Of a DNA stretch of 64,000 bases, positions 1 to 64,000 are shown one piece after another. Below the pieces are notes generated by a model. That model was not told the origin of the DNA. It saw nothing but the letters and a program-made list of their open reading frames with translations, and did not search any database. The stretch lies in contig CALEVN010000026.1 in assembly GCA_937924685.1 (NCBI GenBank), positions 20,058 through 84,057 of the forward strand. The letters are read 5' to 3'. Source of the stretch: an uncultured Candidatus Altimarinota bacterium. Its GTDB lineage: Bacteria > Patescibacteriota > Gracilibacteria > BD1-5 > JAGOOR01. The position numbers were made by a program, and so were the translations under genes. Positions within the stretch are counted from its first letter, which is position 1. Every line of letters begins with the position of its first letter.

Positions 1-760
1 CTATACCATTTTTCATGAGCTCTCCAATAATTCGAGCGAGAGGAATACCAATCTTGTCTGAAAATTCTTTCACAGTAAGAAAATCACCAATCTCGACTTC
101 TTGACCAGATCGATCAACGAGAGTTTGTTTGATATCATCGATGTTTTTCTCTTGTTTTTCTCCGGCAATACCCTTTGAACGACGAAATGTATCGATATCT
201 TCTTTTTCTGTGGAGAGAAAAGTGAGCTTATGTTTCGAACCTTTTTTTGTTGGCTTAAAATTTTTCTTTGGAGCATCAGGCTTACGAAAGTTACCTTTAT
301 TTTGAGCTCCACCAGGTCTCTGAGTATTACCATTTGGACCACCAGGACGACGAGCTCCAAAACTTGGTGAAGATGAAGTGCCCGCATTATTTGCTGGAAA
401 TCGTGGACGATTTGGTCCAGGAAATGAAGGCCGAGATAAGCCGGATGAGCTCTGTGTTGGGGCTGGACGGTTATGAAAGACGACTGCCGGTCGACTCACA
501 AATTTAGCGCCGAGATCCAATTTACCACTTTCAGGAAGCTGTACTTTTCTTGGAGTATACTCAACTGGAGCCTCTTCTTGATGGGGAACCACCTCAGGAG
601 TATCAGGAACAGGAGGGGTAATTTTTTCTGGTACAGGAGCAGGAGATGCGGCTTTCTTGGCTACAATTTTGATTTTCTTTTTTTCGACTCATCCTCCCGA
701 TTGTGTGGTGCTGGGACCAATATTTGCATAGTAATCATCTCCTGATGTTGGTTTGACCAT
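1..760 (-). CDS. infB: translation initiation factor IF-2, N-terminal part (gene continues past the left edge)
   Basis: The reverse frame starts at ATG 758-760 and reads MVKPTSGDDYY. A basic Pro/Gly-rich linker follows, then EVEIGDFLTVKEFSDKIGIPLARIIGELMKNGI. That segment matches the IF-2 region just upstream of the G domain (E. coli [31 protein letters not shown]). There is one in-frame TGA (GG-TGA-V). Confidence 0.7.
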
Positions 761-786
761 AAAAAAGCCCTATAAAATTATAGGGC
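761..786 (-). terminator. stem-loop plus T-run (rho-independent terminator-like) downstream of the 831-1373 gene, abutting the infB ATG
   Basis: The minus strand reads GCCCTATA-ATTT-TATAGGGC followed by TTTTTT. This is an 8-bp stem with a 4-nt loop. Confidence 0.45.
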
Positions 787-830
787 ATAGAGTATAAAAA
801 AAGTGATGGAAGTCAAAGTGTTTTCGGCAA

Positions 831-1373
831 TTAAATCGGCAATTTCATATTTTCATCGCTGGTGTCTCAGAGAATTTTTTTATAACTATCATGATCTTCA
901 TTTTCGATACCCTGGACAAAGACATGTTTGTAGGATTGTTTTTCTTCTGTTTTTCGCACTATGATGCCTCATACGACCAGGAGTAGTCCTCACAAAAGTG
1001 TCAAAACCAAACCAGACATACCAGTCGTCATACGAATATTACTACTTACTGAAATCGTACTAGCCGCCCCCATGAGGCAGATGCTGACGATCATGGTCAT
1101 AAGAATAATAATACTACCGAAACGCACATAGATATATTCAGAACCAAAGTTCATATGCCATGTTTTTTGTATCTTCTGGGTAAAATCGTAGGAAACAAGG
1201 TGAATCAAGAGTATGACGAGTAAAATAGAAACCCACCAACCGATACCACCACATAGGAGAGAAAATGCACCAATACTACTATTTGCATCTATCTCAATCC
1301 AGGGTGAAAAAAGACCGAGAATAACACATAAAATACCAGAAATAACGACTTTTACTCACCAAGAAGACTTCAT
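831..1373 (-). CDS. hypothetical integral membrane protein (180 aa)
   Basis: ATG at 1371-1373, TAA at 831-833, 543 nt in one frame with four in-frame TGAs. It contains track ORF 990..1208. The sequence is hydrophobic, e.g. VISGILCVILGLF, GIGWWVSILLVILLIHL and IIILMTMIVSICLMGAA. Confidence 0.6.
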
Positions 1374-1486
1374 AAAAAATCACCATATATTTTCGATATA
1401 TCGGATAAGAAAAAAGTGGTGTATTCAACGTCGAGAGCGAAATGGTGTATAGGGAGACATATGTGCGACTTTATACTGATAAGGGT

Positions 1487-1735
1487 CTAAGAGTAAAGAA
1501 GAATCCATTGACTACGAAAAAGTTTCAGCGTATACTTAAAACCATGTCAAATCAGCGTCCCAATACCGTCGTCATCATATTCCTGCTTATCATAGGTATC
1601 ATACGTATACTCTGAGAAAGTATTTACAAAGGTCTCTGGGCACTCCTCTTCGGACGCGTCATACCTCTCAAAAATGCTCGCACACTCCGGCTCTGGCACT
1701 GGTGAGTCCTCGATGGACCAAAAAAATTCTGGCAA
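1487..1735 (-). CDS. possible small acidic protein (very uncertain)
   Basis: Track ORF 1547..1735 ends at a TGA and reads on to TAG at 1487-1489. The start is non-ATG (TTG). It is rich in Asp/Glu and has no recognisable motif. Confidence 0.2.
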
Positions 1736-1806
1736 TCACCCAGCGTAACAAAAATCGGGAGAATACTCTCAACTACTATACAGGTCATATTTTATCCAAA
1801 AAAATA

Positions 1807-2982
1807 ATGCATTTTCGAGCACGTACATCTGGTTTTACACTGATTGAAGTCCTCGTGGGAGTAATGCTCTCGGGTCTTATTTTGACAGCTGCTTATAGCT
1901 CTTTTCAGGGTATTATGAAGAGTCAGATACGTCTCGGGTGAGTGATAGATATTCAGCGAAATCTTTTTTATCTCAATGAAAAGCTTGCATCTCTCATTCA
2001 CGGAGGAGGAACGCTCGATTATGAAGAGTATTTCAATCGTAGAATGCTCTGATATGGCCAAAGTTTTATACTAAAAGATATAAGTAATCCTGATAAATGA
2101 TCATGGTATACTTTTACAAATGTTTCAAAATATGGAAACGGTAGTTCTGGAGGACCAAAAATATATCTCTGTGGCAAAGATAGCTCAGTCGATCCAGATG
2201 CCTGTCTCGGAACAGGCGCTGTGTACGGCGCATCATCTACAGGGTCATCTTTTATTGATCTCGCCGCATCTCACACACTTCCCGGGTCACAACAAGCCTA
2301 CAGACAATACAGAGAGCTCTGATTTAACTATGCGTCGAGTCTCCCCGCACCTATCAGACTTCCTGCTATATTTCCAGCAGACGGCACACAGCCATGAAGC
2401 ATGCCCAAAATCAATACAAATGGTATTCCTGAGCTCTATCTCATAAAAAAACTCCCTGATGGCTCATACGAGCGCACGTACTTTCGTCATGTCTATGAAG
2501 AAGATCCAAACTACGATTATGCCAAAAATCCATGTACACCTCCAGCACTTGAATATTGCATAGGAAAAATACAAATGGCACGATTAGTCAGTTGTGACAA
2601 TGTCGACAAAACAGGAGCTCCAGATAAACCAGATGGCACTATTGATGCTTGGATACCAGAAGATGATTTTTCCAAATCAGGAACACCCGTATTGTGTAGC
2701 TCTATCGATACAGCGAGTAGTATAAATACAGCAAGTGATGATCTTCTCTGGGTCGATGTCAGCTCACCCGACATGAATATCACAAAGGTTTCTTTTCTCC
2801 CCTCTCCTCTCAAAATACCGAGCCTCATGTCTGGTACAGGTGAAGCAGAACCACGATCACCCATCATTCAGATGCATCTAGAAGTACAGCTCTCCGAAAG
2901 TGTACAGAGAAAATGACTACTAGGAGACGAATGAAATACACCAAGAATGCTCATAACTACATTTGATCTCGCAGACCTCTAA
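1807..2982 (+). CDS. type IV pilin-like protein with a prepilin-type N-terminal cleavage/methylation motif (391 aa)
   Basis: ATG at 1807. The N-terminus MHFRARTSG/FTLIEVLVGVMLSGLILTAAYSSF is the class III signal (G|FTLIE plus hydrophobic helix). Frame 1 is continuous to TAA 2980-2982 through seven TGAs. It joins track ORFs 1702..1941 and 2401..2916. Confidence 0.8.
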
Positions 2983-2985
2983 AAT

Positions 2986-3852
2986 ATGACTCCCAAAAAA
3001 AATCAATGATCTGCCCTCTTTGTCACTATTATGATTACGAGCATAGTATTGATTGTGGCTATGATATTACTCGAGCGTATAGTCCCCTATTCACGACAGA
3101 TCCGTGGTATGCAAGACTCTCTCCAGGCATACTATACAGCACGTAGTGAAGTAGAGGTTGGTCGTTTTCTCTTCTCAGAATGAGCTGAAACAAGTGGTAT
3201 ACGAAAAAATATAGATACTAGTGTATGACGTATTGGTGCAGATGAACCTATATCACTCTGAATGCCAAATATCAGTAGTTCCCAAACAGGCGAGTCAGTT
3301 GTGATTGCGCAAGACCGAACTATACCGATGAATGTATTGCTCTACGATAAGGATACAACTCCAGTCGGATTTGGCACCAGTAAAGGCAAGCCAGCGTACC
3401 ATCTTTTGAGCTCTTTTTGAGGCGGTCTCACGTTTGATCTGAGTGGCATCAATACCGGAAGTGGTTTTGGTATTACTATGGCCATTGATCCTGACACTCC
3501 TGGAGCGCAAACAATAGGTGTGGAATTTATATATAGCAAAGAAAGTGATAGTCCATTTTTTGGAAGTATCAATATAACTGGCAATGGAAACATATTTGAT
3601 GCAAAAAATGCTGATAGCGAGACGCTCTCCTATTTCCTCGCAGGTCAAAACTGTCAGGTAGCACACTGTTTTATGAAACTTCAGCTCAAAAACGCATCAC
3701 AGTGAGCTATAAATATCAATCTCTCTGTACCATCTTCATCCATCAATACCATACCTGACCTCAATGCAGTACTCGTGGCAGATGGCCTCTCTGATAACGG
3801 ACAATACCATGCTCGCATTATCGAGCTCATTCCTGTGACACAAAGCATATAA
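2986..3852 (+). CDS. minor-pilin/pseudopilin-like protein (PilX/GspK-like N-terminus, 288 aa)
   Basis: ATG at 2986, 3 nt after the previous stop. The N-terminus MTPKKNQ-G-SALFVTIMITSIVLIVAMILLE resembles the GSAL-plus-hydrophobic-helix start of pseudopilins. Six in-frame TGAs, TAA at 3850-3852. It contains track ORF 3478..3705. Confidence 0.55.
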
Positions 3853-3853
3853 A

Positions 3854-3884
3854 AGAAAGCTCCGATAGAATCGGAGCTTTTCTT
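3854..3884. terminator. bidirectional stem-loop terminator between convergent genes
   Basis: GAAAGCTCCGA-tagaa-TCGGAGCTTTC is flanked by A-rich sequence on the left and T-rich sequence on the right. It lies between the stop at 3852 (+) and the stop at 3901 (-). Confidence 0.7.
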
Positions 3885-3900
3885 AATATATACATACATA

Positions 3901-4956
3901 TTATTTCTTCATGCCTTTTGGCTGGTAGAGGTTACGACCGACTCGCTCAAATACTTTTTTGTTCTGAAGATTCATGTAGATAGTATTTGATTTGACGATA
4001 CGAGTTTTCAGAACTTCGGCTGTGATATCATCAGAACTCATAGGTTTTTTGAGTTGCTGAAAGATTTCGAGGATAACATCCTGAACAGTACCAGAAGTAT
4101 AGCCCCATGCCTTGAGAGCATAGATACCACGACCAATAAGGACGAATTCTCCGTTACGAATAAGTTCATTATGAACTGTATTTACTTTTACCTTTGTATT
4201 GAAGTGGCCAGAGATAGAATTCGCGAGTTCGAGAAAGTGAAGTGGCTTATTTGTCTTCTTGAAAATATAGATAGCTTTATCTTTGAGGGTCTTCGGATTA
4301 AGGATGTGCCAGCTCGCAAGTCCAATCATCACTTTTTCACCTTTCACAACATCGAGAAATACATCCATGATAGCATCGACGAGTTTTTCGTTGAGGAAAG
4401 CGAATTGAGGTTTATATACTTCGAGAATTTTCTCATAAAGAGCTGTCTGTTCCATGACATCACGACGTTTCTTGAGCATTTTAACTGCTTCAGAGTGAAC
4501 TGATTCGATTGATTTTCGTGTGATTTGTGGTTCGTGAAAGTAGGTAACAGTATTGAGTCGAGGTTTGCTTTTCTGCATGTCAAAATCAGCCTGAAGAATG
4601 ACCTCCATCATACCCTTATTGATGACACCAGCCATACCAAGTTCTTTGATAAGAGCTGAAACAAGAGCATCACGAGACATGATACCGCTATGTTCATGGA
4701 GAATGCGTGCTGCCATAGCCTGAATATCTGCAAGAGGAGTACTCTTGATCATGCTTCCAATACTCTTCACCCCCTTATCTTCTATCTGACGAACTCTTTC
4801 TCGTGTAATACCATAATTATCTCCGATTTCTTGTAATGTCTCTTTATGACCGTAGAGCCCGATACGATGAGTAATAACATATGATTCTTTGTCACTCAAT
4901 CGCGAGAGAAGTGATTCAAACGCTGACTGAATATTTGCAGCAGTAATAGCAACCAT
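3901..4956 (-). CDS. sigma-70 region-4-like HTH protein with a C-terminal winged-helix (HARE-HTH-like) domain
   Basis: Uninterrupted 351-aa ORF. The N-terminus LSDKESYVITHRIGLYGHKETLQEIGDNYGITRERVRQIEDKGVKSI matches the sigma-70 region 4.2 pattern. The C-terminus (HFLELANSI...LIGRGIYALKAWGY) looks like a winged helix. No TGA. Confidence 0.6.
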   Translation of the reverse strand: MVAITAANIQSAFESLLSRLSDKESYVITHRIGLYGHKETLQEIGDNYGITRERVRQIEDKGVKSIGSMIKSTPLADIQAMAARILHEHSGIMSRDALVSALIKELGMAGVINKGMMEVILQADFDMQKSKPRLNTVTYFHEPQITRKSIESVHSEAVKMLKKRRDVMEQTALYEKILEVYKPQFAFLNEKLVDAIMDVFLDVVKGEKVMIGLASWHILNPKTLKDKAIYIFKKTNKPLHFLELANSISGHFNTKVKVNTVHNELIRNGEFVLIGRGIYALKAWGYTSGTVQDVILEIFQQLKKPMSSDDITAEVLKTRIVKSNTIYMNLQNKKVFERVGRNLYQPKGMKK

Positions 4957-5035
4957 AAATTTGAAAAAGAAATAAATCGCTAACTAAAATCTACCTATAT
5001 ATATACGAATCTTTGTACGGAAGTCAAAGAAAAAT

Positions 5036-5752
5036 TTAAATACTATTTTGCTTGACAAGAAGCTCGCGCCAGTTTTCTTGATGGGCAAAAGCGTCGAGAG
5101 CAGCTGCCTCTTGAGCGAGTTTCTTATTTGTACCACTACCTGTGCCAATAGTCACTCCTAGTATAGAGGCGGAAATAGTAAAAATTTTTTCGTGATCTTT
5201 TCCTACTTCAGAAAGAACAGTGTAGAGAGGTGTTATATTGAGATGCTCTTGTATCATTTCCTGAAGTCGAGACTTAGGATCCTTGATTTCCATCTGTACT
5301 CTATCGGAAGAAAAGACAATATCTCGAACAACAGCAAAGACAGCGTCAAATCATTGGTCGAGATAGAGCGCTCCGAGAAATGCCTCAAACATATCAGCAA
5401 GAATATTCGGATTTTTGGTGCCGCCCGCATTTCTCTCTCATTGAGACATGAGAAGTACTTCATCGAGTCCATAATCGAGAGCAATAGCAGCGAGATGAGT
5501 GCCACGCACATATCCACTCCGTAAATCAGTCATCCAACCCTCATCTTTTTCTGGATATTTTTGAAATATAAGATGGGTCATCGAGAGTTCTAGAGCTGCA
5601 TCTCCGAGGAATTCGAGACGTTCATTATGTTCTGGAACTTTATTTTCATTAAGAAATGATCGGTGAATACATGCAGTCTCAAAAATCGTGATATCTCTGG
5701 GTACGATACCGAGCTTGGTGAGGACAGAGATGAGCACAGATGTATCTCTCAT
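5036..5752 (-). CDS. rnc: ribonuclease III
   Basis: Joins track ORFs 5438..5752 and 5036..5293 (same frame, 717 nt, two TGAs). It has the RNase III signature NERLEFLGDAALE, then [25 protein letters not shown], and a C-terminal dsRBD (GSGTNKKLAQEAAA). Confidence 0.9.
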
Positions 5753-5753
5753 G

Positions 5754-6218
5754 CTATGCAGAATGAAAAAAAGAATATTTCAGTGGCGTACGAGTATTCC
5801 ATCCAGTAATAATGTCATTTTGTTTGGATAAAATGACATTCAAAACACCATTGATGAGCTTTTTACCAGCGTCATCCGAATAGCGCTTTGCGAGCTCTAT
5901 AGCCTCATCAATGGACACACGTGGTGGGACATCTTCTGGACGCAGAACAAGGAGCTCTGCGAGAGCTATGAGGAGAATAAGTGCGTTAATGGTGGGGAGT
6001 GTTTTTATATCATACTTTGGTGCGCATTCATACACCACAGACAGTATTTTTCATTCTTGTTCTATGATGATTTTTTCGAGAGAAGCAGCATATGATTCAT
6101 CGATTCTATCAGCATCGTCGAAAAATGAAGCATCCTTGGTCACAGAAACACCCGCGATAACACGGGTATAGAGTGACTGGAGCAGAAAGCGACGAGTACG
6201 AGAACGAGAAAAAGACAT
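5754..6218 (-). CDS. nusB: transcription antitermination factor NusB
   Basis: ATG at 6216-6218 and TAG at 5754-5756, with one TGA. The N-terminus is SRTRRFLLQSLY, and AIELAKRYSDDAGKKLINGVLNVI is typical of NusB. The stop lies 1 nt from the rnc start. Confidence 0.75.
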
Positions 6219-6302
6219 AAATGCGATCAAATAGTATATGTAAAAGACATAAGCACAAGGATCGACAATGAAAAATATCGCTCTTTTGCTTAGATTACTA
6301 CA

Positions 6303-6518
6303 CTATTTTGCACGAATCACTTTCTTTGGTTTTTTTGCTGTTTTCGGTGTTGTAGCGACGACAGTAAATGGCTTATGTGTGACACCAATGATAGCACCAG
6401 ATTCATCACGGAGAAATGGTGTTCTCTCGAGAAGCTTTTTACCAGCACGAATCTCCCAAGCAGAGGTACGTATACGTGTCTTGGATTTAGATTTTTTCTT
6501 TTTAGGAGAGAAAGTCAT
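6303..6518 (-). CDS. small Lys-rich basic protein (71 aa), function unknown
   Basis: Uninterrupted ORF immediately downstream of rpsR in the same orientation. Both termini are Lys-rich (SPKKKKSKSK and TAKKPKKVIRAK). I recognise no ribosomal-protein family. Confidence 0.45.
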   Translation of the reverse strand: MTFSPKKKKSKSKTRIRTSAWEIRAGKKLLERTPFLRDESGAIIGVTHKPFTVVATTPKTAKKPKKVIRAK

Positions 6519-6564
6519 AATAAATAAAAGTTAATAATTGTTCAGATACGCCAGACGTCACGTA

Positions 6565-6786
6565 TTATTCTCCAAGGGTAAATGGAAGAAGAGCCATAAC
6601 ACGAGCTTTTTTAATAGCAGAAGAGAGCATCTTCTGAAATTTGAGGCTCACACCAGTATAGTAGCGAGGTGTGATTTTACCATAGCGAGAGAGGTATTTT
6701 TTGAGCGTGTCGACATCTTTATAGTCGATGTGCTTTACACCTGCAGCCTTGAATGGGCAGACGGTTTTGAGTTTTTTCTTAGACAT
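6565..6786 (-). CDS. rpsR: 30S ribosomal protein S18
   Basis: CPFKAAGVKHIDYKDVDTLKKYLSRYGKITPRYYTGVSLKFQKMLSSAIKKARVMALLP matches the S18 pattern. Confidence 0.9.
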   Translation of the reverse strand: MSKKKLKTVCPFKAAGVKHIDYKDVDTLKKYLSRYGKITPRYYTGVSLKFQKMLSSAIKKARVMALLPFTLGE

Positions 6787-6803
6787 AAATTAAATAATTG
6801 GAA

Positions 6804-7229
6804 TTAAAAAACATTCTCTTCTTCTTGTGCATCATCGAGAATATCAGGAACTTCTGGCATAGAGTGATCAGTGCCATCGTCGTAACCAGGAGCATCTTCT
6901 CTTTTTGAGAGAAAAATGAGGTTCATAACGACGATTTCTGTGCGATGAAGACGGGTACCATCTTCGAGCTCTTTTGTACGAGTTTTGAGACGACCTTCGA
7001 CATAGACGAGTTTGCCTTTTCGGAGGTACTGATCACATCGATCCGCGAGAGGACCCCATGCGATACAGTTACTGAATTCAGCTTCACTCTGGATAGCACC
7101 AACTTTATCCTTGAAGACACGATTTGTCGCAACAACAAAGAGTGCACTTTTTGCACCACCAGTGGTGGTACGTACAAGTGGATCTTTGGCGACATTTCCG
7201 ATGAGTATTACTTTGTTAACAGTTCTCAT
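6804..7229 (-). CDS. ssb: single-stranded DNA-binding protein
   Basis: MRTVNKVILIGNVAKDPLVR followed by FSNCIAWGPLADRCDQYLRKGKLVYVEGRLKTR is an OB-fold SSB. The acidic tail ends DDAQEEENVF. I chose ATG 7227-7229 over the upstream TTG used in the track. Confidence 0.9.
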   Translation of the reverse strand: MRTVNKVILIGNVAKDPLVRTTTGGAKSALFVVATNRVFKDKVGAIQSEAEFSNCIAWGPLADRCDQYLRKGKLVYVEGRLKTRTKELEDGTRLHRTEIVVMNLIFLSKREDAPGYDDGTDHSMPEVPDILDDAQEEENVF

Positions 7230-7241
7230 AATGAAAATCAA

Positions 7242-7532
7242 TTAAGCAGGAATAACAGTCAAAAGATATCTCCACAAGCCTTTTTTGATTCCAAAGACCT
7301 TATTGAGTCCTGGGATATCGAGACGAGCAGCTGGTTTAAGTGTATAGATGAGGTAATAGCCCTGTTTTGAGCCATTGATTTTGTACGCCATATCGCGTAC
7401 TCCCCACACTACTTCACTCTCCATACTGAGTCCATGAACATCGAGCTCAGAGCGTAAATCGCTGATGAGCGTCTCGAGGGCTTGTTTCTCGAGCATCGGG
7501 TCGATGATCATCATGAGTTCGTATTTTTTCAT
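7242..7532 (-). CDS. rpsF: 30S ribosomal protein S6
   Basis: MKKYELMMIIDP...WGVRDMAYKINGSKQGYYLIY matches the S6 pattern. It is the first gene of the conserved rpsF-ssb-rpsR order. Confidence 0.9.
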   Translation of the reverse strand: MKKYELMMIIDPMLEKQALETLISDLRSELDVHGLSMESEVVWGVRDMAYKINGSKQGYYLIYTLKPAARLDIPGLNKVFGIKKGLWRYLLTVIPA

Positions 7533-7777
7533 GCGAATGTTATGATGAAAATAAAAAATAAATACCTCCGTGAAAACACGAAAGTGTGTGCATTATACAA
7601 ATGATATTCGTATTGCAAGACAAAATAATTAGCTCAAAAGGCAAGAGAAAAAAAATGGCAAGAAATCATTATAGGTAAGGGAAAAACAAATTTTCACTGT
7701 GATAAAAGAGTGAATTTTTTGAGCAAAAATTGATGAAGAGGAAGTTCTATATTTTTTATTTTGTCAACATACATACC

Positions 7778-7805
7778 ATTTTGTCCTTTGTATTTTGTCC
7801 TTTGT
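7778..7805 (+). repeat. tandem direct repeat (ATTTTGTCCTTTGT) x2 overlapping a TATAAT box
   Basis: Two exact 14-mers at 7778-7791 and 7792-7805 are followed by ATTTATAAT (TATAAT at 7809-7814). They lie inside the 470-nt gap upstream of hrcA. Confidence 0.6.
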
Positions 7806-8003
7806 ATTTATAATACGGATATCCTCCCCAGAGGTGCATCTCGTCGGTTTTTTTTCCTTATAATTATTTTCTATTGAGGAGCCGCTTGATACCCAACAGT
7901 ATTGAGTACAGCACTTCGAGGAGCGAGGGCATCCCCCTTGCTTCATTTGATCTCATTGGAAAATTTCCACGAAAACCCTGGGGGGTGACCTTGATTCAAA
8001 ACC

Positions 8004-8714
8004 ATGAACAGCCGAAAATCCTCCATTGATGCCCGAAAAATCCAGATTCTCTGACTCATCGTCCGAGAGTATATCAAAAGTGGCGATGCAACGGGCAGCA
8101 AATCTCTCGTCCGAGATGAGGGCATGGAGATATCCCCTGCCACGATTCGTAATGACATGAAACAACTCGAAGAAATGGGTCTCGTTTATCAACCCTACAA
8201 TTCTGCTGGTCGTATGCCGACAACGAGATGAATCAGAATGTACGTAGATTATCTGATAGAAGTAGCTCCTCAGCGTTATCTTGGCACGCCTTTTATTACT
8301 GAAGAAAATGCACTCGAATTTCATGATGATCGCCTCTATGATCTCGTATCAGATCTCGCACAAGCGACTCATGACTTGGCTTTTTGTTCTTCACCTGATG
8401 CTGGTATTTATTGTATAGCTGGGCTCTCATATTTTCTGCGAAAACATAGTGAAACATTGGGAGAGCAAATTTTCTCGATCCTCGATACCGTTGAAAATCG
8501 AACGCTTTTTACTCGTACAATCGCCAATCTCGCACAACCAGGACGCATCACGGTCTGCATAGGAGAAGAAAATATTCTTCCAGAATTGGAGAGCTGTTCT
8601 CTTATGGTCGCGGACATCACACTCGCAGGACATCGTTGTCACCTCGGACTTCTGGGTTCAAAACGAACTGATTATGGTTTTAATCTCAGCGTACTCCGAA
8701 CAATAGGAGTCTAA
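8004..8714 (+). CDS. hrcA: heat-inducible transcriptional repressor HrcA (short form, 236 aa)
   Basis: ATG at 8004. The sequence RKIQIL-G-LIVREYIKSGDATGSKSLVRDEGMEISPATIRNDMKQLEEMGLVYQPYNSAGRMPTTR-G-IRMYVDYL matches the HrcA N-terminal winged helix and the PT..GYR.YVD motif. Two TGAs. It joins to track ORF 8238..8714. Confidence 0.85.
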
Positions 8715-8804
8715 AAACACAACAAAATCAAATACAATACCATAAATAATATTCAATAAATTTTTTATGGTATGTAAAGTATGTGTACATCAATTTATAG
8801 AAAC

Positions 8805-10062
8805 ATGCATATAATAAAGTACATGCGTTTCATTTTGTTATTTTTTCTCCTCGCAAGCCTCCTTACTTTTGCATACACAAAAGAGGATGTCGCGACAGCA
8901 GGGTATCTAGCAGAAAAGTGAATCATACCCCAACAATCAACGACCGGTGGATATCGTCTTGATGAGAATATCACACGTGCCGAGGTCATAGGTATAGCTC
9001 TGAAGATACGATGAATACCAATTCCAGCCAAATATACTTGTAAAAAATATTTCACAGATGTATCAGACGATCCAAATAATCCATGGATTTGTCCCGCAGT
9101 AGAAATAGCAGCTGACAACAAAATCATTTCAAAGACAAATAAGACATTTCGTCCGCTCGAATCAATCACAAAAATAGAAGCTCTGGGTATCCTCATGAGA
9201 TCAGCTGGTATTTGACTCAGACAAGAGGCTTCTCTGAGTGACAGAAAAACAACAAACGATGGAACGGATCAGTGACAGAAAGATCTCCTCCTGAGCGCTT
9301 ATTCAAAACGAATCATAGAACCACTCTCAACAGAAAATAAAAAAGACACAGTTTCTCTCAAATTTTCACCAGAACAAAAGGCAACACGATATATGATATA
9401 TCGCATGGTGAAAAATATTCTTCCTTTTCAAATAGAAAAAAAATATACCACGACACTTGATAGCGTTTGTGGTGCAAAACCTCAAGGAATTCAGACAGCA
9501 AGTATAGGATGAAAAAAAAACAGTACTCAACCTCTATCCCCTTCCTCTTAAAAACGGATTTAGTGGCAGTTACGTAGTGCAAAATGGTATTATTACCTAC
9601 ATAGCTAAAAAAGTGTCAGAAAATGACATAATACTCTGAACATTTCTCTATCAATATGATTGTGCAGAGAAAAAATCTAAAAACATCTCTACTGGTCTCA
9701 CAAGCGGTCTCTATACCAATGCAGTTCTAGATGATGTCAGCGAAAATTATATTCTCGTACATATCTATAACTGAGAATATAAACTTCCTGGTTCAAGTAC
9801 ATTTTATATGTATGATCTCCAGGAGAAGAAGTGAATTTTTGTAAAAGGCATATCAGCATCCGGTATCGACAAATATACTAAATCTCCTTCTACGAGATAT
9901 GTAACGAGCATCGAAAAAATGCGGATCAACAAGGGTGTAGTGGAAGCAAAAATAGTTGTAAATGATGCGGGAGAAAAAGCTGATCCAACCAGTCTTCCAG
10001 ATTACAAAGTTATCTCAGAAAAGTGGGTACAAATAGATCCATCAACTGGGACACTTAAATAA
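8805..10062 (+). CDS. SLH-like secreted surface protein, reading frame broken at an A9 run (possible pseudogene or phase variant)
   Basis: The frame starting at 8805 (or ATG 8823, signal peptide MRFILLFFLLASLLTFA) carries an SLH-like module paralogous to the 10082 gene. That frame ends at TAA 9549-9551. After the A9 run (9512-9520), the +1 frame continues without TAA/TAG stops (only TGA codons) to TAA 10060-10062, and it has no start codon of its own. Confidence 0.6.
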
Positions 10063-10081
10063 TTTATTTCTTTAATTTTTT

Positions 10082-10855
10082 ATGAAAAAACTCCTCATTT
10101 CTTCCCTCCTCATGGTCAGTATTTTTGCTTTTGGATATACTCAAGAGGCTCTTGATAATACAAATTTTCTCGTAGAAAAAGGCCTCGTTACAAAACAAAA
10201 CGATCCAAAAAATTACCGACTTGATGATTATATAACCAGAGCTGAGCTCGTCGGTATTTCACTGAAGCTTAAAGGGGTATTTTTACCAGAAAATTATCAA
10301 TGTAAGAAGTATTTTACTGATGTAACAGGAAATGATTGGATATGTCGAGCAGTCGAAATAGCAGCAGATGAAGGACTTATTTCTCGTACAAATAAAACAT
10401 TTGATCCGCAGAGGAATATTACTCGTTCCGAATCGCTCTCTATAATATTAAAAGCTAGCGGGCTATTAGACAAAATACCTTCTGTTTTGACAAACTATAT
10501 AGACACAAACTTCGCCTTTGTTCCGCGTAATATCAATATAGCTTCTTACCTAAACACTCTCGTATCTAAAGATCCTCTCGCAAAAAACAAACGAATAATT
10601 CTAGTCGATATTCTTGATTGGCAATTTACCATCATTCAAAAGGCTCTTTATCTCAAAATAATCAATGAGCGTGATTTTATTCCCGGACATGAGCATGATT
10701 TTCTCAATGGGGCCAGTAATCCTTCATCTGATTACCATACATATGATATATGGTGGTTTCGGGAATGGTTCTTTATAAGAAGAGATGATGCATTTAAGTT
10801 TATGAAAAATACCTATAATAAACGGGAGTTAACTTCTGGCGAGGTGACTCTCTAA
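10082..10855 (+). CDS. SLH-like secreted protein (257 aa)
   Basis: Uninterrupted ORF with a signal peptide (MKKLLISSLLMVSIFAFG). It has two SLH-like half motifs: YRLDDYITRAELVGISLKL, and FTDVTGNDWICRAVEIAADEGLISRTNKTFDPQRNITRSESLSIILKA. Confidence 0.7.
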   Translation: MKKLLISSLLMVSIFAFGYTQEALDNTNFLVEKGLVTKQNDPKNYRLDDYITRAELVGISLKLKGVFLPENYQCKKYFTDVTGNDWICRAVEIAADEGLISRTNKTFDPQRNITRSESLSIILKASGLLDKIPSVLTNYIDTNFAFVPRNINIASYLNTLVSKDPLAKNKRIILVDILDWQFTIIQKALYLKIINERDFIPGHEHDFLNGASNPSSDYHTYDIWWFREWFFIRRDDAFKFMKNTYNKRELTSGEVTL

Positions 10856-10875
10856 TTCATTTTTAATTTTCATCT

Positions 10876-11463
10876 ATGAAAAAATTTTTCTTATTCGTTA
10901 TCATTATCATCATTGTAGGAGGTATGTGGCTTGTGGGACAATACAACTCCCTTGTCTCTGGTCGTGCGGGTGTCGATACTGCCTGGTCGAATGTCGAAGT
11001 ACAATATCAGCGTCGGGCTGATATCGTCCCTCAGCTTGTTGCAACCGTACAGGGTGCAGCAAATTTTGAAAAGAAAACCCTCACTGACGTGGTCGAGGCT
11101 CGAGCAAAAGCAACTTCAGTACAAGTAAACCCGACTGATGCCAACAGTCTCAAAACTTTTACAGCATCTCAGGGTGAACTCTCTAACGCTCTTTCTCGTT
11201 TACTTGTCTCTGTGGAGGCCTATCCAACACTCACTGCGACTCAAGGATTCCGGGATCTCCAGTCTCAACTCGAAGGGACGGAAAATCGCATAGCAGTAGC
11301 ACGTGGTGACTACAATAGCGTGGCAAATACTTGGAATGTGAAAGTCATGAAATTCCCAACAGTATTTTTCGCTCGTATCATGGGATTTGATAAAGCAGCT
11401 CTGTTTGATGCTGACGCTGGATCTGAGAAAGCTCCAAAAGTAGAATTTAATCTCGATAAATAG
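10876..11463 (+). CDS. lemA: LemA family protein
   Basis: N-terminal TM helix, then YNSLVSGRAGVDTAWSNVEVQYQRRADIVPQLV...LSRLLVSVEAYPTLTATQGFRDLQSQLEGTENRIAVARGDYN, which is typical of LemA. Confidence 0.85.
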   Translation: MKKFFLFVIIIIIVGGMWLVGQYNSLVSGRAGVDTAWSNVEVQYQRRADIVPQLVATVQGAANFEKKTLTDVVEARAKATSVQVNPTDANSLKTFTASQGELSNALSRLLVSVEAYPTLTATQGFRDLQSQLEGTENRIAVARGDYNSVANTWNVKVMKFPTVFFARIMGFDKAALFDADAGSEKAPKVEFNLDK

Positions 11464-11484
11464 CATTTTGAAAAGAGGAAAAAT

Positions 11485-12321
11485 ATGAAAAAATTCCTTC
11501 TTTTTTCGACTTTCGCACTTCTTTTTTTAAGTGGATATGTGAGAGGTGAATTTATCGCGCCTCCACTTCCCTCTTCCCCTGTGTATGATGAAGTCATTTT
11601 ATTAAAAGCTGACGAAAAGACATCACTTGAACAACAAATACTCACCCTCGAGTCATCGACTCATCACCAAATAGGTATAGCCATAATAAAAAGTCTTCAA
11701 GGAAGAACGATAGAGGAAGCAGGTATAGCGATAGCTCGTACCTGGTGAATCGGACAAAAAGGCCTCGATAATGGACTTTTAATAGTGATAGCCCCAACGG
11801 AACGAGAAATGCGTATTGAAGTCGGTCGATGACTCGAATGAATCATAACAGATTTGATGTCTCAGAGAGTAATTGATGAAAATTTTAAACCAAATTTTCA
11901 AAATGGAAACTATGCTGCTGGCCTTACAGAAGGAATCGAACGTATATCTCCACTCCTCCGTGGTGAAGTTGTCGATCTTCCTGAACAAGAAAGCGAACAG
12001 CCTCCCTATATTTTTATCATCATAATCGGATTATGGATGTTTGGAAGTGTACTTTCTTCAACAAAATCCTGGTGGCTTGGTGGAGTTTTTGGTGCTATTA
12101 TTTGAGGAATTCTCTGATCCATAAGTGGGGTTTTGGTTGGTGGACTTCTTGGGCTTGGGATAGACTTTCTCTTGTCCACTGTACTGTACAAGAAAATCAG
12201 ATTTGGGTCTTCAGGTGGACGTTTTTGAGGGGGGTGATTCGGCGGAGGAAGTTCCGGGGGCGGTTGGGGTGGTTTTGGAGGTGGCTGATTCTGAGGAGGA
12301 TGAGCAAGTGGCAAATGGTAA
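11485..12321 (+). CDS. TPM-domain (YgcG-like) membrane protein with a Gly-rich tail
   Basis: Joins track ORFs 11485..11748 and 11854..12105 (frame 1), ending at TAA 12319-12321 with ten TGAs. It has a TPM-like core (HQIGIAIIKSL...GLLIVIAPTEREMRIEVGR), a TM helix, and the tail GGRF-G-GG-G-FGGGSSGGGWGGFGGG-G-F-G-GG-G-ASGKW. Confidence 0.8.
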
Positions 12322-12419
12322 AATAGAAAATATAAAAGTCAATACTCTTCCCTCTCTAAATAGTGTCTAGGAACTTTGAATTACGGGGCAATATCTGATA
12401 CGATGTTGATATAGAATTC

Positions 12420-15400
12420 ATGAAAAAAGCACTTATTCTCATATTCCTCGCCATTGGAGCAACTCTTTGTTTTGACGCACTCGCTCAGACGTGGTCATTT
12501 AGCTGTAATGGCAACAACTGTCTCAAAGCAGGTGTGGATGCAGCAGGACAATACATAGGGAAAAGCTCTGGGGTTGTCACTGGGAAAGGAATTTCTCAAG
12601 CAGTCCAGGATGTTATCAAATACTTTCTAACATTTCTTTCTGTCATCGCCGTTATCTACATCATGTGGGCTGGTGCTCAGATGCTCCTCTTTCCCTCAAG
12701 TGAAGAATCAAGCGAAAAAACAAAGAAGATTATTATCTCCGTCTTTCTCGGTGTCATCATTATCTGGTTTGCGTGGTGGATAGTGAGTACACTCTTTTAC
12801 CTTCTCAATAACAACAAGGTTGTCTCAAACATAGTACCAAAAGCCTACGCTGAAACTCAAATCCGAAATATTGACTTCACTACCTATAGCAACAAAATAC
12901 GTGCCCTCAAGACACAAATTACAAACGGCTATAATCCAGAAATAACAAAACAACTCAATATACTGGTCGATGGCGCATTTGATCATCTTCCTGACCGTGC
13001 AGATATTTTTGTAAATAGACAGCTCTATGACAAGGTCAAAAAGGCAATTGCCGACTACGATCTCCATCGGGCCGAGATAGATCGTGGCATTCTCGAAAAT
13101 GCTATTGATGAATTTCTTGAACGTGCAAAAACATTTTCTATCCAAGGACAAATAGGTTCCAATCCACCAAAAGGAGATGCTCCTCTTTCAGTAACTCTCG
13201 AAGCGCGAAATATGATTGATGAGAGTGGTACGGTCATTCCGGAAACAAATTTCAGTTGGTGGCTCCGCACTCCTGATGGACCAAAAGTTCTCTGACATGG
13301 AAAAACCATCAACTATGAATTTAAGGATGAAGGAACATTCACAGTCTATCTTACCGTTAATTCTGCGAGCAAAAATAGTCGTGGTTTTACTGATGTAATA
13401 AGCTTTGAAGATCAAACCATCATAGAAGTAGGACAACCAAAACTCAAATGGGTCATATTTTTCAACGAACAACTCGCATCAGATTCAATGAAAATACCAA
13501 CCCGAGATGCCTTGCAAAAAGTACTCATCGATGCAACTCAAACAAAATTCTCTAATGGATATACGATAGCCAAGACTGAATGGGACTTTGGTAATGGTAA
13601 GTGAGCCTCTCATGAATGAGTTCCTATCATAGAAGCTCAGGATTACAAAGAAGGAGATTTTAATGTAAAATTGACCCTCACTCGAAATGATGGAGAAACA
13701 TTTTCAAAAACTATCACGCTCAAGATAGGTGATCCTATAGCATCTATTGGTATCAACAATACCAAACCAAATAAAGGAGAAACTGTCGTATTTGAAGCAA
13801 AAAAAGCAACACAAGAAGGAGTTCAATATTCATGGGAAATTCGAAAATTTGGTGTAGAACAGCCTATCTTTTCGATGACAGGCCCTCGCATGGAGTATGC
13901 ATTTAAGGAAATAGGCCGTTTTAGTATAGCTCTGCTTTCAAGTAAAAGTGGTGTAATAGATAAGGAAACAGTGGAGGTAAATATCGAATCTCGTCCGCCA
14001 GTTGTACGATTTCTCGCAGAACCTCTCGGTCCAGAAACGCCAAATACATATACATTCGATGGTACTTCTACCTACGATCCTGATTATCCAGACAATCAAA
14101 GTCTAAAATACGAGTGGTTTGTGAATGATCGACCCGTAGAACTTTTTGATACCAATTCAGCTAATAGTCGATGAAATTTCACTTTTACCGAAATAGGAAC
14201 ACATCAGGTTGAGCTTCATGTCGTTGATGAAGAAGGGAAGTCGTCTGTATTTAAGAAAGCTATCACTATCAAGAGTCTCCTCTCTATAGATCTGAATATC
14301 AAACCTCAAGTAGCAAAACGAGGAGGAAAGGTAATACTCAGTGCCAACGCTAATAATGGAAACATTTACGAATGGACAATTGGATCAAAAGATACAACTG
14401 TCACAGAAACTGGTAGACATATTGTCTCTTTTGAAAAATCAGGCACATATCCTGTCACTCTCAAGGTAACAGACAGATATGGAAATATCAATTCTATTCA
14501 GAGAAAAATATACATCGTTGATGGCGATGCTCCATTTGCGGTCATACAGCTCTCCACTAAAAGCCTCCTTTCAGAAACACAAAAATGAGCATGTAGTGGA
14601 AATGACGCACTCATAGTAGACAGAGTAACTCCGGTGTCGCTCGTGGGTGACAAAAGTGTCAATGTTGGAGGCGGGACAACTGATCTTACATATTTCTGGA
14701 AAGTCTGATTGAATTCGAGTTCTTCTCAGAAAAATTTCTCTCATACTTTTGATGAACTTGGATGTGAAAAAATCACTCTCACTGTCAACGATAAGAAAAC
14801 AGGAGCATCTCAAACATCAGAAGAATGGGTCAAAGTCGTCAACATACCACCAAAATTCTCCGATATTCAGGTCAAAGTAGAAAACATTGATATGGATCCT
14901 ATGCGTATAAGCCTCCGTATGGAAGGAGCAAAAGATCCAGACGGAAATATAGCTTCATATACATGGTATTACTATACCAGTACTGACGAGCAACCTCAGG
15001 GATTCCGTATTACGACAAAACCAGAAACGAGTTTTACCCTCCCAAAAATAAACGGTCGATATTACTTCTCTGTTGTTATGGAGGACGCAAATGGTCTCAA
15101 AGTAGACACGCGTGATATATCAGAAGAAAAATTCTCGACTCCAGATCTTCTCGTCAATCAAAATATCTCAATGCCTATCATTGACTTCAAAGCAAATGGA
15201 ACTGACATAAAATATGGCGAACCGGTCGAGTTTTCTGTGAATGTGAAAAATGCGCTTGGACAAGATATATCAAAAGCAGCAGAATATCGATGGGATATAG
15301 ATGGCGATGGTTTTTATGATACAAAGACGTCTGATCCTCATTTTACCTATAAATACACGATACCGGGCGAATATCATCCAAAAGTAAAAGTCACTCATCG

Positions 15401-17633
15401 TGGTCTCTCAACAACCAAATTCATCACACTTAATGTCGTCAATCGTCTCAACCCTCAGGCTGCCATACAGGTTATAGGCGATAAAATAGTAGCCTATAAT
15501 ATGTCGACAGGCATCGTACAAAGTGTTGCATGGTTTGCGGACGATAAAAAAGTCTCAGAGAATAAGGACTATCTCATCTATTCAGTAAGTGATGGAACTT
15601 TTCCTACATCTATAAAAATACAAATCTCTGATGGAAAAGATACACAAGAGGCGACATTTCCTATAGCCCGAAATGCCAAAAATAAAACACTTTTGAAAAA
15701 AATAGAAAAGCCACTTATCGTGCTCACAAATGACACCAATGGTAATGTAGAAGAAGTACCTGACAACGTCATATGGAAGGATCCTCTCAAGCCTCTCTTT
15801 TTCTATCTCGGTGAATCGACAGGTGATATTCAATTTTATGCAATAGATAATGACATAGACATCGACACTGATCTGTCTGGCGGAAAAGATGATGACGCTG
15901 ATAATAAAGGGACAGCTTCATACAGAATGGGGCGCCCATACTCAGTCCCTATGGGAACAAAGCGTACAACGATTATGCGTCTTCGACTTCTCAAAAGTGA
16001 CGGAACAGAGATTGATTCGAGACAGATACGTGTCACTCGTGACTTTATAGCACCGATTGTAGATACAGAAAATCCAACTACAGTGATAAAATCACCGCAG
16101 GTATTCAATCTCTCAGCAGAAGATAAAGCACGTCTCGATAAACTTCAGGGTTTAGTTCAAAATGTACCTGATGAAGAACGAAAAGACCTCACACGCTACC
16201 TCGACCAACTTGGAGATATCTGGTATGACCGTGCTGATAGAGCTGAAACTCTTCTCCAGTTTTCACAAGCAGTAAATATCAGCAAATCTATGTCACCTGA
16301 GCTCAAGACTCGTATTCTTGAACAAGTAAACCTCATCTATACCCAGGGACAACAGGATGCACAAGAAAAGGAAATCGCCAAGAAAATGATCGCAGATTTT
16401 CTCGCAAAAAGCTCATATAAGAAAGAAATATTTGGCGATGGTACTGATAGTAATAGTGGGTTACTTGGCCAAATCATAGATAATCCCGAATACTATGAGC
16501 AAAATAAATCTATCGTCCAAAAAATATATGATGATTATATAAAATTCGATAAACAAATTTCTGATGAAGCAAAAGCCGTCATAAAAGATAAGCTCACGAT
16601 GCTTATAGGAAACCCTCCTGTTCAGACTACTACTCCGCCACCAGTCGTCACAGAAGAAAAAGTATCTCTATGGACAAAAATACAAACGAAGGTAACGGCC
16701 ATAGTAGGGGATAAAGGTCCTATTATTCTCTGGATTGGTATAGCAGTTATAGGTCTTCTCGGTCTCATGGTACTCGTCAAACTTTTCAGCGGATCAAGTC
16801 GTAGTACTTCTCATGAGAATGACCATCATGACGATCACAACGGAGGTCTCTCGACAACACCAGAAAATAATCATGGTCCAGACTGGCTCCATGCAGATGA
16901 TCAACATAATGATCACCACGACAATCATAGTACAGAATGAGATAGCCATGCTACAACTCCAGACTGGCTCAAGGAGACAGAATCTCCATTTGGCGAGGAA
17001 GACGTCCTTTCAAAGGAAGTCGCTGCCACAACAATTCACAATGATACAACAATCAAAACACCTGATTGGATGCACGACGAAACACACGTAACTCCGTCTG
17101 CACCAGAAAAAAAAGCAGAAACAGCTTCTGCTGATGTACCAGCTTGGTTACAGTCTGCACCAGAAACAGACACCAAAGCCCCCGTAGAAACAGTATCAAT
17201 TCCAGAAATACCAGCAGACACAACACCTCCTGCTGTCAGTCATGATGATGTCCCTGATTGGCTCAAATGAGCTGAACACACAGAGACAATAGATGAAACA
17301 AAAGAAACAGATGATTCATCAGCCCTCTTTGAAACAGAAAAAACATGAACAGATGATACCACTCCAGTTTCATCAACACCATCTCCATCGACTTCAGAAT
17401 CATCTGATCTTCCTGATTGGCTTGCATGAACTCATAACACAGAAAATGCAACTCCAGAAACTTGAAATATCACAGAACCAAAAGACAATAATGAGACATC
17501 TCAAGTACCTGCACCAAAACAGTCAAAAAAATCATCAAAAAAAGATGAACAATTGACGCCAGGAAACCATCTCATTGGGGCAGCAGAAGAGCTCATAGCG
17601 CCTGAATCAGATACTGATAACACTTCTACTTAA
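12420..17633 (+). CDS. giant (1737 aa) surface protein: signal peptide, two-TM pilin-like module, PKD-like repeat array, TM anchor, His/Asp-rich and PDWL-repeat tail
   Basis: I checked frame 0 codon by codon between track ORFs 12420..13295, 13671..14174, 14709..16940 and 17070..17270. Only TGA interrupts it, and it ends at TAA 17631-17633. PKD-like motifs include EWDFGNGK, YEWFVNDRP and YRWDIDGDGFYD. The TM anchor is IILWIGIAVIGLLGLMVLVKLF. Confidence 0.8.
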
Positions 17634-17638
17634 ATTTC

Positions 17639-19975
17639 ATGATTGCTATACGTCCATCAACCCCGTCTCCAAAACCAGAAAAGGAAACAAAAAAATCCAT
17701 CTGGTCAAGTATTGCAGCATATACAGCAAATGATCAGGATTACACTCCGGCACTCAAAATCAGTAAATCACCAAGCGCACCGAAAAAACGACATTTTCTG
17801 AGAAACATTCGAGCTGCATTAACCATTCTTATTATTGGTTATTTGCTCTTGTGTGCATACGTGTTACTTAATCCTGAGAATGCACTCTTCTTCAATAATA
17901 TTCTCGGTGTCCAATATCTCACAGTTCGTACTGTTTTGGAGTATACCATTTATGTGTTTTACAGTGCATTTGGTATCATTATTGGTTTTGGATTTCTCTT
18001 TTTTGGATTCAAAGCCTTCTCTATTCGTACCAAAAGCCGCGCAAAACGAATCAATATATGGATAATAACAGTATTTTTCTGTTTGATATTTTTCGCAAAT
18101 ATTGCTCTTTTTGCAGTGACATATGAATGGTTTCGAAGAATTGATTTCAACAATCTCGATGGACGAGTACTTGTCTATAATAACTCTCTTTTGAAGTATT
18201 TGAAGCCAACCGACGTGTCGACAGCTCTCATACCAAATGATGTCAAAATAGGACCACTTCAGGTCAGATATGATATCAGTGCATATATCAAAAAACGTGC
18301 ATTTCTCGAAGGTCTCGTTCTCACCGAACCATATACATTTGAGATTGATTATGATGGCGATCGTCGACCAGATAGAGGAACAGGGAAGAGTAACTCTATC
18401 GATCATCCAATCACTGATGTAGATTTTGCACCTATTATATCACCTGAATTCACCTACGATCAGGCAAAAGTTTACAAACCAACTGCGAGCATTTCAGGTA
18501 CAAATGTCGCCGGTAAACCTATCAAGTTCGATCTCGATATACCTGCTATCTCTCTTGATAAAATCGTAAAAATTGGACGTAATCTCATGCCAGATGGTGG
18601 CATCCAATACACCTTTGATGCTGTCGATCTCAGCGATCTCGGTCAAGTTCGTTGGACTGTACTTGGAGACTCAAATATGACCAAGGATGGTTATCAATTT
18701 TCTCCCGATAAAATATTTGTAACACCAACTATTGTTTGTCTCCAGATCTTTCGAGGAAAAGCTCCTCTCAGCAATACCTGTGATTGGCAATTCGTCACAG
18801 AAGAAAGTACAAAAAGTAATATACAAAATACCGATATCGCCGTCAAAGTAGACCCTATTAATCCTCTCAAATACCAGTTTTCGGTGAGCCCAACAACTAT
18901 CCAGTGAGATATAAAAACAATCAATTGGTATATTGATGGGCAAATTTATGTTGGTAAATTTGATTCATGATTTGAGCGCATATTTGATTATACATTTCAC
19001 CGACCAGGAACATATAAAATAGAGGCTGAAATAATAGATACCCTTGGAAATACCGTCCGCGTACCAACTACAAATCCGATTTATACTGCAGATATGGTTG
19101 AACTCAAAGACGGTTTTTCTCTGAGTGTCACCGATGAGTCTGGTACAGATCTTATCAAAGACACCTATGATAAGGCAACCCAATCGTATCTATTGCAAGA
19201 TTTCCCAGTGCCAGGAATTCTCAAACTCGATGGAACGAGAGTGAGGGCCAATTCAGCACGATTACGACTCACAAAAGTCGAGTGGGATACAAATAATGAC
19301 GGCGTCTATGAATCCGAATGACTCTCTCTAGAACACCCTATCGATGTTCCTGGTCGGTACGATATTCGCGCTCGATTTACCTTTACTGACCTCTCTGTTG
19401 ATGGGAAAGATATACCTATCTATCATATAGATCGTATAGCCGTTGTTGGTGTACAAAAACCTCTCGATGTACGAGTAAAAATCACTCCTGATGATGGGTA
19501 CGCACCAACTTCAGTCAAATTTGATGCTTCTATCTCAAAAATACAGAAATGAAATATTCGTAAATTTCTCTATGATTTTGGCGATGGACATAAGTATGAA
19601 TGAGAAGGTGTCGTCACAACCTATAAATATAACAAACCTGGCGAATACAAGATCACTGTCACAGCCGTCTCAAACACTGGCCTCCGTGCATCAAAAACCT
19701 ATACACTTATTCTCAAAAAACCACAAGAAAATGTACATATACAGCCCAGCATTGCCTCTAATCTGGCAGAAGCAGGACTTCCTGTCACATTTGACGCACA
19801 GATAAAATGAGATAACGCAACAATTTTTTGGGACTTCGGGGATGGCTCTGGTATAGTAACAGGGCAGAGTCCTGTACACGAGTTTGCCGATCCAGGAACA
19901 TACACAGTCAAGGTACGCGTCGAATATGCAACAGGAATAGAGGAAAGTGATAGCATCTCCTACATCGTTCATTAA
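17639..19975 (+). CDS. polytopic membrane protein with a PKD-domain ectodomain (778 aa)
   Basis: ATG at 17639, 5 nt after the previous stop. Frame 2 joins track ORFs 17639..18907 and 19094..19321 and ends at TAA 19973-19975. It has four N-terminal TM helices. The C-terminal PKD signatures are LYDFGDGHKYEGEGVVTTYKYNKPGEYKITVTAVSNTG and IFWDFGDGSGIVTGQSPVHEFADPGTYTVKVRVEY. Confidence 0.8.
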
Positions 19976-19980
19976 ATACT

Positions 19981-21048
19981 ATGCATATTTCTCTTTTTAT
20001 TCAGTTTTTTACGACATACTGGTTGCCATTGTTGATTATCACTATTGGTGGACTTATCTATACAAGCATAGTTCTCTGGGCTGCAAAGATAAAAAAATGA
20101 CAAGCTCTCACACTTTTTTTGACGGGTATCATCGTTATTACCTGTATCTTTCTCCCGTTTAACTGGTCGATTCAAAATTCAGGAAGTGGCAAGGAAGTTT
20201 CTCTCTTCTTTTTCCAGGTAAATATTGAGGGGAGTAATTTCATCTCCATTTTGAAGAACGCACTCTCCCACAATGGACTCGTACAAACTATTCAACTCTC
20301 ATTTCGAGAGAGGGATATAGCGAGCGATATTATCGTTCTCTTTTTAGCATTTCTCGAAGAATTAGCAAAGCTCACTCTCTTGATCCTCTGTATTAGAAAA
20401 AGTCTCAGAATGCCTGTCATCATCGTTTATCTCATATTAGTTTATTCTCTCTTTCATAAGCTTGATGGTGTGAATTCAACGCTTACCATGGGAGCTATGG
20501 GTATAGGAAGTTTTGTTGGACTCATTATTCTCTGGACTCTTTTGAGTACACCTATACGCACTGAAAGTGTCGCTGATTATATTTACAGCATCGCTCTTGT
20601 AGCGCTCGGTTTTGCCTTTGCAGAAAATATCAAATACATGATAGACATATCAAATCATGGTGGAAGTCTCGACAGCATTACAAACAATGCCATCCTCCGA
20701 TCCATTTTTGGATACCTCTCACATACATTCTTTAGTATGGTATGTGTGTCTTTGTATGCTCGAGGGAGATTTGCCTTCTTACGACTCATCGACGATTCTG
20801 GGAACCTTTCTCTCGGTCAAAAAGCCCTTGGGTGGAAAAACTACACCAGTATCAAGAGTATTCAGTGATTTTGGACTGGTGTTATCTGTGCCAGCATCAT
20901 CCATGGCGTCTACAATATTTTCATTTCTTCAAATGTTCTTATTCCCTCAATCATCCTGATTGTCGGGTTTCTCTTTCTCGAGCTCTTCGTTCTGCACGAT
21001 CTCAGAAACAATACCAAGTACGGGCATATAGAGAATTATATGCAGTAA
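19981..21048 (+). CDS. PrsW-family intramembrane metalloprotease-like protein
   Basis: ATG at 19981, 5 nt after the previous stop. Frame 1 joins to track ORF 20119..20868 and ends at TAA 21046-21048. It is multi-TM and carries the PrsW-type motifs FLEELAKL (EExxK), ALGFAFAENIKY (FAxxEN), LSHTFFS and IIHGVYN. Confidence 0.65.
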
Positions 21049-21109
21049 TGATTTAAATTTACATTTGCAATTAAAAAATATTATTTATAGTATATAAAAT
21101 ATTATAAAT

Positions 21110-22096
21110 ATGTCTACACCAGATGAGGGCTTACCTATTAAGCCATGACGTGAAAATGATGTCCGTAATTTAGGTCTTCAAATTCATGCCATGGGGGTAA
21201 GAAAAAGATTGGAAACTATCATGAAATGAGATGATATCGAGAAAATTGTAGAAACAGCAACACAAATCTGTGAAAGATGAGTAGGCATCTCAGCAATAAT
21301 GATTGCAGAGCAAAGAACTCAAATGATCCAAATGGATGCTGTACTAAGTGGTATGAATAACCACGAAAAGACTCAGTTTGTAATGTGGAAACTCGCCATA
21401 CACCCTGAAGAAACAGCTCTCTGATATCCTTGGAGACCAGAACATGAAGATAAAATGACAGAAGCGTATTATACAATGATATGATATATGGTGGAAAATG
21501 GTCTCTTTGACGTATCAAGTCTTAAAGTAGATTGCTACGAAAAGCTCTGAAACATCTACGATTTGGTTGATAAAATAAATAGAGAAATAGATTCTCCTGA
21601 AATAGATATACTGATAGAAACTCTCAAGAAAGAATTGGTCGATTTTTGAGTAGATAAATGAGCAATATCATTCTTACTTCCGGAAAATAAATTTGAAGCT
21701 TTTAGGGCATGTTTAGCACTCTGGACTATAACAAAAATAATAGAGGGCACTTGAAATAAGAAATTTTCAAAACTTGAAAACAAAACCAAGACTATTGATG
21801 GGCATGGTTTTTCTATATGATGCAATCAGGTACAGCCATTGGCGTTTATGATTTCGCTGGAATTCCTTCTCCCTGACTGAGAAGGAGCAAGCACTAGAAA
21901 TGATTTTGAGCCAAATCAGATGAAGGATTTCGTAAATGCATGTTTAGGGAAATTATTAACCCCCGATGGGAAAAATTTCATTGAAATATGTTTTTGAAAT
22001 GCTGTGGAGAGCCTTATCATTCGAACTAATTCAGAACCTCTCGATACAGACGCAGAAAAAATAAAAAAATTGATGAGGGGAAATCTCGGCGAATAA
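21110..22096 (+). CDS. hypothetical soluble protein (328 aa), invisible under the standard code
   Basis: ATG at 21110 and TAA at 22094-22096. Frame 2 is interrupted only by 12 TGA codons, so the + strand shows no track ORF of 60 aa or more here. The translated sequence is non-repetitive and protein-like. I recognise no family. Confidence 0.6.
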
Positions 22097-22101
22097 TAAA
22101 T

Positions 22102-22140
22102 TTGATTTCTAAACTAGCACCTATATAATTTAGGTGCTAG
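22102..22140 (+). promoter_or_regulatory. sigma-70-type promoter overlapped by a CIRCE-like 9-N9-9 inverted repeat (putative HrcA operator) upstream of clpB
   Basis: TTGATT (22102-22107), a 16-nt spacer, then TATAAT (22124-22129). The inverted repeat is CTAGCACCT-ATATAATTT-AGGTGCTAG (22114-22140), compared with the CIRCE consensus TTAGCACTC-N9-GAGTGCTAA. The TAGCAC/GTGCTA core and the 9-nt spacer are conserved. It is followed by TTTTATATTTT, so it could also terminate the upstream gene. Confidence 0.55.
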
Positions 22141-22164
22141 TTTTATATTTTACCATTTTAGAAT

Positions 22165-24783
22165 ATGAATCAAAACTACACCATGGCAGCCCAAGAACGG
22201 CTCTCGGAATCAGTCCAGTTCGCTCAGAGTTCCGGACATACAACGATAGAACCTCTTCACCTGCTTCGAAGCATTTTGCATGCCTCTGAAAGCATCAATC
22301 AATCCCTCTTCGAACGAGCAGGGACAAATATCCAAGTATTGAAAAACGATGTCGACACAACCCTGTCGAAGTTGGCGAAAGTCAGTGGAAATACATGAGA
22401 ACCATGAGCTTCCCAAGAGTTGGCGAAGGTTCTTCAAAGTGCTGAGAAATCCATGAAAACCATGAATGATAGTTACACGACCGAGGAACATCTCATGATA
22501 GGACTTCTCGAATCAGCAAAGTCACTCGAACCACTTTTCAAATCTGCTGGACTTACTCAGAAAAATTACGAAGAGGCCGTAAAAAAACTCCGAAATGGGA
22601 AAAAAGTAACATCCAATACGGCTGAGAATTTGTATGAATCACTGAAAAAATATACTATCGATCTCATTGATCAGGCAAAAAAAGGAAAGATAGATCCTGT
22701 CATCGGGCGTGATGAAGAAATCCGTCGAGCCATTCAAATCCTGGCACGTAGAAGCAAAAATAATCCTGTCCTGATTGGTGATCCTGGCGTTGGTAAGACA
22801 GCGATTGTCGAAGGTATCGCGATAAGAATTATTAGTGGCGAAGTTCCTGATGCACTCTTGTCGAAGAAAATCCTCACACTCGACCTCGGAGCAATGATTG
22901 CCGGAGCGAAATATCGTGGTGAATTCGAAGAACGGCTCAAGTCTGTCATCGACGAAGTCGAAAAATCTGATGGTGAAATCATCCTCTTTATCGACGAAAT
23001 TCATACTATTGTTGGTGCTGGTGCGAGCGAATGATCGACAGATGCTGGCAATCTCCTCAAGCCTGCTCTTGCTCGAGGACGTATCAAAGTCATTGGTGCT
23101 ACGACGATTAACGAATATAGAAAATACATCGAAAAAGATGCAGCACTCGAACGACGATTTCAACCTGTCATGGTCGACGAACCAAATCGTGACGATGCTA
23201 TCACCATCCTCCGAGGCATCAAAGACAAGTACGAAACCTTTCATGCCATAAAGATTACTGACTCAGCGCTCGTCGCCGCAGTAGACATGTCGACACGATA
23301 CTTGCCAGATCGTAAACTCCCCGATAAGGCTATCGACCTCATCGACGAAGCAGCATCAGCGCTCAAGATTGGCTCTACCAGTAAACCAGCCGAGATAGAC
23401 ACAATCGACAAAAAAATTCACTCACTTCAAATCGAGCGTGAGGCTCTTCTCCGTGAGCAAAAAGACAGACCAGAAGATGGAAACAAGACACGCATTGTCG
23501 ACATAGAGAAAGAACTCGCAAACCTCCAAGAAGAGCAAAAAAAACTCCATGCTGCCTACGAAGACGAGAAGAAGATGATGCACGATTTGAAGAAAATCCG
23601 TGAAGACCGTGAGAAACTTATCCTCCAAGCAGAACAACTCGAACGTGACGCGGATTATGCTGCCGTAGCTGAAATACGATACAAGAAACTTCCTTCACTC
23701 GACACAGAACAAAAGAAGCTCGAGGCTATCGCCGAGGCTCGCCGAGCTGATGGCCGAAGCTTCTTCCGAGACACAGTCGACATAGAAGACATAGCAGCAG
23801 TGATTTCTCGCTGGTCAGGTGTCCCAGTCGGCAAACTCATCCAGACAGAAAATGACAAATATATTCACCTCTTCGACCACCTCCAATCATCCGTCAAAGG
23901 ACAAGATCATGCTCTCCGAGCAGTCGCTGAAGCAGTACAACGATCCAAGGCAGGCCTCTCGGATAAAAACCGACCAATTGGAAGTTTCCTCTTCCTCGGA
24001 CCAACGGGTGTTGGTAAAACCGAGACAGCAAAGACTCTTGCCAATTCCCTTTTTGATCACAGTGGAGCATTTATCAGAATCGACATGAGTGAGTATGGTG
24101 AGTCACACTCTGTCGCACGCCTCATCGGCTCTCCTCCAGGGTATATCGGCCATGACGAAGGTGGACAACTCACCGAAGCTGTCCGTCGTAAACCCTTCTC
24201 TGTAATACTCTTTGATGAAATAGAAAAAGCTCATCCCGATGTCTACAATGTCTTTCTTCAAATCCTCGATGATGGACGTCTGACAGACGGCAAAGGTCGA
24301 ACGGTCGACTTCAAAAACACCATTATCATCATGACCAGTAATATCGGTTCTGAGAAGATTATGGATTTCTTTAGTGAGGAGAAAGGTGGACACAATGTCG
24401 ACGATATCCAGATGAAAGCCCTCCAAGATATGATGATAGGACAACTCCGCAATTACCTCCGTCCTGAGCTCATCAATCGTATCGACGACATCATCGTCTA
24501 TCGACCACTTGGTGATGAAGTACTCCGTTCTATCATCGACCTCGAGCTGTCGAAGGTGTCGAACATGCTCGCCGAAAAATCTATCACGGTCACCTGGGAC
24601 AAGTCTGTCTACGAGTATCTCATGAAGCATGGCATTGATCCACAGTTTGGTGCTCGTCCACTCCGTCGTGCTGTCACAAAATATATCATTAATGCTCTCT
24701 CCATGAAACTCCTCGATGGAAGCCTCAAGGAGGGAAGTGCTATCAAAGTGAAATATAGTAAAGACAATATTGAGATAAAATAA
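22165..24783 (+). CDS. clpB: ATP-dependent chaperone ClpB
   Basis: Joins track ORFs 22165..22398, 22420..23034 and 23170..24783 (all frame 1, 873 codons). It has two AAA+ modules ([13 protein letters not shown] and [15 protein letters not shown]) separated by a long coiled-coil middle domain. The TGA at 23032 aligns with the Gly of E. coli GAGKADGAMDAGN. Confidence 0.95.
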
Positions 24784-24866
24784 GTGAAAAACTAACTCCA
24801 AACAATGCTAATACCGTTGTAAAGAGCTATTCCTTGCAAAAGCCCAGCTGAATCTATCATATACAT

Positions 24867-26723
24867 ATGAAAAGATTATTTTTGGCGATTATATCAATCG
24901 CGCTTTTAGACAATGTGTATGCTCTCGACACATCGTGTCTACTCCTCAGGAGTCAGTCAATAAACGTCGGTGCAGGGGAAGTGATACAGGTAGAAAGTGA
25001 GTCTGAAATTTATCCACTTCAAGGAGGCGTCGTGGCGCCAATCAAATGGTTCTCCCAAAACAAAACAAAAGAATACCTCGATTATTCTGTCGTACAGGCA
25101 AGTGGAATCAAAGGTACAGAATACTCACTTATCTCCGATAATAACCCAACAACATTCATACAGTTCTCCAAGAATCCAAAGTCTATTACTCTCAAGCTCA
25201 ATACAGCAGTGAGTGCAGGAGAATTTGGTTTTTCTATGGATGCTGATGTATTCGATCTTAGTGAAATAGAAATCTCAAATGATGGTAAGAGTTTTGAGTC
25301 AATACTTCTCTCCGATATTGAGTTTTTCGATTTTCAATATATACGAATATCCTTCGTTGACACACTCAAAAATTCTAAAACAACCCTCTTCGCTCCAACA
25401 AAAATCAGGGATATATTGTTCTATAAAAAAGAATCAAATAACTATCTCATTAAAAGCCTCTCAACAACACCTATCACCATCTATTCTCAGGTAAATTGTG
25501 AAAACAAATACATAAACGAAGCTCTCTCATCTGCTTATCAGGCTGGAGAAAAAATAAAAATGTCTACCAGCATAAACACGAGAAATATAGAATTATCTCT
25601 CTCAAAAAATGAACAATACAACAAAGATAAAGATGGTGATTGAATTTTAAATAATGTTGATAATTGTCCTCTCACTCCAAACAAAGATCAAAAAGATACC
25701 GACAAGGATCTCTTGGGTGACGTCTGTGACATAGATCCAAAAAATCGTAATCCGCTCTTGGGCGATAGTGATTATGATGGTATTGATGACGAGAGAGATA
25801 ATTGTCCATTTACGAGAAACCCCGACCAATCAGATACAAATTCTGACGGACGATGAGATGCATGTAGTGACGATGATGGGGATGGATTACTCGGTTCTGT
25901 CGACAATTGTCCGAGCGTGCCAAATAGAGACCAAAAAGATGTGAACGTAAATAACGTAGGGGATGTGTGTGAGTCTGATCGTGATAAAGATGGTCTCTTT
26001 GATATCATGGACAACTGCCCCGGAATAGCAAATCCAGACCAAGAAGATTCAGACTCAGATGGTATTGGTGATATGTGTGATAATTGTAATCGATATAATC
26101 CAGATCAAAAAGACGAAAACAATGACAAAAAAGGAGATGTCTGTAGTGACTGGGAAACATATGAAAAATCTCATGACGATGATAAAGATGGTGTCATAAA
26201 CTGGGAAGATAATTGTCCAAAGGTATCAAATCCGAAAATCAAAATGATAAATCCAAAAACGGGTAGAGAGGAGATAATGCAATCAGATAAAGATTATGAC
26301 GGCATTGGCGATGCTTGTGATAATTGTGTCGATATTCAAAACAACGATCAGCAGGATACAAATCAGAACAATCAATGAGATATATGTGAAGATATGGATG
26401 GCGATGGCCGACAGTCATACAAGGATAATTGTCCGCTCGACAATAATCCTGATCAGGCAGATAAAAATAATGATGGCATTGGTGATCTCTGTGATGATAC
26501 AGACCAAGATGGTATTCGTGCATCTGTCGATAATTGTCCGTATGTTTATAACCCTGAGCAGCTGGATTCAGATAATGATAAACGAGGAGATAAGTGTGAT
26601 GACAAGGATGGTCGTTTTCTAGAATCAAATAAAGGTGTCTTTATAGCCATATTCGTCATTATCGGTATTGCGATGCTCTGAGGCATAACTGTTCTTGGTA
26701 AAAAACTATTTTCTTCTCGCTAA
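24867..26723 (+). CDS. secreted thrombospondin type-3 repeat (Ca-binding) protein with a C-terminal TM anchor
   Basis: Joins track ORFs 24867..25643, 25917..26378 and 26394..26681 (frame 0), ending at TAA 26721-26723. It has a signal peptide and an N-terminal beta-rich domain. That is followed by about ten repeats of DNCPxxxNxDQxDxDxDGxGDxCD, and then the hydrophobic tail VFIAIFVIIGIAML. Confidence 0.8.
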
Positions 26724-26739
26724 TTTTTATTTTATTTTT

Positions 26740-29700
26740 ATGGGAAATTCTCTCAATAAGCTTGCCTGGGTAGCATCACTTGCTCTCGGTTTTCCGGTTG
26801 GAAATATCTTTTTTTGACTTTCATTCTGATACATGGAAGGGGGGACATTCATCTACATATGTATCGGGGTACTCGCTGGTATAATCTTCAAACTCGCTCT
26901 TTTCCCAGAAGAAGTATTTGAGAATCTGACAGTCCGTGCCTGAAATAAAAAGATAATACAGAAAGAAAAAATGGAAGTAATAGAAGAAGAAGTAGAAGAA
27001 CCAGAAATACTCCCGAAAATAAAAGAAAAAACACAAGCAAAAGAAAGACCAGAATCGATAATCTATGAAAAACCGAGACCATCAAAACCAAATCCTCTCG
27101 TGAGTTGGTTCGCAGAAAACACACTCGCTAAAATCGGAGGACTTCTGATTTTTCTCGCTATTATAGCTTTTTTGAGTGTTATCTATACCCAAATTGGGCC
27201 TGTAGGACGACTCGTTATCAGCATATTCGTTTCTCTTGGTATCTACGCCGTAGGGGTCTATCTTTTTTCGAAAAAGAGTTTTATACACGAATCTCATATT
27301 GTTCTCGGTGTTAGTATTGCAGCACTCTATCTCTCAATTCTCTACATATTTCGAGTGCCTGTATTTATCGAAAATTTTGGTGAAAATTTATCCTATATTG
27401 TGCTCGCATTGCTCACGATCGCCGTCATATGATGATCTATTACTGGTATGATTTTTGGAGCAACTTCATTGTTTGCATTTTCAATTGCTATAGCCTACAT
27501 CAACCCCTTTCTGATTGGAGCAAATCTCTCTACTTTACAATTCCTCGTCTATATCATTTTGATCTCTGGTGGAGCTATAAGCACTGCTGCATATCTCGTT
27601 TTACAGAAAAAGGATGACAACCTCGCATCAACAGTACTCCATATAGCTTTCTGGTGATCTCTCATACTCATATGATGGGTGATCAATACTCGCACGGCCT
27701 TCGAGTTCAATAGCGTCTTGCTCGTTATTATAGCATTGACCGGGGCGACGAGCTGGGTAGCAAGCTTTTTGAAAAGTACGAATTCTCTCAGTATTTTTCT
27801 CATCGCTGGTGGTATGAGTCTTTTTTTGACAATGACATGAACAGAAATACATAATACCGTGAGCTGATCTGTTATTTTAGGAATGAGTGTCATATGCATT
27901 TTTGGAATACTCGGAAAATATAAAATGAAGCTCTCGACCGGGACATTAATGGTTATTTTTATCCTCCCTCTGCTTCTCTGGATAACATGATACATTACTG
28001 GATTCTGGTTTGCGCCAGTAGTAGCATTTGGTGGCATGATACTTCTCTACGCAGGATTATTGATGATTTTTACAGTTATTCCAACATGGTTTAGCTCACT
28101 CCTTTTTATTCTGTTTGGTATTGCGGGAGTCTTTTTCACTCCTTGATTATTCGCCAATATTAGTCTGACTTCTCGATATTTATTGATGGCTATCGGGGTA
28201 TTTCTGTTTGCATTTGGACACTACTTCACGCTCAAGAGAAATATATCAATAACTCCTATTGTTCATACTCTCACGAGTCTTGGACTCCTCGCGCTCAACC
28301 GTCCAGGAGCTGCTCCATTCTGGGCTATTTTAGCAGTATCACTCTTGGCATTGGCTACGATAGGCATCAGCTTTTATTCTTACAACAAAAAACTCCAGAG
28401 CTCTCTCGACCACATACTCGTACCAATTATCGGCGCAGCAAGTCTCATCGGTACACTCGTCTATTTTGGAACTATTCAGGCCCACTGGTGAATAGTCCTT
28501 GGCTGAATATTGCTCCTTGTGGCAGGCGTCTACATCTGAGCATTTATGATATTCTTGAAGCCTCTTGAGCAAAAAGTGGAGCAATATATGACTGTTACCT
28601 ATCTCGCTATTGCTACAAGCATCATTACGCTCGCTATCGCATATCTCTTTTCTGACTATGAAAGTGCCAAAACACTTGCCTGGATCATCGAGGCAGCACT
28701 CATATTCACCATCTACGCTCGATTCCCAAATCCTTGGATACTGACTGGTGCTATTTTGGTTCAAATTGTTGGTATAAGCCAATTTGCTCTTATGAGACCA
28801 GAACTACCAGAAAATATAGTTGTATTCATAGTGGTATTTATCGCCTCAATTTGGAATATTTGGTCACTCCGAAACATCGCCACCAGCAAAACATGGGCTG
28901 CAGAGATCGTATTATTTATGAGTACCTGTATTTGGTTTGCAGTCCTCATGTTCGATTCTGATTGGTCTCATGAGGACTTCATTGTCATCTCCGGAATTCT
29001 TATCATGCTGCATACAGTGCTCCTCTCCCATGCTTTCAAAAAAGTATTTTTCTTATGACTCATAGGAGCAACACTACTCTTCTTAATAGACATGATCATC
29101 ACAATGGACACAGGAAAATGAGCCTATTTTGTCATCCCGTTTGCTCTGTTTATTTCTCAATACTATTTCTCAAAAAGACAACCTGGCTTTTTCGCGAAAA
29201 TACAATGGCTCATAATTGGAATAGGAACATTTATTGTTTCGAGTTTTTGGGTAAGTGGAAACTTCTCGAATGAATATATACTCACTATCTGGTGGTCACT
29301 CTGGATTGGGGCCCTTCTCACACTAGGCATAAATCGAAAAATATCCACCCTACGTTCATTCGGACTCATGGTATACCTCCTGACACTCGGAAAAATACTT
29401 TTCGTTGATTTAGGACGTATTTTTTCTTCTGATGAGGGGTCTGGAGTATATGTCGGAATAGGAATCATTATGCTTCTCGGTATAGTCTCGATCGGACTCT
29501 CAATGCTGTACAAGAAACTCATGGGTGACGGTGCACTTAAGAAAGATTTCCTTTTTGAAGGAGATGCAACAGAAGAAGGTATACAAGAAACCCTTCTCAA
29601 GCTCGATATATCCAACATAAAAAGTGTTTCTTTCTCCTCTCCAAATGAAAAACCAATTCAATCAGGCGAATCTGAAAATCTCAAACGAATAGCGCTCTAC

Positions 29701-29874
29701 ATAGTTAAAAAAACGAAAAAAAGTGTATTTGAGCCTGGCGAGTTAAATGCATTTTATGAACTCATTGTGCCTGTTATTCAATCTCAATACGGTTCTGAAG
29801 CTCTCTCAAAAGGGAAGACAATGATGAAAAATTTTGCTAAAAAAGGAGGAGTGATAGAAATAAAAACACAATAA
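26740..29874 (+). CDS. large polytopic membrane protein, DUF2339-like (1044 aa)
   Basis: Frame 1 joins track ORFs 26971..27432, 27448..27657, 28183..28491, 28546..29058 and 29368..29874, interrupted only by TGA codons. It has an acidic/Lys linker, then NPLVSWFAENTLAKIGGLLIFLAIIAFL and more than 20 hydrophobic segments. The start could instead be ATG 26971. Confidence 0.65.
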
Positions 29875-29897
29875 AGAAAAACCTAAAAAATAACCTC

Positions 29898-30215
29898 ATG
29901 CACCGAGCTCTCCCTGCCATATCTATAGTGACACTGATTATCCTCTGTCTCTTTGCGATGGTTCTGGGGTGGATAAAGTATTTCGATTATCGACAAAAAG
30001 AAGACAAAATAGCCTCGTTTCCAGAATACTATCGAGGTTTAGCCCGCGGATGTTATGAACGAGAAAGTGTTAATTGTTGTCTCTGATCCGTGTCGAATAT
30101 GCAGTCAGAAAATGCCCTTCTTATAGGGCAAGATGGTTGTCCAGAGTGAACCCGGCAAGAAATGCTTAAATGTCTAGGGAGCTATACTTGGTGTACTACA
30201 AAAAGCAGTAATTAG
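29898..30215 (+). CDS. small membrane-anchored Cys-rich protein (105 aa)
   Basis: Track ORF 29898..30086 reads through two TGAs to TAG 30213-30215. It has one N-terminal TM helix and eight Cys residues, seven of them in the C-terminal part beyond the helix. Confidence 0.45.
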
Positions 30216-31540
30216 AGACTCTTGATCCATTGAACCAGAGACGCAAGGGATTCATGGGTAACAATGCTAACACCTTTTGTTGACTGAAATTTTGACTGCG
30301 TTGCTGGTATATGAATGGTTTTAAAGCCGAGTTTTTTTGCTTCTTCTATTCTTTTTTCGAGTTGTGCGACAGGTTTTATAACACCGGTAAGTGATATTTC
30401 TCCGAGAAAAAGTGCATGATTGAGCGGTTTTTTCTGGTCAGAAGAGAGGAGGGCAGCGACGATCGCCAAGTCGACAGCAGGTTCGCCAACTGAGAGGCCA
30501 TGGCTCACATTCACGTAGATATCATCACTGTCGAGATTGATACGACCAAATTTCGCTGTAGCGGCCAAGAGAAGCTCAATTTTCTGTGTCGATATTCCTC
30601 GTGCAGAACGTTTCGGATAAGGAAATCGTGTCGAATGTGTCAATGCTTCTATTTCCATGATAACTGGCCTATTTCATTCGAGCGCAATGGTCAAAGCCGA
30701 TCCTATTTGAGCTGAAGTTTTTAGGATGCTTTCTGCTGGATTCTTGAGGTCGAGGAGACCATTTTCTCACATTTCAAAGAGGCCTATCGCATCCGTTGGT
30801 CAGAAACGATTCTTCATAGCACGGAGGACACGGTAACTCTGATATCTATCGCCTTCGAGGAAGAGAACAGTATCGACGAGGTGTTCAAGCGTTTTAGGAC
30901 CTGCGAGGTCGCCATCTTTGGTCACATGCCCTATCAGAATAACAGCAGTGTTCGTAGTCTTGGCAAAGTGCATAAAAGTCTCGGCAATCGATCGAATCTG
31001 CGCTATCCCGCCTGATGCCCCACCCTGAGAATTTGAGTACATGACACTAACGGAGTCTATAATGACGATGGGATGAGGTGAAGATTGAAGTGTCGCCATG
31101 ATATTTTCGACCACTTCGCCATGAAGGAAATGGATATGGGGATTCTTCACTCCGAGACGATGAGCTCGACCAGCTATTTGTTCTTCTCCCTCCTCACCAG
31201 AGACATAAAGAACAGGACTTTTTTCAGTAGCACACCATTCGGCCAGCTGAAGTGTAAGTGTCGACTTTCCTATACCCGGCTCTCCTGACAAAAGAGTGAG
31301 ACTTCCGCGTACTAATCATCCTCCGAGGACCGAAGCAAGCTCGACACTTTCGACATTAAGGCGAGTATGAGATGTCGAACGTGGTTGCAGATGAACGACA
31401 TCGCCCTTCTTCCCTACGACTTTTTGCCTCCCAACTACTTTTACTTCTTCTTGTTCGAGAAGAGTATTCCATTGGCCACACTGCGGACACTGACCAGACC
31501 ATTTAAGCTGAGTATGATGACAATTTGAACAAGTGAACAT
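30212..31540 (-). CDS. radA: DNA repair protein RadA/Sms
   Basis: Joins track ORFs 31316..31540, 30800..31291 and 30212..30658 (one frame, 443 codons). It has a Zn ribbon (CSNCHHTQLKWSGQCPQCGQW), the P-loop region VLGG-G-LVRGSLTLLSGEPGIGKSTL, KNRF, and a Lon-like C-terminal domain. Confidence 0.95.
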
Positions 31541-31576
31541 ATCCCCATTATAGAGATATACGAACCTTTGGAAAGA

Positions 31577-31987
31577 CTAGACTCGGAAAGTGATCTTCAG
31601 ATCAAGTACATATCCTATAATGCCTGTCACAATAGAAGATATGGTACGCGCCCAGACATAGTGAAAAGCAAGATAAGTGATAAGACCGTAGGTAATAAAA
31701 AGAATTGCTATGAGAGAATAGAGAGCGATAATAAGAAAACGGATGTACCCCCTTTTAAAATGTATAGAAGATCGAAATGTCCATTCACGATTCACGTAAA
31801 AACCAATAAAAGACTCAGCAATAAAAGCAATAGCACAAGAAAGAAGATAATGAAATCCGAAGAACCAGGTAAAAAACCAAACAAGAAGAAGATTTGCTAA
31901 GAGCATAAGGCCTCCTGCAAAAGTATAACGACTAAACTGCTTTATATGATGATGTGACAGATGATATTTATGTGCAATTGAAAGCAT
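31577..31987 (-). CDS. GtrA-family membrane protein
   Basis: Uninterrupted 136-aa ORF with four TM helices. QFSRYTFAGGLMLLANLLLVWFF...NREWTFR matches the GtrA-like pattern. Confidence 0.7.
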   Translation of the reverse strand: MLSIAHKYHLSHHHIKQFSRYTFAGGLMLLANLLLVWFFTWFFGFHYLLSCAIAFIAESFIGFYVNREWTFRSSIHFKRGYIRFLIIALYSLIAILFITYGLITYLAFHYVWARTISSIVTGIIGYVLDLKITFRV

Positions 31988-32065
31988 GCTTGAAATTATT
32001 TATCATAATTTAGCATACAAAATTAAACTTGTCAAATTATTATTTTATAAGAACTGTTTGTGTTC

Positions 32066-32093
32066 AAAAAAGACACTCGCAATGAGTGTCTTT
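32066..32093 (-). terminator. rho-independent terminator downstream of tRNA-Leu
   Basis: The minus strand reads AAGACACTC-attgc-GAGTGTCTT followed by TTTTTT. Confidence 0.7.
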
Positions 32094-32108
32094 AACTTAT
32101 GATACAAA

Positions 32109-32193
32109 TGGTGCCCAAGAGAGGACTCGAACCTCCACGCCTTGCGGCGCTACCACCTCAAGGTAGTGCGTCTGCCAATTTCGCCACCTGGGC
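32109..32193 (-). tRNA. tRNA-Leu (anticodon GAG), CCA encoded
   Basis: The minus strand reads GCCCAGG-TG-GCGAAATTGGCAGACGC-A-CTACC-TTGAGGT-GGTAG-CGCCGCAAGGCGT-GGAGG-TTCGAGT-CCTCT-CTTGGGC-A-CCA. It folds with a 7-bp acceptor stem, the long variable arm typical of Leu, a TTCGAGT T-loop and a GAG anticodon. Confidence 0.9.
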
Positions 32194-32248
32194 ACACCGA
32201 ATATGAGCTAAAAAACTCAATACTGTAAGCTGTACTATAAGAACTTTT

Positions 32249-32920
32249 TTACTTTTTCAAGTTTTTATCGTGAGAGCCGTTTTTATCGAGATACTCTCGG
32301 ATGATTTCAGCTGCAGCATGCTGACCACCAAGACCAAATGCCAATCCAACAGCAAGGCTTGTAGCAGCCACAAAACCGATAAGTATAGATCGAATGAGGT
32401 ATTCTGGGATGATTTCTATAGCGCCTGTATTTACCTGATTGATGGCAATGGTAAATGTGAAGAATAAAATCAGTACACGTGAGAGATAGGCCAATATAAC
32501 AGCTGTTCTCGGATTTTCAAAGTTGACAGCATTGTAGACAAGAGCATAAGAAGTACGAGATGTCTGTATACCAAAAAACGTTATGAGTAAGGCAACGAGG
32601 AGGTGCGGCAGATACTCGACAACACTATTGAGAAACTTCTCTACATCAGTATACCCGGCTTTTTCGACAGCACTTCGGAGAAAAAGTAGGAAAATGAAAA
32701 CAGATATATATTTACCGATAGCCTTAGGGAGTGGATCATTTCAAATTTTTGTAGAATGTCCGAGAAATTTATGAAGAAGTTTTTCTATACCAGTAAAACG
32801 GAAAATCCAGCCCGTGAAAAAGTAGATAATAATCGAGGTAATAAGGCCTCCAAAGATTATTTGGCTCGCTGCTATCCAAGGAGAAGGCTGCAAAAGAGAA
32901 TAATAAGTAGTGTAGAACAT
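32249..32920 (-). CDS. membrane protein with conserved-TM-helix repeats (mechanosensitive-channel-associated type)
   Basis: ATG at 32918-32920, one TGA, joins to track ORF 32249..32494. The segment ILIGFVAATSLAVGLAFGLGGQHAAAEIIREYL resembles the TM_helix repeat family. Confidence 0.5.
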
Positions 32921-32971
32921 ATAAAAGAAGTATACTTCATTATCACGGCGGTTGCAAGAAAATGAAGGATG

Positions 32972-34912
32972 TTACCCTATCTCGAGAATAATATCTCGTA
33001 GTTCAGCTGCTTTTTCAAAGTCGAGGTTCGCAGCTGCTATATCCATTTCCAGCTCCAGACGACGAATATAAGCATCTTTGTCGACTCATTTCGGTATCTT
33101 GTCGATGACTTCTTTTTTACCCTTAAATCAGAGATCTTTGATACTCGAGATAATAGTAGTGGGAGTTATACCGTGTTCCGCATTATACTTCATCTGGATT
33201 TCTCGGCGTTTACGTGTGATTTCCATGGTCTCTGCCATAGATCGAGATATCTGTCATTCGTATGAGTAAAAAATCACATGGCCGTTTGAATTTCGGGCAG
33301 CACGGCCGACAATCTGTATCAATGATTGTGTCGAGCGGAGAAAGCCCTGCTTGTGAGCATCTATAACTCCGATAAAAGAAACTTCTGGGAGATCGAGACC
33401 CTCCCGGAGGAGATTGACGCCCACAATGACATCGACCTTTCCTGTTCTTAAATCTTTCAATATTTTTAACCGTTCGATAGTATCGATCTCCGAATGAAGA
33501 TAGTGTGCTGTCACGCCATGCTCTTTGAGGTATGAGGCGAGGTCTTCGCTCGATTTTTTTGTAACAGTTGTGATGAGAGCACGTTCGCCACGTTCGACAG
33601 CAGTTCTTATGTTGTGGAGGAGGCTTTCGACAAGTTTGTCCATAGGCTCGACTACAATCTCTGGATCGAGAAGACCAGTAGGACGAATGATTTGTTCGAC
33701 AAGTGGGCCACCGCGCTCTATAGGAGAATTTCCAGGAGTAGCAGAGACACAGAGAAATTGTTTGATTTTTGATTCAAATTCATGGAAATAGAGAGGTCGA
33801 TTATCATAAGCGCTTGGCAGACGAAAACCATTTTCCACGAGCATATCTTTTCTTGATTTATCTCCGGCAAACATTCCTTGAACCTGGGAAAGAGTAATAT
33901 GAGATTCATCAACAATAGTGAGAAAATTCTCTGGGAAATAATCAATCAATGTCATCGGCGGATCGCCAGGTTGCCTACCATCCAAGTGTCGAGAGTAATT
34001 CTCGATACCCTTCACGTAACCCACTTCATTCATCATCTCGAGATCATATTCGACACGGGTTTTGATACGCTCGGCGGCAATTATATTGCCAGTTTGTTTG
34101 AAGTATTCGATTCGTTCAGCAAGTTCTGCCTTGATAATAGGGGTAATTGCTTTGACATGTTCGACACTCGTAACCGTATGAGATGCAGGAAAAACCATGA
34201 GATCATGGACACTTTCGACAACATGTCATGATATTGGTTCCACAACACGGATAGCTTCTATCTCTGTCCCGAAAAATTCGATACTATAATAATGTTCTTT
34301 ACTAGCAGGGTATATCTGAAGGGTGTCTCCGAGAACACGAAACATACCTTGCTTAAAATCAAGTGTTGCACGATCAAATTGGAGTCCTACGAGGTGGTTT
34401 ATGAGGTCCTTGATAATATATTTTTCACCTTGTGAGAGACGAAGTATACCTCCTACATATTCCTCTTTATTTCCGATACCATAAATACAGCTCACCGAAG
34501 CCACAATGATGACGTCTTCCCGGGTCAGAAGAGCCTCTGTTGCAGCATGTCGAAGTCTATCTATCTCATCATTAATAGAAGAATCTTTTTCGATATAGGT
34601 ATCTGTTTTTTGTATATAGGCCTCTGGCTGGTAATAGTCATAATAGCTCACGAAATAATGCACTGCATTATTTGGGAAAAATTCTCGGAATTCCTGACAC
34701 AGCTGAGCAGCAAGAGTTTTATTATGAGCAATGATCAGAGTCGGTCTTTGGGTCTTTTGAATAATATTTGCCATAGTGAAGGTCTTCCCTGAGCCTGTCA
34801 CGCCTTGAAGTGTCTGGTATCGATTGCCAGAGTTGAGACTTTTGACCAGTGTTTCTATAGCTTGCGGCTGGTCTCCAGTCGGTTTATAATTACTTTTGAG
34901 ATCAAAGAGCAT
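32972..34912 (-). CDS. uvrB: excinuclease ABC subunit B
   Basis: Joins track ORFs 34226..34912 and 33254..34198 with a C-terminal extension to TAA 32972-32974 (647 codons). Motifs include [32 protein letters not shown], the helicase C region, and a UVR-type C-terminus ([15 protein letters not shown]). Confidence 0.95.
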
Positions 34913-36047
34913 CTGTAATAACTTTTAGAGATTTTTCCAACTGTCCGTCTTTCCCTTCTGTAATTTCGACAGGGGTAGGAAGTATAACGGTCGAAGGAGT
35001 AAGTCCGATTTTATCGAGAAGTATATTATCGGCGGTTCGCCAGTGGGCTATTGTTATCTTCATTTCAGCACCATTTTTAAGTGGAAATATCTGCTGTACT
35101 GATCATTTTCCATATGTTTGCGAGCCTATGAGTGGGGCCTTCAGGTGGACATGGAGAGCAGAAGCCAATATTTCTGCCGCAGAAGCAGTCTGTCCATTGA
35201 CGAGTATATAGAGGGGTGTTGTCATGTCTTTCTCGCCGTGAGACACATATGAAGCTGCATCTTCTCCATCAACAGTAGCGATAACTTTCCCAGAAGATAT
35301 AAAAAGAGAGCCAACATCAACAGAAGATTGAAGCGTGCCTCCGCCATTATTACGTAGATCGAGAAGTATAGCACGATATTTACCCGCATTTTTCTCAAGA
35401 GCGGCTTCTACATCATCTCTTGAGTGGTCATTAAAAGAAAGAAGATGGATGATAAGTATACCATTTTTGACCTCGTCAGAAATGATAGGTATCTCGAGAT
35501 GTCGGCGAAAGAGTGTTACCTGCTTTTTTGTGCCGAGAATGCTCGAAAAAACACCCAGAACCACAGTGGTACCTGCTGGGCCACGTATCTTTTTTACGGC
35601 TTCGTCAGCGGTTTTAGCATGCATGGTCTCTCCGTCGACTGACTGTATGATATCCCCTGGTAGAAGTCCCGATTCCTGGGCAGGAGATCAGGGGAGAACG
35701 CCAGATATATAAATCCCATTTGGACTTTCTTCTACATACGCACCTATTCATTCAAAGTCTCCATCTATCATTGTCTGAAAAGAAAGTACCTCTTCTGGGG
35801 AAAAATATTCTGTATATTTATCACCATAAGAATCCACGAAAGCATGTATGAGTTTTTGATTGATTACTTCCTGACTCGGGGTTGATAGGTGAGTATCGAG
35901 GAGTGTCTTTTGTTCTTGAAAAAGGCTTTCCAAAGAGCTTTCGTTAATTTTTTGATATCAATGTCAAAAAATATAACCTCCGGCAAAAAACAAAACGGCA
36001 GAAAGAATAATCGGGGTCAAAAAAGAATGTTGGGTTTTTTTCATCAT
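34890..36047 (-). CDS. carboxy-terminal processing peptidase (S41 family) with a PDZ domain
   Basis: ATG at 36045-36047. The frame joins track ORFs 35748..35933 and 35103..35624 and ends at TAA 34890-34892. It has an N-terminal TM helix, FE-G-IGAYVEE, a PDZ segment ([19 protein letters not shown]), [10 protein letters not shown] and [13 protein letters not shown]. It overlaps uvrB by 23 nt. Confidence 0.85.
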
Positions 36048-36214
36048 ATAAAGTGCATTATGATAATTTCCATTCTTTTTACCAATCTTTTTTACACAAA
36101 AATTACTTTGTTAAAAAACTATCTTTTTGCCCTTTCTGTGGCTTTTTTGTTTTTTTCTTTTGTGTAAAAATATTTGTATTTTTTTACCAGGTATGATATT
36201 CTACTTTTTGAAGT

Positions 36215-37312
36215 ATGCCTTCTTATAAGATACATAGTCTAAAAGATTCAAACAAACTCTCTTTTATAATAGAATGAGAAAGTGAAACAAGTGTTCAACA
36301 AAAACTCTCTTCAGAGGGGTATATAGTTCTTTCTGTTGAGAAAACAGAAGTAAGCGAAGAAAAAATATTTGTGTTTGAAGGGAGAAAACCAGACAAATCA
36401 TTCATAGAATGAAAAATACAAGCAGAAGACATATTTGTCGCTTATGATATGCTTTCAAAAGAATATAACTATTCTATATCAAAACTCTATCCAAGCACTA
36501 TACATGACAAAAACGAACAAGAGAAGATTTTTCAGGAACTTCTCTGTACATTTGATGAGAAAAAAACAATAGTTACAAAAAAATACAACGACACATCGAT
36601 GCGTGCGCTGGAAAAGAATAAGATCATCATAGAAAAGCTCAAAAACATTGTTTCAAAAAATGATGTCGCAAACAAAGAAGAGCTATTGTCCGACCTCAAA
36701 AAGCTCGATCTAATCAACAATAATTCCACCATAAAACAATCCCTGAAGACCATAGTGAAGGATCTCGCGATGAAATACAGAACCAAAAAAGAGATTTTTT
36801 CATCAGTAAAACCACTTATTAATGAAGTTGGTGTTTTTATGCCTCCGGATGCATATTTTTCTTTTTTAGAAAATCTTCAGTCTCTATTTTCTTTCTTCGG
36901 CCCCCTTTTTCATCCATCAGAGACCTATGTCTCCAGCCGAAGTCAAAAAAAGACCCACAGCGACCCCGCCCAAAATCACGATAGTTTTAAAACTATACAA
37001 AAAAATGGTCATATCAATACTCTCCTACAAAAAAAATATGGTAATCAATGATTGATTCATAGCGTAACTATCGGCTCCAGTCAGGCATATTTTTACACGC
37101 TCTATCGATGTAAAAATTTCTTTCTTTTTTCCAAATTAGGACTTTCTATCTTTGCAAAGATACTTCGTCTGAGTCTCATAGTGATGGTTCTTTGTCTTCT
37201 CGTGCTTGTTCTTCTCGACATGCATAATACATTTTTTGTAACAGGAGGTGTACTCATGGTATTTGGTTTCATTATTATACTTACCCTTGTAATTCCAGCC
37301 GAGACGGTATAA
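36215..37312 (+). CDS. hypothetical protein with a PilC/GspF-like extreme N-terminus and two C-terminal TM helices
   Basis: ATG at 36215. Frame 2 joins to track ORFs 36449..37051 and 37052..37312 through three TGAs. The N-terminus MPSYKIHSLKDSNKLSFIIE-G-ESETSVQQKLSSEGYIVLSVE resembles the first ~40 residues of type II/IV platform proteins. The rest is unassigned. Confidence 0.5.
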
Positions 37313-37319
37313 TTTTTTC

Positions 37320-38549
37320 ATGTTTGTTCTCACGACGTTTATCCATGCGGTTTTTATTGGAGTGTTTTTCTTGTTCCACCGGTATATAGAGATGGGCGTT
37401 ATAGGTTGTTTTTATGTTATTTTTCTCTCAAAAATTATCCCCCCCCTCGATGTCATAAAGCGCCCCGCCTTTCTCAAAATAAAAACGCCAGAAAGCATCA
37501 CCCTTGAACAATCCATCTACGTTAGTTCAGGCATTCTCTTCTATACAGCATTGGTATGAGTCTTTCTCGGCATATCTGAAGCGCTCGGCGTACCTGCAGA
37601 TCTTCATCTTTTTTATTATTGTGTCTTTTTTCTTACCAGTGTTATTTACGGCATATACCTGCTCTTTTATCCCAAAAATCCAAATGTTTTTATTCTTTTT
37701 CGCACCCATACACTTATAGCCGGTATTGTTCTTGGTCTTCTTGTCATGGCATCGGTATTATTTGGCTTTTTTGGTCTCGAGATTCTCATTATCATCAACC
37801 TTCTTCTCATAGTTTTAGGTCTTGCAATGGTTATATTGCTCGATAGAAATATTCCTCAAAGTACCCACCTTGTGAGTGTTTATGTCTTTATATTTTCATT
37901 TATTGCCCTTATCGCCGGATTCCTCTCTTTCTTCTGACCATCTGTTCCTGAATATATATTTTTTCTTTTGTTTGGTCTTACAGGTCTCTATATTTTTTTC
38001 CCATCTGCTCTCGAAAAGTCCTACCTTCAAAAAAATGTCTACCTCCTTTCCTGGCACTTTTCCAACTGCATTCTCGGTCTTTCCTGGGCTATATTTGGAT
38101 ATCTTTTTTGGTCACTTTTCTGGGGATATATGGATGACAGGATGATTATATCAGTATCACTTTTCCTCCTTGCGGGCCTCTGGGTTTGGGTATACAATAC
38201 AGATGACAAGAACCCACTCTTTTTTACCGGTCTCATAACGGTTATAGGAACATTTTATGGTTTTGTGACATTTCAGATTCTGCCACCTATTTTTTGGATG
38301 ATCACCCTCTGTCTTTTTGTTTTTTCTGGAGGCCTTGTTCTCATCGCGCGATGGTATAAAAATCAAACCGAAGAGCTCATCCTTGCAGCGGGTTCTGTTA
38401 TATTTTTCTGTGCTTCCGATGTTGTCCTTATATTTCAGAATTACGGGCTCTTTGAGTTGTCGACATTGTTTTTCTTTCAATCATTTCTCTGGTATGGAGT
38501 GTACGAGATTTTTCATCGACAATCTCATGCTAAAAACCGAGCACTATAA
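37320..38549 (+). CDS. polytopic integral membrane protein (409 aa), unknown function
   Basis: Frame 0 joins track ORFs 37320..37559, 37746..37937 and 37968..38549 through TGAs. It is almost entirely hydrophobic helices. Confidence 0.6.
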
Positions 38550-39069
38550 AAGAAATATTCCTGATTTTAGTGTCGACAAAGTGATTGTCGGAGGACAATA
38601 TGATGAGCTTATGCAACGGAAAATTCGACGGTTCAAGTTCGCCCACAACTATGTCGATCGTGTCTACTTTGAATCTCTTTTTCTAACCGCGACAAAGGAA
38701 TATCCACCTCAGTGAGACATTATCGTCTATCCGCCGATAAGTATCATAGATTGGATTATACGTGGGCCGAACCATACACAGCATCTCGCCGAATACTTTG
38801 CACGCATGTATCCACGAGAACTCCTATGTCCTTTTAAAAAGAAGGCATTTACCGGACATCAATCACGTCGTACGAAAAAAGAAAGATCGCAAATAAGAAG
38901 AGAATATACCTTCAACAAGAAGTACAAGTCTCTCATCAAGGACAAAAGAATAATCTTTATAGACGATCTCATTACCACAGGCTACACCGCTCATAGCCTG
39001 TGAAGACTTCTCAAAAAAGCGGGCGCCAAAGAAGTCGTAGGTTACTTTTTGGCGAGCGAAAAGGTCTAA
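38494..39069 (+). CDS. comF: ComF-family phosphoribosyltransferase-fold protein (short, lacks the N-terminal Zn finger)
   Basis: Frame 1 joins track ORFs 38317..38715 (its 3' part) and 38806..39003 and ends at TAA 39067-39069. The PRTase motif is KRIIFIDDLITTGYTAHSL-G-RLLKKAGAKEVVGYFLA. The start is uncertain (ATG 38494 or 38527), and it overlaps the previous gene. Confidence 0.65.
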
Positions 39070-39127
39070 TTTGTAAAAAATTTGTCTGAAAGGCTGAAAT
39101 TGGTATACTACCGTATCGCTTTTCTCT

Positions 39128-41959
39128 ATGTCCAATACTATTGATCTTTTCTGAGTTGCCACGCACAATCTGCGCAATGTAGATATATCTTTTACCAAAA
39201 ATACACTCACTGTCCTCACAGGAGTGAGTTGATCGGGTAAATCCTCTCTAGCCTTCACAACCCTCTGCAACGAAGGGCAGCGACGATATCTCGAATCTCT
39301 CTCCACCTATGCTCGTATGTTTATCGGTGGCATGAGTGAAGAAGCAAAAGTAAAAGAAATCCGTGGTCTCACACCGACTATTAGCATAGAACAAAAAACA
39401 GTCGCCCACAATCCTCGCTCGACGGTGGGCACGATTACGGAAATATATGATTTTTACCGTCTCTTTTTTCTCAGTCTCGGTACACGTATTTGTCCTCATG
39501 ATGCCACACCGATGATGAAAAAGACGCATAAGGATGTGATAGAATACCTTTCAAAGACCAAAAAAGGAGTCCGAGTAGGAATATGTGCTCAGATACGAAA
39601 AACATTTGAAACAGCTCTTGAGCTGCGAGATTTTGTTGGTCAAAAGTGATTTGTTCGATATTTGTCGAACAACCATGTCTATAACCTCTCCGATGCTCTC
39701 CCAGAAAAGATAACTGACCCATGGATTATTGTCGATCGTGTCGAAATTGATAGCGAAGATCCGACCCAAAATGATCGACTTTCACAGTCGATATCAACTG
39801 CTTTTGAGCACGGTGAAGAAGTTGTTGGTATTTATAATTTTGAACGAGAAACAATGGAAGTGTTTTCTCGAGCTTTTCGCTGCCCCCTCTGTGGTTATGT
39901 ACCAGAAGAATTGACCCTTTCTCATTTTTCTTTCAATTCACCGACAGGTGCCTGTCCAGATTGTCATGGTCTTGGCTCCCTTCTGAACTTCACAGAAGAG
40001 TCCACTATTGATCCAAATAAGACATTGGATGAAGGGTGTGTCATGCCATGGACACCTGATTCGTATTACTATTTTGTCCTTCAGGGCGCATGCAAACATT
40101 ATAAAATCCCAACAAAAATTCCCTATAAGGATTTGACCGATAAACACAAAAAAATTATTCTTCACGGTTCAGAAGAGAGGTTGTCACTTTCGACACCTCA
40201 GATGAATAAGCCGTGGAATGCAAAATACCCAGGTATTATACCCTACCTCAATCGTGTCTACCATGATCCAGATACAACAGAGGCGCTCCATGAAAAGATA
40301 GATCCATTTGTCGTATCTTCGACATGTTCGACATGTCATGGCTATAGAGTAGGCGAAGCTGCAAGAAGTGTCGTCATAGACGGCAAACACATAGGTCATA
40401 TCGCCGAGATGTCTGTGGAGAAAACTATTGATTTTTTTGAACACCTGAAGCTTTCGGGAGAGGATTCAAAGATTGCGGGCAATGTCCTCAAAAATATTCG
40501 TGACCGTCTCAAATTCTTAAAATGAGTCTGACTTGGCTATATGACACTTGCTCGTCGATCAAATACTTTGTCTGGCTGAGAATCCCAGCGTATTCGTCTC
40601 GCGACACAAGTAGGCACGAGACTCGAATGAATCACCTACGTCCTCGACGAACCATCTATCGGTCTCCATCCTCGAGACAGTCGACTCTTGATAGACAATC
40701 TCCGAGAGCTCGTCAATCTGGGTAATACGGTGATTGTTGTCGAACATGACGAAGATATCATGCGAACGGCTGATGAAATAGTCGATATCTGACCTGGCGC
40801 AGGTGTCCATGGTGGAAATATTGTCTTCCAAGGTACCTACGAAAAGCTCCTCAAGTCTAGCACAGAAACTGCCAAGTTTTTACGAGGAGAAAATACTATA
40901 CAGATACCAGCACTCAGCAAAAAACCAACCAAGTATATAAAATTAAAGGGTGCGACAGAAAATAATCTCCAGAATGTCAGTGTCGACATCCCACTCGAGG
41001 CACTGACAGTTGTCACGGGTGTGAGCGGTTCAGGAAAATCTTCACTCATTAATAGGACATTTTCTCCTGTCATGCGAAATCTCCTCCATGGTACGAGAGA
41101 TACACATGGTGCGCTCAAGGGTATCGAGGGGTATGAAGACCTCGACAAGGTCGTCATCATCGATCAGATGCCCATAGGGAAGACGCCACGATCAAATCCG
41201 GCGACATATACAGGTGTCTTTACCGATATACGAGAAGTATTCGCACAGACGCTCGAAGCTCGAGCTCGGGGATATGGGCCAGGGCACTTCAGTTTCAATA
41301 CAAAACAGGGACGTTGTGATGCTTGTGAGGGGGATGGAGTTCGCCGAATACAGATGCATTTTCTTCCAGATGTCCATGTCACCTGTGAATCATGTCAGGG
41401 TACTCGCTACAACCATCTCGTTCGGGAGGTACACTTCCATGACAAGTCTATATCGGATATCCTCGCCATGACTGTCGAAGATGCTGTGATTTTCTTTGAT
41501 AAATTCCCAAAAATTAAACATAAACTTCAGACAATTCTCGAAGTAGGTCTCGGATATATAACGCTTGGTCAATCAGCCCTGACATTGTCTGGAGGTGAAT
41601 CCCAGCGTGTAAAATTGGCGACAGAACTTGCTCGAAAATCAACAGGGAAGACCCTCTACATCATGGATGAACCTACCACCGGTCTCCACTTTTCTGACAT
41701 ACAGAAACTTATGTCTATCGTGTCTACTTTGGTCGAAAAAAAGAATACGGTCGTCATCATAGAACATCATCTCGATGTCATCGCCAATGCTCACTATATT
41801 ATCGACATGGGGCCAGAAGGTGGCGAACGAGGAGGACGACTCCTCTATCAGGGGCCTCGTGACGGCGTCCTCACTGCAGAGGAATCATTTACGGGTCAAT
41901 GTCTCCAGGAATACCTCGATCATAAAAAGAAACAAATACCGTCTAAAAAGAAAAAATAA
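39128..41959 (+). CDS. uvrA: excinuclease ABC subunit A
   Basis: Frame 2 joins track ORFs 39317..39649, 39662..40525 and 41021..41959 (944 codons). Motifs include [12 protein letters not shown], the Zn modules, [12 protein letters not shown], the second Walker [11 protein letters not shown] and [12 protein letters not shown]. Confidence 0.95.
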
Positions 41960-41963
41960 ATCT

Positions 41964-42824
41964 ATGGAACAGCATGTCGACATATCTCATCTCTCCGGCT
42001 ACCATACTGCAGCGACAGCGAGATATTTTGTCGAGTTTCATGGCGACAATGTCGAAGATATAAGAGCAGCAGCCAAGTTTGCCCAACAAATGAAGCTTCC
42101 GATACTGACTATCGCTGGTGGTAAAAACAGCCTTCTCGCTTTTGATGAATATCCAGGTCTTGTCATCTATAACTCGTCTGAGGGCTATGATCTCCAAAAT
42201 AAACACTTAAAAGCCCTCTCTGGTCAACCTATCTGGGAATTAGCCGAAGCTCTGGAGACAGAGCATGGCATAGATTTCTGGCATCGATTTCAGTGACTTC
42301 CGTGATCTGTCTGAGGTGCTGTATTTGGAAATGCTGGATGTTTTGGTCTAGAAATAGGGCCCTATGTCACATCGGTCGAGGTTCTCGATATGCAGACAGG
42401 AGAAATTCTTATAAAAAACCCAGAAGAATTGGTATTTGATTATCGATGGTCAGAGTGCAAGAATCATCCAGAATGGTTTATTATTTCGGCTGATTTTGAT
42501 CTGTCAGAGCTTCGTGAAAAGTATCATTCGGACGAAGAGCCTCTTCTCTGGCGAGAAAGAGTCCAGCCTGTCGGTCTCTCTTGTGGCTCATTTTTCAAAA
42601 ATCCAAGTCGTGAACAATCCGCCTGATTCTTGATTGAACAGGTTGGTCTCAAATGACATCGCCATAATGGTGCATATTTTTCTGACAAACATGCGAATTT
42701 CCTTATGTCTGACGGCACGGCGAAGTGGACAGACCTTGTCGAACTTGTCGAACTTGCACAGAAAAAAGTGATGGACAAATTTCAGATATCACTTATCCCC
42801 GAGGTCAGAATTATAAAAAATTAA
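41964..42824 (+). CDS. murB: UDP-N-acetylenolpyruvoylglucosamine reductase
   Basis: ATG at 41964. Frame 0 joins track ORFs 41775..42296 (its 3' part) and 42390..42626. Motifs are G-LP-G-SV-G-GAVFGNAGCFG, GSFFKNP, FLIEQVGLK-G-HRHNGAYFSDKHANF. It ends at TAA 42822-42824. Confidence 0.85.
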
Positions 42825-42946
42825 ATCAAAAATTCTAAAAAGGAGTCTTTTTTTTCTTTTTGTAATAAGTAAATTGCGAATTATAAAACATATTTATTAT
42901 AAATAGTCAATAATGTGTTACTTGTAATAATATAAATATCCTCAAT

Positions 42947-45160
42947 ATGAAACATAAAGGAATGCCTTTATTTCCTCATTTTCATATTATGTTTCCTGCT
43001 TTTATAGAGAGATTCAGAAAAGTGACAGCTGTAGTCGCTATTACGACTCTTGTTTTTTCTTTCATTAGTCCAGCATTTGCTGCTTCCACTTTTGATTCTG
43101 TTTCTGTTGGTTCTCAGACAGGATCGATAAATGCAGGTACAGCTGGAAGTGTGACCTATGTTGTTACGGTAAACAGATCTGGCAGCGGAGCACTCAGTGT
43201 CTCTTTGTCGGCCAGTGGTCTACCATCTGGAGTCACTGCTAGTTTTTCACCATCAACGGTTTCATTTAGCGGAAATTCACCTACATCTAACACCTCGACT
43301 TTGACCCTTACCTCGACTAATTTAACTCCTTCTGGCACAACTACTTTCACAGTTCAGGGTAGTGGTGGAAGTACACACACAGCTAATGGTACTCTTTTGG
43401 TTGGTAGTTCGGACACAACTCCACCAACTATCTCAAATATTACTTCTACAACAGTTGACGGTAAATATAAGGCTGGCGTCTCTATTCCTCTGAATGTGAC
43501 ATTTTCTGAGTCTGTTACTTCGACAGGGAATGTCACTCTCACGACTGATACTGGTCGCACCTGTACTTTCACAGTTACCTCGAGCACGACAGGAAGCTGT
43601 AACTATATAATCCAGGCTGGTGATACATCTGCCGATCTCACGGTATCATCTGTCTCTGGTACGATAAAAGATGCTGCCAACAATGCGATGACAAACTTCA
43701 CTCCTACCACGAATCTCGCTGCAAATAAAAATATCATCATCGACACTACAGCTCCAACTATTACGCTTCTTGGATCAACACCAGTTACTGTCGAAGTTGG
43801 CTCTGTCTATAGTGATGCAGGAGCAACTGCGACAGATAGTGTCGATGGAAGCCGAACAGCAAATATCGTTACAGTAAATTCTGTTAATGCCAATGTCGTA
43901 GGAAACTATACTGTCACCTACAATGTCTCTGATGTAGCCGGAAACGCTGCTACTCAAGTCACTCGTACGGTCAATGTCGTTGATACGACAAAGCCAGTCA
44001 TTACTCTTCTTGGCTCCCCAACTGTCTCAGTCAATTTCAATGCTTCTTACTCTGATGCAGGGGCAACTGCTTCTGACAATGTCGATGGTGACATCACTTC
44101 GTCTATCATTGTCGTCAATCCAGTTGATACCCTCACTATCGGTAATTATACAATTACCTATGATGTGACAGATACTCACGGAAATGCTGCAACTCAGATC
44201 ACTCGTAGTGTCAGCGTTGTCGACACAGTAGCGCCTATGGTCAGCAGTCTCAGTGCCGTTCCTACCACGACAACTTCGACAGTGTCTTTCTCAACAAATG
44301 AAGATGCAACATCGGTTATCAATTACGGTGAAACCAGCACATACGGTTCAACAGTAACTATGGCGTCGACAGCAACTACGAATCATAGTGTTACTCTCAC
44401 AGGACTCAGTTCTTGTGGTCAGAGATATCACTACTCTATCACAGCGACAGATACACATGGGAATGTCACGACAACACCAGATGACCTCTTTATCATGCAC
44501 TGTGGACCGACTATCACAACTCCAGGAAGTGGATTTTCACCACCTCTTCCAGAGCCTGAATCAACAACCACAGGAGGTAGTACAACCACTTCAGGAACGA
44601 CTATAAGTGGTTCGACAACTGGTACGAGTGGCACAACTTCGACAACGAGTGGAAACACAAGTTCTGGGACCACAAGTGGGACAACATCAGGAACAACTCC
44701 AACCGGTGAGACCACAAGTGGGACAGCTGGTACAGGTGGAACAACAACATCAGGAACAACTCCGACAACACCAGTAAACCCAAATCAACCAACACCAGAA
44801 TCAAATCCGACAACTCCTACCAATACAGGAACAGGAACTACAGGTGGTACGACTGGTACTGGCGGAACGACAAACGGTGGTGGAACAACCGGAACAACAC
44901 AACAGGGTGGCAATACGACAACAGGCGGTACTGCCACATTTAACCCTCGAGAAACAACACTCGATGCGGGTGGTGGAGTCACTCCTGAACCAGAAAAAAC
45001 AATAGAACCAGTAGCTCCTCCTACGCCAGTCGATGAAGGCGGAGGTGTTGTTCCTGAAGAGAATAATTCTCATACTCTCACATGGACACTTCTTGCACTT
45101 CTCGGCTTACTCAATGGATGGTACTTCTTTGTCTACAAAGGTAAACCAGAGATCAGATAA
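42947..45160 (+). CDS. secreted surface protein with tandem Ig-like (DUF5011-type) domains, a Thr/Gly-rich stalk and a C-terminal TM anchor
   Basis: Uninterrupted 737-aa ORF with no TGA. Two near-repeats have the form TxPxITLLGSxxVxVxxxxxYSDAGATAxDxVDG...GNYTxTYxVxDxxGNAATQxTRxVxVVD. A low-complexity (T/S/G)n region at about 44520-44960 follows, then LTWTLLALLGLLNGWYFFVY. Confidence 0.8.
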   Translation: MKHKGMPLFPHFHIMFPAFIERFRKVTAVVAITTLVFSFISPAFAASTFDSVSVGSQTGSINAGTAGSVTYVVTVNRSGSGALSVSLSASGLPSGVTASFSPSTVSFSGNSPTSNTSTLTLTSTNLTPSGTTTFTVQGSGGSTHTANGTLLVGSSDTTPPTISNITSTTVDGKYKAGVSIPLNVTFSESVTSTGNVTLTTDTGRTCTFTVTSSTTGSCNYIIQAGDTSADLTVSSVSGTIKDAANNAMTNFTPTTNLAANKNIIIDTTAPTITLLGSTPVTVEVGSVYSDAGATATDSVDGSRTANIVTVNSVNANVVGNYTVTYNVSDVAGNAATQVTRTVNVVDTTKPVITLLGSPTVSVNFNASYSDAGATASDNVDGDITSSIIVVNPVDTLTIGNYTITYDVTDTHGNAATQITRSVSVVDTVAPMVSSLSAVPTTTTSTVSFSTNEDATSVINYGETSTYGSTVTMASTATTNHSVTLTGLSSCGQRYHYSITATDTHGNVTTTPDDLFIMHCGPTITTPGSGFSPPLPEPESTTTGGSTTTSGTTISGSTTGTSGTTSTTSGNTSSGTTSGTTSGTTPTGETTSGTAGTGGTTTSGTTPTTPVNPNQPTPESNPTTPTNTGTGTTGGTTGTGGTTNGGGTTGTTQQGGNTTTGGTATFNPRETTLDAGGGVTPEPEKTIEPVAPPTPVDEGGGVVPEENNSHTLTWTLLALLGLLNGWYFFVYKGKPEIR

Positions 45161-45178
45161 TTCCGAATATATACAAAT

Positions 45179-45206
45179 AAAGAGGCTCCTGAGCCTCTTT
45201 ATTTTG
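45179..45206 (+). terminator. rho-independent terminator
   Basis: AAAGAGGC-tcctga-GCCTCTTT is followed by ATTTTGCCTTTTTT, 19 nt after the stop at 45160. Confidence 0.7.
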
Positions 45207-45237
45207 CCTTTTTTGTCGTTTATCCTATATTTTCAGT

Positions 45238-46209
45238 ATGAATATTTCAGACTTTTGACATGAGCTCACACATCAACTCAAGTCACTGCGACACATTTCT
45301 CTCATAGCCCATAAAAATCCAGATGGTGATGCTATGGGTGCGCTTGAGGGTATGCGTTGTTTGCTCTCGGATAATTTTCCTCATCTGGTAGTGGATGTTG
45401 TTATGCCGCAAGAAGATTTCGATGCCCATGTTTTCTGGGTTATGGGAAAGACGGAAGAAAATTTCTCAGACACTACTGATTGTATCATACTCCTCGATGC
45501 CCCACGGCTTACGAGAACTGCTCTGCCTCTTGAGGTATTTGCTGATAAAAAAGTACTCTGCATAGACCACCATGAATCGTTCGAAGATAGTATTCCTGGT
45601 TATGTCGATTCTCATGCGAGTGCGACATGTCTCATTTTGACGGAGATGGCACTCACTCTTGGCTGGAAAATCTCAGTGCAGGCTGCCACAGCTCTCCTCA
45701 TGGGTATTTATACAGATACAGGGGGCTTTATTCACAGAAGTACAGACACTCGGTCTTTTGTTGCAGCAGCTGAGCTCATGCGGTTAGGTGCTGATCAAGT
45801 ACGTATAAGTACGGAGGTCTTTGGTAACTACACTCTCCCATATTTGCATGATCTTGGTCGATGACTCTTGTCGATCGTTATTGTCGATGGTATAGCATGT
45901 CTCTTTCTCTGAGCCAATACCAATGCAGCCCTCAAAAACCACATTATAGGGTTCTTAAGTGGCCTCGCAGGTGTCGACATAGCCTGTGTCATGGTCGACA
46001 TAGAATGAGTCATCAAGTGCTCTTTTCGCACAAGAAAAGACACGATTGATGTCAATGAACTAGCAAAAAAACTCTGAGGCGGTGGCCACAAAAAAGCCTC
46101 TGGCTGTATCCTAGATGGACGTCTCCATGAGGGCATATTTCACTGGCAGTGACAGGAATATTCACCAACTACCTTTGCACAATTTATAAAAACTCTATGA
46201 CCACTCTAA
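45238..46209 (+). CDS. nrnA: DHH/DHHA1 phosphoesterase (NrnA-like oligoribonuclease/pAp phosphatase)
   Basis: ATG at 45238. Frame 1 joins to track ORF 45334..45864 and ends at TAA 46207-46209. Motifs are IAHKNPDGDAMGA, CIDHH, GIYTDTGGF and the DHHA1 motif G-GGGHKKASG. Confidence 0.7.
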
Positions 46210-47384
46210 GACTCCAAAAATATCTCTCCGAGTGTGGTGTGTGCTCACGTCGACATGCCGAAGAAGCTATCAAAAATGGCGAAGTTATCGTGAATGGTAT
46301 TCCTGCGCAGATAGGACAATCTATCGATCCAGAGGTCGACAAAATAGAATTCTCAGGCAAGCTCGTTCACAGAAGTGAGGCACTTGTCTACTATGCTATG
46401 AACAAGCCACGAGGCATCGAGACCACGTGTGCTCAAAAAGACGGAAAAAGCATTGTCGACATCATCGACACAAAGACACGAGTTTTCCCAATAGGTCGTC
46501 TCGATAAGGATTCCAGCGGTCTTATCCTCCTGACGAATGACGGTCGTCTGACACATCGATTGCTCCATCCCTCTTTCGAACACGAAAAAGAATATCTCGT
46601 GACGACGTATGGAAAAATAGACGATATCTCTCTCAGACAGATGAGTCAATGAGTGCGCTATACTATCACAGAAGGTCCTCGAACTTCGCCATCTTCGACA
46701 CGTTCGCCAACACAGAGATTCCCAGCTCCGAAAACACCTCTCGTACCAAAAAAATTCGTCCAAACTCAACCCTGTGAGATAAAGAGAGTCAGCTCCGATA
46801 CGTTTCGCATCATCCTCAAAGAAGGAAAGAATCGACAGATCCGTCGTATGGTCGAAGCCTGTGGACATCAAGTAAAAAAACTCAAACGTATTCGCATCGA
46901 GCACATCATGCTCGGTGACATGCCAGATGGTGCCTATCGTGAGCTCAAGCGTGGTGAGCGAGAAGAGCTTCTTCGACGTGGAGCACTTCCTCTCGTTGAT
47001 TTCGCACCTATTTCTGGCGAGGTTGTTCATGGCGATGGTCGTGGCCACAGTATAGGTTTTGCAACAGCGAATATAGTCTTTCCTGCTGGTGTAGTTCCAG
47101 ACAAGACATTTACATGTCGTGTGACCATCGATGGTGAGGTATTTCTCTGAGCAGGTTCATATCAGCCAAAAAAAGGACATTTCGAAGTGCATATTATTGA
47201 TTTTGATCGTGATATTTACGGAAAAAATATTCATATCGACATCATGGACATTATCCGAGATAATAGAGCATTTAGTTCTGTCGAAGAACTCAAAAATCAG
47301 ATCACAAAAGACGTCAATCATGTTCGTGCACACTGGCAGAGTCTCCTCAATAATCCAGAGGAGAAAGCAAAGAGAAGTAAGTAG
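46197..47384 (+). CDS. fusion protein: S4 domain + RsuA/RluB/RluF-type pseudouridine synthase + riboflavin kinase domain
   Basis: Frame 0 joins track ORFs 46149..46652, 46653..47150 and 47187..47384. The S4 domain is [31 protein letters not shown]. The synthase core has RLDKDSSGLILLTNDG and EGKNRQIRRM. Then, with no stop of any kind, comes ISGEVVHGDGRGHSIGFATANI...FEVHIIDFDRDIYGKNIHIDIMDIIRDNRAFSSVEELKNQITKD, which matches the RibF C-terminal kinase domain. Confidence 0.75.
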
Positions 47385-47419
47385 AAAAATTTTAATTTTG
47401 TATCCTGTAATTGACTTGT

Positions 47420-47455
47420 GTCATCCCGACGAAAGTCGGGATCCAGGTGGATTAA
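47420..47455 (+). repeat. GNRA-hairpin repeat element, copy 1
   Basis: GTCATCCCGACGAAAGTCGGGATCCAGGTGGATTAA. The stem is ATCCCGAC/GTCGGGAT with a GAAA loop. It is near-identical to the copy at 47894-47927. Confidence 0.8.
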
Positions 47456-47532
47456 TCTTTCCTTTACACTTTTCTTAAAGAGGATTTTGTTATGAGTTGT
47501 ATTCTGTTTTTCAACGGAATGACACAAACAGC

Positions 47533-47835
47533 CTAGATTATCTCATCATACATATCTCTCCACTCCGGATTATTTTTCTCGATGAGATCTTTTTTCCAAT
47601 TTCTCTGCCATTCTTTCATTTGTCTTTCCCTCACAATTGCGTTTTCCATTGAATCATGTACTTCAAAATAAACGAGCAGCTTTGTATTATATTCCTTTGA
47701 GAATCATTCAAAGTACTCATTCTTATGTTGCCACACTCTTTTTACTAAATCACTTGTACTTCCTATGTAGAGAGTTCCATTTCTCTCACTTGCCATGATA
47801 TAGACACAGGGCTGAAAATTCCTGTATTGGTTCAT
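47533..47835 (-). CDS. GIY-YIG nuclease superfamily protein (small stand-alone type, 100 aa)
   Basis: ATG at 47833-47835, TAG at 47533-47535, one TGA. The sequence CVYIMASERNGTLYIGSTSDLVKRVWQHKNEYFE-G-FSKEYNTKLLVYFEVHDSMENAIVRERQMKEWQRNWKKDLIEKNNPEWRDM matches the GIY-YIG pattern. Confidence 0.85.
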
Positions 47836-47857
47836 GGAGGAATCTTAAATGACCTGG

Positions 47858-47878
47858 ATACCGTGTCAAGCACGGTAT
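47858..47878 (+). repeat. second hairpin element upstream of the GIY-YIG gene
   Basis: ATACCGTG-tcaag-CACGGTAT, a perfect 8-bp stem. Confidence 0.6.
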
Positions 47879-47893
47879 GACAGAAACTGTATC

Positions 47894-47927
47894 GTCATCC
47901 CGACGAAAGTCGGGATCTAGGTGAATA
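47894..47927 (+). repeat. GNRA-hairpin repeat element, copy 2
   Basis: GTCATCCCGACGAAAGTCGGGATCTAGGTGAATAAA, in the same orientation as copy 1. There are two mismatches over the first ~32 nt. Confidence 0.8.
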
Positions 47928-48046
47928 AAAATTTCGAGAGCACTGTGTTCAAAGGGGTAATAGAGGCATTGATTTTACCTCCGTATAAAGTATACTCCCA
48001 TTATTACGGTACATTTATCAAGAAATAATAATTCATAAACGGTCTC

Positions 48047-49141
48047 ATGGCTCAAATAGCCCTTCTCCATCCACAATGTGCTCGTCTCGGAGGTGCTATA
48101 AAAATGGTACTTCTGACGGCTCATGCACTCCAAAAACAGGGGCATGATGTTGTTCTGTACACCTTTGAACAGGATGAAGCATGTTTCCCAGACCTTCAGA
48201 AAAATCTCCGTATTGTCGTGCTCCCCTCTCGCACAGCTGGTATTCTGACAAAACCTCTTCAAATAGCCACTTTGGCGTATCAACTTCGACATGTAGACAC
48301 GATTATTGCCAATAACCCTCCGATGCAAATAGTTGCCGCTCTCACAAAGCTTTTTGTACCACGTATTCGTACTATTTGGTGGCATCACCATGCACCGTGG
48401 TACTATGACAGTTTTAAACCTGTAATACTTGCAAAAGCCATATTTGAAAAATTTTTTGTAATGCCCTTTATCGATGATATGGTTGCGACGAGCTACTATG
48501 TAGCCGATATTATCCAGGCATACTGTGGCCGCTCATCACAAGTGATACATCCAGTATTGGAGAGCATATCTGAGCCGATAACCCCAAAAATCACATCAAA
48601 TAATGGAGTAACTCTCTTTACGCATGGCCGTCTGGAAGAGGGAAAATGACTCGATATGATCGTGCGAGTGTATGAGAAAATCCGCCAAGAACACCCAAAT
48701 ATCAATCTGATCGTTGCTGGCATGGGAAAACTCGAGTCTTTTCTGCGAGAAAAAGGCATCACTGTCATTCCATTTCATAAAAGAGATACTTTTGTCGACA
48801 TCATGTCTGGGAAATATGGACACGTTTTATGAGTGTATTGTTCTTCTATAGATGCCTTTGGTATGGCATCTCTCGAGGCACAAATAGCATGAATGTCGAC
48901 ACTTATTCTCGACAGGGGTGGCGCATGAGAGACGATCGTGTCAAAAGATGACGACTCACTTGTCTGACATCTTGTCGACTCTGAAGATGACCTTTGTGCT
49001 AGCATACAATACTACATGGAGCATAAAAAATTTCACAAACATCTGTCAATTGTGAATTTTTCTCATCACAGAGACTATTTTAATGGGGAGAGATTATCCC
49101 ATGATTTGCTTATACTGATGAGCAAAAGTATGGTATCATAA
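48047..49141 (+). CDS. glycosyltransferase (GT-B fold, GT4-like)
   Basis: I checked frame 2 codon by codon from track ORF 48047..48649 to TAA 49139-49141; there are five TGAs. The C-terminal motif is VL-G-VYCSSIDAFGMASLEAQIA-G-MSTLILDRGGA-G-ETIV (the E..FG....EA..G pattern). Confidence 0.75.
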
Positions 49142-49197
49142 TTGTGTGTTTTTTGTGTGTGAATTGTGAAGAGTGAGTGAATTACCCTGTCTACCAC

Positions 49198-49225
49198 TTG
49201 AAACCTATACATATTGGACTATTAT
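49198..49225 (+). promoter_or_regulatory. candidate sigma-70 promoter for the S-layer-like gene (implies a ~285-nt leader)
   Basis: TTGAAA (49198-49203), a 16-nt spacer, TATTAT (49220-49225). This is a sequence match only. Confidence 0.3.
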
Positions 49226-49518
49226 CTGGCCACGATTGTTCGTGTACATCTCCCTCGTTTTTCACTCTTGCTTGGTTTCGACATGTTTTCTGTGTCTTTG
49301 ACACATGACGAAGATGTCGAGTTGACTCGGCTCGTAGATCGAAGAGGGTTACGACTCCATCAAAAACAAAGAAGAAGATTCAAAAATAATCAAAGAGGTC
49401 GAATATCTCTACCACAGAAAGATATTCATCAAACCTCCTTCATTCTTTTTGTTCTTTTATTTTTTCTCATGGAGAAGTTCGGTGTCCGCGTCCAATTCTA
49501 TTTTTTATCCTTTTTATT

Positions 49519-52500
49519 ATGCGTCAGATCCTTCGACAAATCGTCGCAGTTCTCGCGTTTGCTGGAATTACTATGAGCATCGCTCCTAGTACTTTCGCTG
49601 CAACATACAATGACTTGTCTGCTGCAAACAAACTCGCTACTGCAGGAATCGTAGTTGATCATTCAGCAGCTCCTGCTGAATATCGACTCGCTGATAATGT
49701 TCTCCGTCAGGAGGCTATCGGTGTTGCTGGTAAAGTGTCAGGTGTTATACCAAACACTCCAGTATCTTCATACTCTTGTATGAACAAGTTTAGTGATATT
49801 TCAGAAGCTTGGGTTTGCCGAGCTGCTGAACTCGGAGTTCAGGCTGGTTTTGTTAATGGTAACAACGCTAAGTTCCGACCTCGAGACAACGTATCACGAT
49901 ACGAGTCTCTCCTCTGGGCTATCAAATCTAACGGCATCTCTATCTCTGATACTTCTGTATCAGGTGTAGTAGCTCGTGCTGTAGAAGTTGGTATCATCGC
50001 TAACGCATCTTCATTCAACGCTACTACTTCTGCTACTCGTGGCGAAGTGTTCCGTTACAATGCTTACGCAATGGACTACAAAGCTGCTAACTCAAATGGA
50101 AATGGTAACAATGATATTCTCTGTCTTCTCGATCCTTCATTCTGTGGTAACAATGGAGGTCAAGTAGTTAACGGAAACGTCACTGTTGGTACTTCTGCTG
50201 CAAATCCTGGCGTTATGACTATCGCTACTGGTACAGCTCACAACACTGTCTTGGCATTCAACGTGTCAAACGGTTCTTCTGTTGCTGCTAACGTAACTGG
50301 TCTTCGCTTGACTAAAACTGGTTTCTTCGCTACTACAAATGTCTCAGGCATTGAAGTATTCGACGCTAACGGTGTTCGTCATGGAAATGTCGTTACTACT
50401 CTCGGTTCAAATGGTGTCGCTATGATGACATTCCCTACTGAACCTATTATGGTAGCTGCAGGTCAGACTGTTACTATCTTCGTCAAGGCTAACCTCTCTG
50501 GTACATCTTCTGGTACTATTGGCTTCAACGTCAATTCTGCTTCTGATGTTACTATCTCAGGTGGTACTGTCGGTGGTACATTCCCAATCGTCGGTAACCT
50601 CCACAACATCGTAAACGGTGCTGGTACTATCGGTACTGTCACTCTCGATGAAATGGCTGTTAACGCTTCTGGTGCTACATACAACGCAGATCCAGCGGCT
50701 TCTCAGGAAATCGCTAAATTCCAAGTTCGTGAGACATCAAGCAATGAAGACATCGTCCTCACTGGTCTCAAGCTCTGGAATAATGGTAATGCTTCTGCTA
50801 CTGACTACAAGGATGTTCAACTCGTTGATCAGACTGGTGCAGTCGTTGCTACAGCTCAACCTATGGGTCAAGTTGTTAGTTTTGTTCTTTCTACTCCTTA
50901 CTCAATCACTAAGGGTCAGACTAAGAACTTCACTGTTCGTGCTACTATCGTCAATGGTGCTTCTCGTACTATCCAGTTCACAGTCTACAACGACTACGAC
51001 CTCTACGTAAGAGGTGTGAGCACAGGAGCTACTCTCCTCGCTACTGCTGGTACTACTGACACATCATTCCCAATCGGTGACACTACTTCTACTTACAACA
51101 AAGTAACTATTGGTTCTGGTTCACTCATCTTCAATCGTGCTGTTGATTCATCTTCTACAGCTGTTACTCCTGGTGCTACAGATGTAGTTCTCGCGAAATA
51201 CACTGCTAAACCAGTTGGTGAAGATATGGAACTCCGAACAGTTAACTTCGGTATTGACCAAGATACAGGTGCTGTTGCTCTTACAGGTACAGTATTTGTT
51301 AAGGTTAATGGTGCTGTTGTTTACTCTGCTGCTGCAAATACTACTAACTTCCCAGTTGCTGGTACTGCTTCATCTCGTACACTCTCATCTTACCCTATCC
51401 TCACTGCAGGTGTAGAAAACACTATTGAAGTAATTGCTTCAATCAGCTCTTCTGCTACTGCTGCTGATGCATACCAGGTGAAGGCATTTGACATCACATC
51501 TACAAAACGACTCATCTCAAATGATATCGTTGACCCAACTGTTTCTACACAAGACGGTTTCAACCGAACTGTTAAGGCAGCTGCTGTCACAGTTACGACT
51601 CTCGCAACTCCTGTTGCTGGTTCTATCGTTCCTGGTACAAATGGTGTTAAACTCGCAAGCTTTGAATTCAATGCTAGCGCTTCTGGTGAAGATGTTCGTG
51701 TCACAGCTGTTACTGTTACTGATACGAAAGGAGGCTCTGCTGTCTATGCAGACATCTCTAACCTCGTAATGAAGGATGCATCTGGTGCTCAACTCACTAC
51801 TTCTTCTTCTACAGCGACAAATGCTAACACTGTTACATTTACATTCACAAATCCTATCATCGTAGGTCGTTCTGCTACTACTGTTATTAACCTCTTTGGT
51901 GATGTCAGAAGTAGTGCGACTGCTGGTGGCACTTCTGCATATGCTCATACATATAACATTAATGCTTCTGGTGATGTAACTGCTACTGGTAAAGACACTG
52001 GTAACACTATCGCGACTCCTACTGTTTCTGGTTCAGGCCAGGCTCAGAGAATCGTCTCTGGTGGTAACCTCAATGTCGCCACTGATTCAGGTGCTGGAAA
52101 AACTCCTTCACTTGCTCAAATCGTTCCAATTAACTCTGTAGACGGAGTCTATCTCGCTGCTCGCTTCTCATCTCAATTTGAAGCTCAGAAAGTTACATCT
52201 CTTACTCTCAAAGCTACTGGTACAGCACTCGTTCAGAACAACCTCAAGAACATCCGTCTCTACGCACAATCTGGTACTGGTCCACTCCTTGGATCTACTG
52301 CTGCATTTGCTACGACAAATCAGTTCTCTAGCTGTTCTTCAAACGTATGTTCTTACACATGGACTGCTACAGACAACCTCCTCCCTGCCGTTATTGATCC
52401 TTCTTCTCCTATGACTATCTTCGTCAAGGCTGATATCCAAGGTGAAAATACAGCTAAGCTCGGAAATGACTTCTACTTCTCTATCACAAATGATGGTACA

Positions 52501-53103
52501 GATGTAGTTGCTAAGGGTGCTGTTTCTTCTACTGCTCCTACATACGACTCAAACACTGCTGCTAACTCTACTGCTAAGTCTTATATCAACCCATTCAATG
52601 TCGTAGCGACAGGCGAATCACCAACAAATGGTTCAAATGTTCTCTCGTCTGTGGGTTCTGGTACTCAGCTTGCTCGATTCAAGGTTACAAATAATGGTTC
52701 TGCTCAAATTACTTTGACAGATGCTACATTTACTAACTCTGGCTCTCATACTGGTACTGATGAAAGATATACTGTCTATGCATCAAGTGAAAACTCAAAT
52801 GACTACACTGCTAATACGCTCGAAGCGTCTTCAACAGATACTGTAGCATTTGGTAGTCTTACAACTCCTGTAACAATCAATGGTGGATCTTACCGATACA
52901 TCACGGTTGCTATTACAACAGTTGGATCGACTGCTTCAGGTGATACATATTCACTTTCTATCGCTAGTCTTGGTGATCTCAAGTACTCTGTTACTGAATC
53001 AGCTCTCGGCTACGATGCTAACCAGGATAATGATCAGGGCGATACTGTCACTTCACTCCGTGTTGATGGTAAACCAGCTCTCGGAACTATCCAGAAGCAA
53101 TAA
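49519..53103 (+). CDS. S-layer-like protein: signal peptide, SLH-like module, ~1000-aa beta-rich Thr/Ser/Ala/Gly/Val/Asn region
   Basis: Uninterrupted 1194-aa ORF with no TGA. The signal peptide is MRQILRQIVAVLAFAGITMSIAPSTFA. The SLH-like motif is FSDISEAWVCRAAELGVQAGFVNGNNAKFRPRDNVSRYESLLWAI. Codon choice is strongly T-ending (GGT, GCT, ACT, TCT, GTT), and Cys residues are few and confined to the N-terminal part and one cluster near residue 960. Confidence 0.75.
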   Translation: MRQILRQIVAVLAFAGITMSIAPSTFAATYNDLSAANKLATAGIVVDHSAAPAEYRLADNVLRQEAIGVAGKVSGVIPNTPVSSYSCMNKFSDISEAWVCRAAELGVQAGFVNGNNAKFRPRDNVSRYESLLWAIKSNGISISDTSVSGVVARAVEVGIIANASSFNATTSATRGEVFRYNAYAMDYKAANSNGNGNNDILCLLDPSFCGNNGGQVVNGNVTVGTSAANPGVMTIATGTAHNTVLAFNVSNGSSVAANVTGLRLTKTGFFATTNVSGIEVFDANGVRHGNVVTTLGSNGVAMMTFPTEPIMVAAGQTVTIFVKANLSGTSSGTIGFNVNSASDVTISGGTVGGTFPIVGNLHNIVNGAGTIGTVTLDEMAVNASGATYNADPAASQEIAKFQVRETSSNEDIVLTGLKLWNNGNASATDYKDVQLVDQTGAVVATAQPMGQVVSFVLSTPYSITKGQTKNFTVRATIVNGASRTIQFTVYNDYDLYVRGVSTGATLLATAGTTDTSFPIGDTTSTYNKVTIGSGSLIFNRAVDSSSTAVTPGATDVVLAKYTAKPVGEDMELRTVNFGIDQDTGAVALTGTVFVKVNGAVVYSAAANTTNFPVAGTASSRTLSSYPILTAGVENTIEVIASISSSATAADAYQVKAFDITSTKRLISNDIVDPTVSTQDGFNRTVKAAAVTVTTLATPVAGSIVPGTNGVKLASFEFNASASGEDVRVTAVTVTDTKGGSAVYADISNLVMKDASGAQLTTSSSTATNANTVTFTFTNPIIVGRSATTVINLFGDVRSSATAGGTSAYAHTYNINASGDVTATGKDTGNTIATPTVSGSGQAQRIVSGGNLNVATDSGAGKTPSLAQIVPINSVDGVYLAARFSSQFEAQKVTSLTLKATGTALVQNNLKNIRLYAQSGTGPLLGSTAAFATTNQFSSCSSNVCSYTWTATDNLLPAVIDPSSPMTIFVKADIQGENTAKLGNDFYFSITNDGTDVVAKGAVSSTAPTYDSNTAANSTAKSYINPFNVVATGESPTNGSNVLSSVGSGTQLARFKVTNNGSAQITLTDATFTNSGSHTGTDERYTVYASSENSNDYTANTLEASSTDTVAFGSLTTPVTINGGSYRYITVAITTVGSTASGDTYSLSIASLGDLKYSVTESALGYDANQDNDQGDTVTSLRVDGKPALGTIQKQ

Positions 53104-53158
53104 TTAGTCTTGGCTCACGCCACGATGAACACATCTGATAGCATGTATAAAGCTCTCC

Positions 53159-53188
53159 AAAACCCCATCCACAAGGATGGGGTTTTTT
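53159..53188 (+). terminator. rho-independent terminator
   Basis: AAAACCCCATCC-acaa-GGATGGGGTTTT followed by TTG. Confidence 0.8.
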
Positions 53189-53227
53189 GTTGGATTGTTT
53201 TTTCTTCCAAAAGGATACAATAGAACT

Positions 53228-53908
53228 ATGAAAAAATCTCACACAAAATATATCCGTCTTTTCATGGCTCTCCTGGTCGTAGTAGGACTCTATTTCCTCT
53301 TCTTGAGCACATCGGAGAGTATATCCTATCCAGAGACATCGTTTCATGATGGAAAAACCTATCTCGATCCTGTAGGAAAGAATGAAGCCGAGAAGAATCT
53401 CGCAGAAACACAAAAACTCTATGACAGCTACAATGCCTCTACAAGCGTCTATACGCGAGTTGGCACCCTCATGCGTCTCTATGGATACCAAGAGAGTCTC
53501 TGAAGCTATCTCGAGGCCAAAAAAACGCTCGAGACTCTTATCTCTCTTCAGACGAGCTCAAATACACTTCGCACTTATGCCCTTCTTCTCTGGAAGATGG
53601 GGGGACCTCGAGAAGCGATGGAGGCTATCGATCACGCTATCGTACTGAGTCCGACGCTCCCTGATCTCTGGAATACAAAGATAGACTTCCTTCGTGTTCT
53701 CCATAAAAATAATCTCAAAAATCTCGACTCTACCTATCGAAATGCTCTGAAAAAAACGAATAACAGCATAGATATCGTCTCGGGGTATGCGCATTATCTC
53801 GAACAAATGGGCAAAAAATCCGAGTCAATCGAGTACTACAAAAAGGCTACAGAGATGAATCCACAAGGAAAATATGAATATCAGGACGCTATTAACCGTC
53901 AGCAATAA
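53228..53908 (+). CDS. membrane-anchored TPR-like repeat protein
   Basis: ATG at 53228. Frame 2 joins track ORFs 53177..53503 (from the ATG) and 53597..53908 through one TGA. It has an N-terminal TM helix and helical repeat-like segments (e.g. YAHYLEQMGKKSESIEYYKKATEMNP). Confidence 0.6.
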
Positions 53909-53911
53909 TCT

Positions 53912-55894
53912 ATGAATGCTTCTTTCTTTCAGCGTGCATGAGTGATACTGGTTCTCCTGGTAGGAGTATGGTCAGTATCTGCGCTCGAGGATACTACGGG
54001 GACGATTACCTTGGATTTTTATCCTCTCTTTTCTGTCGTCTCAGGTGATAAGTTCTACACATCAGATGGTCTCGGAAATACTCTTGCTGTCATCGACACG
54101 ACCAAAAATACTCTTGCAAAAAGTATTCTCGTTGGACAAGGACCGAGTGCTGGCGTCATCGTGGGGACGACACTCTATGTCGCCAATAGTGAGAGCGGAA
54201 CTGTCTCAGTCATCGATACGACGACCGACACTGTCAAAAAAACTCTTACTGTAGAACGAGGCCCACGATACATGCTTCTCTCTGGGACAAATCTCTATGT
54301 CGCCAATACACTCGGAGATTCTGTGTCGATCATCGACACGACAACTGAATCATATCTCCGGACTATTCCTGTCGGCTCTGGCCCTACTGTGATGACGTAC
54401 CTGTATGGCCGAGTCTATGTCGCCAATTCTACCAGCACGAGCGTATCATTCATAAATACCTCAAAACTCCTCGGTACCATATCGACTGGTCTCAATCCAT
54501 CATCGTTTAGTAGCCTCTCAAGTCGATATCTGTATGTGACGAATCTGAGAAATAAAAATGTCACACTCATAGACACAGGTGATACCACATCGACACAAGT
54601 ATCCGAACCAAAAGTCCAAATTCCTGTCTGAAATGGGCCATCTGGATCAGTCATTGTTGGGAAAAAAATCTATGTGACGAATATGGATGACAATACTGTT
54701 TCAGTCATTGATACGACGAATAATAGCATCTCAAAGACTATTTCGGTGGGTGATAAACCCTCTGCTATAGCCGTTCTCGGTACGAGTGTATATGTGGCTA
54801 ACTCTGGTGTAGACACGGTGTCGATGATCGACACAACCACTGATACTGTGAAACAGACAATCAAAGTAGGCACGTCACCGATATCTCTCACGGTAAGCGG
54901 GACAAAGGTCTATGTACAGAATAAAGATTCAAAAAATATCTCCATTATTTATACAGGATACCCTCTTCTCAAATCGCTCTCTACGGATGCACCAGATGGC
55001 ACATATCGTGAAGGCGCAGTCGTGAATATCGTGGCTTCTTTTGATCAAAAGCTCGCCCCAGAATCGACTATGACAGTATTGCTCAATAATGGGGTTGAGC
55101 TTCCTCTGACGACCGTCAATGATCAGCAACTCTCCACGAACTATATGGTGTGACCTGGTGATGATATAGGCGACCTCACTGTCCGTGCTATCAAAAGCTC
55201 GAGCATCCTCGGCGTGTCTGGTCTCAAGTCAGGAACGAACTATACGATACCATTGAAAAAAAATATCGGAGATACCAAAAATATCATCATCACCACCAAC
55301 CACCCAACGCTGGATTGTTCTCTCACGGGCGGTGCTCTCTACCGTAAGTGTGCTAATGGTGTCTACGTCGCAGGTATAAAAAACATCGTCGACAATCTCA
55401 TTTGTGAAGGTTTCATAACAAAGCAAACGACCCAAGTGAACTATCGACCGATGAAGCCTATCTCACGTATAGAAACTCTCGATATCGCTGTAAAAATGCT
55501 TCGTGTGGCTCCTGCAAATGTCTCTGACTATCGACACCCATTTAGCGATATACCAGATGATGATAAAAATCCACTTCAAAATATCATCGAAACAGGTCTC
55601 CAAAATAATATCATTAGCTGAAATAATACACGATTTGAACCTCAGAAAAAGATATCTCGTGCAGAGGCGTATGTCATGGTTCTCAAATCTGTTTGTTTTC
55701 CCCTCGGAGAATGATCTGACTGGAAGAGTCTTCTCTATGACCCTATAAAAAATGCCAATCTGACTACTCTTTCGTGGGAAAAATTTCGACCAAATCAACT
55801 CATACTCCGAAAAGAACTCTTCACACTTGTCTCTCGTGCTTCAGATTGGGCAAATACAACAGGAGGATGTATGCCACAGATTTGCAAAAAATAG
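53912..55894 (+). CDS. secreted YVTN-type beta-propeller repeat protein with a C-terminal SLH-like module
   Basis: ATG at 53912. I checked frame 2 through track ORFs 53942..54631, 54674..55153 and 55214..55621 to TAG 55892-55894. There are about eight repeats of the form LYVANxxxxTVSVIDTTTxTVxKTIxVGxxP. The C-terminus has NLICEGFITKQ...ISRIETLDIAVKML and FSDIPDD...ISRAEAYVMVLKS. Confidence 0.8.
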
Positions 55895-55921
55895 TTTTTA
55901 TCTGTTTTTCTGTTGAGTTGT

Positions 55922-56995
55922 ATGGATTCTTCCCTTTTCTTTGCTCTGCTGCATAGTATTGGACTCACACACAAGAAACTTCGACTGCTTCGACGAGAAA
56001 ATGTCCAATATTATTACGAAAATATATCTGTTTCTGACCTTATAGAAGCGGGTTATGGAGTAGACACAGCGAGTCGCATTATAGACAAAAAGACCGAGAA
56101 ACTTGTCGAAGATGTCTACAATGTAATCGTAAAAAATAATATCCGAGTCGTTCATAGGGATGATTCAGAGTATCCTTCACTCCTTGCAACCATACCAAAT
56201 GCGCCCACAATTCTCTATGTCCGATGACAATTGCCCCCAAATGATGCACTTATCTCTGTCGTTGGTTCTCGAAAACACTCTCAGTATAGTAGTGATTGCT
56301 TGGCAAAAATACTTCCAGAGCTTATCAAATCTGGTTATGGTATCGTGAGCGGAGGAGCCTACGGTATCGACAGTGTCGCTCATGAGATAACTCTCAAAAA
56401 TGGAGGGTATACCGCAGTAGTCTTTGGTTCTGGTGTCGATGTTGTCTATCCTCCTTCGAATCGTCGATTATTTGATGAAGTGGTCGTATCAGGAGGAGCA
56501 CTGATATCTCAATTTCCACTTGGCACACTCGCTGAGCCCTATAATTTTCCAATTCGAAATGAAGTGGTGGCGAGTATGAGCCGAGGGACTCTCATCGCTG
56601 AAGCGTGAGAAGACTCGGGCACTCTCATCACAGCCCGTCTCGCTCTTGAGGCAAATCGTGATGTATTTGTCATACCAGCTGATATGACTCGATCCTCTGC
56701 GCTCGGAAGCAATAGACTCATCCGTGATGGTCTCGGAAAGCTCATCACAGAAGCAAATGACATTCTCGGTGAATATCAGATTGTCGACAAGCAATTATCG
56801 CTCCTCGCTCAGGAGCCAGTATTTACCGATGCTCTCCAAGAGTCTCTCTATGAACTTTTATGTCTCGATGCACTTGGTATCGATATGATTTCTGAGAGAC
56901 TCCAAGTCGAACCAATGCTCGTCATCAATGCGCTTTCTCTCATGGAGATAGATGGTGTCGTGACCAGTCAGAGAGGTGTATATAGAGTTATTTAG
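55922..56995 (+). CDS. dprA: DNA processing protein DprA (Smf)
   Basis: ATG at 55922 (the track starts at an upstream TTG). Frame 2 joins track ORFs 55913..56227, 56231..56608 and 56684..56995. Motifs are VVGSRKHS.Y, GIVSGGAYGIDSVAH, YPPSNRRLF, FPLGT...PYNFPIRNEVVA and AEA-G-EDSGTLITA. Confidence 0.9.
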
Positions 56996-57533
56996 ACGCT
57001 TGTATTTGATGTTCACAGTTTTCAAAGATATCTAAATCGGTGATAAATGGATTTTTTATTATTGGAGTATTTTCGTGATTTGATCTGAGATTTTGTCTAT
57101 AATAAGTGAATTCTATGAGCCTATCTGAGAGACGGTCACAGGCTTTTATTTTTTGTGCTATAGGACTCACAAATATTCTCTTGTAATAGGCTATGAGACA
57201 TTCTTGACGAAACCAATCAAGAGTATTCATGTTCATAATGCTTGAACCATCGACGATGAGACGAGGAGCTACACAGTCACTACGAGACTCAATGTGCGTG
57301 TCCATATAAGCATAGAAACAATTTTCCCGCAGATAACCCGGCTTCCCCTGGTCTATATCATCACTGATTTTTGCGCACTGGCCTGGATCGTGCTTTCGCA
57401 TACTCTCAAATACATACCAATTGTATTCTATTTTTCTATACAACATTGCTGCTCCACCGCCCATCTCGAGCATCACATGAATCGTTACTCAAAAGAGGAC
57501 ACATCCTACGATGATGAGCAACAATTTTTTCAT
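56988..57533 (-). CDS. hypothetical secreted/lipoprotein-like Cys-containing protein (181 aa)
   Basis: ATG at 57531-57533 gives MKKLLLIIVGCVLF-G-VT. One TGA joins this to track ORF 56988..57476. I recognise no motif. Confidence 0.5.
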
Positions 57534-57535
57534 GT

Positions 57536-57934
57536 TTAGACGATAAAGGAGGTTATTTTTTTGGCGATCATCGACATATTTTCAGGATCTTCCGTGTGAG
57601 CGTTGGTATTATTTATCTGTCCACTTTGATGCAGCGGGATGAGATGGAGATGGGCATGATCAGTAATACCATATCCCTCTATCAGAAAACCTATACGTTC
57701 ACAATTTGTAGCTTTTTTTATGGCTGGCGCAATGATATTTTTTGAGACCTTCATGAGGTGCTCATAGAGTTCATCAGGGATATCGAGGATATCTCCTATT
57801 TCCATTTTTGGTATGACGAGGGTATGTCCGAGTGTATGAGGCTCGATGGTCAAAAAAGCATATATTTTCTCATCCTCGTATACTTTGTATGAGGGTATTT
57901 CTCAGGCTATGATTTTAGTAAAAATGGAAGTCAT
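57536..57934 (-). CDS. HIT-family (histidine triad) protein
   Basis: ATG at 57932-57934 gives [28 protein letters not shown], followed by the triad DHAHLHLIP. One TGA joins this to track ORF 57536..57853. Confidence 0.85.
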
Positions 57935-58178
57935 GAGAGAATTATAATGGTAACTCATCGAAATCAAACATCTGAAAATTAGTTTAGTACTAAAATATAT
58001 CTGATTCCTATTTTAAAAAGTTATTTCCTCTTTGTACTTTTGTTTCCAAAAGTACCAAAAGAATTTAGGGGCGAAAAACTCGGCCAGTTTTATCGTCTAT
58101 CAGTTCTGTATTCATCGACCTTAAACAGTTCCGCCCCTAAAAACCCATTTCTGTTTTTCATGTTTTTGTCATACTGCC

Positions 58179-61100
58179 TTATTTCATTTTTCCTTCTTTG
58201 ACGAAGAGCTTGTAGAGAACAGGAACGATAAAGAGTTTCAAAACACCAGACGTGGTCAAACCGGCGACGAGTGTGATGGCGAGAGATTGCCATGTCCCAG
58301 GAACGAGAGCAAGGGGGATATTTCCCATAATCGTCGTAAATGAGGTCAGAAATATTGGCTCAAAGCGTGCTCGGCCAGCATCGAGAATGGCGTCATCGAT
58401 AGAGAGCCCAGATTTTCGATTCAGATTGATTTTATCGATAAGAACGATGGAATTATTCACCACGATACCAAAAAGCGCAACGAGGCCTATCAGTGATGGA
58501 AATGAGAGGGTATTGTGAGTGAGTGTCAGACCAAAGAAAACGCCGATGAGAGAGAGGGGGATAGGAGCGAGGATGAGGACAGCTTGTTTATATGAATTGA
58601 ATTGCATGACAATTGTACCGACGATAAAGAGTAACCCAAAACACATAGCTACCAAGAGGGACTGTATTGATTTGGCGTTTTCATCGTTGACACCTCCGAT
58701 GACGAAATCGTATCCTTTGAGATTTTTTGCGACACTGGCTTGATAGTCTTTGCTGCGTGCGTTGAATTCTTTGAGAAGACCAGCAGCATTTGTCGTTGCA
58801 TCGGCTCAGACAGTAAGACTGACAGTTCGTTTTTGATCGATACGTGTAATAGAGCTGACAGATGATTCGAGGGAGTTTTTCATGAGATCCCCGAGAAACA
58901 CATACTGTCCTTTTTGATTTTTGATCTTGAGCCCTTTGATCTTCGACAGAGTGTCGACTGACTGTCTATCGTACCATGCACGGACGACTATTTCATCAGA
59001 TCCCTTGAAGACTTTTGTGACGTCGAGACCATCGACAGCCATCTTCAAAAAGAGTGCGACTTGCGATGCAGAGAGCCCATTTATCTGGAGTTTCTGAATA
59101 TCAAACTCAAAACTGAATTCGAGCGGTGTCGACTGAACAGATGTGGCGATATTCACGGCTCCAGGGATAGTTTCTGCGATAGCCTTTATATCCTTGAGGA
59201 TTTTATTCAATTTATGTGAATCATCACCCGTGACTCTGACCTCGAGATCTGCTCCAGCTGGAGGACCTCCCTTGAGCTCGACCACAGAGAGCTTCACTCC
59301 AGGAATCTCTATTTTCTTCAGAGATGTACGCAGACGATCAGCAAAATGAGAGGAGGTTTCAGTACGATTCTCATCTTTTTTCTTGAGATTGATAGTGATA
59401 TTCGCCAGATTCGTAGATGAACCTGAACCACCTGCTCGGATATTACCAGTCGCAGCCGCACTTCCCACAGTGGTGGTGAAACTTCGAACAATCTCCGGGT
59501 CTTCTTTTTGAAGAAGAGATTCTACTTTTGCTATCTGCGCATCGGTTACTTCGAGTCTCTGGCCTGGTTCTGCTTCGAGGTTTACAAAGACGATATCCTG
59601 ATTATCAGCTGGGAAGAATTCTGTCCTGAGAAGTCCTGTTATCGGGAATGACAAGGATATAAAAAACAGGCCGACAATAGCTCCGAGAAATCTCGACAAT
59701 CGACCACGAGAGGCGAGGAGGTAAGTGAGAAAATTTTCATATTTTACGATGAGAGGCTCAAACGAGACAAATCGTCGTGTCCAGAACGTTTCTTTTTCAT
59801 TTTTTCCATGCTTATGAGAATTATCGCCCTGGAAAAAGAGTGTCAGAGCTGGGACTATTGTCAGAGATAACACAAGCGACAAGAGTAGTGTCGTCATGAT
59901 GACAAATGGTATTGAGAAGATAAATTTCCCGATAATACCAGTCATAAAGAGCATCGCTGCAAATATCCAAACGGTGGTGAGAGTAGTAGCTATGTCTGGC
60001 CATTTCAAATCCCGAAGAGCAAGGAGCATCGCTTGTCTCGCAGTAAATTTGTTTGATTTATAGTATTGATCAAAACCAGTGACGATGAGAATGGCATCAT
60101 CCACGAGCAAACCAAGAGAGAGAACGAGTGAAAAGAGAGACAAAAAGTTCAATGTCTGTCCTGCAAGTTTCAGTACGACAAAAGTCAGCAAAAATACAAT
60201 CGGAATGGTGAGCGTTGGAACAAATGCCTCCTTGAGACCGATAAAGAGGAAAAGTGTTCCACAAACAAGGATGAGGGTAATAGCGAAATCACGAGTGAGT
60301 CCACTGAGATCGCTTCGTATTTGTTCTGAGAGGTCTGTTGTCGTGTTGACTTTGACATCATCAGGGATGACTTTGCTCGCTTGAAGTTCTTTGATTTTTG
60401 CCTGTCATTCGTCAACGAGGTCGATGATAGAACCTCCAGATTTTTTTATCACTGAAAGTGTGACTGCTGTGACAGGCTCACTTCCTCGAAGAGAGAGACG
60501 AGATCTCGTCTCCCGTTTTTTTGTTGCTTCTTGTACGTCAGCGACATCGCGGAGAAATATGACACCAGGATCGCCAATGTTCGCCACGGCTATATCCCGC
60601 AATTTCTGGACACTATAAAAACGATTGTCGACATTCATCGTATGTTTGTACTTGTCGACAACATAGTCTCCGATTGGCAGTGTCGTATTGGTGGCTTGAA
60701 GAGTTTGATTGATTTGTTCGGGTGTGAGTCCGTACATCTCGAGTTTTTTTGGGTCATAGGTTATGCTAAACTCTATCTCGTCACCACCAGTGATATTCAC
60801 ACTTGAGACATTTGGTATTTTTTCTATTTCATCTTTTATGTCTTTGGCTATCTCATTGAGTTCCAGAGGTGTCTTGTTTCAGGCAAGAGAAAAGACCCAG
60901 ATTGGCGTATCACGGAAGTTGAGTTCTTTTACTGTTGGTTCTTTAGCTGATTCAGGAAAGTCTTTTTTCGCCAAATCCACTTGTTCTTTGACATCTTGGA
61001 GTGCTTTTTTCATGTCGACACCAGTCTTGAATTGAAGCGTCACGCTGGCGAAACTATTCTGAGATGTCGATGTCATCTTGTCTATATCCTTTACTTTGCT

Positions 61101-61367
61101 GACGTTCTTTTCTATCTTTTTGACGACGAGATCTTCGACACTTTCTGGACTTGCTCCCGGAAGAGCGACATTGATGGATATGATCCCGAGATCAACCTCA
61201 GGCGTACTCTCGAGAGGGAGTGATTTGAGTGCTATGATACCGGCTATGATAAATACGATAATGAAGAGCAGTATGACTCTGAATTTATCAGTAAAAAAAG
61301 TGAACCAGGATTTCTCAAGTTCTGGATCGTAGACGAGTTTTGAGATGTATTTATTGTCAGAGGACAT
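58179..61367 (-). CDS. RND-family efflux transporter permease (AcrB-like, 1062 aa)
   Basis: Joins track ORFs 60879..61367, 60405..60800, 58806..60191 and 58179..58655 (all one frame, 1063 codons). It shows the typical RND N-terminus, two large extracytoplasmic domains and 12 TM segments (e.g. LSLVLSLGLLVDDAILIV). Confidence 0.9.
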
Positions 61368-61376
61368 AGTGAAATT

Positions 61377-63254
61377 TTAGAGAGACTTTTCTTCTTCTGG
61401 TACGATTTTTGGTTTTGTCTGAGTGGGGATTTTTATTGTTTCCTGTATTTCAGAAGGTTCCTCAGATGCTTCGTTTGCTTCTTTGACATAGTCGCCATCT
61501 TCGACATTGAGTGTTCCGAGAGTGACGATTATTTCACCCAGCTTGAGTCCATCGACGATGGTGACACTGGTCTCATTTGTGGCGCCTATTTTGACCTCAC
61601 GCTCATGGACGATACCAGCGTGTGGATTATTCTCATCCGGGGTCAAAACATAGACCGCATAGGTCTCTTGTCCGAGGTTTTTGAGTGCTGAAAATGGTAC
61701 GACGATATCTTTTTTTACTTCTTTTTGTGTTTTTGTGTCATTCTTTGTCACGATGACATCGACGATATCGCCGAGCGCTATATCTGGATGGACTTTTGGA
61801 AGAGTAATCTCAGCTTTGTAGAGGTGGCTGACAGGGTCTGGTCCTGCTGAGAGGCTCTTGAGTTTACCGGTGATGGTTTGTCCATGAATAATGAGTGGTA
61901 TATCTTGAGTCACGTGGAGATATTTTTGTTGTTCAGCCGTCATCTCAGTTTTGACTATCAGACTCGAAGTATCTCCGAGCGTAAAGAGTGACATGCCAGG
62001 CGTTACGAGTGATCACATCTCTGTATTTTTGGCGATGATAACACCAGAAAAAGGTGCTACGACCGAGAGACGTGCGATATTTCCCTCTGCGTTGTCGTAT
62101 TTTATGTTTGCTGAAGCGAGAGACTGATCTATCTGTAGGAGGCTAATATCACGAGTTTTGACAGCAGTATCATAGGCTTTTTTTGCGAGATCGAGAGTAG
62201 ACTTGGCATTGCTTTCTGTAGTAGCGGCAGCTTGTTCTTTTGCACTTCGTTCCTTTTCATACGTTGCGAGGAATGACTGCGCTGTATTTACAAAAGTGAC
62301 GAGCCCAGTAGAGATACTGTTATACTGTGTCTGGTATCCTGAGACGAGAGTTTTCTGTGCCGCCAGAGTGGTAGGAGTAAAGCTCGAAGCATCAGTCTGG
62401 CTATTATTGAGGACTACCTGCACATCACTTAAAACCTTTGCTGCGAGTGTATAGACTCTTTGTAATTCTGTCACACGATCGACAAGAGGAAGCTTTGTAT
62501 CAGGTTTCCAGTTCCGGTATTCGAGGAGACTCGAAATAGAGTTGACTGCATCATTTTTTTTCTGGGGATCTGTCACAGAGAGCAGGTATTCGTAGTTATC
62601 ATTGATTCATTTTTTTGCATCAGTCACGCCGATGATGGTATCTCCAGTGTCGAGAACATTAGCGAGGAATGATTGAAAAATTTGTAGCTGATTTGAGTAG
62701 CTCGTTTCATATCCCTGAAGTGTTTTTTCTTGCGATGTGATGTAGTTATCGAGATCGAGTTTTGCTTTTGAGATGGTTGTGCTATCTTTGGCAGGGGTAA
62801 GCACAGCGGCATCGTAATCCTTTTTTGCTTTTTCATAGGCGATGCGTGTACTCTCGACTGATTGATCGAGAGAGGCTATACTATTTTCTTGAGAGAGTTG
62901 AGCCGTCTTCACGCCAATCGATGCCTCCCGAACACCATTATTCGCTGTACCATACGTGTCCTGTATTCGAGCAATAGTTTCTCCCGCAAGCACCGAATCA
63001 CCACTATTCACGGAAATCATACCCATAAATCCTGTGGTTTGTGTGCTGAGAGAGACTTCTTTTTGTGCGGCTACTTTTCCTGTGATATGAATTTGTTCGG
63101 AGAAAAGACTCTCACCAACGACAGTTGTTTCGACGATTTTTCCCTCTTTTTCAGGAGTGGTAATGGGGTCGACCTTTGCGCTGGAGCTCATCATATTTTT
63201 TATGACGAGAAGGATGAAGACGAGAAATGCGGTAATGATGAGTTTCTTTTTCAT
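61377..63254 (-). CDS. efflux transporter periplasmic adaptor (MFP/HlyD-like) with an unusually long coiled-coil (625 aa)
   Basis: Joins track ORFs 62607..63254, 62013..62576 and 61377..61994 (one frame, two TGAs). It has an N-terminal TM helix, a lipoyl-like segment (GFMGMISVNSGDSVLAGETIARI and later PFSGVIIAKN), a long helical middle region and a beta-barrel C-terminus. Confidence 0.8.
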
Positions 63255-63258
63255 AGGA

Positions 63259-63729
63259 TTATTTTAAAGCATTGATATGTATATCTCGAATCATCTGAAG
63301 CGATGATGTGACACTTTCGAGAGGGATTTCGCTGATTTTTTTAGAAAATTCTGGTATATGTTTTCGCATCATAGCTTCTATTTCATCGTGTTTTTTTTGT
63401 CCTATTTTTGTGAGTGTGATCTGTTTTTTTCTTCGATCAGAGGGGTCTTCTCTGCGGGAGACATATCCTGATTCTATCATACGATCGATGACACCAGAGA
63501 GATTCCCCTTTGTCGTATGATGATCACACCAGAGGTCTGTCATGGTGTCGACTGTGCCACCCTTGGCTATGAGTTGTTTGATGATGCCAAATTGTATCAT
63601 GGTGATATCACTTTTGGCGAAGAAAACTTTCTCTACAAAGAGATGAACAGCATGGCTTGCCTCCATCAGAGATTTAAAAAAATCCATGACCTGATTTTCT
63701 GTTGGAGATGATTTTTTTGCAAAAAACAT
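63259..63729 (-). CDS. MarR-family transcriptional regulator
   Basis: Uninterrupted 156-aa ORF. FGIIKQLIAKGG...LSGVIDRMIESGYVSRREDPSDRRKKQITLTKIGQ matches the MarR winged-helix pattern (DxR wing). It is the first gene of the efflux operon. Confidence 0.85.
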   Translation of the reverse strand: MFFAKKSSPTENQVMDFFKSLMEASHAVHLFVEKVFFAKSDITMIQFGIIKQLIAKGGTVDTMTDLWCDHHTTKGNLSGVIDRMIESGYVSRREDPSDRRKKQITLTKIGQKKHDEIEAMMRKHIPEFSKKISEIPLESVTSSLQMIRDIHINALK

Positions 63730-63808
63730 ATTGGTTTAGTAGTGAATAGTTTACACATAAAACAATATTTGCAATATAAAAAGGAAAGAAATTACCCCAC
63801 TTTATACA

Positions 63809-64000
63809 TTATCTTGCCATTCTCTCTACCTTGTCGAGCATGTTCTGACATTCTTCGGGAGTTTTTTTTCTCATGCGTCCGAAGTTTGTATAGTTTTTGA
63901 GTTTTATACCACACCATCCGAGTACACCGAACTGGAGTATCATGCGGAGAGGATTTCCGATAAACCAATAGAGAAAAGCAAACGCATCACAGGTACAGAA
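63809..64000 (-). CDS. 3' end of a membrane-protein gene (continues past the right edge)
   Basis: The minus frame from the window edge reads FCTCDAFAFLYWFIGNPLRMILQFGVLGWCGIKLKNYTNFGRMRKKTPEECQNMLDKVERMAR and ends at TAA 63809-63811. Confidence 0.4.
   Translation of the reverse strand, partial: FCTCDAFAFLYWFIGNPLRMILQFGVLGWCGIKLKNYTNFGRMRKKTPEECQNMLDKVERMAR

What the first reader, a model, noticed from the sequence alone, without database searches (positions are those of the whole stretch)
1..64000. TGA is a sense codon for glycine throughout (genetic code 25); the standard-code ORF track is systematically fragmented
Every long conserved gene is cut in the supplied track exactly at TGA, and those TGAs fall on invariant Gly positions:
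- UvrA Walker A, GVS-TGA-SGKSS (39230-39232).
- UvrA ABC signature, LSG-TGA-ESQR (40577-40579).
- RadA, VLGG-TGA-LVRGSLTLLSGEPGIGKS (31316-31318, minus strand).
- MurB, TGA-LP-TGA-SV-TGA-GAVFGNAG (42294, 42303, 42312).
- ClpB, GAGASE-TGA-STDAGN (23032-23034).
- HrcA, PTTR-TGA-IRMYVD.
- The DHHA1 GGGH motif of the NrnA-like protein.
- Five TGAs inside the poly-Gly tail of the TPM protein (12226-12303).

All merged frames terminate at TAA or TAG. NCBI translation table 25 is defined for SR1/Absconditabacteria and Gracilibacteria, which places the source organism in or near those CPR lineages. The practical consequence is large: about 40 of the roughly 50 genes here are mis-split or missed under code 11.
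Basis: partly seen in the sequence, partly recalled or inferred. Interest (0 to 1): 0.7.

Follow-up and report, generated by a model that had tools for sequence, protein, structure and literature searches.

The report
UGA read as glycine (code 25)
This 64-kb stretch comes from a small uncultured Gracilibacteria-type bacterium that reads the stop codon TGA as glycine, a genetic code already known for this group, so genes must be called with table 25 but the biology is not new.

Summary

- **ORF statistics.** With TGA as stop the window breaks into 112 short ORFs (mean 172 aa). With TGA as sense it gives 52 ORFs (mean 396 aa) covering 96%.
- **Alignments.** In UvrA, 7 of 8 TGAs sit on columns that are 95-100% Gly in 41 standard-code orthologs. 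Across 17 recoded UvrAs (the window plus 16 relatives), 187 of 189 TGAs in well-conserved columns are Gly.
- **Codon comparison.** Against four close relatives, window TGA pairs with TGA 50 times, GGN 72 times and TGG once. Window TGG never pairs with TGA (0 of 119). This rules out code 4.
- **Lineage.** The nearest genomes are MAGs labelled Candidatus Gracilibacteria, Peribacteria or Patescibacteria. All of them also carry in-frame TGAs.
- **Usage.** TGA makes up about 11% of Gly codons and occurs in 37 of about 48 genes.
- **Not tested.** tRNA-Gly(UCA) and loss of RF2 could not be checked, because neither lies in the window or in the fetched loci.

The phenomenon is established (NCBI table 25, validated by proteomics in BD1-5), so novelty is low. 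It matters mainly for annotation.

One side observation: a strongly codon-biased S-layer-like gene avoids TGA completely.

The parts
1..64000 (.). Whole window: coding sequence that is open only if TGA is a sense codon. There are 158 in-frame TGAs in 37 of about 48 genes, and all genes end in TAA or TAG.
39128..41959 (+). uvrA, 943 aa, with 8 in-frame TGAs at 39152, 39230, 39647, 40523, 40529, 40577, 40628 and 40790
   Evidence: 2r6f, E = 1.8e-269; 7 of 8 on columns 95-100% Gly in 41 standard-code UvrA
41964..42776 (+). murB with 5 in-frame TGAs at 42294, 42303, 42312, 42624 and 42654. All align to Gly in PDB MurB structures.
30212..31540 (-). radA with 4 in-frame TGAs at 31316, 30800, 30767 and 30674. 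Three align to Gly and one to Gln in S. pneumoniae RadA.
22165..24783 (+). clpB with 3 in-frame TGAs at 22396, 22405 and 23032. The TGA at 23032 lies on the conserved Gly of GAGxxxGxxDAGN.
32972..34912 (-). uvrB with 4 in-frame TGAs. One aligns to Gly; the other three lie in variable segments.
8004..8714 (+). hrcA. The TGA at 8229 aligns to the Gly of PTxxG in 1stz. The TGA at 8052 lies at a variable position.
45238..46209 (+). nrnA-like DHH/DHHA1 gene with 7 TGAs. The TGA at 46075 is the first Gly of the GGGGH motif. The TGA at 46198 overlaps the ATG of the next gene (ATGA) and is followed by two codons and TAA.
11485..12321 (+). TPM-domain gene with 10 TGAs. Five lie in the C-terminal Gly-rich tail, at 12226, 12235, 12286, 12292 and 12301.
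49519..53103 (+). S-layer-like gene, 1194 aa, with 0 TGA among 109 Gly codons and strong codon bias. It shows that TGA is a non-preferred Gly codon.
32109..32193 (-). tRNA-Leu(GAG), the only tRNA in the window. No tRNA with anticodon UCA is present.

Best explanation
The window is a piece of the chromosome of an uncultured Gracilibacteria-type bacterium (CPR/Patescibacteria; its nearest relative has a chromosome of about 1.05 Mb) that uses genetic code 25.

**Shown here.**
- TGA is an ordinary, moderately rare glycine codon, about 11% of Gly codons.
- Genes end only in TAA or TAG.
- TGA sits on conserved Gly positions.
- TGA swaps freely with GGN, and not with TGG, between close relatives.
- TGA is avoided in strongly codon-biased genes.

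**Inferred from what is published for this group, not shown here.**
- UGA is decoded by a dedicated tRNA-Gly with anticodon UCA.
- Release factor 2 (prfB) has been lost, so RF1 terminates at UAA and UAG.
For: - **ORF statistics:**. In-frame stop counts.
- **UvrA column composition:**. Pooled over 17 recoded UvrAs (the window plus 16 relatives), 187 of 189 TGAs in columns at least 90% conserved are Gly.
- **PDB alignments:**
- **Codon-level orthology with L001-L004:** TGA pairs with TGA 50 times, GGN 72 times, TGG once; TGG pairs with TGA 0 of 119 times.
- **Relatives:** labelled Gracilibacteria, Peribacteria or Patescibacteria, with 6-50 in-frame TGAs in uvrA.
- **Literature:**
  - UGA = Gly was validated by proteomics in BD1-5 (PMC4032931).
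  - prfB is absent and prfA present in BD1-5 genomes (PMC6851277).
  - tRNA-Gly(UCA) is expected in reassigned genomes, while non-reassigned genomes have RF2 instead (PMC8629427).
  - Table 25 is assigned to GTDB class JAEDAM01, that is Absconditabacterales plus BD1-5 (preprint 10.64898/2026.05.24.727570).
Against: - No tRNA(UCA) was found in the window or in 19 related loci. This is expected for a single-copy gene in a genome of about 1 Mb, but the decoding tRNA remains unobserved.
- prfB status is unknown.
- About one TGA in six aligns to a non-Gly codon in close relatives (24 of 147). That matches the rate for GGN codons (168 of 1140), so it reflects ordinary divergence.
- Several TGAs lie in variable segments and carry no information on their own (UvrB, the ClpB N-domain).
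Confidence: 0.96

Rival explanations
1. Code 4: TGA is read as tryptophan, as in Mycoplasmatales and several insect endosymbionts.
For: Code 4 would lengthen the ORFs just as much. One window TGA pairs with TGG in L001.
Against: - No TGA aligns to Trp in any PDB homolog.
- 187 of 189 TGAs in conserved UvrA columns are Gly, and the conserved Trp column uses TGG.
- Window TGG never pairs with TGA in relatives (0 of 119), although that is a single transition.
Confidence: 0.01
2. Standard code, with the TGAs being real stops: pseudogenes, sequencing errors or a degraded genome.
For: None beyond the fragmented code-11 ORF list.
Against: - TAA and TAG never occur in-frame over 19,447 codons, while TGA occurs 158 times.
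- TGAs are conserved or replaced by GGN in four related genomes.
- Sequence on both sides of each TGA aligns in frame to full-length homologs.
Confidence: 0.005
3. Dual meaning: TGA is mostly Gly but still terminates some genes or is read ambiguously (Gly, Trp or stop) depending on context.
For: - Low-level alternative readings of UGA were seen by proteomics in BD1-5 (PMC4032931).
- In the nrnA-like gene, a TGA lies exactly where L001 has TAG, three codons before TAA.
Against: - All conserved proteins reach the C-terminus of their homologs and then meet TAA or TAG.
- No gene needs TGA as its stop.
- The nrnA case is equally well read as a 3-codon extension.
Confidence: 0.03
4. Selenocysteine or programmed read-through at individual TGAs.
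For: None.
Against: - There are 158 sites spread over 37 genes, on Gly rather than Cys or Sec positions.
- Rfam found no SECIS or other recoding element.
Confidence: 0.001

Closest known systems
NCBI translation table 25 (Candidate Division SR1 and Gracilibacteria code; UGA = Gly)
   Same: - In-frame TGA lies on conserved Gly positions.
- Genes end only in TAA or TAG.
- The genome is small and CPR-type, and the relatives are labelled Gracilibacteria.
- G+C is 41%, inside the published 21-53% range (PMC8629427).
   Different: Nothing in kind. The decoding tRNA and the loss of RF2 were not observed here because the window does not contain those loci.
Absconditabacteria (SR1) extended code, with CGA/CGG predicted to be Trp in addition to UGA = Gly (Shulgina and Eddy 2021, PMC8629427)
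   Same: UGA = Gly.
   Different: In this window and its close relatives, CGA and CGG align with Arg or Lys in conserved UvrA columns, just as CGT does. The additional reassignment is therefore not seen.
Translation table 4 (Mycoplasmatales, Hodgkinia, Zinderia and others; UGA = Trp)
   Same: UGA is a sense codon, and the same ORF-lengthening signature appears.
   Different: The amino acid is Gly, not Trp.

Membership tests
Genetic code 25 organism (UGA = Gly) | Many in-frame TGAs in otherwise intact conserved genes, with no in-frame TAA or TAG | tested here: met
   There are 158 TGAs and no internal TAA or TAG in 19,447 codons. The ORF-length ratio is 2.31, against about 1.0 in most standard-code controls.
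Genetic code 25 organism (UGA = Gly) | TGA columns are dominated by glycine in alignments with standard-code homologs | tested here: met
   UvrA has 7 of 8 TGAs on such columns. Pooled, 187 of 189 are Gly. MurB is 5/5 and RadA 3/4, and the NrnA, HrcA and ClpB motif sites are Gly.
Genetic code 25 organism (UGA = Gly) | TGA behaves as a synonym of GGN between close relatives | tested here: met
   Window TGA pairs with TGA 50 times, GGN 72 times, TGG once and other codons 24 times. GGN pairs with GGN or TGA in 967 of 1140 cases.
Genetic code 25 organism (UGA = Gly) | tRNA with anticodon UCA carrying Gly identity elements (G1:C72, C2:G71, G3:C70, U73) | not testable with these tools
   The only tRNA in the window is tRNA-Leu(GAG). 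None with UCA occurs in 19 related loci.
Genetic code 25 organism (UGA = Gly) | No release factor 2 (prfB); RF1 present | not testable with these tools
   No release-factor gene lies in the window; the only GGQ-motif hits are incidental. Absence of prfB is reported for BD1-5 genomes (PMC6851277).
Genetic code 25 organism (UGA = Gly) | Affiliation with the Absconditabacterales / BD1-5 lineages (GTDB class JAEDAM01) | tested here: inconclusive
   The nearest uvrA loci are MAGs labelled Candidatus Gracilibacteria, Candidatus Peribacteria or Patescibacteria group, and they are recoded. In a UvrA NJ tree the window plus L001-L004 form their own clade, sister to the other recoded MAGs. Order-level placement was not determined.
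Genetic code 4 organism (UGA = Trp) | TGA columns dominated by Trp, and TGA interchanging with TGG | tested here: not met
   No PDB homolog has Trp at a TGA site. TGG pairs with TGA 0 of 119 times.

The most novel reading that the evidence does not exclude
The window and its four nearest relatives (three labelled Candidatus Peribacteria at NCBI) form a separate branch, sister to the other recoded MAGs in a UvrA tree. If whole-genome placement put this clade outside GTDB class JAEDAM01 (Absconditabacterales plus BD1-5), it would widen the known range of the UGA = Gly code or point to a second origin. The gTranslate preprint flags a few comparable Patescibacteria orders. In addition, the complete avoidance of TGA in the strongly codon-biased S-layer-like gene across three genomes would be direct evidence that the reassigned codon still carries a translational cost.
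Probability: 0.08. Interest if true: 0.45.

Novelty: already known. Interest (0 to 1): 0.2.

Why it matters
The value is practical.
- Under code 11, about three quarters of the genes in this window are split or lost. UvrA breaks into at least five pieces.
- Annotation, completeness estimates and homology searches on this contig are therefore wrong unless table 25 is used.
- Table 4 would insert Trp at 158 Gly positions.

Biologically this is one more instance of a reassignment that is already established and has been validated by proteomics in this group.

Tried and rejected
- **Length-based ORF picking.** With TGA as sense, a purely length-based greedy choice picked wrong-strand ORFs over clpB, murB and others, because off-frame ORFs also open up. 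I replaced it with a codon-usage score plus homology.
- **Extending the window.** Looking up the TGA-free MarR protein (look-up of encoding contigs) returned only contigs of about 1 kb.
- **tRNA and RNA scans.** tRNA scans of 19 related loci and an Rfam scan of the window gave no tRNA(UCA).
- **Hairpin repeat as a genome probe.** The repeat around the GIY-YIG gene is not dispersed: 2 copies in the window and 1 in L001.
- **Literature.** Campbell et al. 2013 (PMC3619370) is not held.
- **Metagenome scan not run.** I considered scanning for a tRNA-Gly(UCA) pattern but did not, because hits could not be linked to this organism.
- **SR1-type CGA/CGG to Trp.** Tested and rejected.
Full report
**Observation**

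The window is 41% G+C. I took stop-to-stop ORFs of at least 60 aa and chose a greedy non-overlapping set.

| Reading of stop codons | ORFs | Mean length | Coverage |
|---|---|---|---|
| Code 11 (TGA = stop) | 112 | 172 aa | – |
| TGA as sense | 52 | 396 aa | 96% |
| TAG as sense (control) | 105 | 186 aa | – |
| TAA as sense (control) | 104 | 192 aa | – |

In the same test most standard-code loci fetched later give a mean-length ratio of about 1.0 (range 0.8-1.4), whereas the window gives 2.31.

Over a curated set of 45 genes (19,447 codons) there are 158 in-frame TGAs and no internal TAA or TAG. In the two off-frames all three triplets are common. Under code 11 the tool's own ORF list cuts uvrA at 39647, 40523 and 40790, and cuts murB at 42294 and 42624.

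**Which amino acid**

*UvrA.* UvrA (39128-41959) matches Geobacillus UvrA (2r6f) at E = 1.8e-269. I aligned it with the UvrA ORFs of 79 loci from one scan of GTDB species representatives.
- Seven of its eight TGAs fall on columns that are Gly in 39-41 of 41 standard-code sequences.
- The eighth is N/D in those sequences but G or TGA in the recoded relatives.
- Pooled over 17 recoded UvrAs (the window plus 16 relatives), 187 of 189 TGAs in columns at least 90% conserved are Gly. The one well-conserved Trp column is encoded by TGG.

*PDB homologs.*

| Protein | TGAs aligned to Gly |
|---|---|
| MurB | 5 of 5 |
| RadA | 3 of 4 |
| ClpB | the conserved GAGxxxG site |
| UvrB | 1 of 4 (the rest in variable segments) |
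| NrnA-like | first Gly of GGGGH, plus one more |
| HrcA | the PTxxG site |

None of these TGAs aligns to Trp.

*Paralogy inside the window.* The N-terminal ABC half of UvrA reads GVSxSGKSS, LSGxESQR and DIxPGAG. The C-terminal half reads [17 protein letters not shown] and DMGPEGG.

**Codon-level comparison with relatives**

The closest loci are:
- L001 (OZ246415.1, a 1.05-Mb MAG chromosome labelled uncultured Candidatus Peribacteria, 93% identical in UvrA);
- L002;
- L003 (Candidatus Gracilibacteria DAH.8);
- L004.

I threaded codons through blastp alignments of up to 15 syntenic orthologs.

| Window codon | Paired codon in relatives |
|---|---|
| TGA (147) | TGA 50, GGN 72, TGG 1, other 24 |
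| GGN (1140) | GGN 877, TGA 90, other 168, gap 5 |
| TGG (119) | TGA 0 |

So TGA behaves as a fifth synonymous Gly codon and not as a Trp codon. This excludes code 4 and excludes the idea that these are real stops or errors.

CGA and CGG align with Arg or Lys in conserved UvrA columns, as CGT does. The extra CGA/CGG to Trp change predicted for Absconditabacteria (PMC8629427) is therefore not present.

**Extent**

- TGA makes up 158 of 1,459 Gly codons (10.8%).
- After adding three genes I had first missed, 37 of about 48 genes carry at least one TGA. The three are nusB (5754-6218, minus strand), a comF-like gene (38527-39069) and a GIY-YIG gene (47533-47796, minus strand).
- TGA-bearing genes run from the first gene (infB fragment, 2-769) to 61377-63263, so the whole window is recoded, not just part of it.

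**Source organism**

- All the nearest uvrA loci are MAGs labelled Candidatus Gracilibacteria, Candidatus Peribacteria or Patescibacteria group. They carry 6-50 in-frame TGAs in uvrA, whereas Bacteroidota and other standard-code hits carry none.
- In a UvrA neighbour-joining tree the window and L001-L004 form a clade sister to the other recoded MAGs.
- NCBI places Candidatus Peribacteria in Peregrinibacteriota.
- The gTranslate preprint explains that NCBI and GTDB labels around 'Gracilibacteria' are inconsistent, and that table 25 belongs to GTDB class JAEDAM01 (Absconditabacterales plus BD1-5).
- I could not determine the order-level placement.

**Mechanism**

*Shown here.* TGA is translated, and its meaning is Gly.

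*Inferred from the literature, not shown here.*
- Decoding is by tRNA-Gly(UCA), and RF2 has been lost.
- Reassigned genomes of this group carry that tRNA, while non-reassigned ones carry RF2 instead (PMC8629427).
- prfB is absent and prfA present in BD1-5 genomes (PMC6851277).
- Peptides confirm Gly at UGA in a BD1-5 enrichment: 97 peptides unique to the Gly translation, 3 to Trp and 0 to stop (PMC4032931).

*Status in this window.* The only tRNA is tRNA-Leu(GAG). No release-factor gene is present. Nineteen related loci hold no tRNA(UCA). These two defining features therefore remain untested.

**Side observations**

- The 1194-aa S-layer-like gene (49519-53103) has 0 TGA in 109 Gly codons (binomial P = 4e-6). 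Its orthologs in L001 (0 of 46) and L003 (0 of 78) are also TGA-free.
- That gene's codon usage is strongly biased (GGT 74%, GCT 74%, ACT 63%, CTC 75%). The bias runs in the same direction as in the S6, S18, SSB and L32-like genes, which also lack TGA.
- TGA thus looks like a non-preferred Gly codon avoided in highly expressed genes.
- Conversely, an orphan ORF (21110-22096) uses TGA for 12 of 26 Gly codons and has atypical AT-rich codon usage. It is the only open frame in that stretch.

**Verdict**

The phenomenon is the established code 25 in its known lineage, and close relatives are already in public databases. Its importance is for annotation. Interest is low for a specialist.

Noticed in passing
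window 49519-53103 (+); L001 21252-22796; L003 12532-15678: The S-layer-like gene (no Pfam hit, SLH-like N-terminus) has 0 TGA among 109 Gly codons (P = 4e-6). Its codon bias is very strong (GGT 74%, GCT 74%, ACT 63%, CTC 75%) and runs in the same direction as in the ribosomal-protein and SSB genes at 6303-7592, which also lack TGA. Orthologs in two relatives are TGA-free too. TGA looks like a non-optimal Gly codon avoided in highly expressed genes.
   Followed up: partly
window 21110-22096 (+): An orphan ORF with no Pfam hit uses TGA for 12 of its 26 Gly codons (P = 6e-6). Its codon usage is atypical and AT-rich (AGA, TTA, GTA). It is the only open frame in that stretch. It may be weakly expressed or recently acquired.
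   Followed up: partly
window 47420-47957: A GIY-YIG nuclease gene (47533-47796, minus strand) is bracketed by 64-nt direct repeats at 47420-47483 and 47894-47957. Each repeat carries the hairpin TCCCGAC-GAAA-GTCGGGA. The syntenic site in L001 has a single copy (19421-19438). It looks like a small mobile insertion.
   Followed up: partly
window 46197-47384 (+): One ORF joins S4 and PseudoU_synth_2 domains (RluB-like) to a C-terminal riboflavin kinase domain. ORFs of the same size with the same C-terminus are present at the syntenic site in L001, L003 and L004.
   Followed up: no
window 46195-46209; L001 18073-18085: The nrnA-like gene reads CTA TGA CCA CTC TAA, with the ATG of the next gene overlapping the TGA (ATGA). 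L001 has TAG at the position of that TGA. Under code 25 the window protein is simply three residues longer.
   Followed up: yes
L005 (JAQTLR010000004.1) and L007 (MNYO01000091.1): Two Gracilibacteria-labelled MAGs that group with recoded relatives in the UvrA tree have 0-1 TGA in uvrA. Their ORF-length ratio is only 1.3-1.5. They either use TGA very sparingly or use the standard code.
   Followed up: no
window 42947-45160 (+): A Ser/Thr-rich surface protein with Bact_surface_Ig-like domains has 0 TGA in 82 Gly codons (P = 8e-5). Its counterparts in L001 and L002 have 5 and 12 TGAs and are much more divergent than the neighbouring genes.
   Followed up: partly
window 5754-6218 (-), 38527-39069 (+): A nusB-like gene and a comF-like phosphoribosyltransferase gene overlap the ends of longer stop-to-stop ORFs. 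They are easily missed when TGA is simply opened. Gene calling under code 25 needs start-site care because off-frame ORFs also lengthen.
   Followed up: partly

What the first reader, a model, noticed from the sequence alone, without database searches (positions are those of the whole stretch)
2601..61020. Palindromic octamer TGTCGACA is strongly over-represented across genes, strands and codon phases (candidate DNA-level signal such as an uptake or recognition sequence)
By manual scan I found at least 21 exact TGTCGACA copies. They start at 2601, 6708, 15502, 18216, 22350, 23288, 23496, 25898, 38458, 38571, 40981, 41975, 44218, 45972, 46454, 48793, 48894, 56782, 60626, 60653 and 61013.

Under an independent-base model for roughly 40% GC sequence, an octamer of this composition is expected about once in 64 kb. 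That estimate is rough, because I did not measure the composition. The core GTCGAC occurs about 42 times by my count, and half of those carry both the T and the A flank.

The copies sit in unrelated genes on both strands and in at least two codon phases: T|GTC|GAC|A (Val-Asp) and TG|TCG|ACA (Ser-Thr). That argues against a single dipeptide or codon-pair explanation, although TCGA-containing words are generally common here. I saw none in the S-layer-like gene (49519-53103).

The window also encodes type IV pilin-like proteins, ComF and DprA. A DNA uptake sequence is therefore one testable idea. Alternatives are a methyltransferase or nucleoid-protein site, or a residual codon-context bias.
Basis: seen in the sequence. 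Interest (0 to 1): 0.7.

Follow-up and report, generated by a model that had tools for sequence, protein, structure and literature searches.

The report
Phased TCGACA word behind palindromic octamer
The 21 TGTCGACA copies are real, but they are the overlap of two inverted copies of a 6-base word (TCGACA) that this Gracilibacteria genome and two related clades keep at very high density, conserve at silent codon positions and space about one DNA turn apart, which marks it as a genome-wide DNA-level signal of unknown reader, not reported in the paper library I searched.

Summary
Observation confirmed: 21 exact TGTCGACA at the stated coordinates, against about 1.2 expected. Synonymous-codon shuffles give 2.6 versus 18 observed in called genes, and the excess persists when codon-pair counts are held fixed.

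Reinterpretation: the unit is the hexamer TCGACA/TGTCGA, with variant TCGCCA.
- It has 160 copies (2.5 per kb). In genes there are 136 versus 47 expected, the strongest hexamer outlier (z=13).
- It is equally enriched on sense and antisense strands and is above expectation in every reading frame.
- The octamer is two inverted copies sharing TCGA, only 1.6x above the half-site product.

The window uses genetic code 25 (TGA=Gly), so it is Gracilibacteria-type. The hexamer is also the top word in two clades of relatives, including ones where the octamer is not enriched.

Sites are conserved far beyond background. Against a relative at 82% nucleotide identity, 58 of 77 sites are kept versus 21 expected, and 14 uvrA sites are shared at about 52% protein identity.

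Same-strand copies lie 9-11 or 21-22 bp apart, inside coding DNA.

Best reading: a recognition word for an abundant DNA-binding or DNA-modifying protein, of the HIP1/uptake-sequence class. The reader protein and its purpose are not shown. An uptake role is untested.

The parts
1..64000 (.). Field of 160 copies of the hexamer TCGACA (86 on +, 74 as TGTCGA), plus 63 of the variant TCGCCA/TGGCGA. Dense in ClpB, RadA, UvrB, UvrA, NrnA-like, glycosyltransferase, DprA and AcrB-like genes. Sparse in 1-22 kb and in the genes at 12363-17633, 26695-29874 and 49519-53103.
2601..2608 (.). TGTCGACA in the pilin-like gene 1702-2982(+), AAT GTC GAC AAA (N-V-D-K)
6708..6715 (.). TGTCGACA in the small gene 6565-6786(-) (S18-like by eye), D-V-D-T
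15502..15509 (.). TGTCGACA in the large surface-protein gene 12363-17633(+), ATG TCG ACA (M-S-T)
18216..18223 (.). TGTCGACA in gene 17639-19975(+), GTG TCG ACA (V-S-T)
22350..22357 (.). TGTCGACA in the ClpB-like gene 22165-24783(+), D-V-D-T
23288..23295 (.). TGTCGACA in the ClpB-like gene, ATG TCG ACA (M-S-T)
23496..23503 (.). TGTCGACA in the ClpB-like gene, I-V-D-I
25898..25905 (.). TGTCGACA in gene 24834-26723(+), S-V-D-N
38458..38465 (.). TGTCGACA in the membrane-protein gene 37320-38549(+), L-S-T. Identical in L001.
38571..38578 (.). TGTCGACA in the ComF-like ORF 38257-39069(+), S-V-D-K. Identical in L001.
40981..40988 (.). TGTCGACA in uvrA 39128-41959(+), S-V-D-I. Identical in L001, one mismatch in L004.
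41975..41982 (.). TGTCGACA in the MurB-like ORF 41775-42824(+), H-V-D-I. L001 has TGTCGATA; L002 and L003 have TGTAGACA.
44218..44225 (.). TGTCGACA in the Ig-like surface-protein gene 42947-45160(+), V-V-D-T
45972..45979 (.). TGTCGACA in the DHH/NrnA-like gene 45238-46209(+), G-V-D-I. Identical in L001, L003 and L004.
46454..46461 (.). TGTCGACA in the RsuA-like ORF (within 45861-47384, +), I-V-D-I. Identical in L001 and L004. It is also the first member of a 9-bp-spaced pair.
48793..48800 (.). TGTCGACA in the glycosyltransferase gene 48047-49141(+), F-V-D-I. Not conserved in L001.
48894..48901 (.). TGTCGACA in the glycosyltransferase gene, M-S-T. Identical in L001.
56782..56789 (.). TGTCGACA in dprA 55913-56995(+), I-V-D-K
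60626..60633 (.). TGTCGACA in the AcrB-like gene 58179-61367(-), N-V-D-N
60653..60660 (.). TGTCGACA in the AcrB-like gene, V-V-D-K
61013..61020 (.). TGTCGACA in the AcrB-like gene, G-V-D-M
22364..22378 (-). Same-strand pair TCGCCAactTCGACA (9-bp spacing)
24548..24562 (-). Same-strand pair TCGACAcctTCGACA
31341..31355 (+). Same-strand pair TCGACActtTCGACA
33585..33599 (+). Same-strand pair TCGCCAcgtTCGACA
39730..39744 (-). Same-strand pair TCGACAcgaTCGACA in uvrA (V-D-R-V-E). The same pair lies at the same offset in L001, L002, L003 and L004.
40319..40333 (+). Same-strand pair TCGACAtgtTCGACA in uvrA
42041..42055 (-). Same-strand pair TCGACAttgTCGCCA, with a third copy 21 bp from the first
42737..42751 (-). 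Same-strand pair TCGACAagtTCGACA
46456..46470 (+). Same-strand pair TCGACAtcaTCGACA, overlapping the octamer at 46454
46686..46709 (+). Triple TCGCCAtctTCGACAcgtTCGCCA (two successive 9-bp spacings)
61492..61506 (+). Same-strand pair TCGCCAtctTCGACA

Best explanation
The octamer is a by-product. The real element is a strand-symmetric 6-bp word, TCGACA, with TCGCCA as an accepted variant. Two clades of code-25 Gracilibacteria carry it at 2-5 copies per kb, and at 6-12 per kb in uvrA. TGTCGACA is what results when two oppositely oriented copies share their TCGA.

Shown:
- The word is maintained at the DNA level. It is above expectation in every reading frame, equally on coding and template strands, at synonymous positions, and at the same sites across deep divergence.
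- Same-strand copies sit one or two helical turns apart.

Inferred: the word is the recognition site of an abundant, lineage-specific protein that reads one face of the double helix in short cooperative arrays. This could be a nucleoid-associated or chromosome-marking protein, possibly reading a TCGA-centred modification. The sites would be kept by purifying selection. This places it in the same class of phenomenon as cyanobacterial HIP1. The protein and the cellular purpose are not identified.
For: Strength and symmetry of the hexamer signal:
- In genes the hexamer is 136 observed vs 47.0 expected under synonymous shuffle (z=13). The next unrelated hexamer is at about z=6.
- Sub-words of the octamer are the top outlier at k=4-8.
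- Sense-strand counts are 69 TCGACA and 67 TGTCGA.
- Observed/expected is above 1 in every phase: 5.0x, 2.7x and 1.7x (6 vs 3.5) for TCGACA; 2.0x (1 vs 0.5), 7.5x and 2.3x for TGTCGA.
- The whole-codon shuffle gives 1.11 octamers against 2.59 for the synonymous shuffle, so protein sequences themselves are enriched for encodable contexts.

Conservation against L001 (81.6% nucleotide identity, third codon positions 59%):
- 58 of 77 hexamer sites are identical, against 20.8 expected from same-gene, same-codon-position rates (z=9.7).
- The motif ranks first of 368 hexamers for conservation.
- Third positions inside motifs are identical at 89 of 110, against 63 expected.
- Codon TCG is kept 67% of the time inside motifs and 13% outside.

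Distribution in relatives:
- TCGACA or TCGCCA is the top hexamer in the window, L001, L006, L008, L009, L010, L011 and L021. TCGACA ranks second in L003 and third in L002, is not among the top four in L004 (though 3.1x by first-order Markov), and is absent from the top words in L005, L007, L012-L016 and L024.
- uvrA holds 16-35 sites in positive lineages apart from the decaying L002 (8) and L004 (14), against 5 and 2 in the negative lineages L005 and L016.
- 14 aligned uvrA sites are shared between the two positive clades at 52-54% protein identity.

Phasing:
- Pooled same-strand distances are 9:38, 10:21, 11:34, 21:27 and 22:8, against about 1.5 expected per distance.
- L006 has TCGMCAN5TCGMCA 16 times vs 0.01 expected. 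The window has the N3 version 12 times vs 0.02.
- Distances of 10 and 11 bp occur inside coding DNA, so they are not peptide repeats.
- In-phase pairing is specific to this word: 33 in-phase vs 0 off-phase pairs.
- The paired pattern is essentially absent from 68 control loci.
Against: - No candidate reader or methyltransferase was found. None is encoded in the window.
- In the window itself only distances of 9 and 21 bp occur. The synonymous shuffle already gives a pair function of 7.1 and 4.9 at those distances, so part of that spacing is carried by the protein sequences. The observed excess is about 3x (7 vs 2.2 and 5 vs 1.5).
- From my own knowledge, known nucleoid proteins usually bind degenerate, AT-rich sites that are not conserved base by base.
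- Conservation of sites can also be produced by recognition-coupled repair or uptake drive, without any function for the word itself.
- Only 64 kb plus about 170 kb of relatives was examined, much of it around uvrA.
Confidence: 0.35

Rival explanations
1. DNA uptake or self-recognition signal for natural transformation. A pilus-associated or periplasmic receptor prefers DNA carrying TCGMCA, and uptake plus recombination spreads and maintains the word (molecular drive), as for Neisseria DUS and Pasteurellaceae USS.
For: - The word is strand-symmetric, present in all frames, and shapes amino-acid contexts.
- It has lineage 'dialects' on a conserved core: TCGACA vs TCGCCA, and flank TG in the window clade vs CT in the distant clade. 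This resembles the DUS dialects of PMC3630211.
- It is denser in conserved housekeeping and repair genes than in surface-protein genes. DUS likewise accumulate in the core genome (PMC3630211).
- The window encodes a pilin-like protein with an N-methylation motif, a ComF-like PRTase, DprA and RadA.
Against: - The word is only 6 bp long. It is about 5.6x above the base-composition expectation (160 vs 28.4), so it is a poor discriminator of self DNA. DUS and USS are 9-12 bp.
- Helical phasing of direct copies is not, to my knowledge, a described feature of DUS or USS.
- No pairing at terminators was seen, and all 21 octamers are inside ORFs.
- No uptake data exist for these uncultivated organisms. 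In the top-ranked papers of a search pairing 'uptake sequence' with these taxa, the phrase did not occur.
Confidence: 0.2
2. Methyltransferase-linked repair ratchet, as in Elhai's model for HIP sequences. An orphan methyltransferase acting on TCGA or a longer site biases mismatch correction. Words around the site then accumulate as a by-product, without a function for the word itself.
For: - The word is built on TCGA. TCGA is about 2x over base-composition expectation in the window (491 vs 234) and is enriched in most Gracilibacteria loci examined.
- One-off variants are also enriched, e.g. TCGCCA at 2.3x.
- The distribution is patchy, with apparent loss in L005 and decay in L002. This resembles the loss and replacement of HIP1 in cyanobacteria (PMC4390886).
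- From my own knowledge, readers of methylated sites such as SeqA bind pairs of sites on one helical face.
Against: - There is no methyltransferase or Vsr-like gene in the window.
- Differences between the window and L001 at motif sites show no dominant C/T or G/A path.
- The deamination-type variants TTGACA and TCAACA are only mildly depleted (0.71 and 0.83).
- A ratchet does not obviously predict 9-11 bp phasing.
- Base-exact retention of 14 uvrA sites at about 52% protein identity is easier to explain by selection.
Confidence: 0.2
3. The palindromic octamer itself is the functional unit, a site for a dimeric protein or a SalI/TaqI-type restriction-modification pair. The hexamers would then be its decayed or partial copies.
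For: - TGTCGACA ties for the highest octamer count when each palindromic site is counted on both strands (42 vs 41 for ATATTTTT), which is 21 sites against 41, so the second-commonest octamer by sites.
- Half-sites co-occur more than expected in the window (odds ratio 2.15, p=0.012) and in L004 (odds ratio 4.4, p=0.03).
- 6 of 8 aligned octamers are identical in L001.
Against: - 139 of the 160 hexamer copies are outside octamers.
- Their upstream bases are diverse and are not one-off versions of TG.
- In L001 the octamer is below the half-site product (7 vs 9.2).
- In the distant clade the hexamer is the top word but the octamer is deficient (L010: 0 vs 3.9; L006: 3 vs 7.1).
- From my own knowledge, restriction targets are normally avoided, not enriched.
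Confidence: 0.08
4. Residual composition, codon-usage or codon-context bias with no DNA-level reader.
For: - High-order Markov models absorb much of the octamer excess (order 5 expects 13 of 21).
- GTC-GAC and TCG-ACA codon pairs are strongly favoured (26 vs 9.5 and 24 vs 4.2).
- TCGA-rich composition is general in these genomes.
Against: - The excess survives synonymous shuffles and the codon-pair-conditional test.
- Enrichment on sense and antisense strands is equal, and observed/expected is above 1 in every phase.
- Synonymous sites inside the word are conserved between species.
- 10-11 bp phasing cuts across reading frames.
- High-order Markov models absorb the signal only because they are trained on the over-represented sub-words.
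Confidence: 0.05

Closest known systems
HIP1 and alternate highly iterated palindromes of cyanobacteria (GCGATCGC; PMC4390886, PMC5861425)
   Same: - A short word hugely over-represented genome-wide, inside genes in several frames.
- Sites, including their one-off variants, conserved between species beyond background.
- Lineage-specific variants, and loss in some lineages.
- Built around a 4-6 bp palindromic core that is a typical methyltransferase target.
- Function still unknown.
   Different: - Here the unit is a non-palindromic hexamer and the palindrome is secondary.
- The word is 50% GC, whereas HIPs are at least 75% GC (TCGATCGA excepted).
- The octamer occurs at about 330 per Mb against 1000-2000 per Mb for HIPs, while the hexamer is at about 2500 per Mb.
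- Copies are phased at 9-11 and 21-22 bp, whereas HIP1 periodicity is reported at 10-90 kb.
- The host is a CPR/Gracilibacteria lineage with genetic code 25.
- No cognate methyltransferase was identified.
DNA uptake sequences (Neisseriaceae DUS with dialects, PMC3630211; Pasteurellaceae USS)
   Same: - Strand-symmetric and present at about one or more copies per kb.
- Tolerated in coding DNA and shaping peptide content.
- Clade-specific dialects on a conserved core.
- Denser in conserved genes.
- Competence and pilus genes are present.
   Different: - The word is 6 bp, not 9-12 bp.
- Enrichment over chance is much lower.
- There are helically phased direct copies.
- No terminator-type inverted pairs were seen.
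- No receptor or uptake evidence exists.
Polar chromosome words (Chi, KOPS/FtsK-orienting sequences)
   Same: Short over-represented words maintained by selection across the chromosome.
   Different: Those words are strongly skewed to one strand. Here the counts are 69 sense vs 67 antisense, and 86 on the + strand vs 74 on the - strand.
Helically phased pairs of short sites read by one protein (SeqA on GATC pairs; OmpR/PhoB-type direct repeats at 10-11 bp). From my own knowledge, not tested here.
   Same: Direct copies of a 4-7 bp word one or two turns apart on one face of the helix.
   Different: Those systems act at the origin or at promoters, or on a palindromic site. Here the pairs are scattered through coding DNA genome-wide, and the protein is unknown.

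Membership tests
Highly iterated palindromes (HIP) | A palindromic octamer is the singular over-represented word, beyond what its sub-words predict | tested here: not met
   The octamer is the top 8-mer with a non-trivial count under the synonymous-shuffle null (z=9.5), but it is only 1.6x above the half-site product (21 vs 12.96). There is no excess in L001 and a deficit in the distant clade. The hexamer is the stronger outlier.
Highly iterated palindromes (HIP) | About 1000-2000 copies per Mb and at least 75% GC (PMC4390886, section 3.1) | tested here: not met
   The octamer is at 328 per Mb and 50% GC. The hexamer is at 2500 per Mb.
Highly iterated palindromes (HIP) | Sites conserved between genomes beyond control words and beyond codon conservation (PMC5861425) | tested here: met
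   58 of 77 sites conserved vs 20.8 expected. Rank 1 of 368 hexamers. Codon-level tests agree.
Highly iterated palindromes (HIP) | A methyltransferase specific for an internal sequence is present in the genome | not testable with these tools
   There is none in the 64-kb window. The rest of the genome could not be fetched.
DNA uptake sequences (DUS/USS) | A 9-12 nt word in thousands of copies, about 1 per kb | tested here: not met
   Information is confined to 6 bases, with weak flanks. Density is 2.5 per kb.
DNA uptake sequences (DUS/USS) | Equal use of both strands and occurrence in all reading frames | tested here: met
DNA uptake sequences (DUS/USS) | Dialects on a conserved core that follow phylogeny | tested here: inconclusive
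   TCGACA vs TCGCCA dominance and different 5' flanks distinguish the clades. However, the tree rests on UvrA alone, and the motif-negative L005 nests beside a positive clade.
DNA uptake sequences (DUS/USS) | Competence machinery is present | tested here: met
   N_methyl pilin motif, ComF-like PRTase, DprA (E=2e-65) and RadA-type ATPase.
DNA uptake sequences (DUS/USS) | Sequence-biased DNA uptake and a cognate receptor | not testable with these tools
   This needs experiments.
Chi / KOPS polar words | Strong skew to the leading or coding strand | tested here: not met
   69 vs 67 on sense and antisense strands, and 86 vs 74 on the + and - strands.
Restriction-modification target (SalI GTCGAC, TaqI TCGA) | The target is avoided in the host genome, with enzyme genes present | tested here: not met
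   GTCGAC is 42 vs 12 expected and TCGA is 491 vs 234, so both are enriched. No such genes lie in the window.
Genetic code 25 lineage (Gracilibacteria/Absconditabacteria) | In-frame TGA at conserved glycine positions, and ORFs restored when TGA is read as sense | tested here: met
   In UvrA, TGA falls at [18 protein letters not shown] and I-G-PGAG. There are 45 ORFs of at least 300 aa with TGA read as sense, against 9 under the standard code. uvrA of 10 relatives is open under table 25.

The most novel reading that the evidence does not exclude
Two clades of code-25 Gracilibacteria carry a previously undescribed genome-wide DNA code. It consists of TCGMCA hexamers, kept by selection even at silent codon positions for as long as these clades have been diverging. 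The copies are arranged one helical turn apart so that a clade-specific protein can coat or mark one face of the chromosome. The protein would be a new nucleoid-organising or self-DNA-recognition system in ultra-small episymbiotic bacteria. The palindromic octamer would be merely its back-to-back arrangement.
Probability: 0.4. Interest if true: 0.8.

Novelty: new variant of a known kind. Interest (0 to 1): 0.65.

Why it matters
Hyper-abundant, selectively maintained DNA words are known from very few lineages: HIP1 in cyanobacteria, and DUS/USS in two proteobacterial families. For HIP1 the function has been debated for 30 years.

A second, independent case in CPR bacteria has three useful properties:
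- It has a clear half-site architecture.
- It shows base-exact conservation across deep divergence.
- It shows helical phasing.

Together these give a sharper handle on what such words do, because phasing points to cooperative protein binding. The patchy presence and absence among relatives makes the reader protein findable by phylogenetic profiling.

The word is also practically useful as a lineage signature for binning Gracilibacteria contigs and for spotting foreign DNA in them.

Tried and rejected
- Longer repeat or mobile element: rejected. The flanks of the 21 copies are unrelated.
- Dipeptide, codon-usage or codon-pair origin: rejected by synonymous shuffles, per-phase tests and the codon-pair-conditional test.
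- Polar word (Chi/KOPS): rejected by strand symmetry.
- VSP-type deamination-repair signature: looked for in one-off variants and in window-vs-L001 differences. No dominant C/T path was found, but the numbers are small.
- Even spacing of the octamers: not seen (coefficient of variation about 1.1, computed by hand from the coordinates).
- Amphipathic-helix (i+3/i+7) origin of the 9/21-bp spacing: accounts for part of it in the window, but cannot explain the 10-11 bp spacing in the distant clade.
- Variants TAGACA and TGGACA as dialects in the AT-rich lineages L014-L016: they are the top hexamers there, but paired-pattern counts are too low to judge.
- Exact-protein look-up of a window gene to find the source contig: not on record.
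- Literature: no paper links TGTCGACA or TCGACA to genome over-representation, and the top-ranked papers pairing uptake sequences with these taxa never use that phrase.

Full report
**1.

All 21 TGTCGACA copies are at the stated coordinates. Dinucleotide-preserving shuffles of the window give 1.20 +/- 1.02, with a maximum of 4. GTCGAC occurs 42 times against 12 expected, and exactly half of those carry the T and A flanks. GC content is 41.1%. The flanks of the 21 copies share nothing, so this is not a longer repeat.

**2. The genome uses genetic code 25**

Standard-code ORFs are abnormally short. Reading TGA as sense raises the number of ORFs of at least 300 aa from 9 to 45.

In UvrA (39128-41959), in-frame TGA falls on invariant glycines: [18 protein letters not shown] and I-G-PGAG. 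I therefore built code-25 gene calls, giving 42 genes and 89% coding.

The nearest relatives found through UvrA are uncultured MAGs:
- L001 = OZ246415.1, a 1.05-Mb chromosome, with UvrA 94-95% identical by protein and about 82% by nucleotide in aligned DNA.
- L002-L004, at 78-83%.
- A set of Gracilibacteria MAGs at about 50%.

uvrA of ten relatives is open under table 25. Some of these records are labelled Peribacteria, a class of Peregrinibacteriota. That label sits oddly with a TGA=Gly genome whose relatives include records named Gracilibacteria.

**3. Not a coding artefact**

All 21 copies lie in ORFs: 16 as xxT|GTC|GAC|Axx and 5 as xTG|TCG|ACA.

| Null model | Expected octamers in called genes | Observed |
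|---|---|---|
| Synonymous-codon shuffle within each gene | 2.59 +/- 1.52 (max 9 of 1000) | 18 |
| Whole-codon shuffle | 1.11 | 18 |

I addressed it by conditioning on the codon-pair counts:
- Of 26 GTC-GAC pairs, 13 have T before and A after (2.98 expected, p=1.4e-6).
- Of 24 TCG-ACA pairs, 5 follow xTG (1.06 expected, p=0.0035).

**4. The unit is a hexamer**

Under the synonymous-shuffle null, the most deviant word with a non-trivial count at every length from 4 to 8 is a sub-word of the octamer: GACA, CGACA, TCGACA, GTCGACA and TGTCGACA.

TCGACA/TGTCGA has 160 copies in the window. In genes it is 136 against 47.0 expected, z=13. The next words are its own variants (CGACAC, TCGCCA), and unrelated words are at about z=6.

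On sense strands the counts are 69 TCGACA and 67 TGTCGA. Observed/expected is above 1 in every reading frame, from 1.7x to 7.5x, though two frames rest on counts of 6 vs 3.5 and 1 vs 0.5. This symmetry rules out an mRNA-level or translation-level cause, and it rules out polar words such as Chi or KOPS.

Given 491 TCGA, 74 with TG upstream and 86 with CA downstream, independent half-sites predict 12.96 octamers, and 21 are seen (odds ratio 2.15, p=0.012).

In relatives the octamer gives no consistent excess:
- L001: 7 vs 9.2.
- L003: 4 vs 3.5.
- L004: 5 vs 2.0.
- The distant clade (L006, L008-L011, L021): 5 vs about 20 in total, a deficit, even though the hexamer there is 3-5x enriched and is the top word.

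So TGTCGACA is the back-to-back overlap of two hexamers. It is mildly favoured in the window's own genus only.

**5. Phylogenetic spread**

TCGACA or TCGCCA is the most over-represented hexamer in the window, L001, L006, L008, L009, L010, L011 and L021. TCGACA ranks second in L003 and third in L002. It is not among the top four in L004, although it is still 3.1x enriched there by a first-order Markov model. It is not a top word in L005, L007, L012-L016 or L024, nor does the paired pattern appear in the non-Gracilibacteria control loci.

A UvrA tree shows two positive clades. The motif-negative L005 is sister to one of them. L002 sits inside the window clade with lower GC (37.6%) and a decaying signal. 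This is a single-gene tree and therefore rough.

**6. The sites are maintained**

Comparison of the window with L001 covers 19.7 kb aligned, at 81.6% identity overall and 59% at third codon positions.
- 58 of 77 hexamer sites are identical. The comparison figures are 33% for all hexamers, 30% for CG-containing hexamers and 42% for other TCGA-containing hexamers.
- The motif ranks first of 368 hexamers for conservation.
- Same-gene, same-codon-position rates predict 20.8 conserved sites (z=9.7).
- Third positions inside motifs are identical at 89 of 110, against 63 expected.
- Codon TCG is kept 67% of the time inside motifs and 13% outside (p=0.001).
- 6 of 8 aligned octamers are kept in L001. 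There is turnover against L003 and L004.

In uvrA, positive lineages other than L002 (8) and L004 (14) hold 16-35 TCGMCA sites, while L005 and L016 hold 5 and 2. Fourteen aligned sites are shared between the two positive clades at 52-54% protein identity, and several are shared by 6-8 lineages.

Density is uneven within the window. Housekeeping and repair genes are at 3-6x their expectation. The S-layer-like gene (1 vs 1.9), the large surface-protein gene at 12363-17633 (5 vs 3.9) and the membrane-protein gene at 26695-29874 (0 vs 0.9) show no excess.

**7. Helical phasing**

Same-strand copies of TCGMCA prefer specific distances. Pooled over non-orthologous loci the counts are 9:38, 10:21, 11:34, 12:8, 21:27, 22:8 and 33:8, against about 1.5 expected per distance.

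The pairs are scattered over many genes and are not one tandem array. In L006, TCGMCAN5TCGMCA occurs 16 times against 0.01 expected. In the window, the N3 version occurs 12 times against 0.02.

Among the 150 commonest hexamers of the distant clade, only this word and its overlaps show the effect. TCGACA has 33 in-phase pairs and no off-phase pairs.

Distances of 10 and 11 bp inside uvrA cannot be peptide repeats. In the window's clade almost only 9 and 21 bp occur. The synonymous shuffle already shows a raised pair function there (7.1 and 4.9), so part of that spacing is carried by the protein sequence, with a further roughly 3-fold excess.

The C(-5)A(-4) signal upstream of TCGACA is a degenerate upstream copy of the word.

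**8. Interpretation**

The following is shown: a strand-symmetric, frame-independent, conserved and helically phased 6-bp word.

The following is inferred: the word is read by an abundant lineage-specific protein binding short arrays on one face of the helix, and it is kept by selection. I give this 0.35.

The specific rivals are:
- An uptake or self-recognition signal (0.2). The dialects, the bias towards conserved genes and the competence genes fit. The word length and the phasing do not.
- A methyltransferase-linked repair ratchet as proposed for HIPs (0.2). The TCGA core and the patchy loss fit. No methyltransferase lies in the window, and there is no C/T-dominated substitution pattern.
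- The octamer as the unit (0.08).
- Composition or codon context (0.05).

Conservation alone cannot separate selection from recognition-coupled drive.

**9. Relation to known systems**

The closest known system is cyanobacterial HIP1 (PMC4390886, PMC5861425), followed by DUS and USS (PMC3630211). It fails the defining features of each. It is not primarily palindromic, it is not GC-rich, and it is shorter than an uptake sequence. I therefore file it as a new variant of that kind of phenomenon and not as a member of either family.

No paper in the searched library links these words to genome over-representation, and the top-ranked papers pairing uptake sequences with these taxa never use that phrase.

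**10. Limits**

Only 64 kb of this genome and about 170 kb from relatives were available, mostly around uvrA. The gene calls are my own and approximate. The tree rests on one protein. No methylation data or binding data exist.

Noticed in passing
whole window; e.g. uvrA 39128-41959: TGA is a sense codon for glycine (genetic code 25). It supplies 162 of 1420 Gly codons. Standard-code ORF lists fragment nearly every gene.
   Followed up: yes
42947-45160 and 49519-53103: Two large surface-protein genes (one Ig-like, one S-layer-like with no Pfam hit) contain no TGA among 82 and 109 Gly codons (p=5e-5 and 2e-6). Either TGA is avoided in highly expressed genes or they have a different origin. The S-layer-like gene also lacks the hexamer excess, but the Ig-like gene has it (11 vs 3.0).
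   Followed up: partly
whole window: CTAG (33 vs 234 expected) and TTAA (110 vs 482) are strongly depleted. The most depleted hexamers under synonymous shuffle all contain TAA or TAG, the only two stop codons left in this code.
   Followed up: no
about 57000 in the window: Gene orientation switches from mostly + (7.7-57 kb) to - (57.5-64 kb). GC skew changes sign at the same place, with the coding strand C-rich on both sides. This is a convergent arrangement. The skew seems to follow the coding strand and not obviously replication.
   Followed up: no
L001, L002, L004 (records OZ246415.1, CAYUVP010000011.1, CAZFTF010000011.1): These MAGs are labelled 'Candidatus Peribacteria' (Peregrinibacteriota). 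However, they are 78-94% identical in UvrA to this TGA=Gly genome, and their uvrA is open under table 25. The taxonomic label looks doubtful.
   Followed up: partly
L002 (17.3 kb, GC 37.6%): This locus is nested inside the window's clade but has only 1 octamer and 20 hexamers. Orthologous window octamers are replaced by variants such as TGTAGACA. It looks like a lineage in which the word is being lost as GC content falls.
   Followed up: partly
L006:2188-2231: A 22-bp unit, TCGACAcaactTCGCCAatata, is repeated twice in tandem. The spacer CAACT recurs between copies of the word in L006, L010 and the window.
   Followed up: no
L014-L016 (GC 31-33%): The top hexamers in L016 and L014 are TAGACA and TGGACA (L015's top word is CTATTA), which are one-off variants of TCGACA. 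These may be AT-shifted dialects, but paired-pattern counts are too low to judge.
   Followed up: partly
window and L001-L004: AATAAT/ATTATT is the second most over-represented hexamer under a second-order Markov model (102 vs 41). It is not an outlier under synonymous shuffle, so it probably reflects amino-acid content (Asn/Ile runs).
   Followed up: no

Follow-up and report, generated by a model that had tools for sequence, protein, structure and literature searches.

Reading frame and genetic code

Does the stretch between 12420 and 17633, which standard gene calling divides into several short ORFs, encode one giant protein, and what is the function of a pilin-like module at the head of a large PKD-containing ectodomain? 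These questions were examined in a 64-kb window, the whole stretch of DNA analysed, together with related loci.

12420..17633, + strand: complete coding sequence of 1737 aa under code 25, from the ATG at 12420 to the TAA at 17631-17633, with 11 in-frame TGA codons read as Gly

Translation showed that TGA alone interrupts the frame, at codons 292, 395, 400, 585, 723, 763, 1507, 1617, 1643, 1670 and 1682, and that the lone terminal stop is TAA. Under code 11 the same frame yields four ORFs of at least 60 aa (12420-13295, 13671-14174, 14709-16940 and 17070-17270), and the translation bears out the sequence-only reading of the locus, which had merged these four ORFs. About 95% of the window is tiled by code-25 ORFs, indicating that TGA is recoded throughout, and the window genes selected for inspection all end in TAA or TAG. 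Alignment of the UvrA gene product (39128-41959) with PDB 2r6f placed Gly at 6 of 7 aligned TGA positions, including those within the Walker A and ABC signature motifs. In the alignment of the giant-gene family, columns with TGA in any ortholog contain Gly in other members in 137 of 238 cases, compared with a 6% background, and GGN codons of orthologs occur at TGA positions of the giant gene. These alignments indicate that TGA specifies glycine rather than tryptophan in the source bacterium, as in code 25. A tRNA-Gly(UCA) was not found in the 64 kb, and thus the decoding tRNA was not seen there.

Five orthologous loci from independent assemblies carry the same single ORF (1751-1862 aa, 49-66% identity), each beginning with MKK at the equivalent ATG and colinear to the stop, with TGA codons at positions that differ from ortholog to ortholog. 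A search for orthologs had been proposed, and these five colinear loci exclude an assembly chimera. The view that the locus comprises several separate genes, a pseudogene or a chimera, with the TGAs acting as true stops or the frame open by chance, draws on the public gene calls, which break the locus into fragments of 162-387 aa. It was rejected as having next to no chance of being correct, given the UvrA glycines, the ortholog GGN codons and the colinear frame conserved despite its shifting TGA positions. The locus is a true single gene in a Gracilibacteria-class bacterium that uses code 25. Because standard gene callers fragment such loci by applying code 11, this conserved gene has been hidden in public databases.

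The N-terminal pilin-like module

12420..12485, + strand: N-terminal signal peptide (residues 1-22), with an A-L-A end before Q23; identified by hydropathy and an AF2 helix at 2-22, conserved in orthologs, with the cleavage site predicted from the -3/-1 rule
12486..12587, + strand: extracytoplasmic N-terminal segment (residues 23-56) with the Cys pair C29/C34; family alignment, AF2 helix 34-50
12588..12794, + strand: VirB2/TrbC-superfamily "T4SS_pilin" module (residues 57-125); PF18895 above cutoff, AF2 helix-loop-helix 58-90 / 97-130

Hydropathy analysis confirmed the N-terminal layout described earlier, namely a signal peptide, a Cys-containing segment and two TM helices separated by an acidic/Lys loop. 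In the family alignment C29 is invariant and C34 nearly so, and a disulfide between them is probable. The module consists of TM1 (~66-88), the loop PSSEESSEKTKK and TM2 (~103-127). By the positive-inside rule (KTKK before TM2), the N-terminus should be outside and the loop cytoplasmic.

The suggested HMM search of the code-25 translation gave PF18895 (T4SS_pilin) scores of 29.5, 34.4 and 36.1 bits with the full protein, residues 1-166 and residues 23-135, respectively, all above the curated gathering cutoff of 26.6 bits, and all 24 diverse family modules compared match this profile. By these scores, the module truly belongs to the T4SS_pilin family of CPR bacteria, which is grouped with TrbC/VirB2. 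The classical TrbC/VirB2 profile, PF04956, scored 16.4, 20.9 and 22.7 bits against the giant protein, under its cutoff of 27.9 bits, and is matched at E ≤0.01 by 19 of the 24 family modules (best 5.5e-10), so the relation to classical TrbC/VirB2 is at the superfamily level. The previously noted TrbC/VirB2-like resemblance stands for the PF18895 family and is qualified for the classical one. NCBIfam NF045849 (Mbov_0395 pilin-like conjugal transfer protein) gave 15.9 and 21.8 bits, under its 40-bit cutoff.

An exhaustive search returned 1022 relatives, of which most are stand-alone proteins of ~120-170 aa; tandem arrays also occur, and in a few cases the module heads a long fusion protein. The module analysed here, the only one in the window, does not have the small stand-alone size (about 100-170 aa), as it heads a 1737-aa ORF, and a stand-alone product would arise only through the putative cleavage discussed below. 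The AF2 model has a mean pLDDT of 60.7, and Foldseek with this low-confidence model retrieved generic helical bundles (best E 0.067). A profile search against PDB sequences returned no solved pilin, just spurious matches to GPCR TM segments (E ≥0.013).

The ectodomain

12852..13127, + strand: four-helix domain (residues 145-236), beginning ETQIRNIDFTTYSNK; AF2 helices 153-167, 173-188, 196-216 and 219-235, pLDDT 70-90
13134..15689, + strand: Ig/PKD array (residues about 239-1090); Pfam and a self-trained profile
15702..16055, + strand: acidic beta domain (residues about 1095-1212) with a D-x-D-x-D...DADNKG motif; assigned from sequence
16056..16715, + strand: membrane-proximal region (residues about 1213-1432); delimited from sequence alone

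The ectodomain of ~1300 aa comprises these four parts. The four-helix domain is rich in residues that are invariant among homologs and matched no known family by Pfam search or Foldseek. The array that follows contains about 8-9 Ig/PKD domains. The self-trained profile identified seven PKD-like domains (239-325, 350-432, 437-518, 525-613, 619-695, 728-802 and 917-1002), and Pfam PKD_4 (PF18911, 114.4 bits) and PKD (PF00801, 113.2 bits) each matched six stretches above cutoff with E about 1e-33. Pfam also located an Ig-like (K319L-like PKD) domain at about 830-893, and a further domain probably occupies about 1005-1090, which would place the end of the array near residue 1090. The array is thus shorter than the ~1400 residues of PKD-like repeats originally estimated. 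PKD domains are generic, and their presence suggests binding without proving it.

The D-x-D-x-D...DADNKG motif of the acidic beta domain is a possible Ca2+ site. A separate gene downstream of the relative P0098 contains two copies that align weakly with this domain (E 7e-5 and 2e-4, with two sequences in the database). The membrane-proximal region is probably helical and has no Pfam or NCBIfam match.

The late TM helix and the cytoplasmic tail

16716..16784, + strand: third TM helix (residues 1433-1455), predicted to run from outside to inside; hydropathy maximum 2.93
16785..17630, + strand: putative cytoplasmic tail of 282 aa (residues 1456-1737) in which [IVLT]-P-[DA]-W-[LM] occurs six times; sequence and motif scan
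16878-16889, 16959-16970, 17061-17072, 17139-17150, 17253-17264 and 17412-17423, + strand: the tail motifs, at residues 1487, 1514, 1548, 1574, 1612 and 1665

A further TM helix and a tail of ~270 aa had been postulated; both are present, the tail being slightly longer, and every full-length relative has the late TM helix at the corresponding place. The tail is acidic, rich in T, D, S, E, P and H, and poorly conserved. Its motif has the consensus [DE][DE]x[IVL]PDWLK in 84 instances from 20 family proteins, and is multi-copy in the giant-gene cassette only (795 kb scanned). The tail is most likely disordered, with the PDWL-type motifs serving as short linear motifs.

Fused and split forms

The fused architecture with the late TM helix (1727-1893 aa) was found in 17 species-level genomes, representing at least 17 Gracilibacteria-class species, and an xDWL tail is present in all fused family members that could be read to their stop. 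To judge from these sequences, the architecture is not unique to the source bacterium and defines a conserved family. Literature searches found no paper describing a fusion of a pilin to a giant PKD protein, in agreement with the earlier remark that no description of the architecture had been seen; one relative carries the automated IMG name [quoted passage not shown].

Five genomes have a split form, in which a stand-alone pilin gene ending in TAA or TAG directly precedes a giant gene whose product has a signal peptide of its own. A neighbor-joining tree that took in four of the five placed them as one clade nested among the fused forms. Extra stand-alone pilin genes lie directly upstream of a pilin-headed giant in L009 and in the standard-code relatives. 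In standard-code relatives, the TM helix and a PDWM tail reside on the next gene, and weak alignments relate the C-terminal third of the giant protein to separate genes.

The junction between the module and the ectodomain

12801..12851, + strand: spacer of variable sequence behind TM2, with the conserved P-K-A-Y-A at its end (residues 140-144) and a candidate signal-peptidase I site at A144|E145; motif conservation and split forms

The sequence across the candidate junction is SNIVPKAYAETQIR, and the downstream side of A144|E145 begins ETQIRNIDF. P140, A142, A144, E145 and T146 are invariant among 22 homologs, and P-x-[AVST]-x-A is kept within the otherwise variable spacer of all fused forms examined except L021 (T-R-A). 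The signal peptides of the split forms end TFA|YTES, SFA|YTES or TYA|APYTES at the homologous position, so that the same mature N-terminus is expected. The split-gene relatives, together with the P-x-A-x-A motif at the same junction of the fused forms, suggest processing by signal peptidase, and the pilin module may thus be cut off to become a partner subunit rather than an anchor.

The conjugative pilins TrbC (RP4) and VirB2 (Ti) likewise have a signal peptide, two hydrophobic helices and a short charged loop. Both are C-terminally trimmed, TrbC by the signal-peptidase-like TraF, which provides a precedent for proteolysis just past TM2. The giant protein differs in that its C-terminal "extension" is ~1600 aa long with its own TM helix and tail, as well as in its sub-cutoff PF04956 score; neither a cyclisation signal nor a TraF-like gene was identified for its pilin module. 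A second analogy is the Bradyrhizobium FbcH cytochrome b-c1, a bacterial polyprotein split by an internal signal peptide. In such polyproteins an internal TM segment of the precursor serves as the signal for the downstream part, and the signal-peptidase cut yields two membrane proteins in equal amounts. For the giant protein, in contrast, cleavage is deduced from the conserved motif and from relatives with split genes, and the spacer is longer than usual.

The candidate site lies 15-25 residues past TM2, which is long (~25 residues) and hydrophobic. Typical signal-peptidase sites are closer to the membrane than this, and the protein may therefore escape cleavage; the A-x-A-E-T invariance could merely mark the start of the conserved four-helix domain. 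The VirB2-like hairpin would then be a mere N-terminal anchor, as the sequence-only reading had proposed, and the protein a three-TM giant with an ectodomain fixed to the membrane at either end, forming an arch or stalk, and with no separate pilin subunit. The strong hydrophobicity of TM2, resembling that of a stable anchor, and the long spacer up to the A-x-A motif agree with such an arrangement. Furthermore, in the standard-code relatives P0109, P0136, P0161 and P0098, and in L040, the module is the only TM segment, with no obvious A-x-A directly after it, and thus is probably the anchor there. However, one clade encodes the module as a separate gene and its giant has a classical cleavable signal peptide, indicating that covalent linkage is dispensable, and retention of P-x-A-x-A inside a variable spacer also speaks against an uncleaved protein. 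Service of the pilin-like module as a permanent anchor in the giant protein is considered less likely than not.

Neighbouring genes and the question of type IV secretion

17639..19975, + strand: partner gene "P778" (778 aa), starting 6 bp after the giant gene; Pfam PKD_4/PKD E about 1e-30
19981..21048, + strand: gene of 355 aa resembling PrsW-family intramembrane metalloproteases, separated from P778 by 6 bp; PF13367 40 bits, cutoff 23.5

P778 has an N-terminal cytoplasmic segment, three TM helices (56-80, 102-129 and 135-165) and a large ectodomain with PKD domains at its end. Fused and split loci alike have a homolog (~780 aa, polytopic) after the giant gene wherever the sequence reaches that far. 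The PrsW-like gene is syntenic in the window's own clade only (L003, L004, L005, L007, L008 and L009).

Pfam scanning of the window ORFs of at least 80 aa, other than two short ORFs and ClpB, UvrA and RadA (which belong to those identified otherwise or unscanned), detected no VirB4, VirD4, VirB6 or other T4SS family at E ≤1e-4, and the gene tables next to the relatives examined contain no T4SS ATPase or channel gene. With no T4SS genes nearby, the link to type IV secretion is unproven and a pilus or T4SS role is without contextual support. The VirB2-like T4SS_pilin proteins and arrays of Patescibacteria (Southlakia/TM7x; PMC12102498, PMC12857230) share with the giant gene the Pfam family, the signal peptide, the two-TM hairpin and the CPR lineage, and they too have multiple paralogs per genome, some adjacent to each other. 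They are, however, stand-alone proteins of ~100-170 aa, often beside virB4, whereas the module described here heads a 1737-aa protein, has no T4SS gene near it and has a possible peptidase site behind it.

Alternatively, the giant could be an adhesin subunit of a VirB2-type pilus whose T4SS genes lie elsewhere. The fibre or membrane stack would consist of stand-alone pilins, and the giant would join it via its pilin module and so present the PKD array, in the manner of VirB5 or tip adhesins. Membership of the T4SS_pilin/TrbC-VirB2 superfamily fits this proposal, as do the upstream stand-alone pilin genes of L009, L049, L051 and L052, which correspond to a layout of major plus specialised subunits. 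Of 3035 Patescibacteria assemblies, 2417 are reported to have VirB4, and the T4SS components of Gracilibacteria are described as dispersed (PMC12102498); one cultivated patescibacterium, in which a pilus is suspected, requires its VirB2-like pilin arrays (PMC12857230). Against it, besides the lack of VirB4, VirD4 or VirB6 near the giant gene or its relatives examined, the late TM helix and 280-aa tail of the code-25 clade would block extraction from the membrane unless the module were cleaved, in which case the giant would no longer be linked to a pilin. No PF18895 protein is known to form a pilus, and pilus formation is unproven even in cultivated Patescibacteria (PMC12857230). A pilus-borne adhesin is accordingly judged improbable.

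Relation to other surface proteins

The host is probably monoderm, following the description of Patescibacteria in reviews. Giant PKD/Ig proteins of Absconditabacteria/Gracilibacteria are similar in build: the Vampirococcus lugosii paper (PMC8080830) describes very large, membrane-associated, PKD-containing proteins from the same broad lineage, proposed to function in host recognition and attachment by this related predator. A term search of that paper found neither VirB proteins nor type IV secretion, and the passages returned describe no PDWL tail, conserved P778 partner or fused and split forms. In a survey of patescibacterial T4SSs, no PrgB-like adhesins were found, and a term search of its text returned no mention of PKD (PMC12102498).

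CPR Pam pili (bioRxiv 10.64898/2026.03.03.709456) are also CPR-specific surface structures with Ig-fold domains and a role in host contact, but they are built of Ig-fold donor-strand-exchange pilins with chaperones and occur in Saccharimonadia and Microgenomatia. The Pam system was rejected as an identity for the locus: the sole link is a weak hit to NF058578 (PamR), which spans 40 residues within one Ig domain, reaches 12 bits against a cutoff of 300 and looks like generic Ig similarity.

A model for the cassette

The explanation we favor, with somewhat better than even confidence, is a tripartite envelope protein at the core of a class-wide cassette of pilin module, giant PKD protein and P778, with probable cleavage and a host-contact role. 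Since these pieces are found either fused or as adjacent genes, they most likely belong to one complex. The precursor would be inserted by Sec, the internal signal/start-transfer sequence being TM2, and P-x-A-x-A would be cut by signal peptidase I at A144|E145. Cleavage would yield two products in equal amounts, a VirB2-like subunit that is mature and membrane-bound and a giant PKD protein of type-I topology. Both products would remain associated with P778 as an adhesion structure for host or surface contact, while the multivalent PDWL tail would dock a cytoplasmic partner. A surface apparatus for host contact would be the most likely role.

A broader proposal, which we regard as speculative and of low likelihood, is that the VirB2-like "pilins" of the Gracilibacteria class are perhaps not (only) T4SS fibre subunits and instead provide an organelle dedicated to host contact with its membrane subunit. 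A polyprotein would be cut by signal peptidase into a VirB2-like subunit and a type-I PKD adhesin, to be joined by the polytopic PKD partner, and the PDWL tail would relay contact information to the cytoplasm or recruit machinery from it. In the window's clade, the PrsW-like protease encoded next to this cassette might release or remodel the tail.

Reading frame and genetic code

When TGA is translated as a sense codon, the giant gene at 12420-17633 (+) comprises 1737 sense codons in one frame, with 11 in-frame TGA codons and one TAA stop, as determined by codon-by-codon translation. Under code 11 the frame breaks into four separate ORFs of at least 60 aa, as the sequence-only reading had it. 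In UvrA (39128-41959), six of the seven aligned TGA positions correspond to Gly in the solved structure (2r6f), including positions within the Walker A (GxSGSGKS) and ABC signature (LSGGE) motifs, and none of the seven falls on Trp, which rules out code 4 (TGA = Trp). In the alignment of the giant gene family, other orthologs carry Gly in 137 of 238 cases at columns where any ortholog has TGA, compared with a background of 6%. Thus, the genetic code of the window is code 25, with TGA = Gly, and the single-ORF reading is legitimate. With TGA as sense, long ORFs cover ~95% of the whole window, and the selected window genes all stop at TAA or TAG. The only tRNA gene in the window is tRNA-Leu(GAG), 32109-32193 (-); no tRNA-Gly(UCA) was found within it.

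Orthologs and their database representation

A protein search using residues 1-292 yielded nothing but short matches of 162-387 aa, and inspection of the DNA behind four of them showed a locus broken up by code-11 public gene calls. Translated with code 25 from the equivalent MKK start, the complete orthologous loci each contain one ORF of 1751-1862 aa that is 49-66% identical to the window protein over its whole length. Their TGA codons number 7-25 and lie at positions that mostly differ between orthologs. The single code-25 ORF proposed earlier is therefore upheld by the frame itself, by TGA = Gly in UvrA and by colinear orthologs. An assembly chimera, a pseudogene, and "several genes or an artefact" are likewise refuted by the UvrA code test, the full-length orthologs and the ortholog Gly residues at TGA positions.

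Family entries P0001-P0030, from code-25 lineages (loci L001-L006), are code-11 fragments of 162-387 aa. Two full-length homologs (P0058 and P0155) show W in place of the expected Gly (e.g. "WDFWNGN"), as though TGA had been read as Trp. Public protein databases effectively lack the true ~1750-aa protein and, as the database copies are only code-11 fragments or W-for-Gly translations, surveys of adhesins and pilins in code-25 lineages are biased. The MAGs nearest the window (L007, L008, L027 and L044-L046) are labelled "uncultured Candidatus Peribacteria bacterium"; the two closest, L007 and L008, carry the orthologous gene with 7 and 30 in-frame TGA codons, respectively. The taxonomic labels and the assumed genetic code of these assemblies look inconsistent.

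Domain organization of the giant protein

Features of the 1737-aa window protein
aa 1-22: signal peptide, ending A-L-A
aa 23-56: extracytoplasmic segment with a conserved Cys pair, C29 and C34
aa 57-125: T4SS_pilin module (Pfam PF18895, above the curated cutoff)
aa 153-235: four-helix domain (AF2; better predicted)
aa 239 to ~1090: Ig/PKD array, seven PKD-like domains (239-1002) and an Ig-like domain (~830-893)
aa ~1095-1212: acidic beta domain with a DxDxD...DADNKG motif
aa ~1213-1432: membrane-proximal region, probably helical by sequence reading
aa 1433-1455: third TM helix
282 aa: tail, acidic, T/S/D/E/P/H-rich and poorly conserved

The PF18895 match scores 29.5 bits in the full protein and 34-36 bits in the isolated module (cutoff 26.6), whereas the classical TrbC/VirB2 family PF04956 stays below its cutoff (16-23 bits vs 27.9). 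The resemblance of the N-terminus to TrbC/VirB2-like pilins noted earlier thus holds for the former family but falls short for the latter. Among 24 diverse modules tested, PF18895 matched all and TrbC/VirB2 matched 19 (best E 5.5e-10), so that superfamily membership is sound. The AF2 model of aa 1-291, built with 22 homologs, has a mean pLDDT of only 60.7 and predicts a helix-loop-helix (58-90/97-130) followed by a disordered spacer (132-151). A Foldseek search of this low-scoring model against the PDB yielded nothing at E<=0.001, only generic helical bundles, and a module profile run against PDB sequences found no solved pilin, only spurious matches to GPCR TM helices.

The domains mapped between residue 239 and ~1090, probably with one further Ig/PKD domain up to ~1090, give an array of ~850 aa rather than the ~1400 residues of PKD-like repeats first estimated. 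In the topology that we infer, the TM1-TM2 loop and the tail would be cytoplasmic and the stretch from TM2 to TM3 would lie outside.

The tail of the window protein contains six [IVLT]-P-[DA]-W-[LM] motifs. Twenty family proteins contribute 84 instances with the consensus [DE][DE]x[IVL]PDWLK, at 3-8 copies per protein, and the very C-terminus is often itself a motif. The sequence around the motifs is not conserved in these 20 proteins, and such repetition in non-conserved surroundings marks out short linear motifs within disordered sequence. Across 795 kb of related DNA, multiple copies of PDWL were confined to the cassette, that is, the pilin module, the giant PKD protein and its downstream partner, fused or as adjoining genes. 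Searching the literature for this motif turned up nothing but unrelated "DWL" motifs of plants and oomycetes.

Family members, fused and split forms

An exhaustive search with aa 1-137 (E up to 0.001) gave 1022 cluster representatives in three groups: stand-alone proteins of ~120-170 aa, polypeptides carrying 3-8 modules in tandem and, as a minority, long proteins headed by a single module. The many tandem-module proteins (300-820 aa; P0033, P0036, P0038, P0042, P0048, P0064 and others) are pilin arrays fused into one polypeptide, in contrast to arrays in which each pilin has its own gene. Four standard-code proteins (P0109, P0136, P0161 and P0098) combine pilin module(s), a coiled coil and a PKD array without the late TM helix or tail. 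The pilin-like module also heads other giant proteins: a 2705-aa protein (L040:7989-16103, +) in a standard-code MAG labelled Gammaproteobacteria has the same pilin-like head, with signal peptide and two TM helices, on an unrelated, non-PKD ectodomain.

A scan of GTDB species representatives found at least 42 loci, a lower bound because a single peptide pattern was used; nearly all are labelled Gracilibacteria, "Peribacteria" or Patescibacteria. The fused gene occurs in 17 of the 42, and the 15 fused genes read to a stop encode 1727-1893 aa with a TM helix at ~1430-1480 and an xDWL tail.

The pilin module is a gene of its own, of ~150 aa and ending in TAA or TAG, in five genomes (L017, L024, L027, L031 and L032). 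The giant gene comes straight after it, in the same frame past one stop or in another frame with an overlap. These split-form giants have their own classical signal peptides, and where the locus is complete on its 3' side (L024 and L027) the same late TM helix and PDWL tail are encoded. In a quick neighbor-joining tree that took in four of the five, the split forms make one clade nested among fused forms, which suggests a single fission event. At one locus (L009), an additional stand-alone pilin gene lies immediately upstream of the fused gene. In standard-code relatives, one or two such genes lie immediately upstream of a pilin-headed giant; the gene after that giant codes for a signal peptide, acidic beta domains, a TM helix and a PDWM-repeat tail, and shows a weak but consistent correspondence to residues ~1113-1737 of the window protein.

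Directly 3' of the giant gene, across a 6-bp junction (17633/17639), lies the gene for P778, a polytopic PKD protein of ~780 aa (17639-19975, +). Wherever a code-25 locus reaches far enough, a P778 homolog is found next after the giant gene. Fused and split forms, extra pilin genes and P778 adjacency together provide Rosetta-stone-type evidence suggesting joint action by the pilin module, the PKD ectodomain, the tail with its TM helix and PDWL motifs, and P778. Only in the clade of the window itself is the cassette flanked by LemA, TPM and a PrsW-like protease. The PrsW-family intramembrane protease-like gene (19981-21048, +) starts 6 bp downstream of the P778 gene; as a speculation, the single-pass giant protein, or the tail of that protein, could be a substrate of its product.

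A candidate cleavage site at the module junction

The window protein reads ETQIRNIDFTTYSNK from E145 onward, and its junction reads VPKAYAETQIR. Across 22 close homologs, P140, A142, A144, E145 and T146 never vary. With a single exception, the fused forms examined have P-x-[AVST]-x-A after TM2, even at ~30% identity; it stands at the end of an otherwise variable spacer of 12-25 residues and directly precedes the conserved start of the four-helix domain, ETQ... or (A)YTES.... The signal peptides of split-form giants end at the homologous position (TFA|YTES, SFA|YTES, GFS|YTES or TYA|APYTES). On the simplest reading, the mature giant protein would begin at the same residue in fused and split forms. 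In that case TM2 of the fused precursor would function as an internal signal sequence, and a cut by signal peptidase I at the junction would free the VirB2-like subunit. TrbC and VirB2 pilins are also trimmed past the second helix, TrbC by the LepB-like TraF, and the candidate cut resembles them in this respect. Bacterial polyproteins with internal signal peptides are known (FbcH).

Against cleavage, the candidate site is unusually distant from the long TM helix, and the conserved junction may merely mark the start of a domain; overall, cleavage at the P-x-A-x-A junction appears about evenly balanced. The corresponding alternative, an uncleaved three-TM protein in which the VirB2-like hairpin is purely an anchor, would fit these two points, and the coincidence with the split-form signal peptides speaks against it; we regard it as rather unlikely.

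Relation to type IV secretion and proposed function

The window contains one pilin module, that of the giant gene, and Pfam found no T4SS components in its scanned ORFs, which are essentially all. VirB4, VirD4 and VirB6 were absent from precomputed gene tables of the orthologous and distant loci, and also from the neighbors, read by eye, of stand-alone pilin genes in the same assemblies. A survey of Patescibacteria reported VirB4 in 2417 of 3035 assemblies, T4SS components that are dispersed in Gracilibacteria, arrays of VirB2-like pilins, and no PrgB-like adhesins (PMC12102498); a term search of it gave no mention of PKD. Southlakia pilin arrays are essential, with pilus formation unproven (review, PMC12857230), and in the sole genetically tractable patescibacterial species VirB2-like pilins are essential and no pilus has been seen (PMC12857230, PMC12102498). 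An adhesin subunit of a T4SS-assembled VirB2 pilus, which the widespread VirB4 would allow and the T4SS-free gene neighborhoods disfavor, seems improbable; this reading overlaps the others, and the likelihoods given here are not exclusive. Membership in the newly described Pam pili was rejected, as these are an unrelated Ig-fold system (bioRxiv 10.64898/2026.03.03.709456).

With modest confidence, we favor a conserved envelope apparatus of Gracilibacteria-class CPR for contact with hosts or surfaces. Its core gene would encode a VirB2-like membrane subunit together with a type-I giant Ig/PKD protein, the two probably being separated by cleavage. The giant protein would have a multivalent cytoplasmic docking tail, and both would work with the polytopic partner P778. 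In the Vampirococcus report, giant PKD-bearing membrane proteins are considered likely attachment factors (PMC8080830); a term search of that text turned up neither VirB proteins nor type IV secretion.

PF18895 pilin modules, PKD arrays and giant CPR surface proteins are known kinds. In the literature searched there was no description of the lineage-wide fusion or its fission variants, nor of the conserved partner, the PDWL tail or the candidate internal peptidase site. The earlier statement that the architecture is undescribed stands for that literature, with the reservation that one automated IMG name, that of P0098 ([quoted passage not shown]), hints at the pilin and PKD combination; it is the only such hint. 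In this family, naturally fused and split genes ("Rosetta stone") link a VirB2-like module to a giant Ig/PKD surface protein whose cytoplasmic tail is of the signalling type. This link generates testable predictions (the cleavage site, a three-protein complex and binding partners of the tail motif) and bears directly on the role of VirB2-like proteins in monoderm, host-dependent CPR/Patescibacteria.

Other genes in the window

The window is ordinary chromosome, with UvrA, UvrB, ClpB, RadA, DprA and an AcrB/HlyD/MarR efflux set, and encodes several surface proteins (SLH, TSP3, Ig-like).

Additional ORFs in the window
1702-2982 (+): 426 aa, prokaryotic N-terminal methylation motif, type IV pilin-like (PF07963, 25.1 bits)
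21110-22096 (+): 328 aa, 12 TGA, no Pfam match; gene call uncertain, overlapped by alternative ORFs at 21216-21518 (-) and 21556-22020 (-)
24834-26723 (+): 629 aa, at least seven thrombospondin type-3 repeats, C-terminal TM helix
42947-45160 (+): 737 aa, Bact_surface_Ig-like, no TGA among 82 Gly codons
49519-53103 (+): 1194 aa, surface-protein-like with an SLH-like N-terminus, no Pfam match at 1e-4; no TGA or GGG, and GGT in 81 of 109 Gly codons

The first of these suggests type IV pilus or pseudopilin genes at the window start, and the product of 24834-26723 is predicted to be another Ca-binding-type surface protein near the cassette. From their codon usage, the last two look like highly expressed (possibly S-layer) genes that avoid the reassigned codon.
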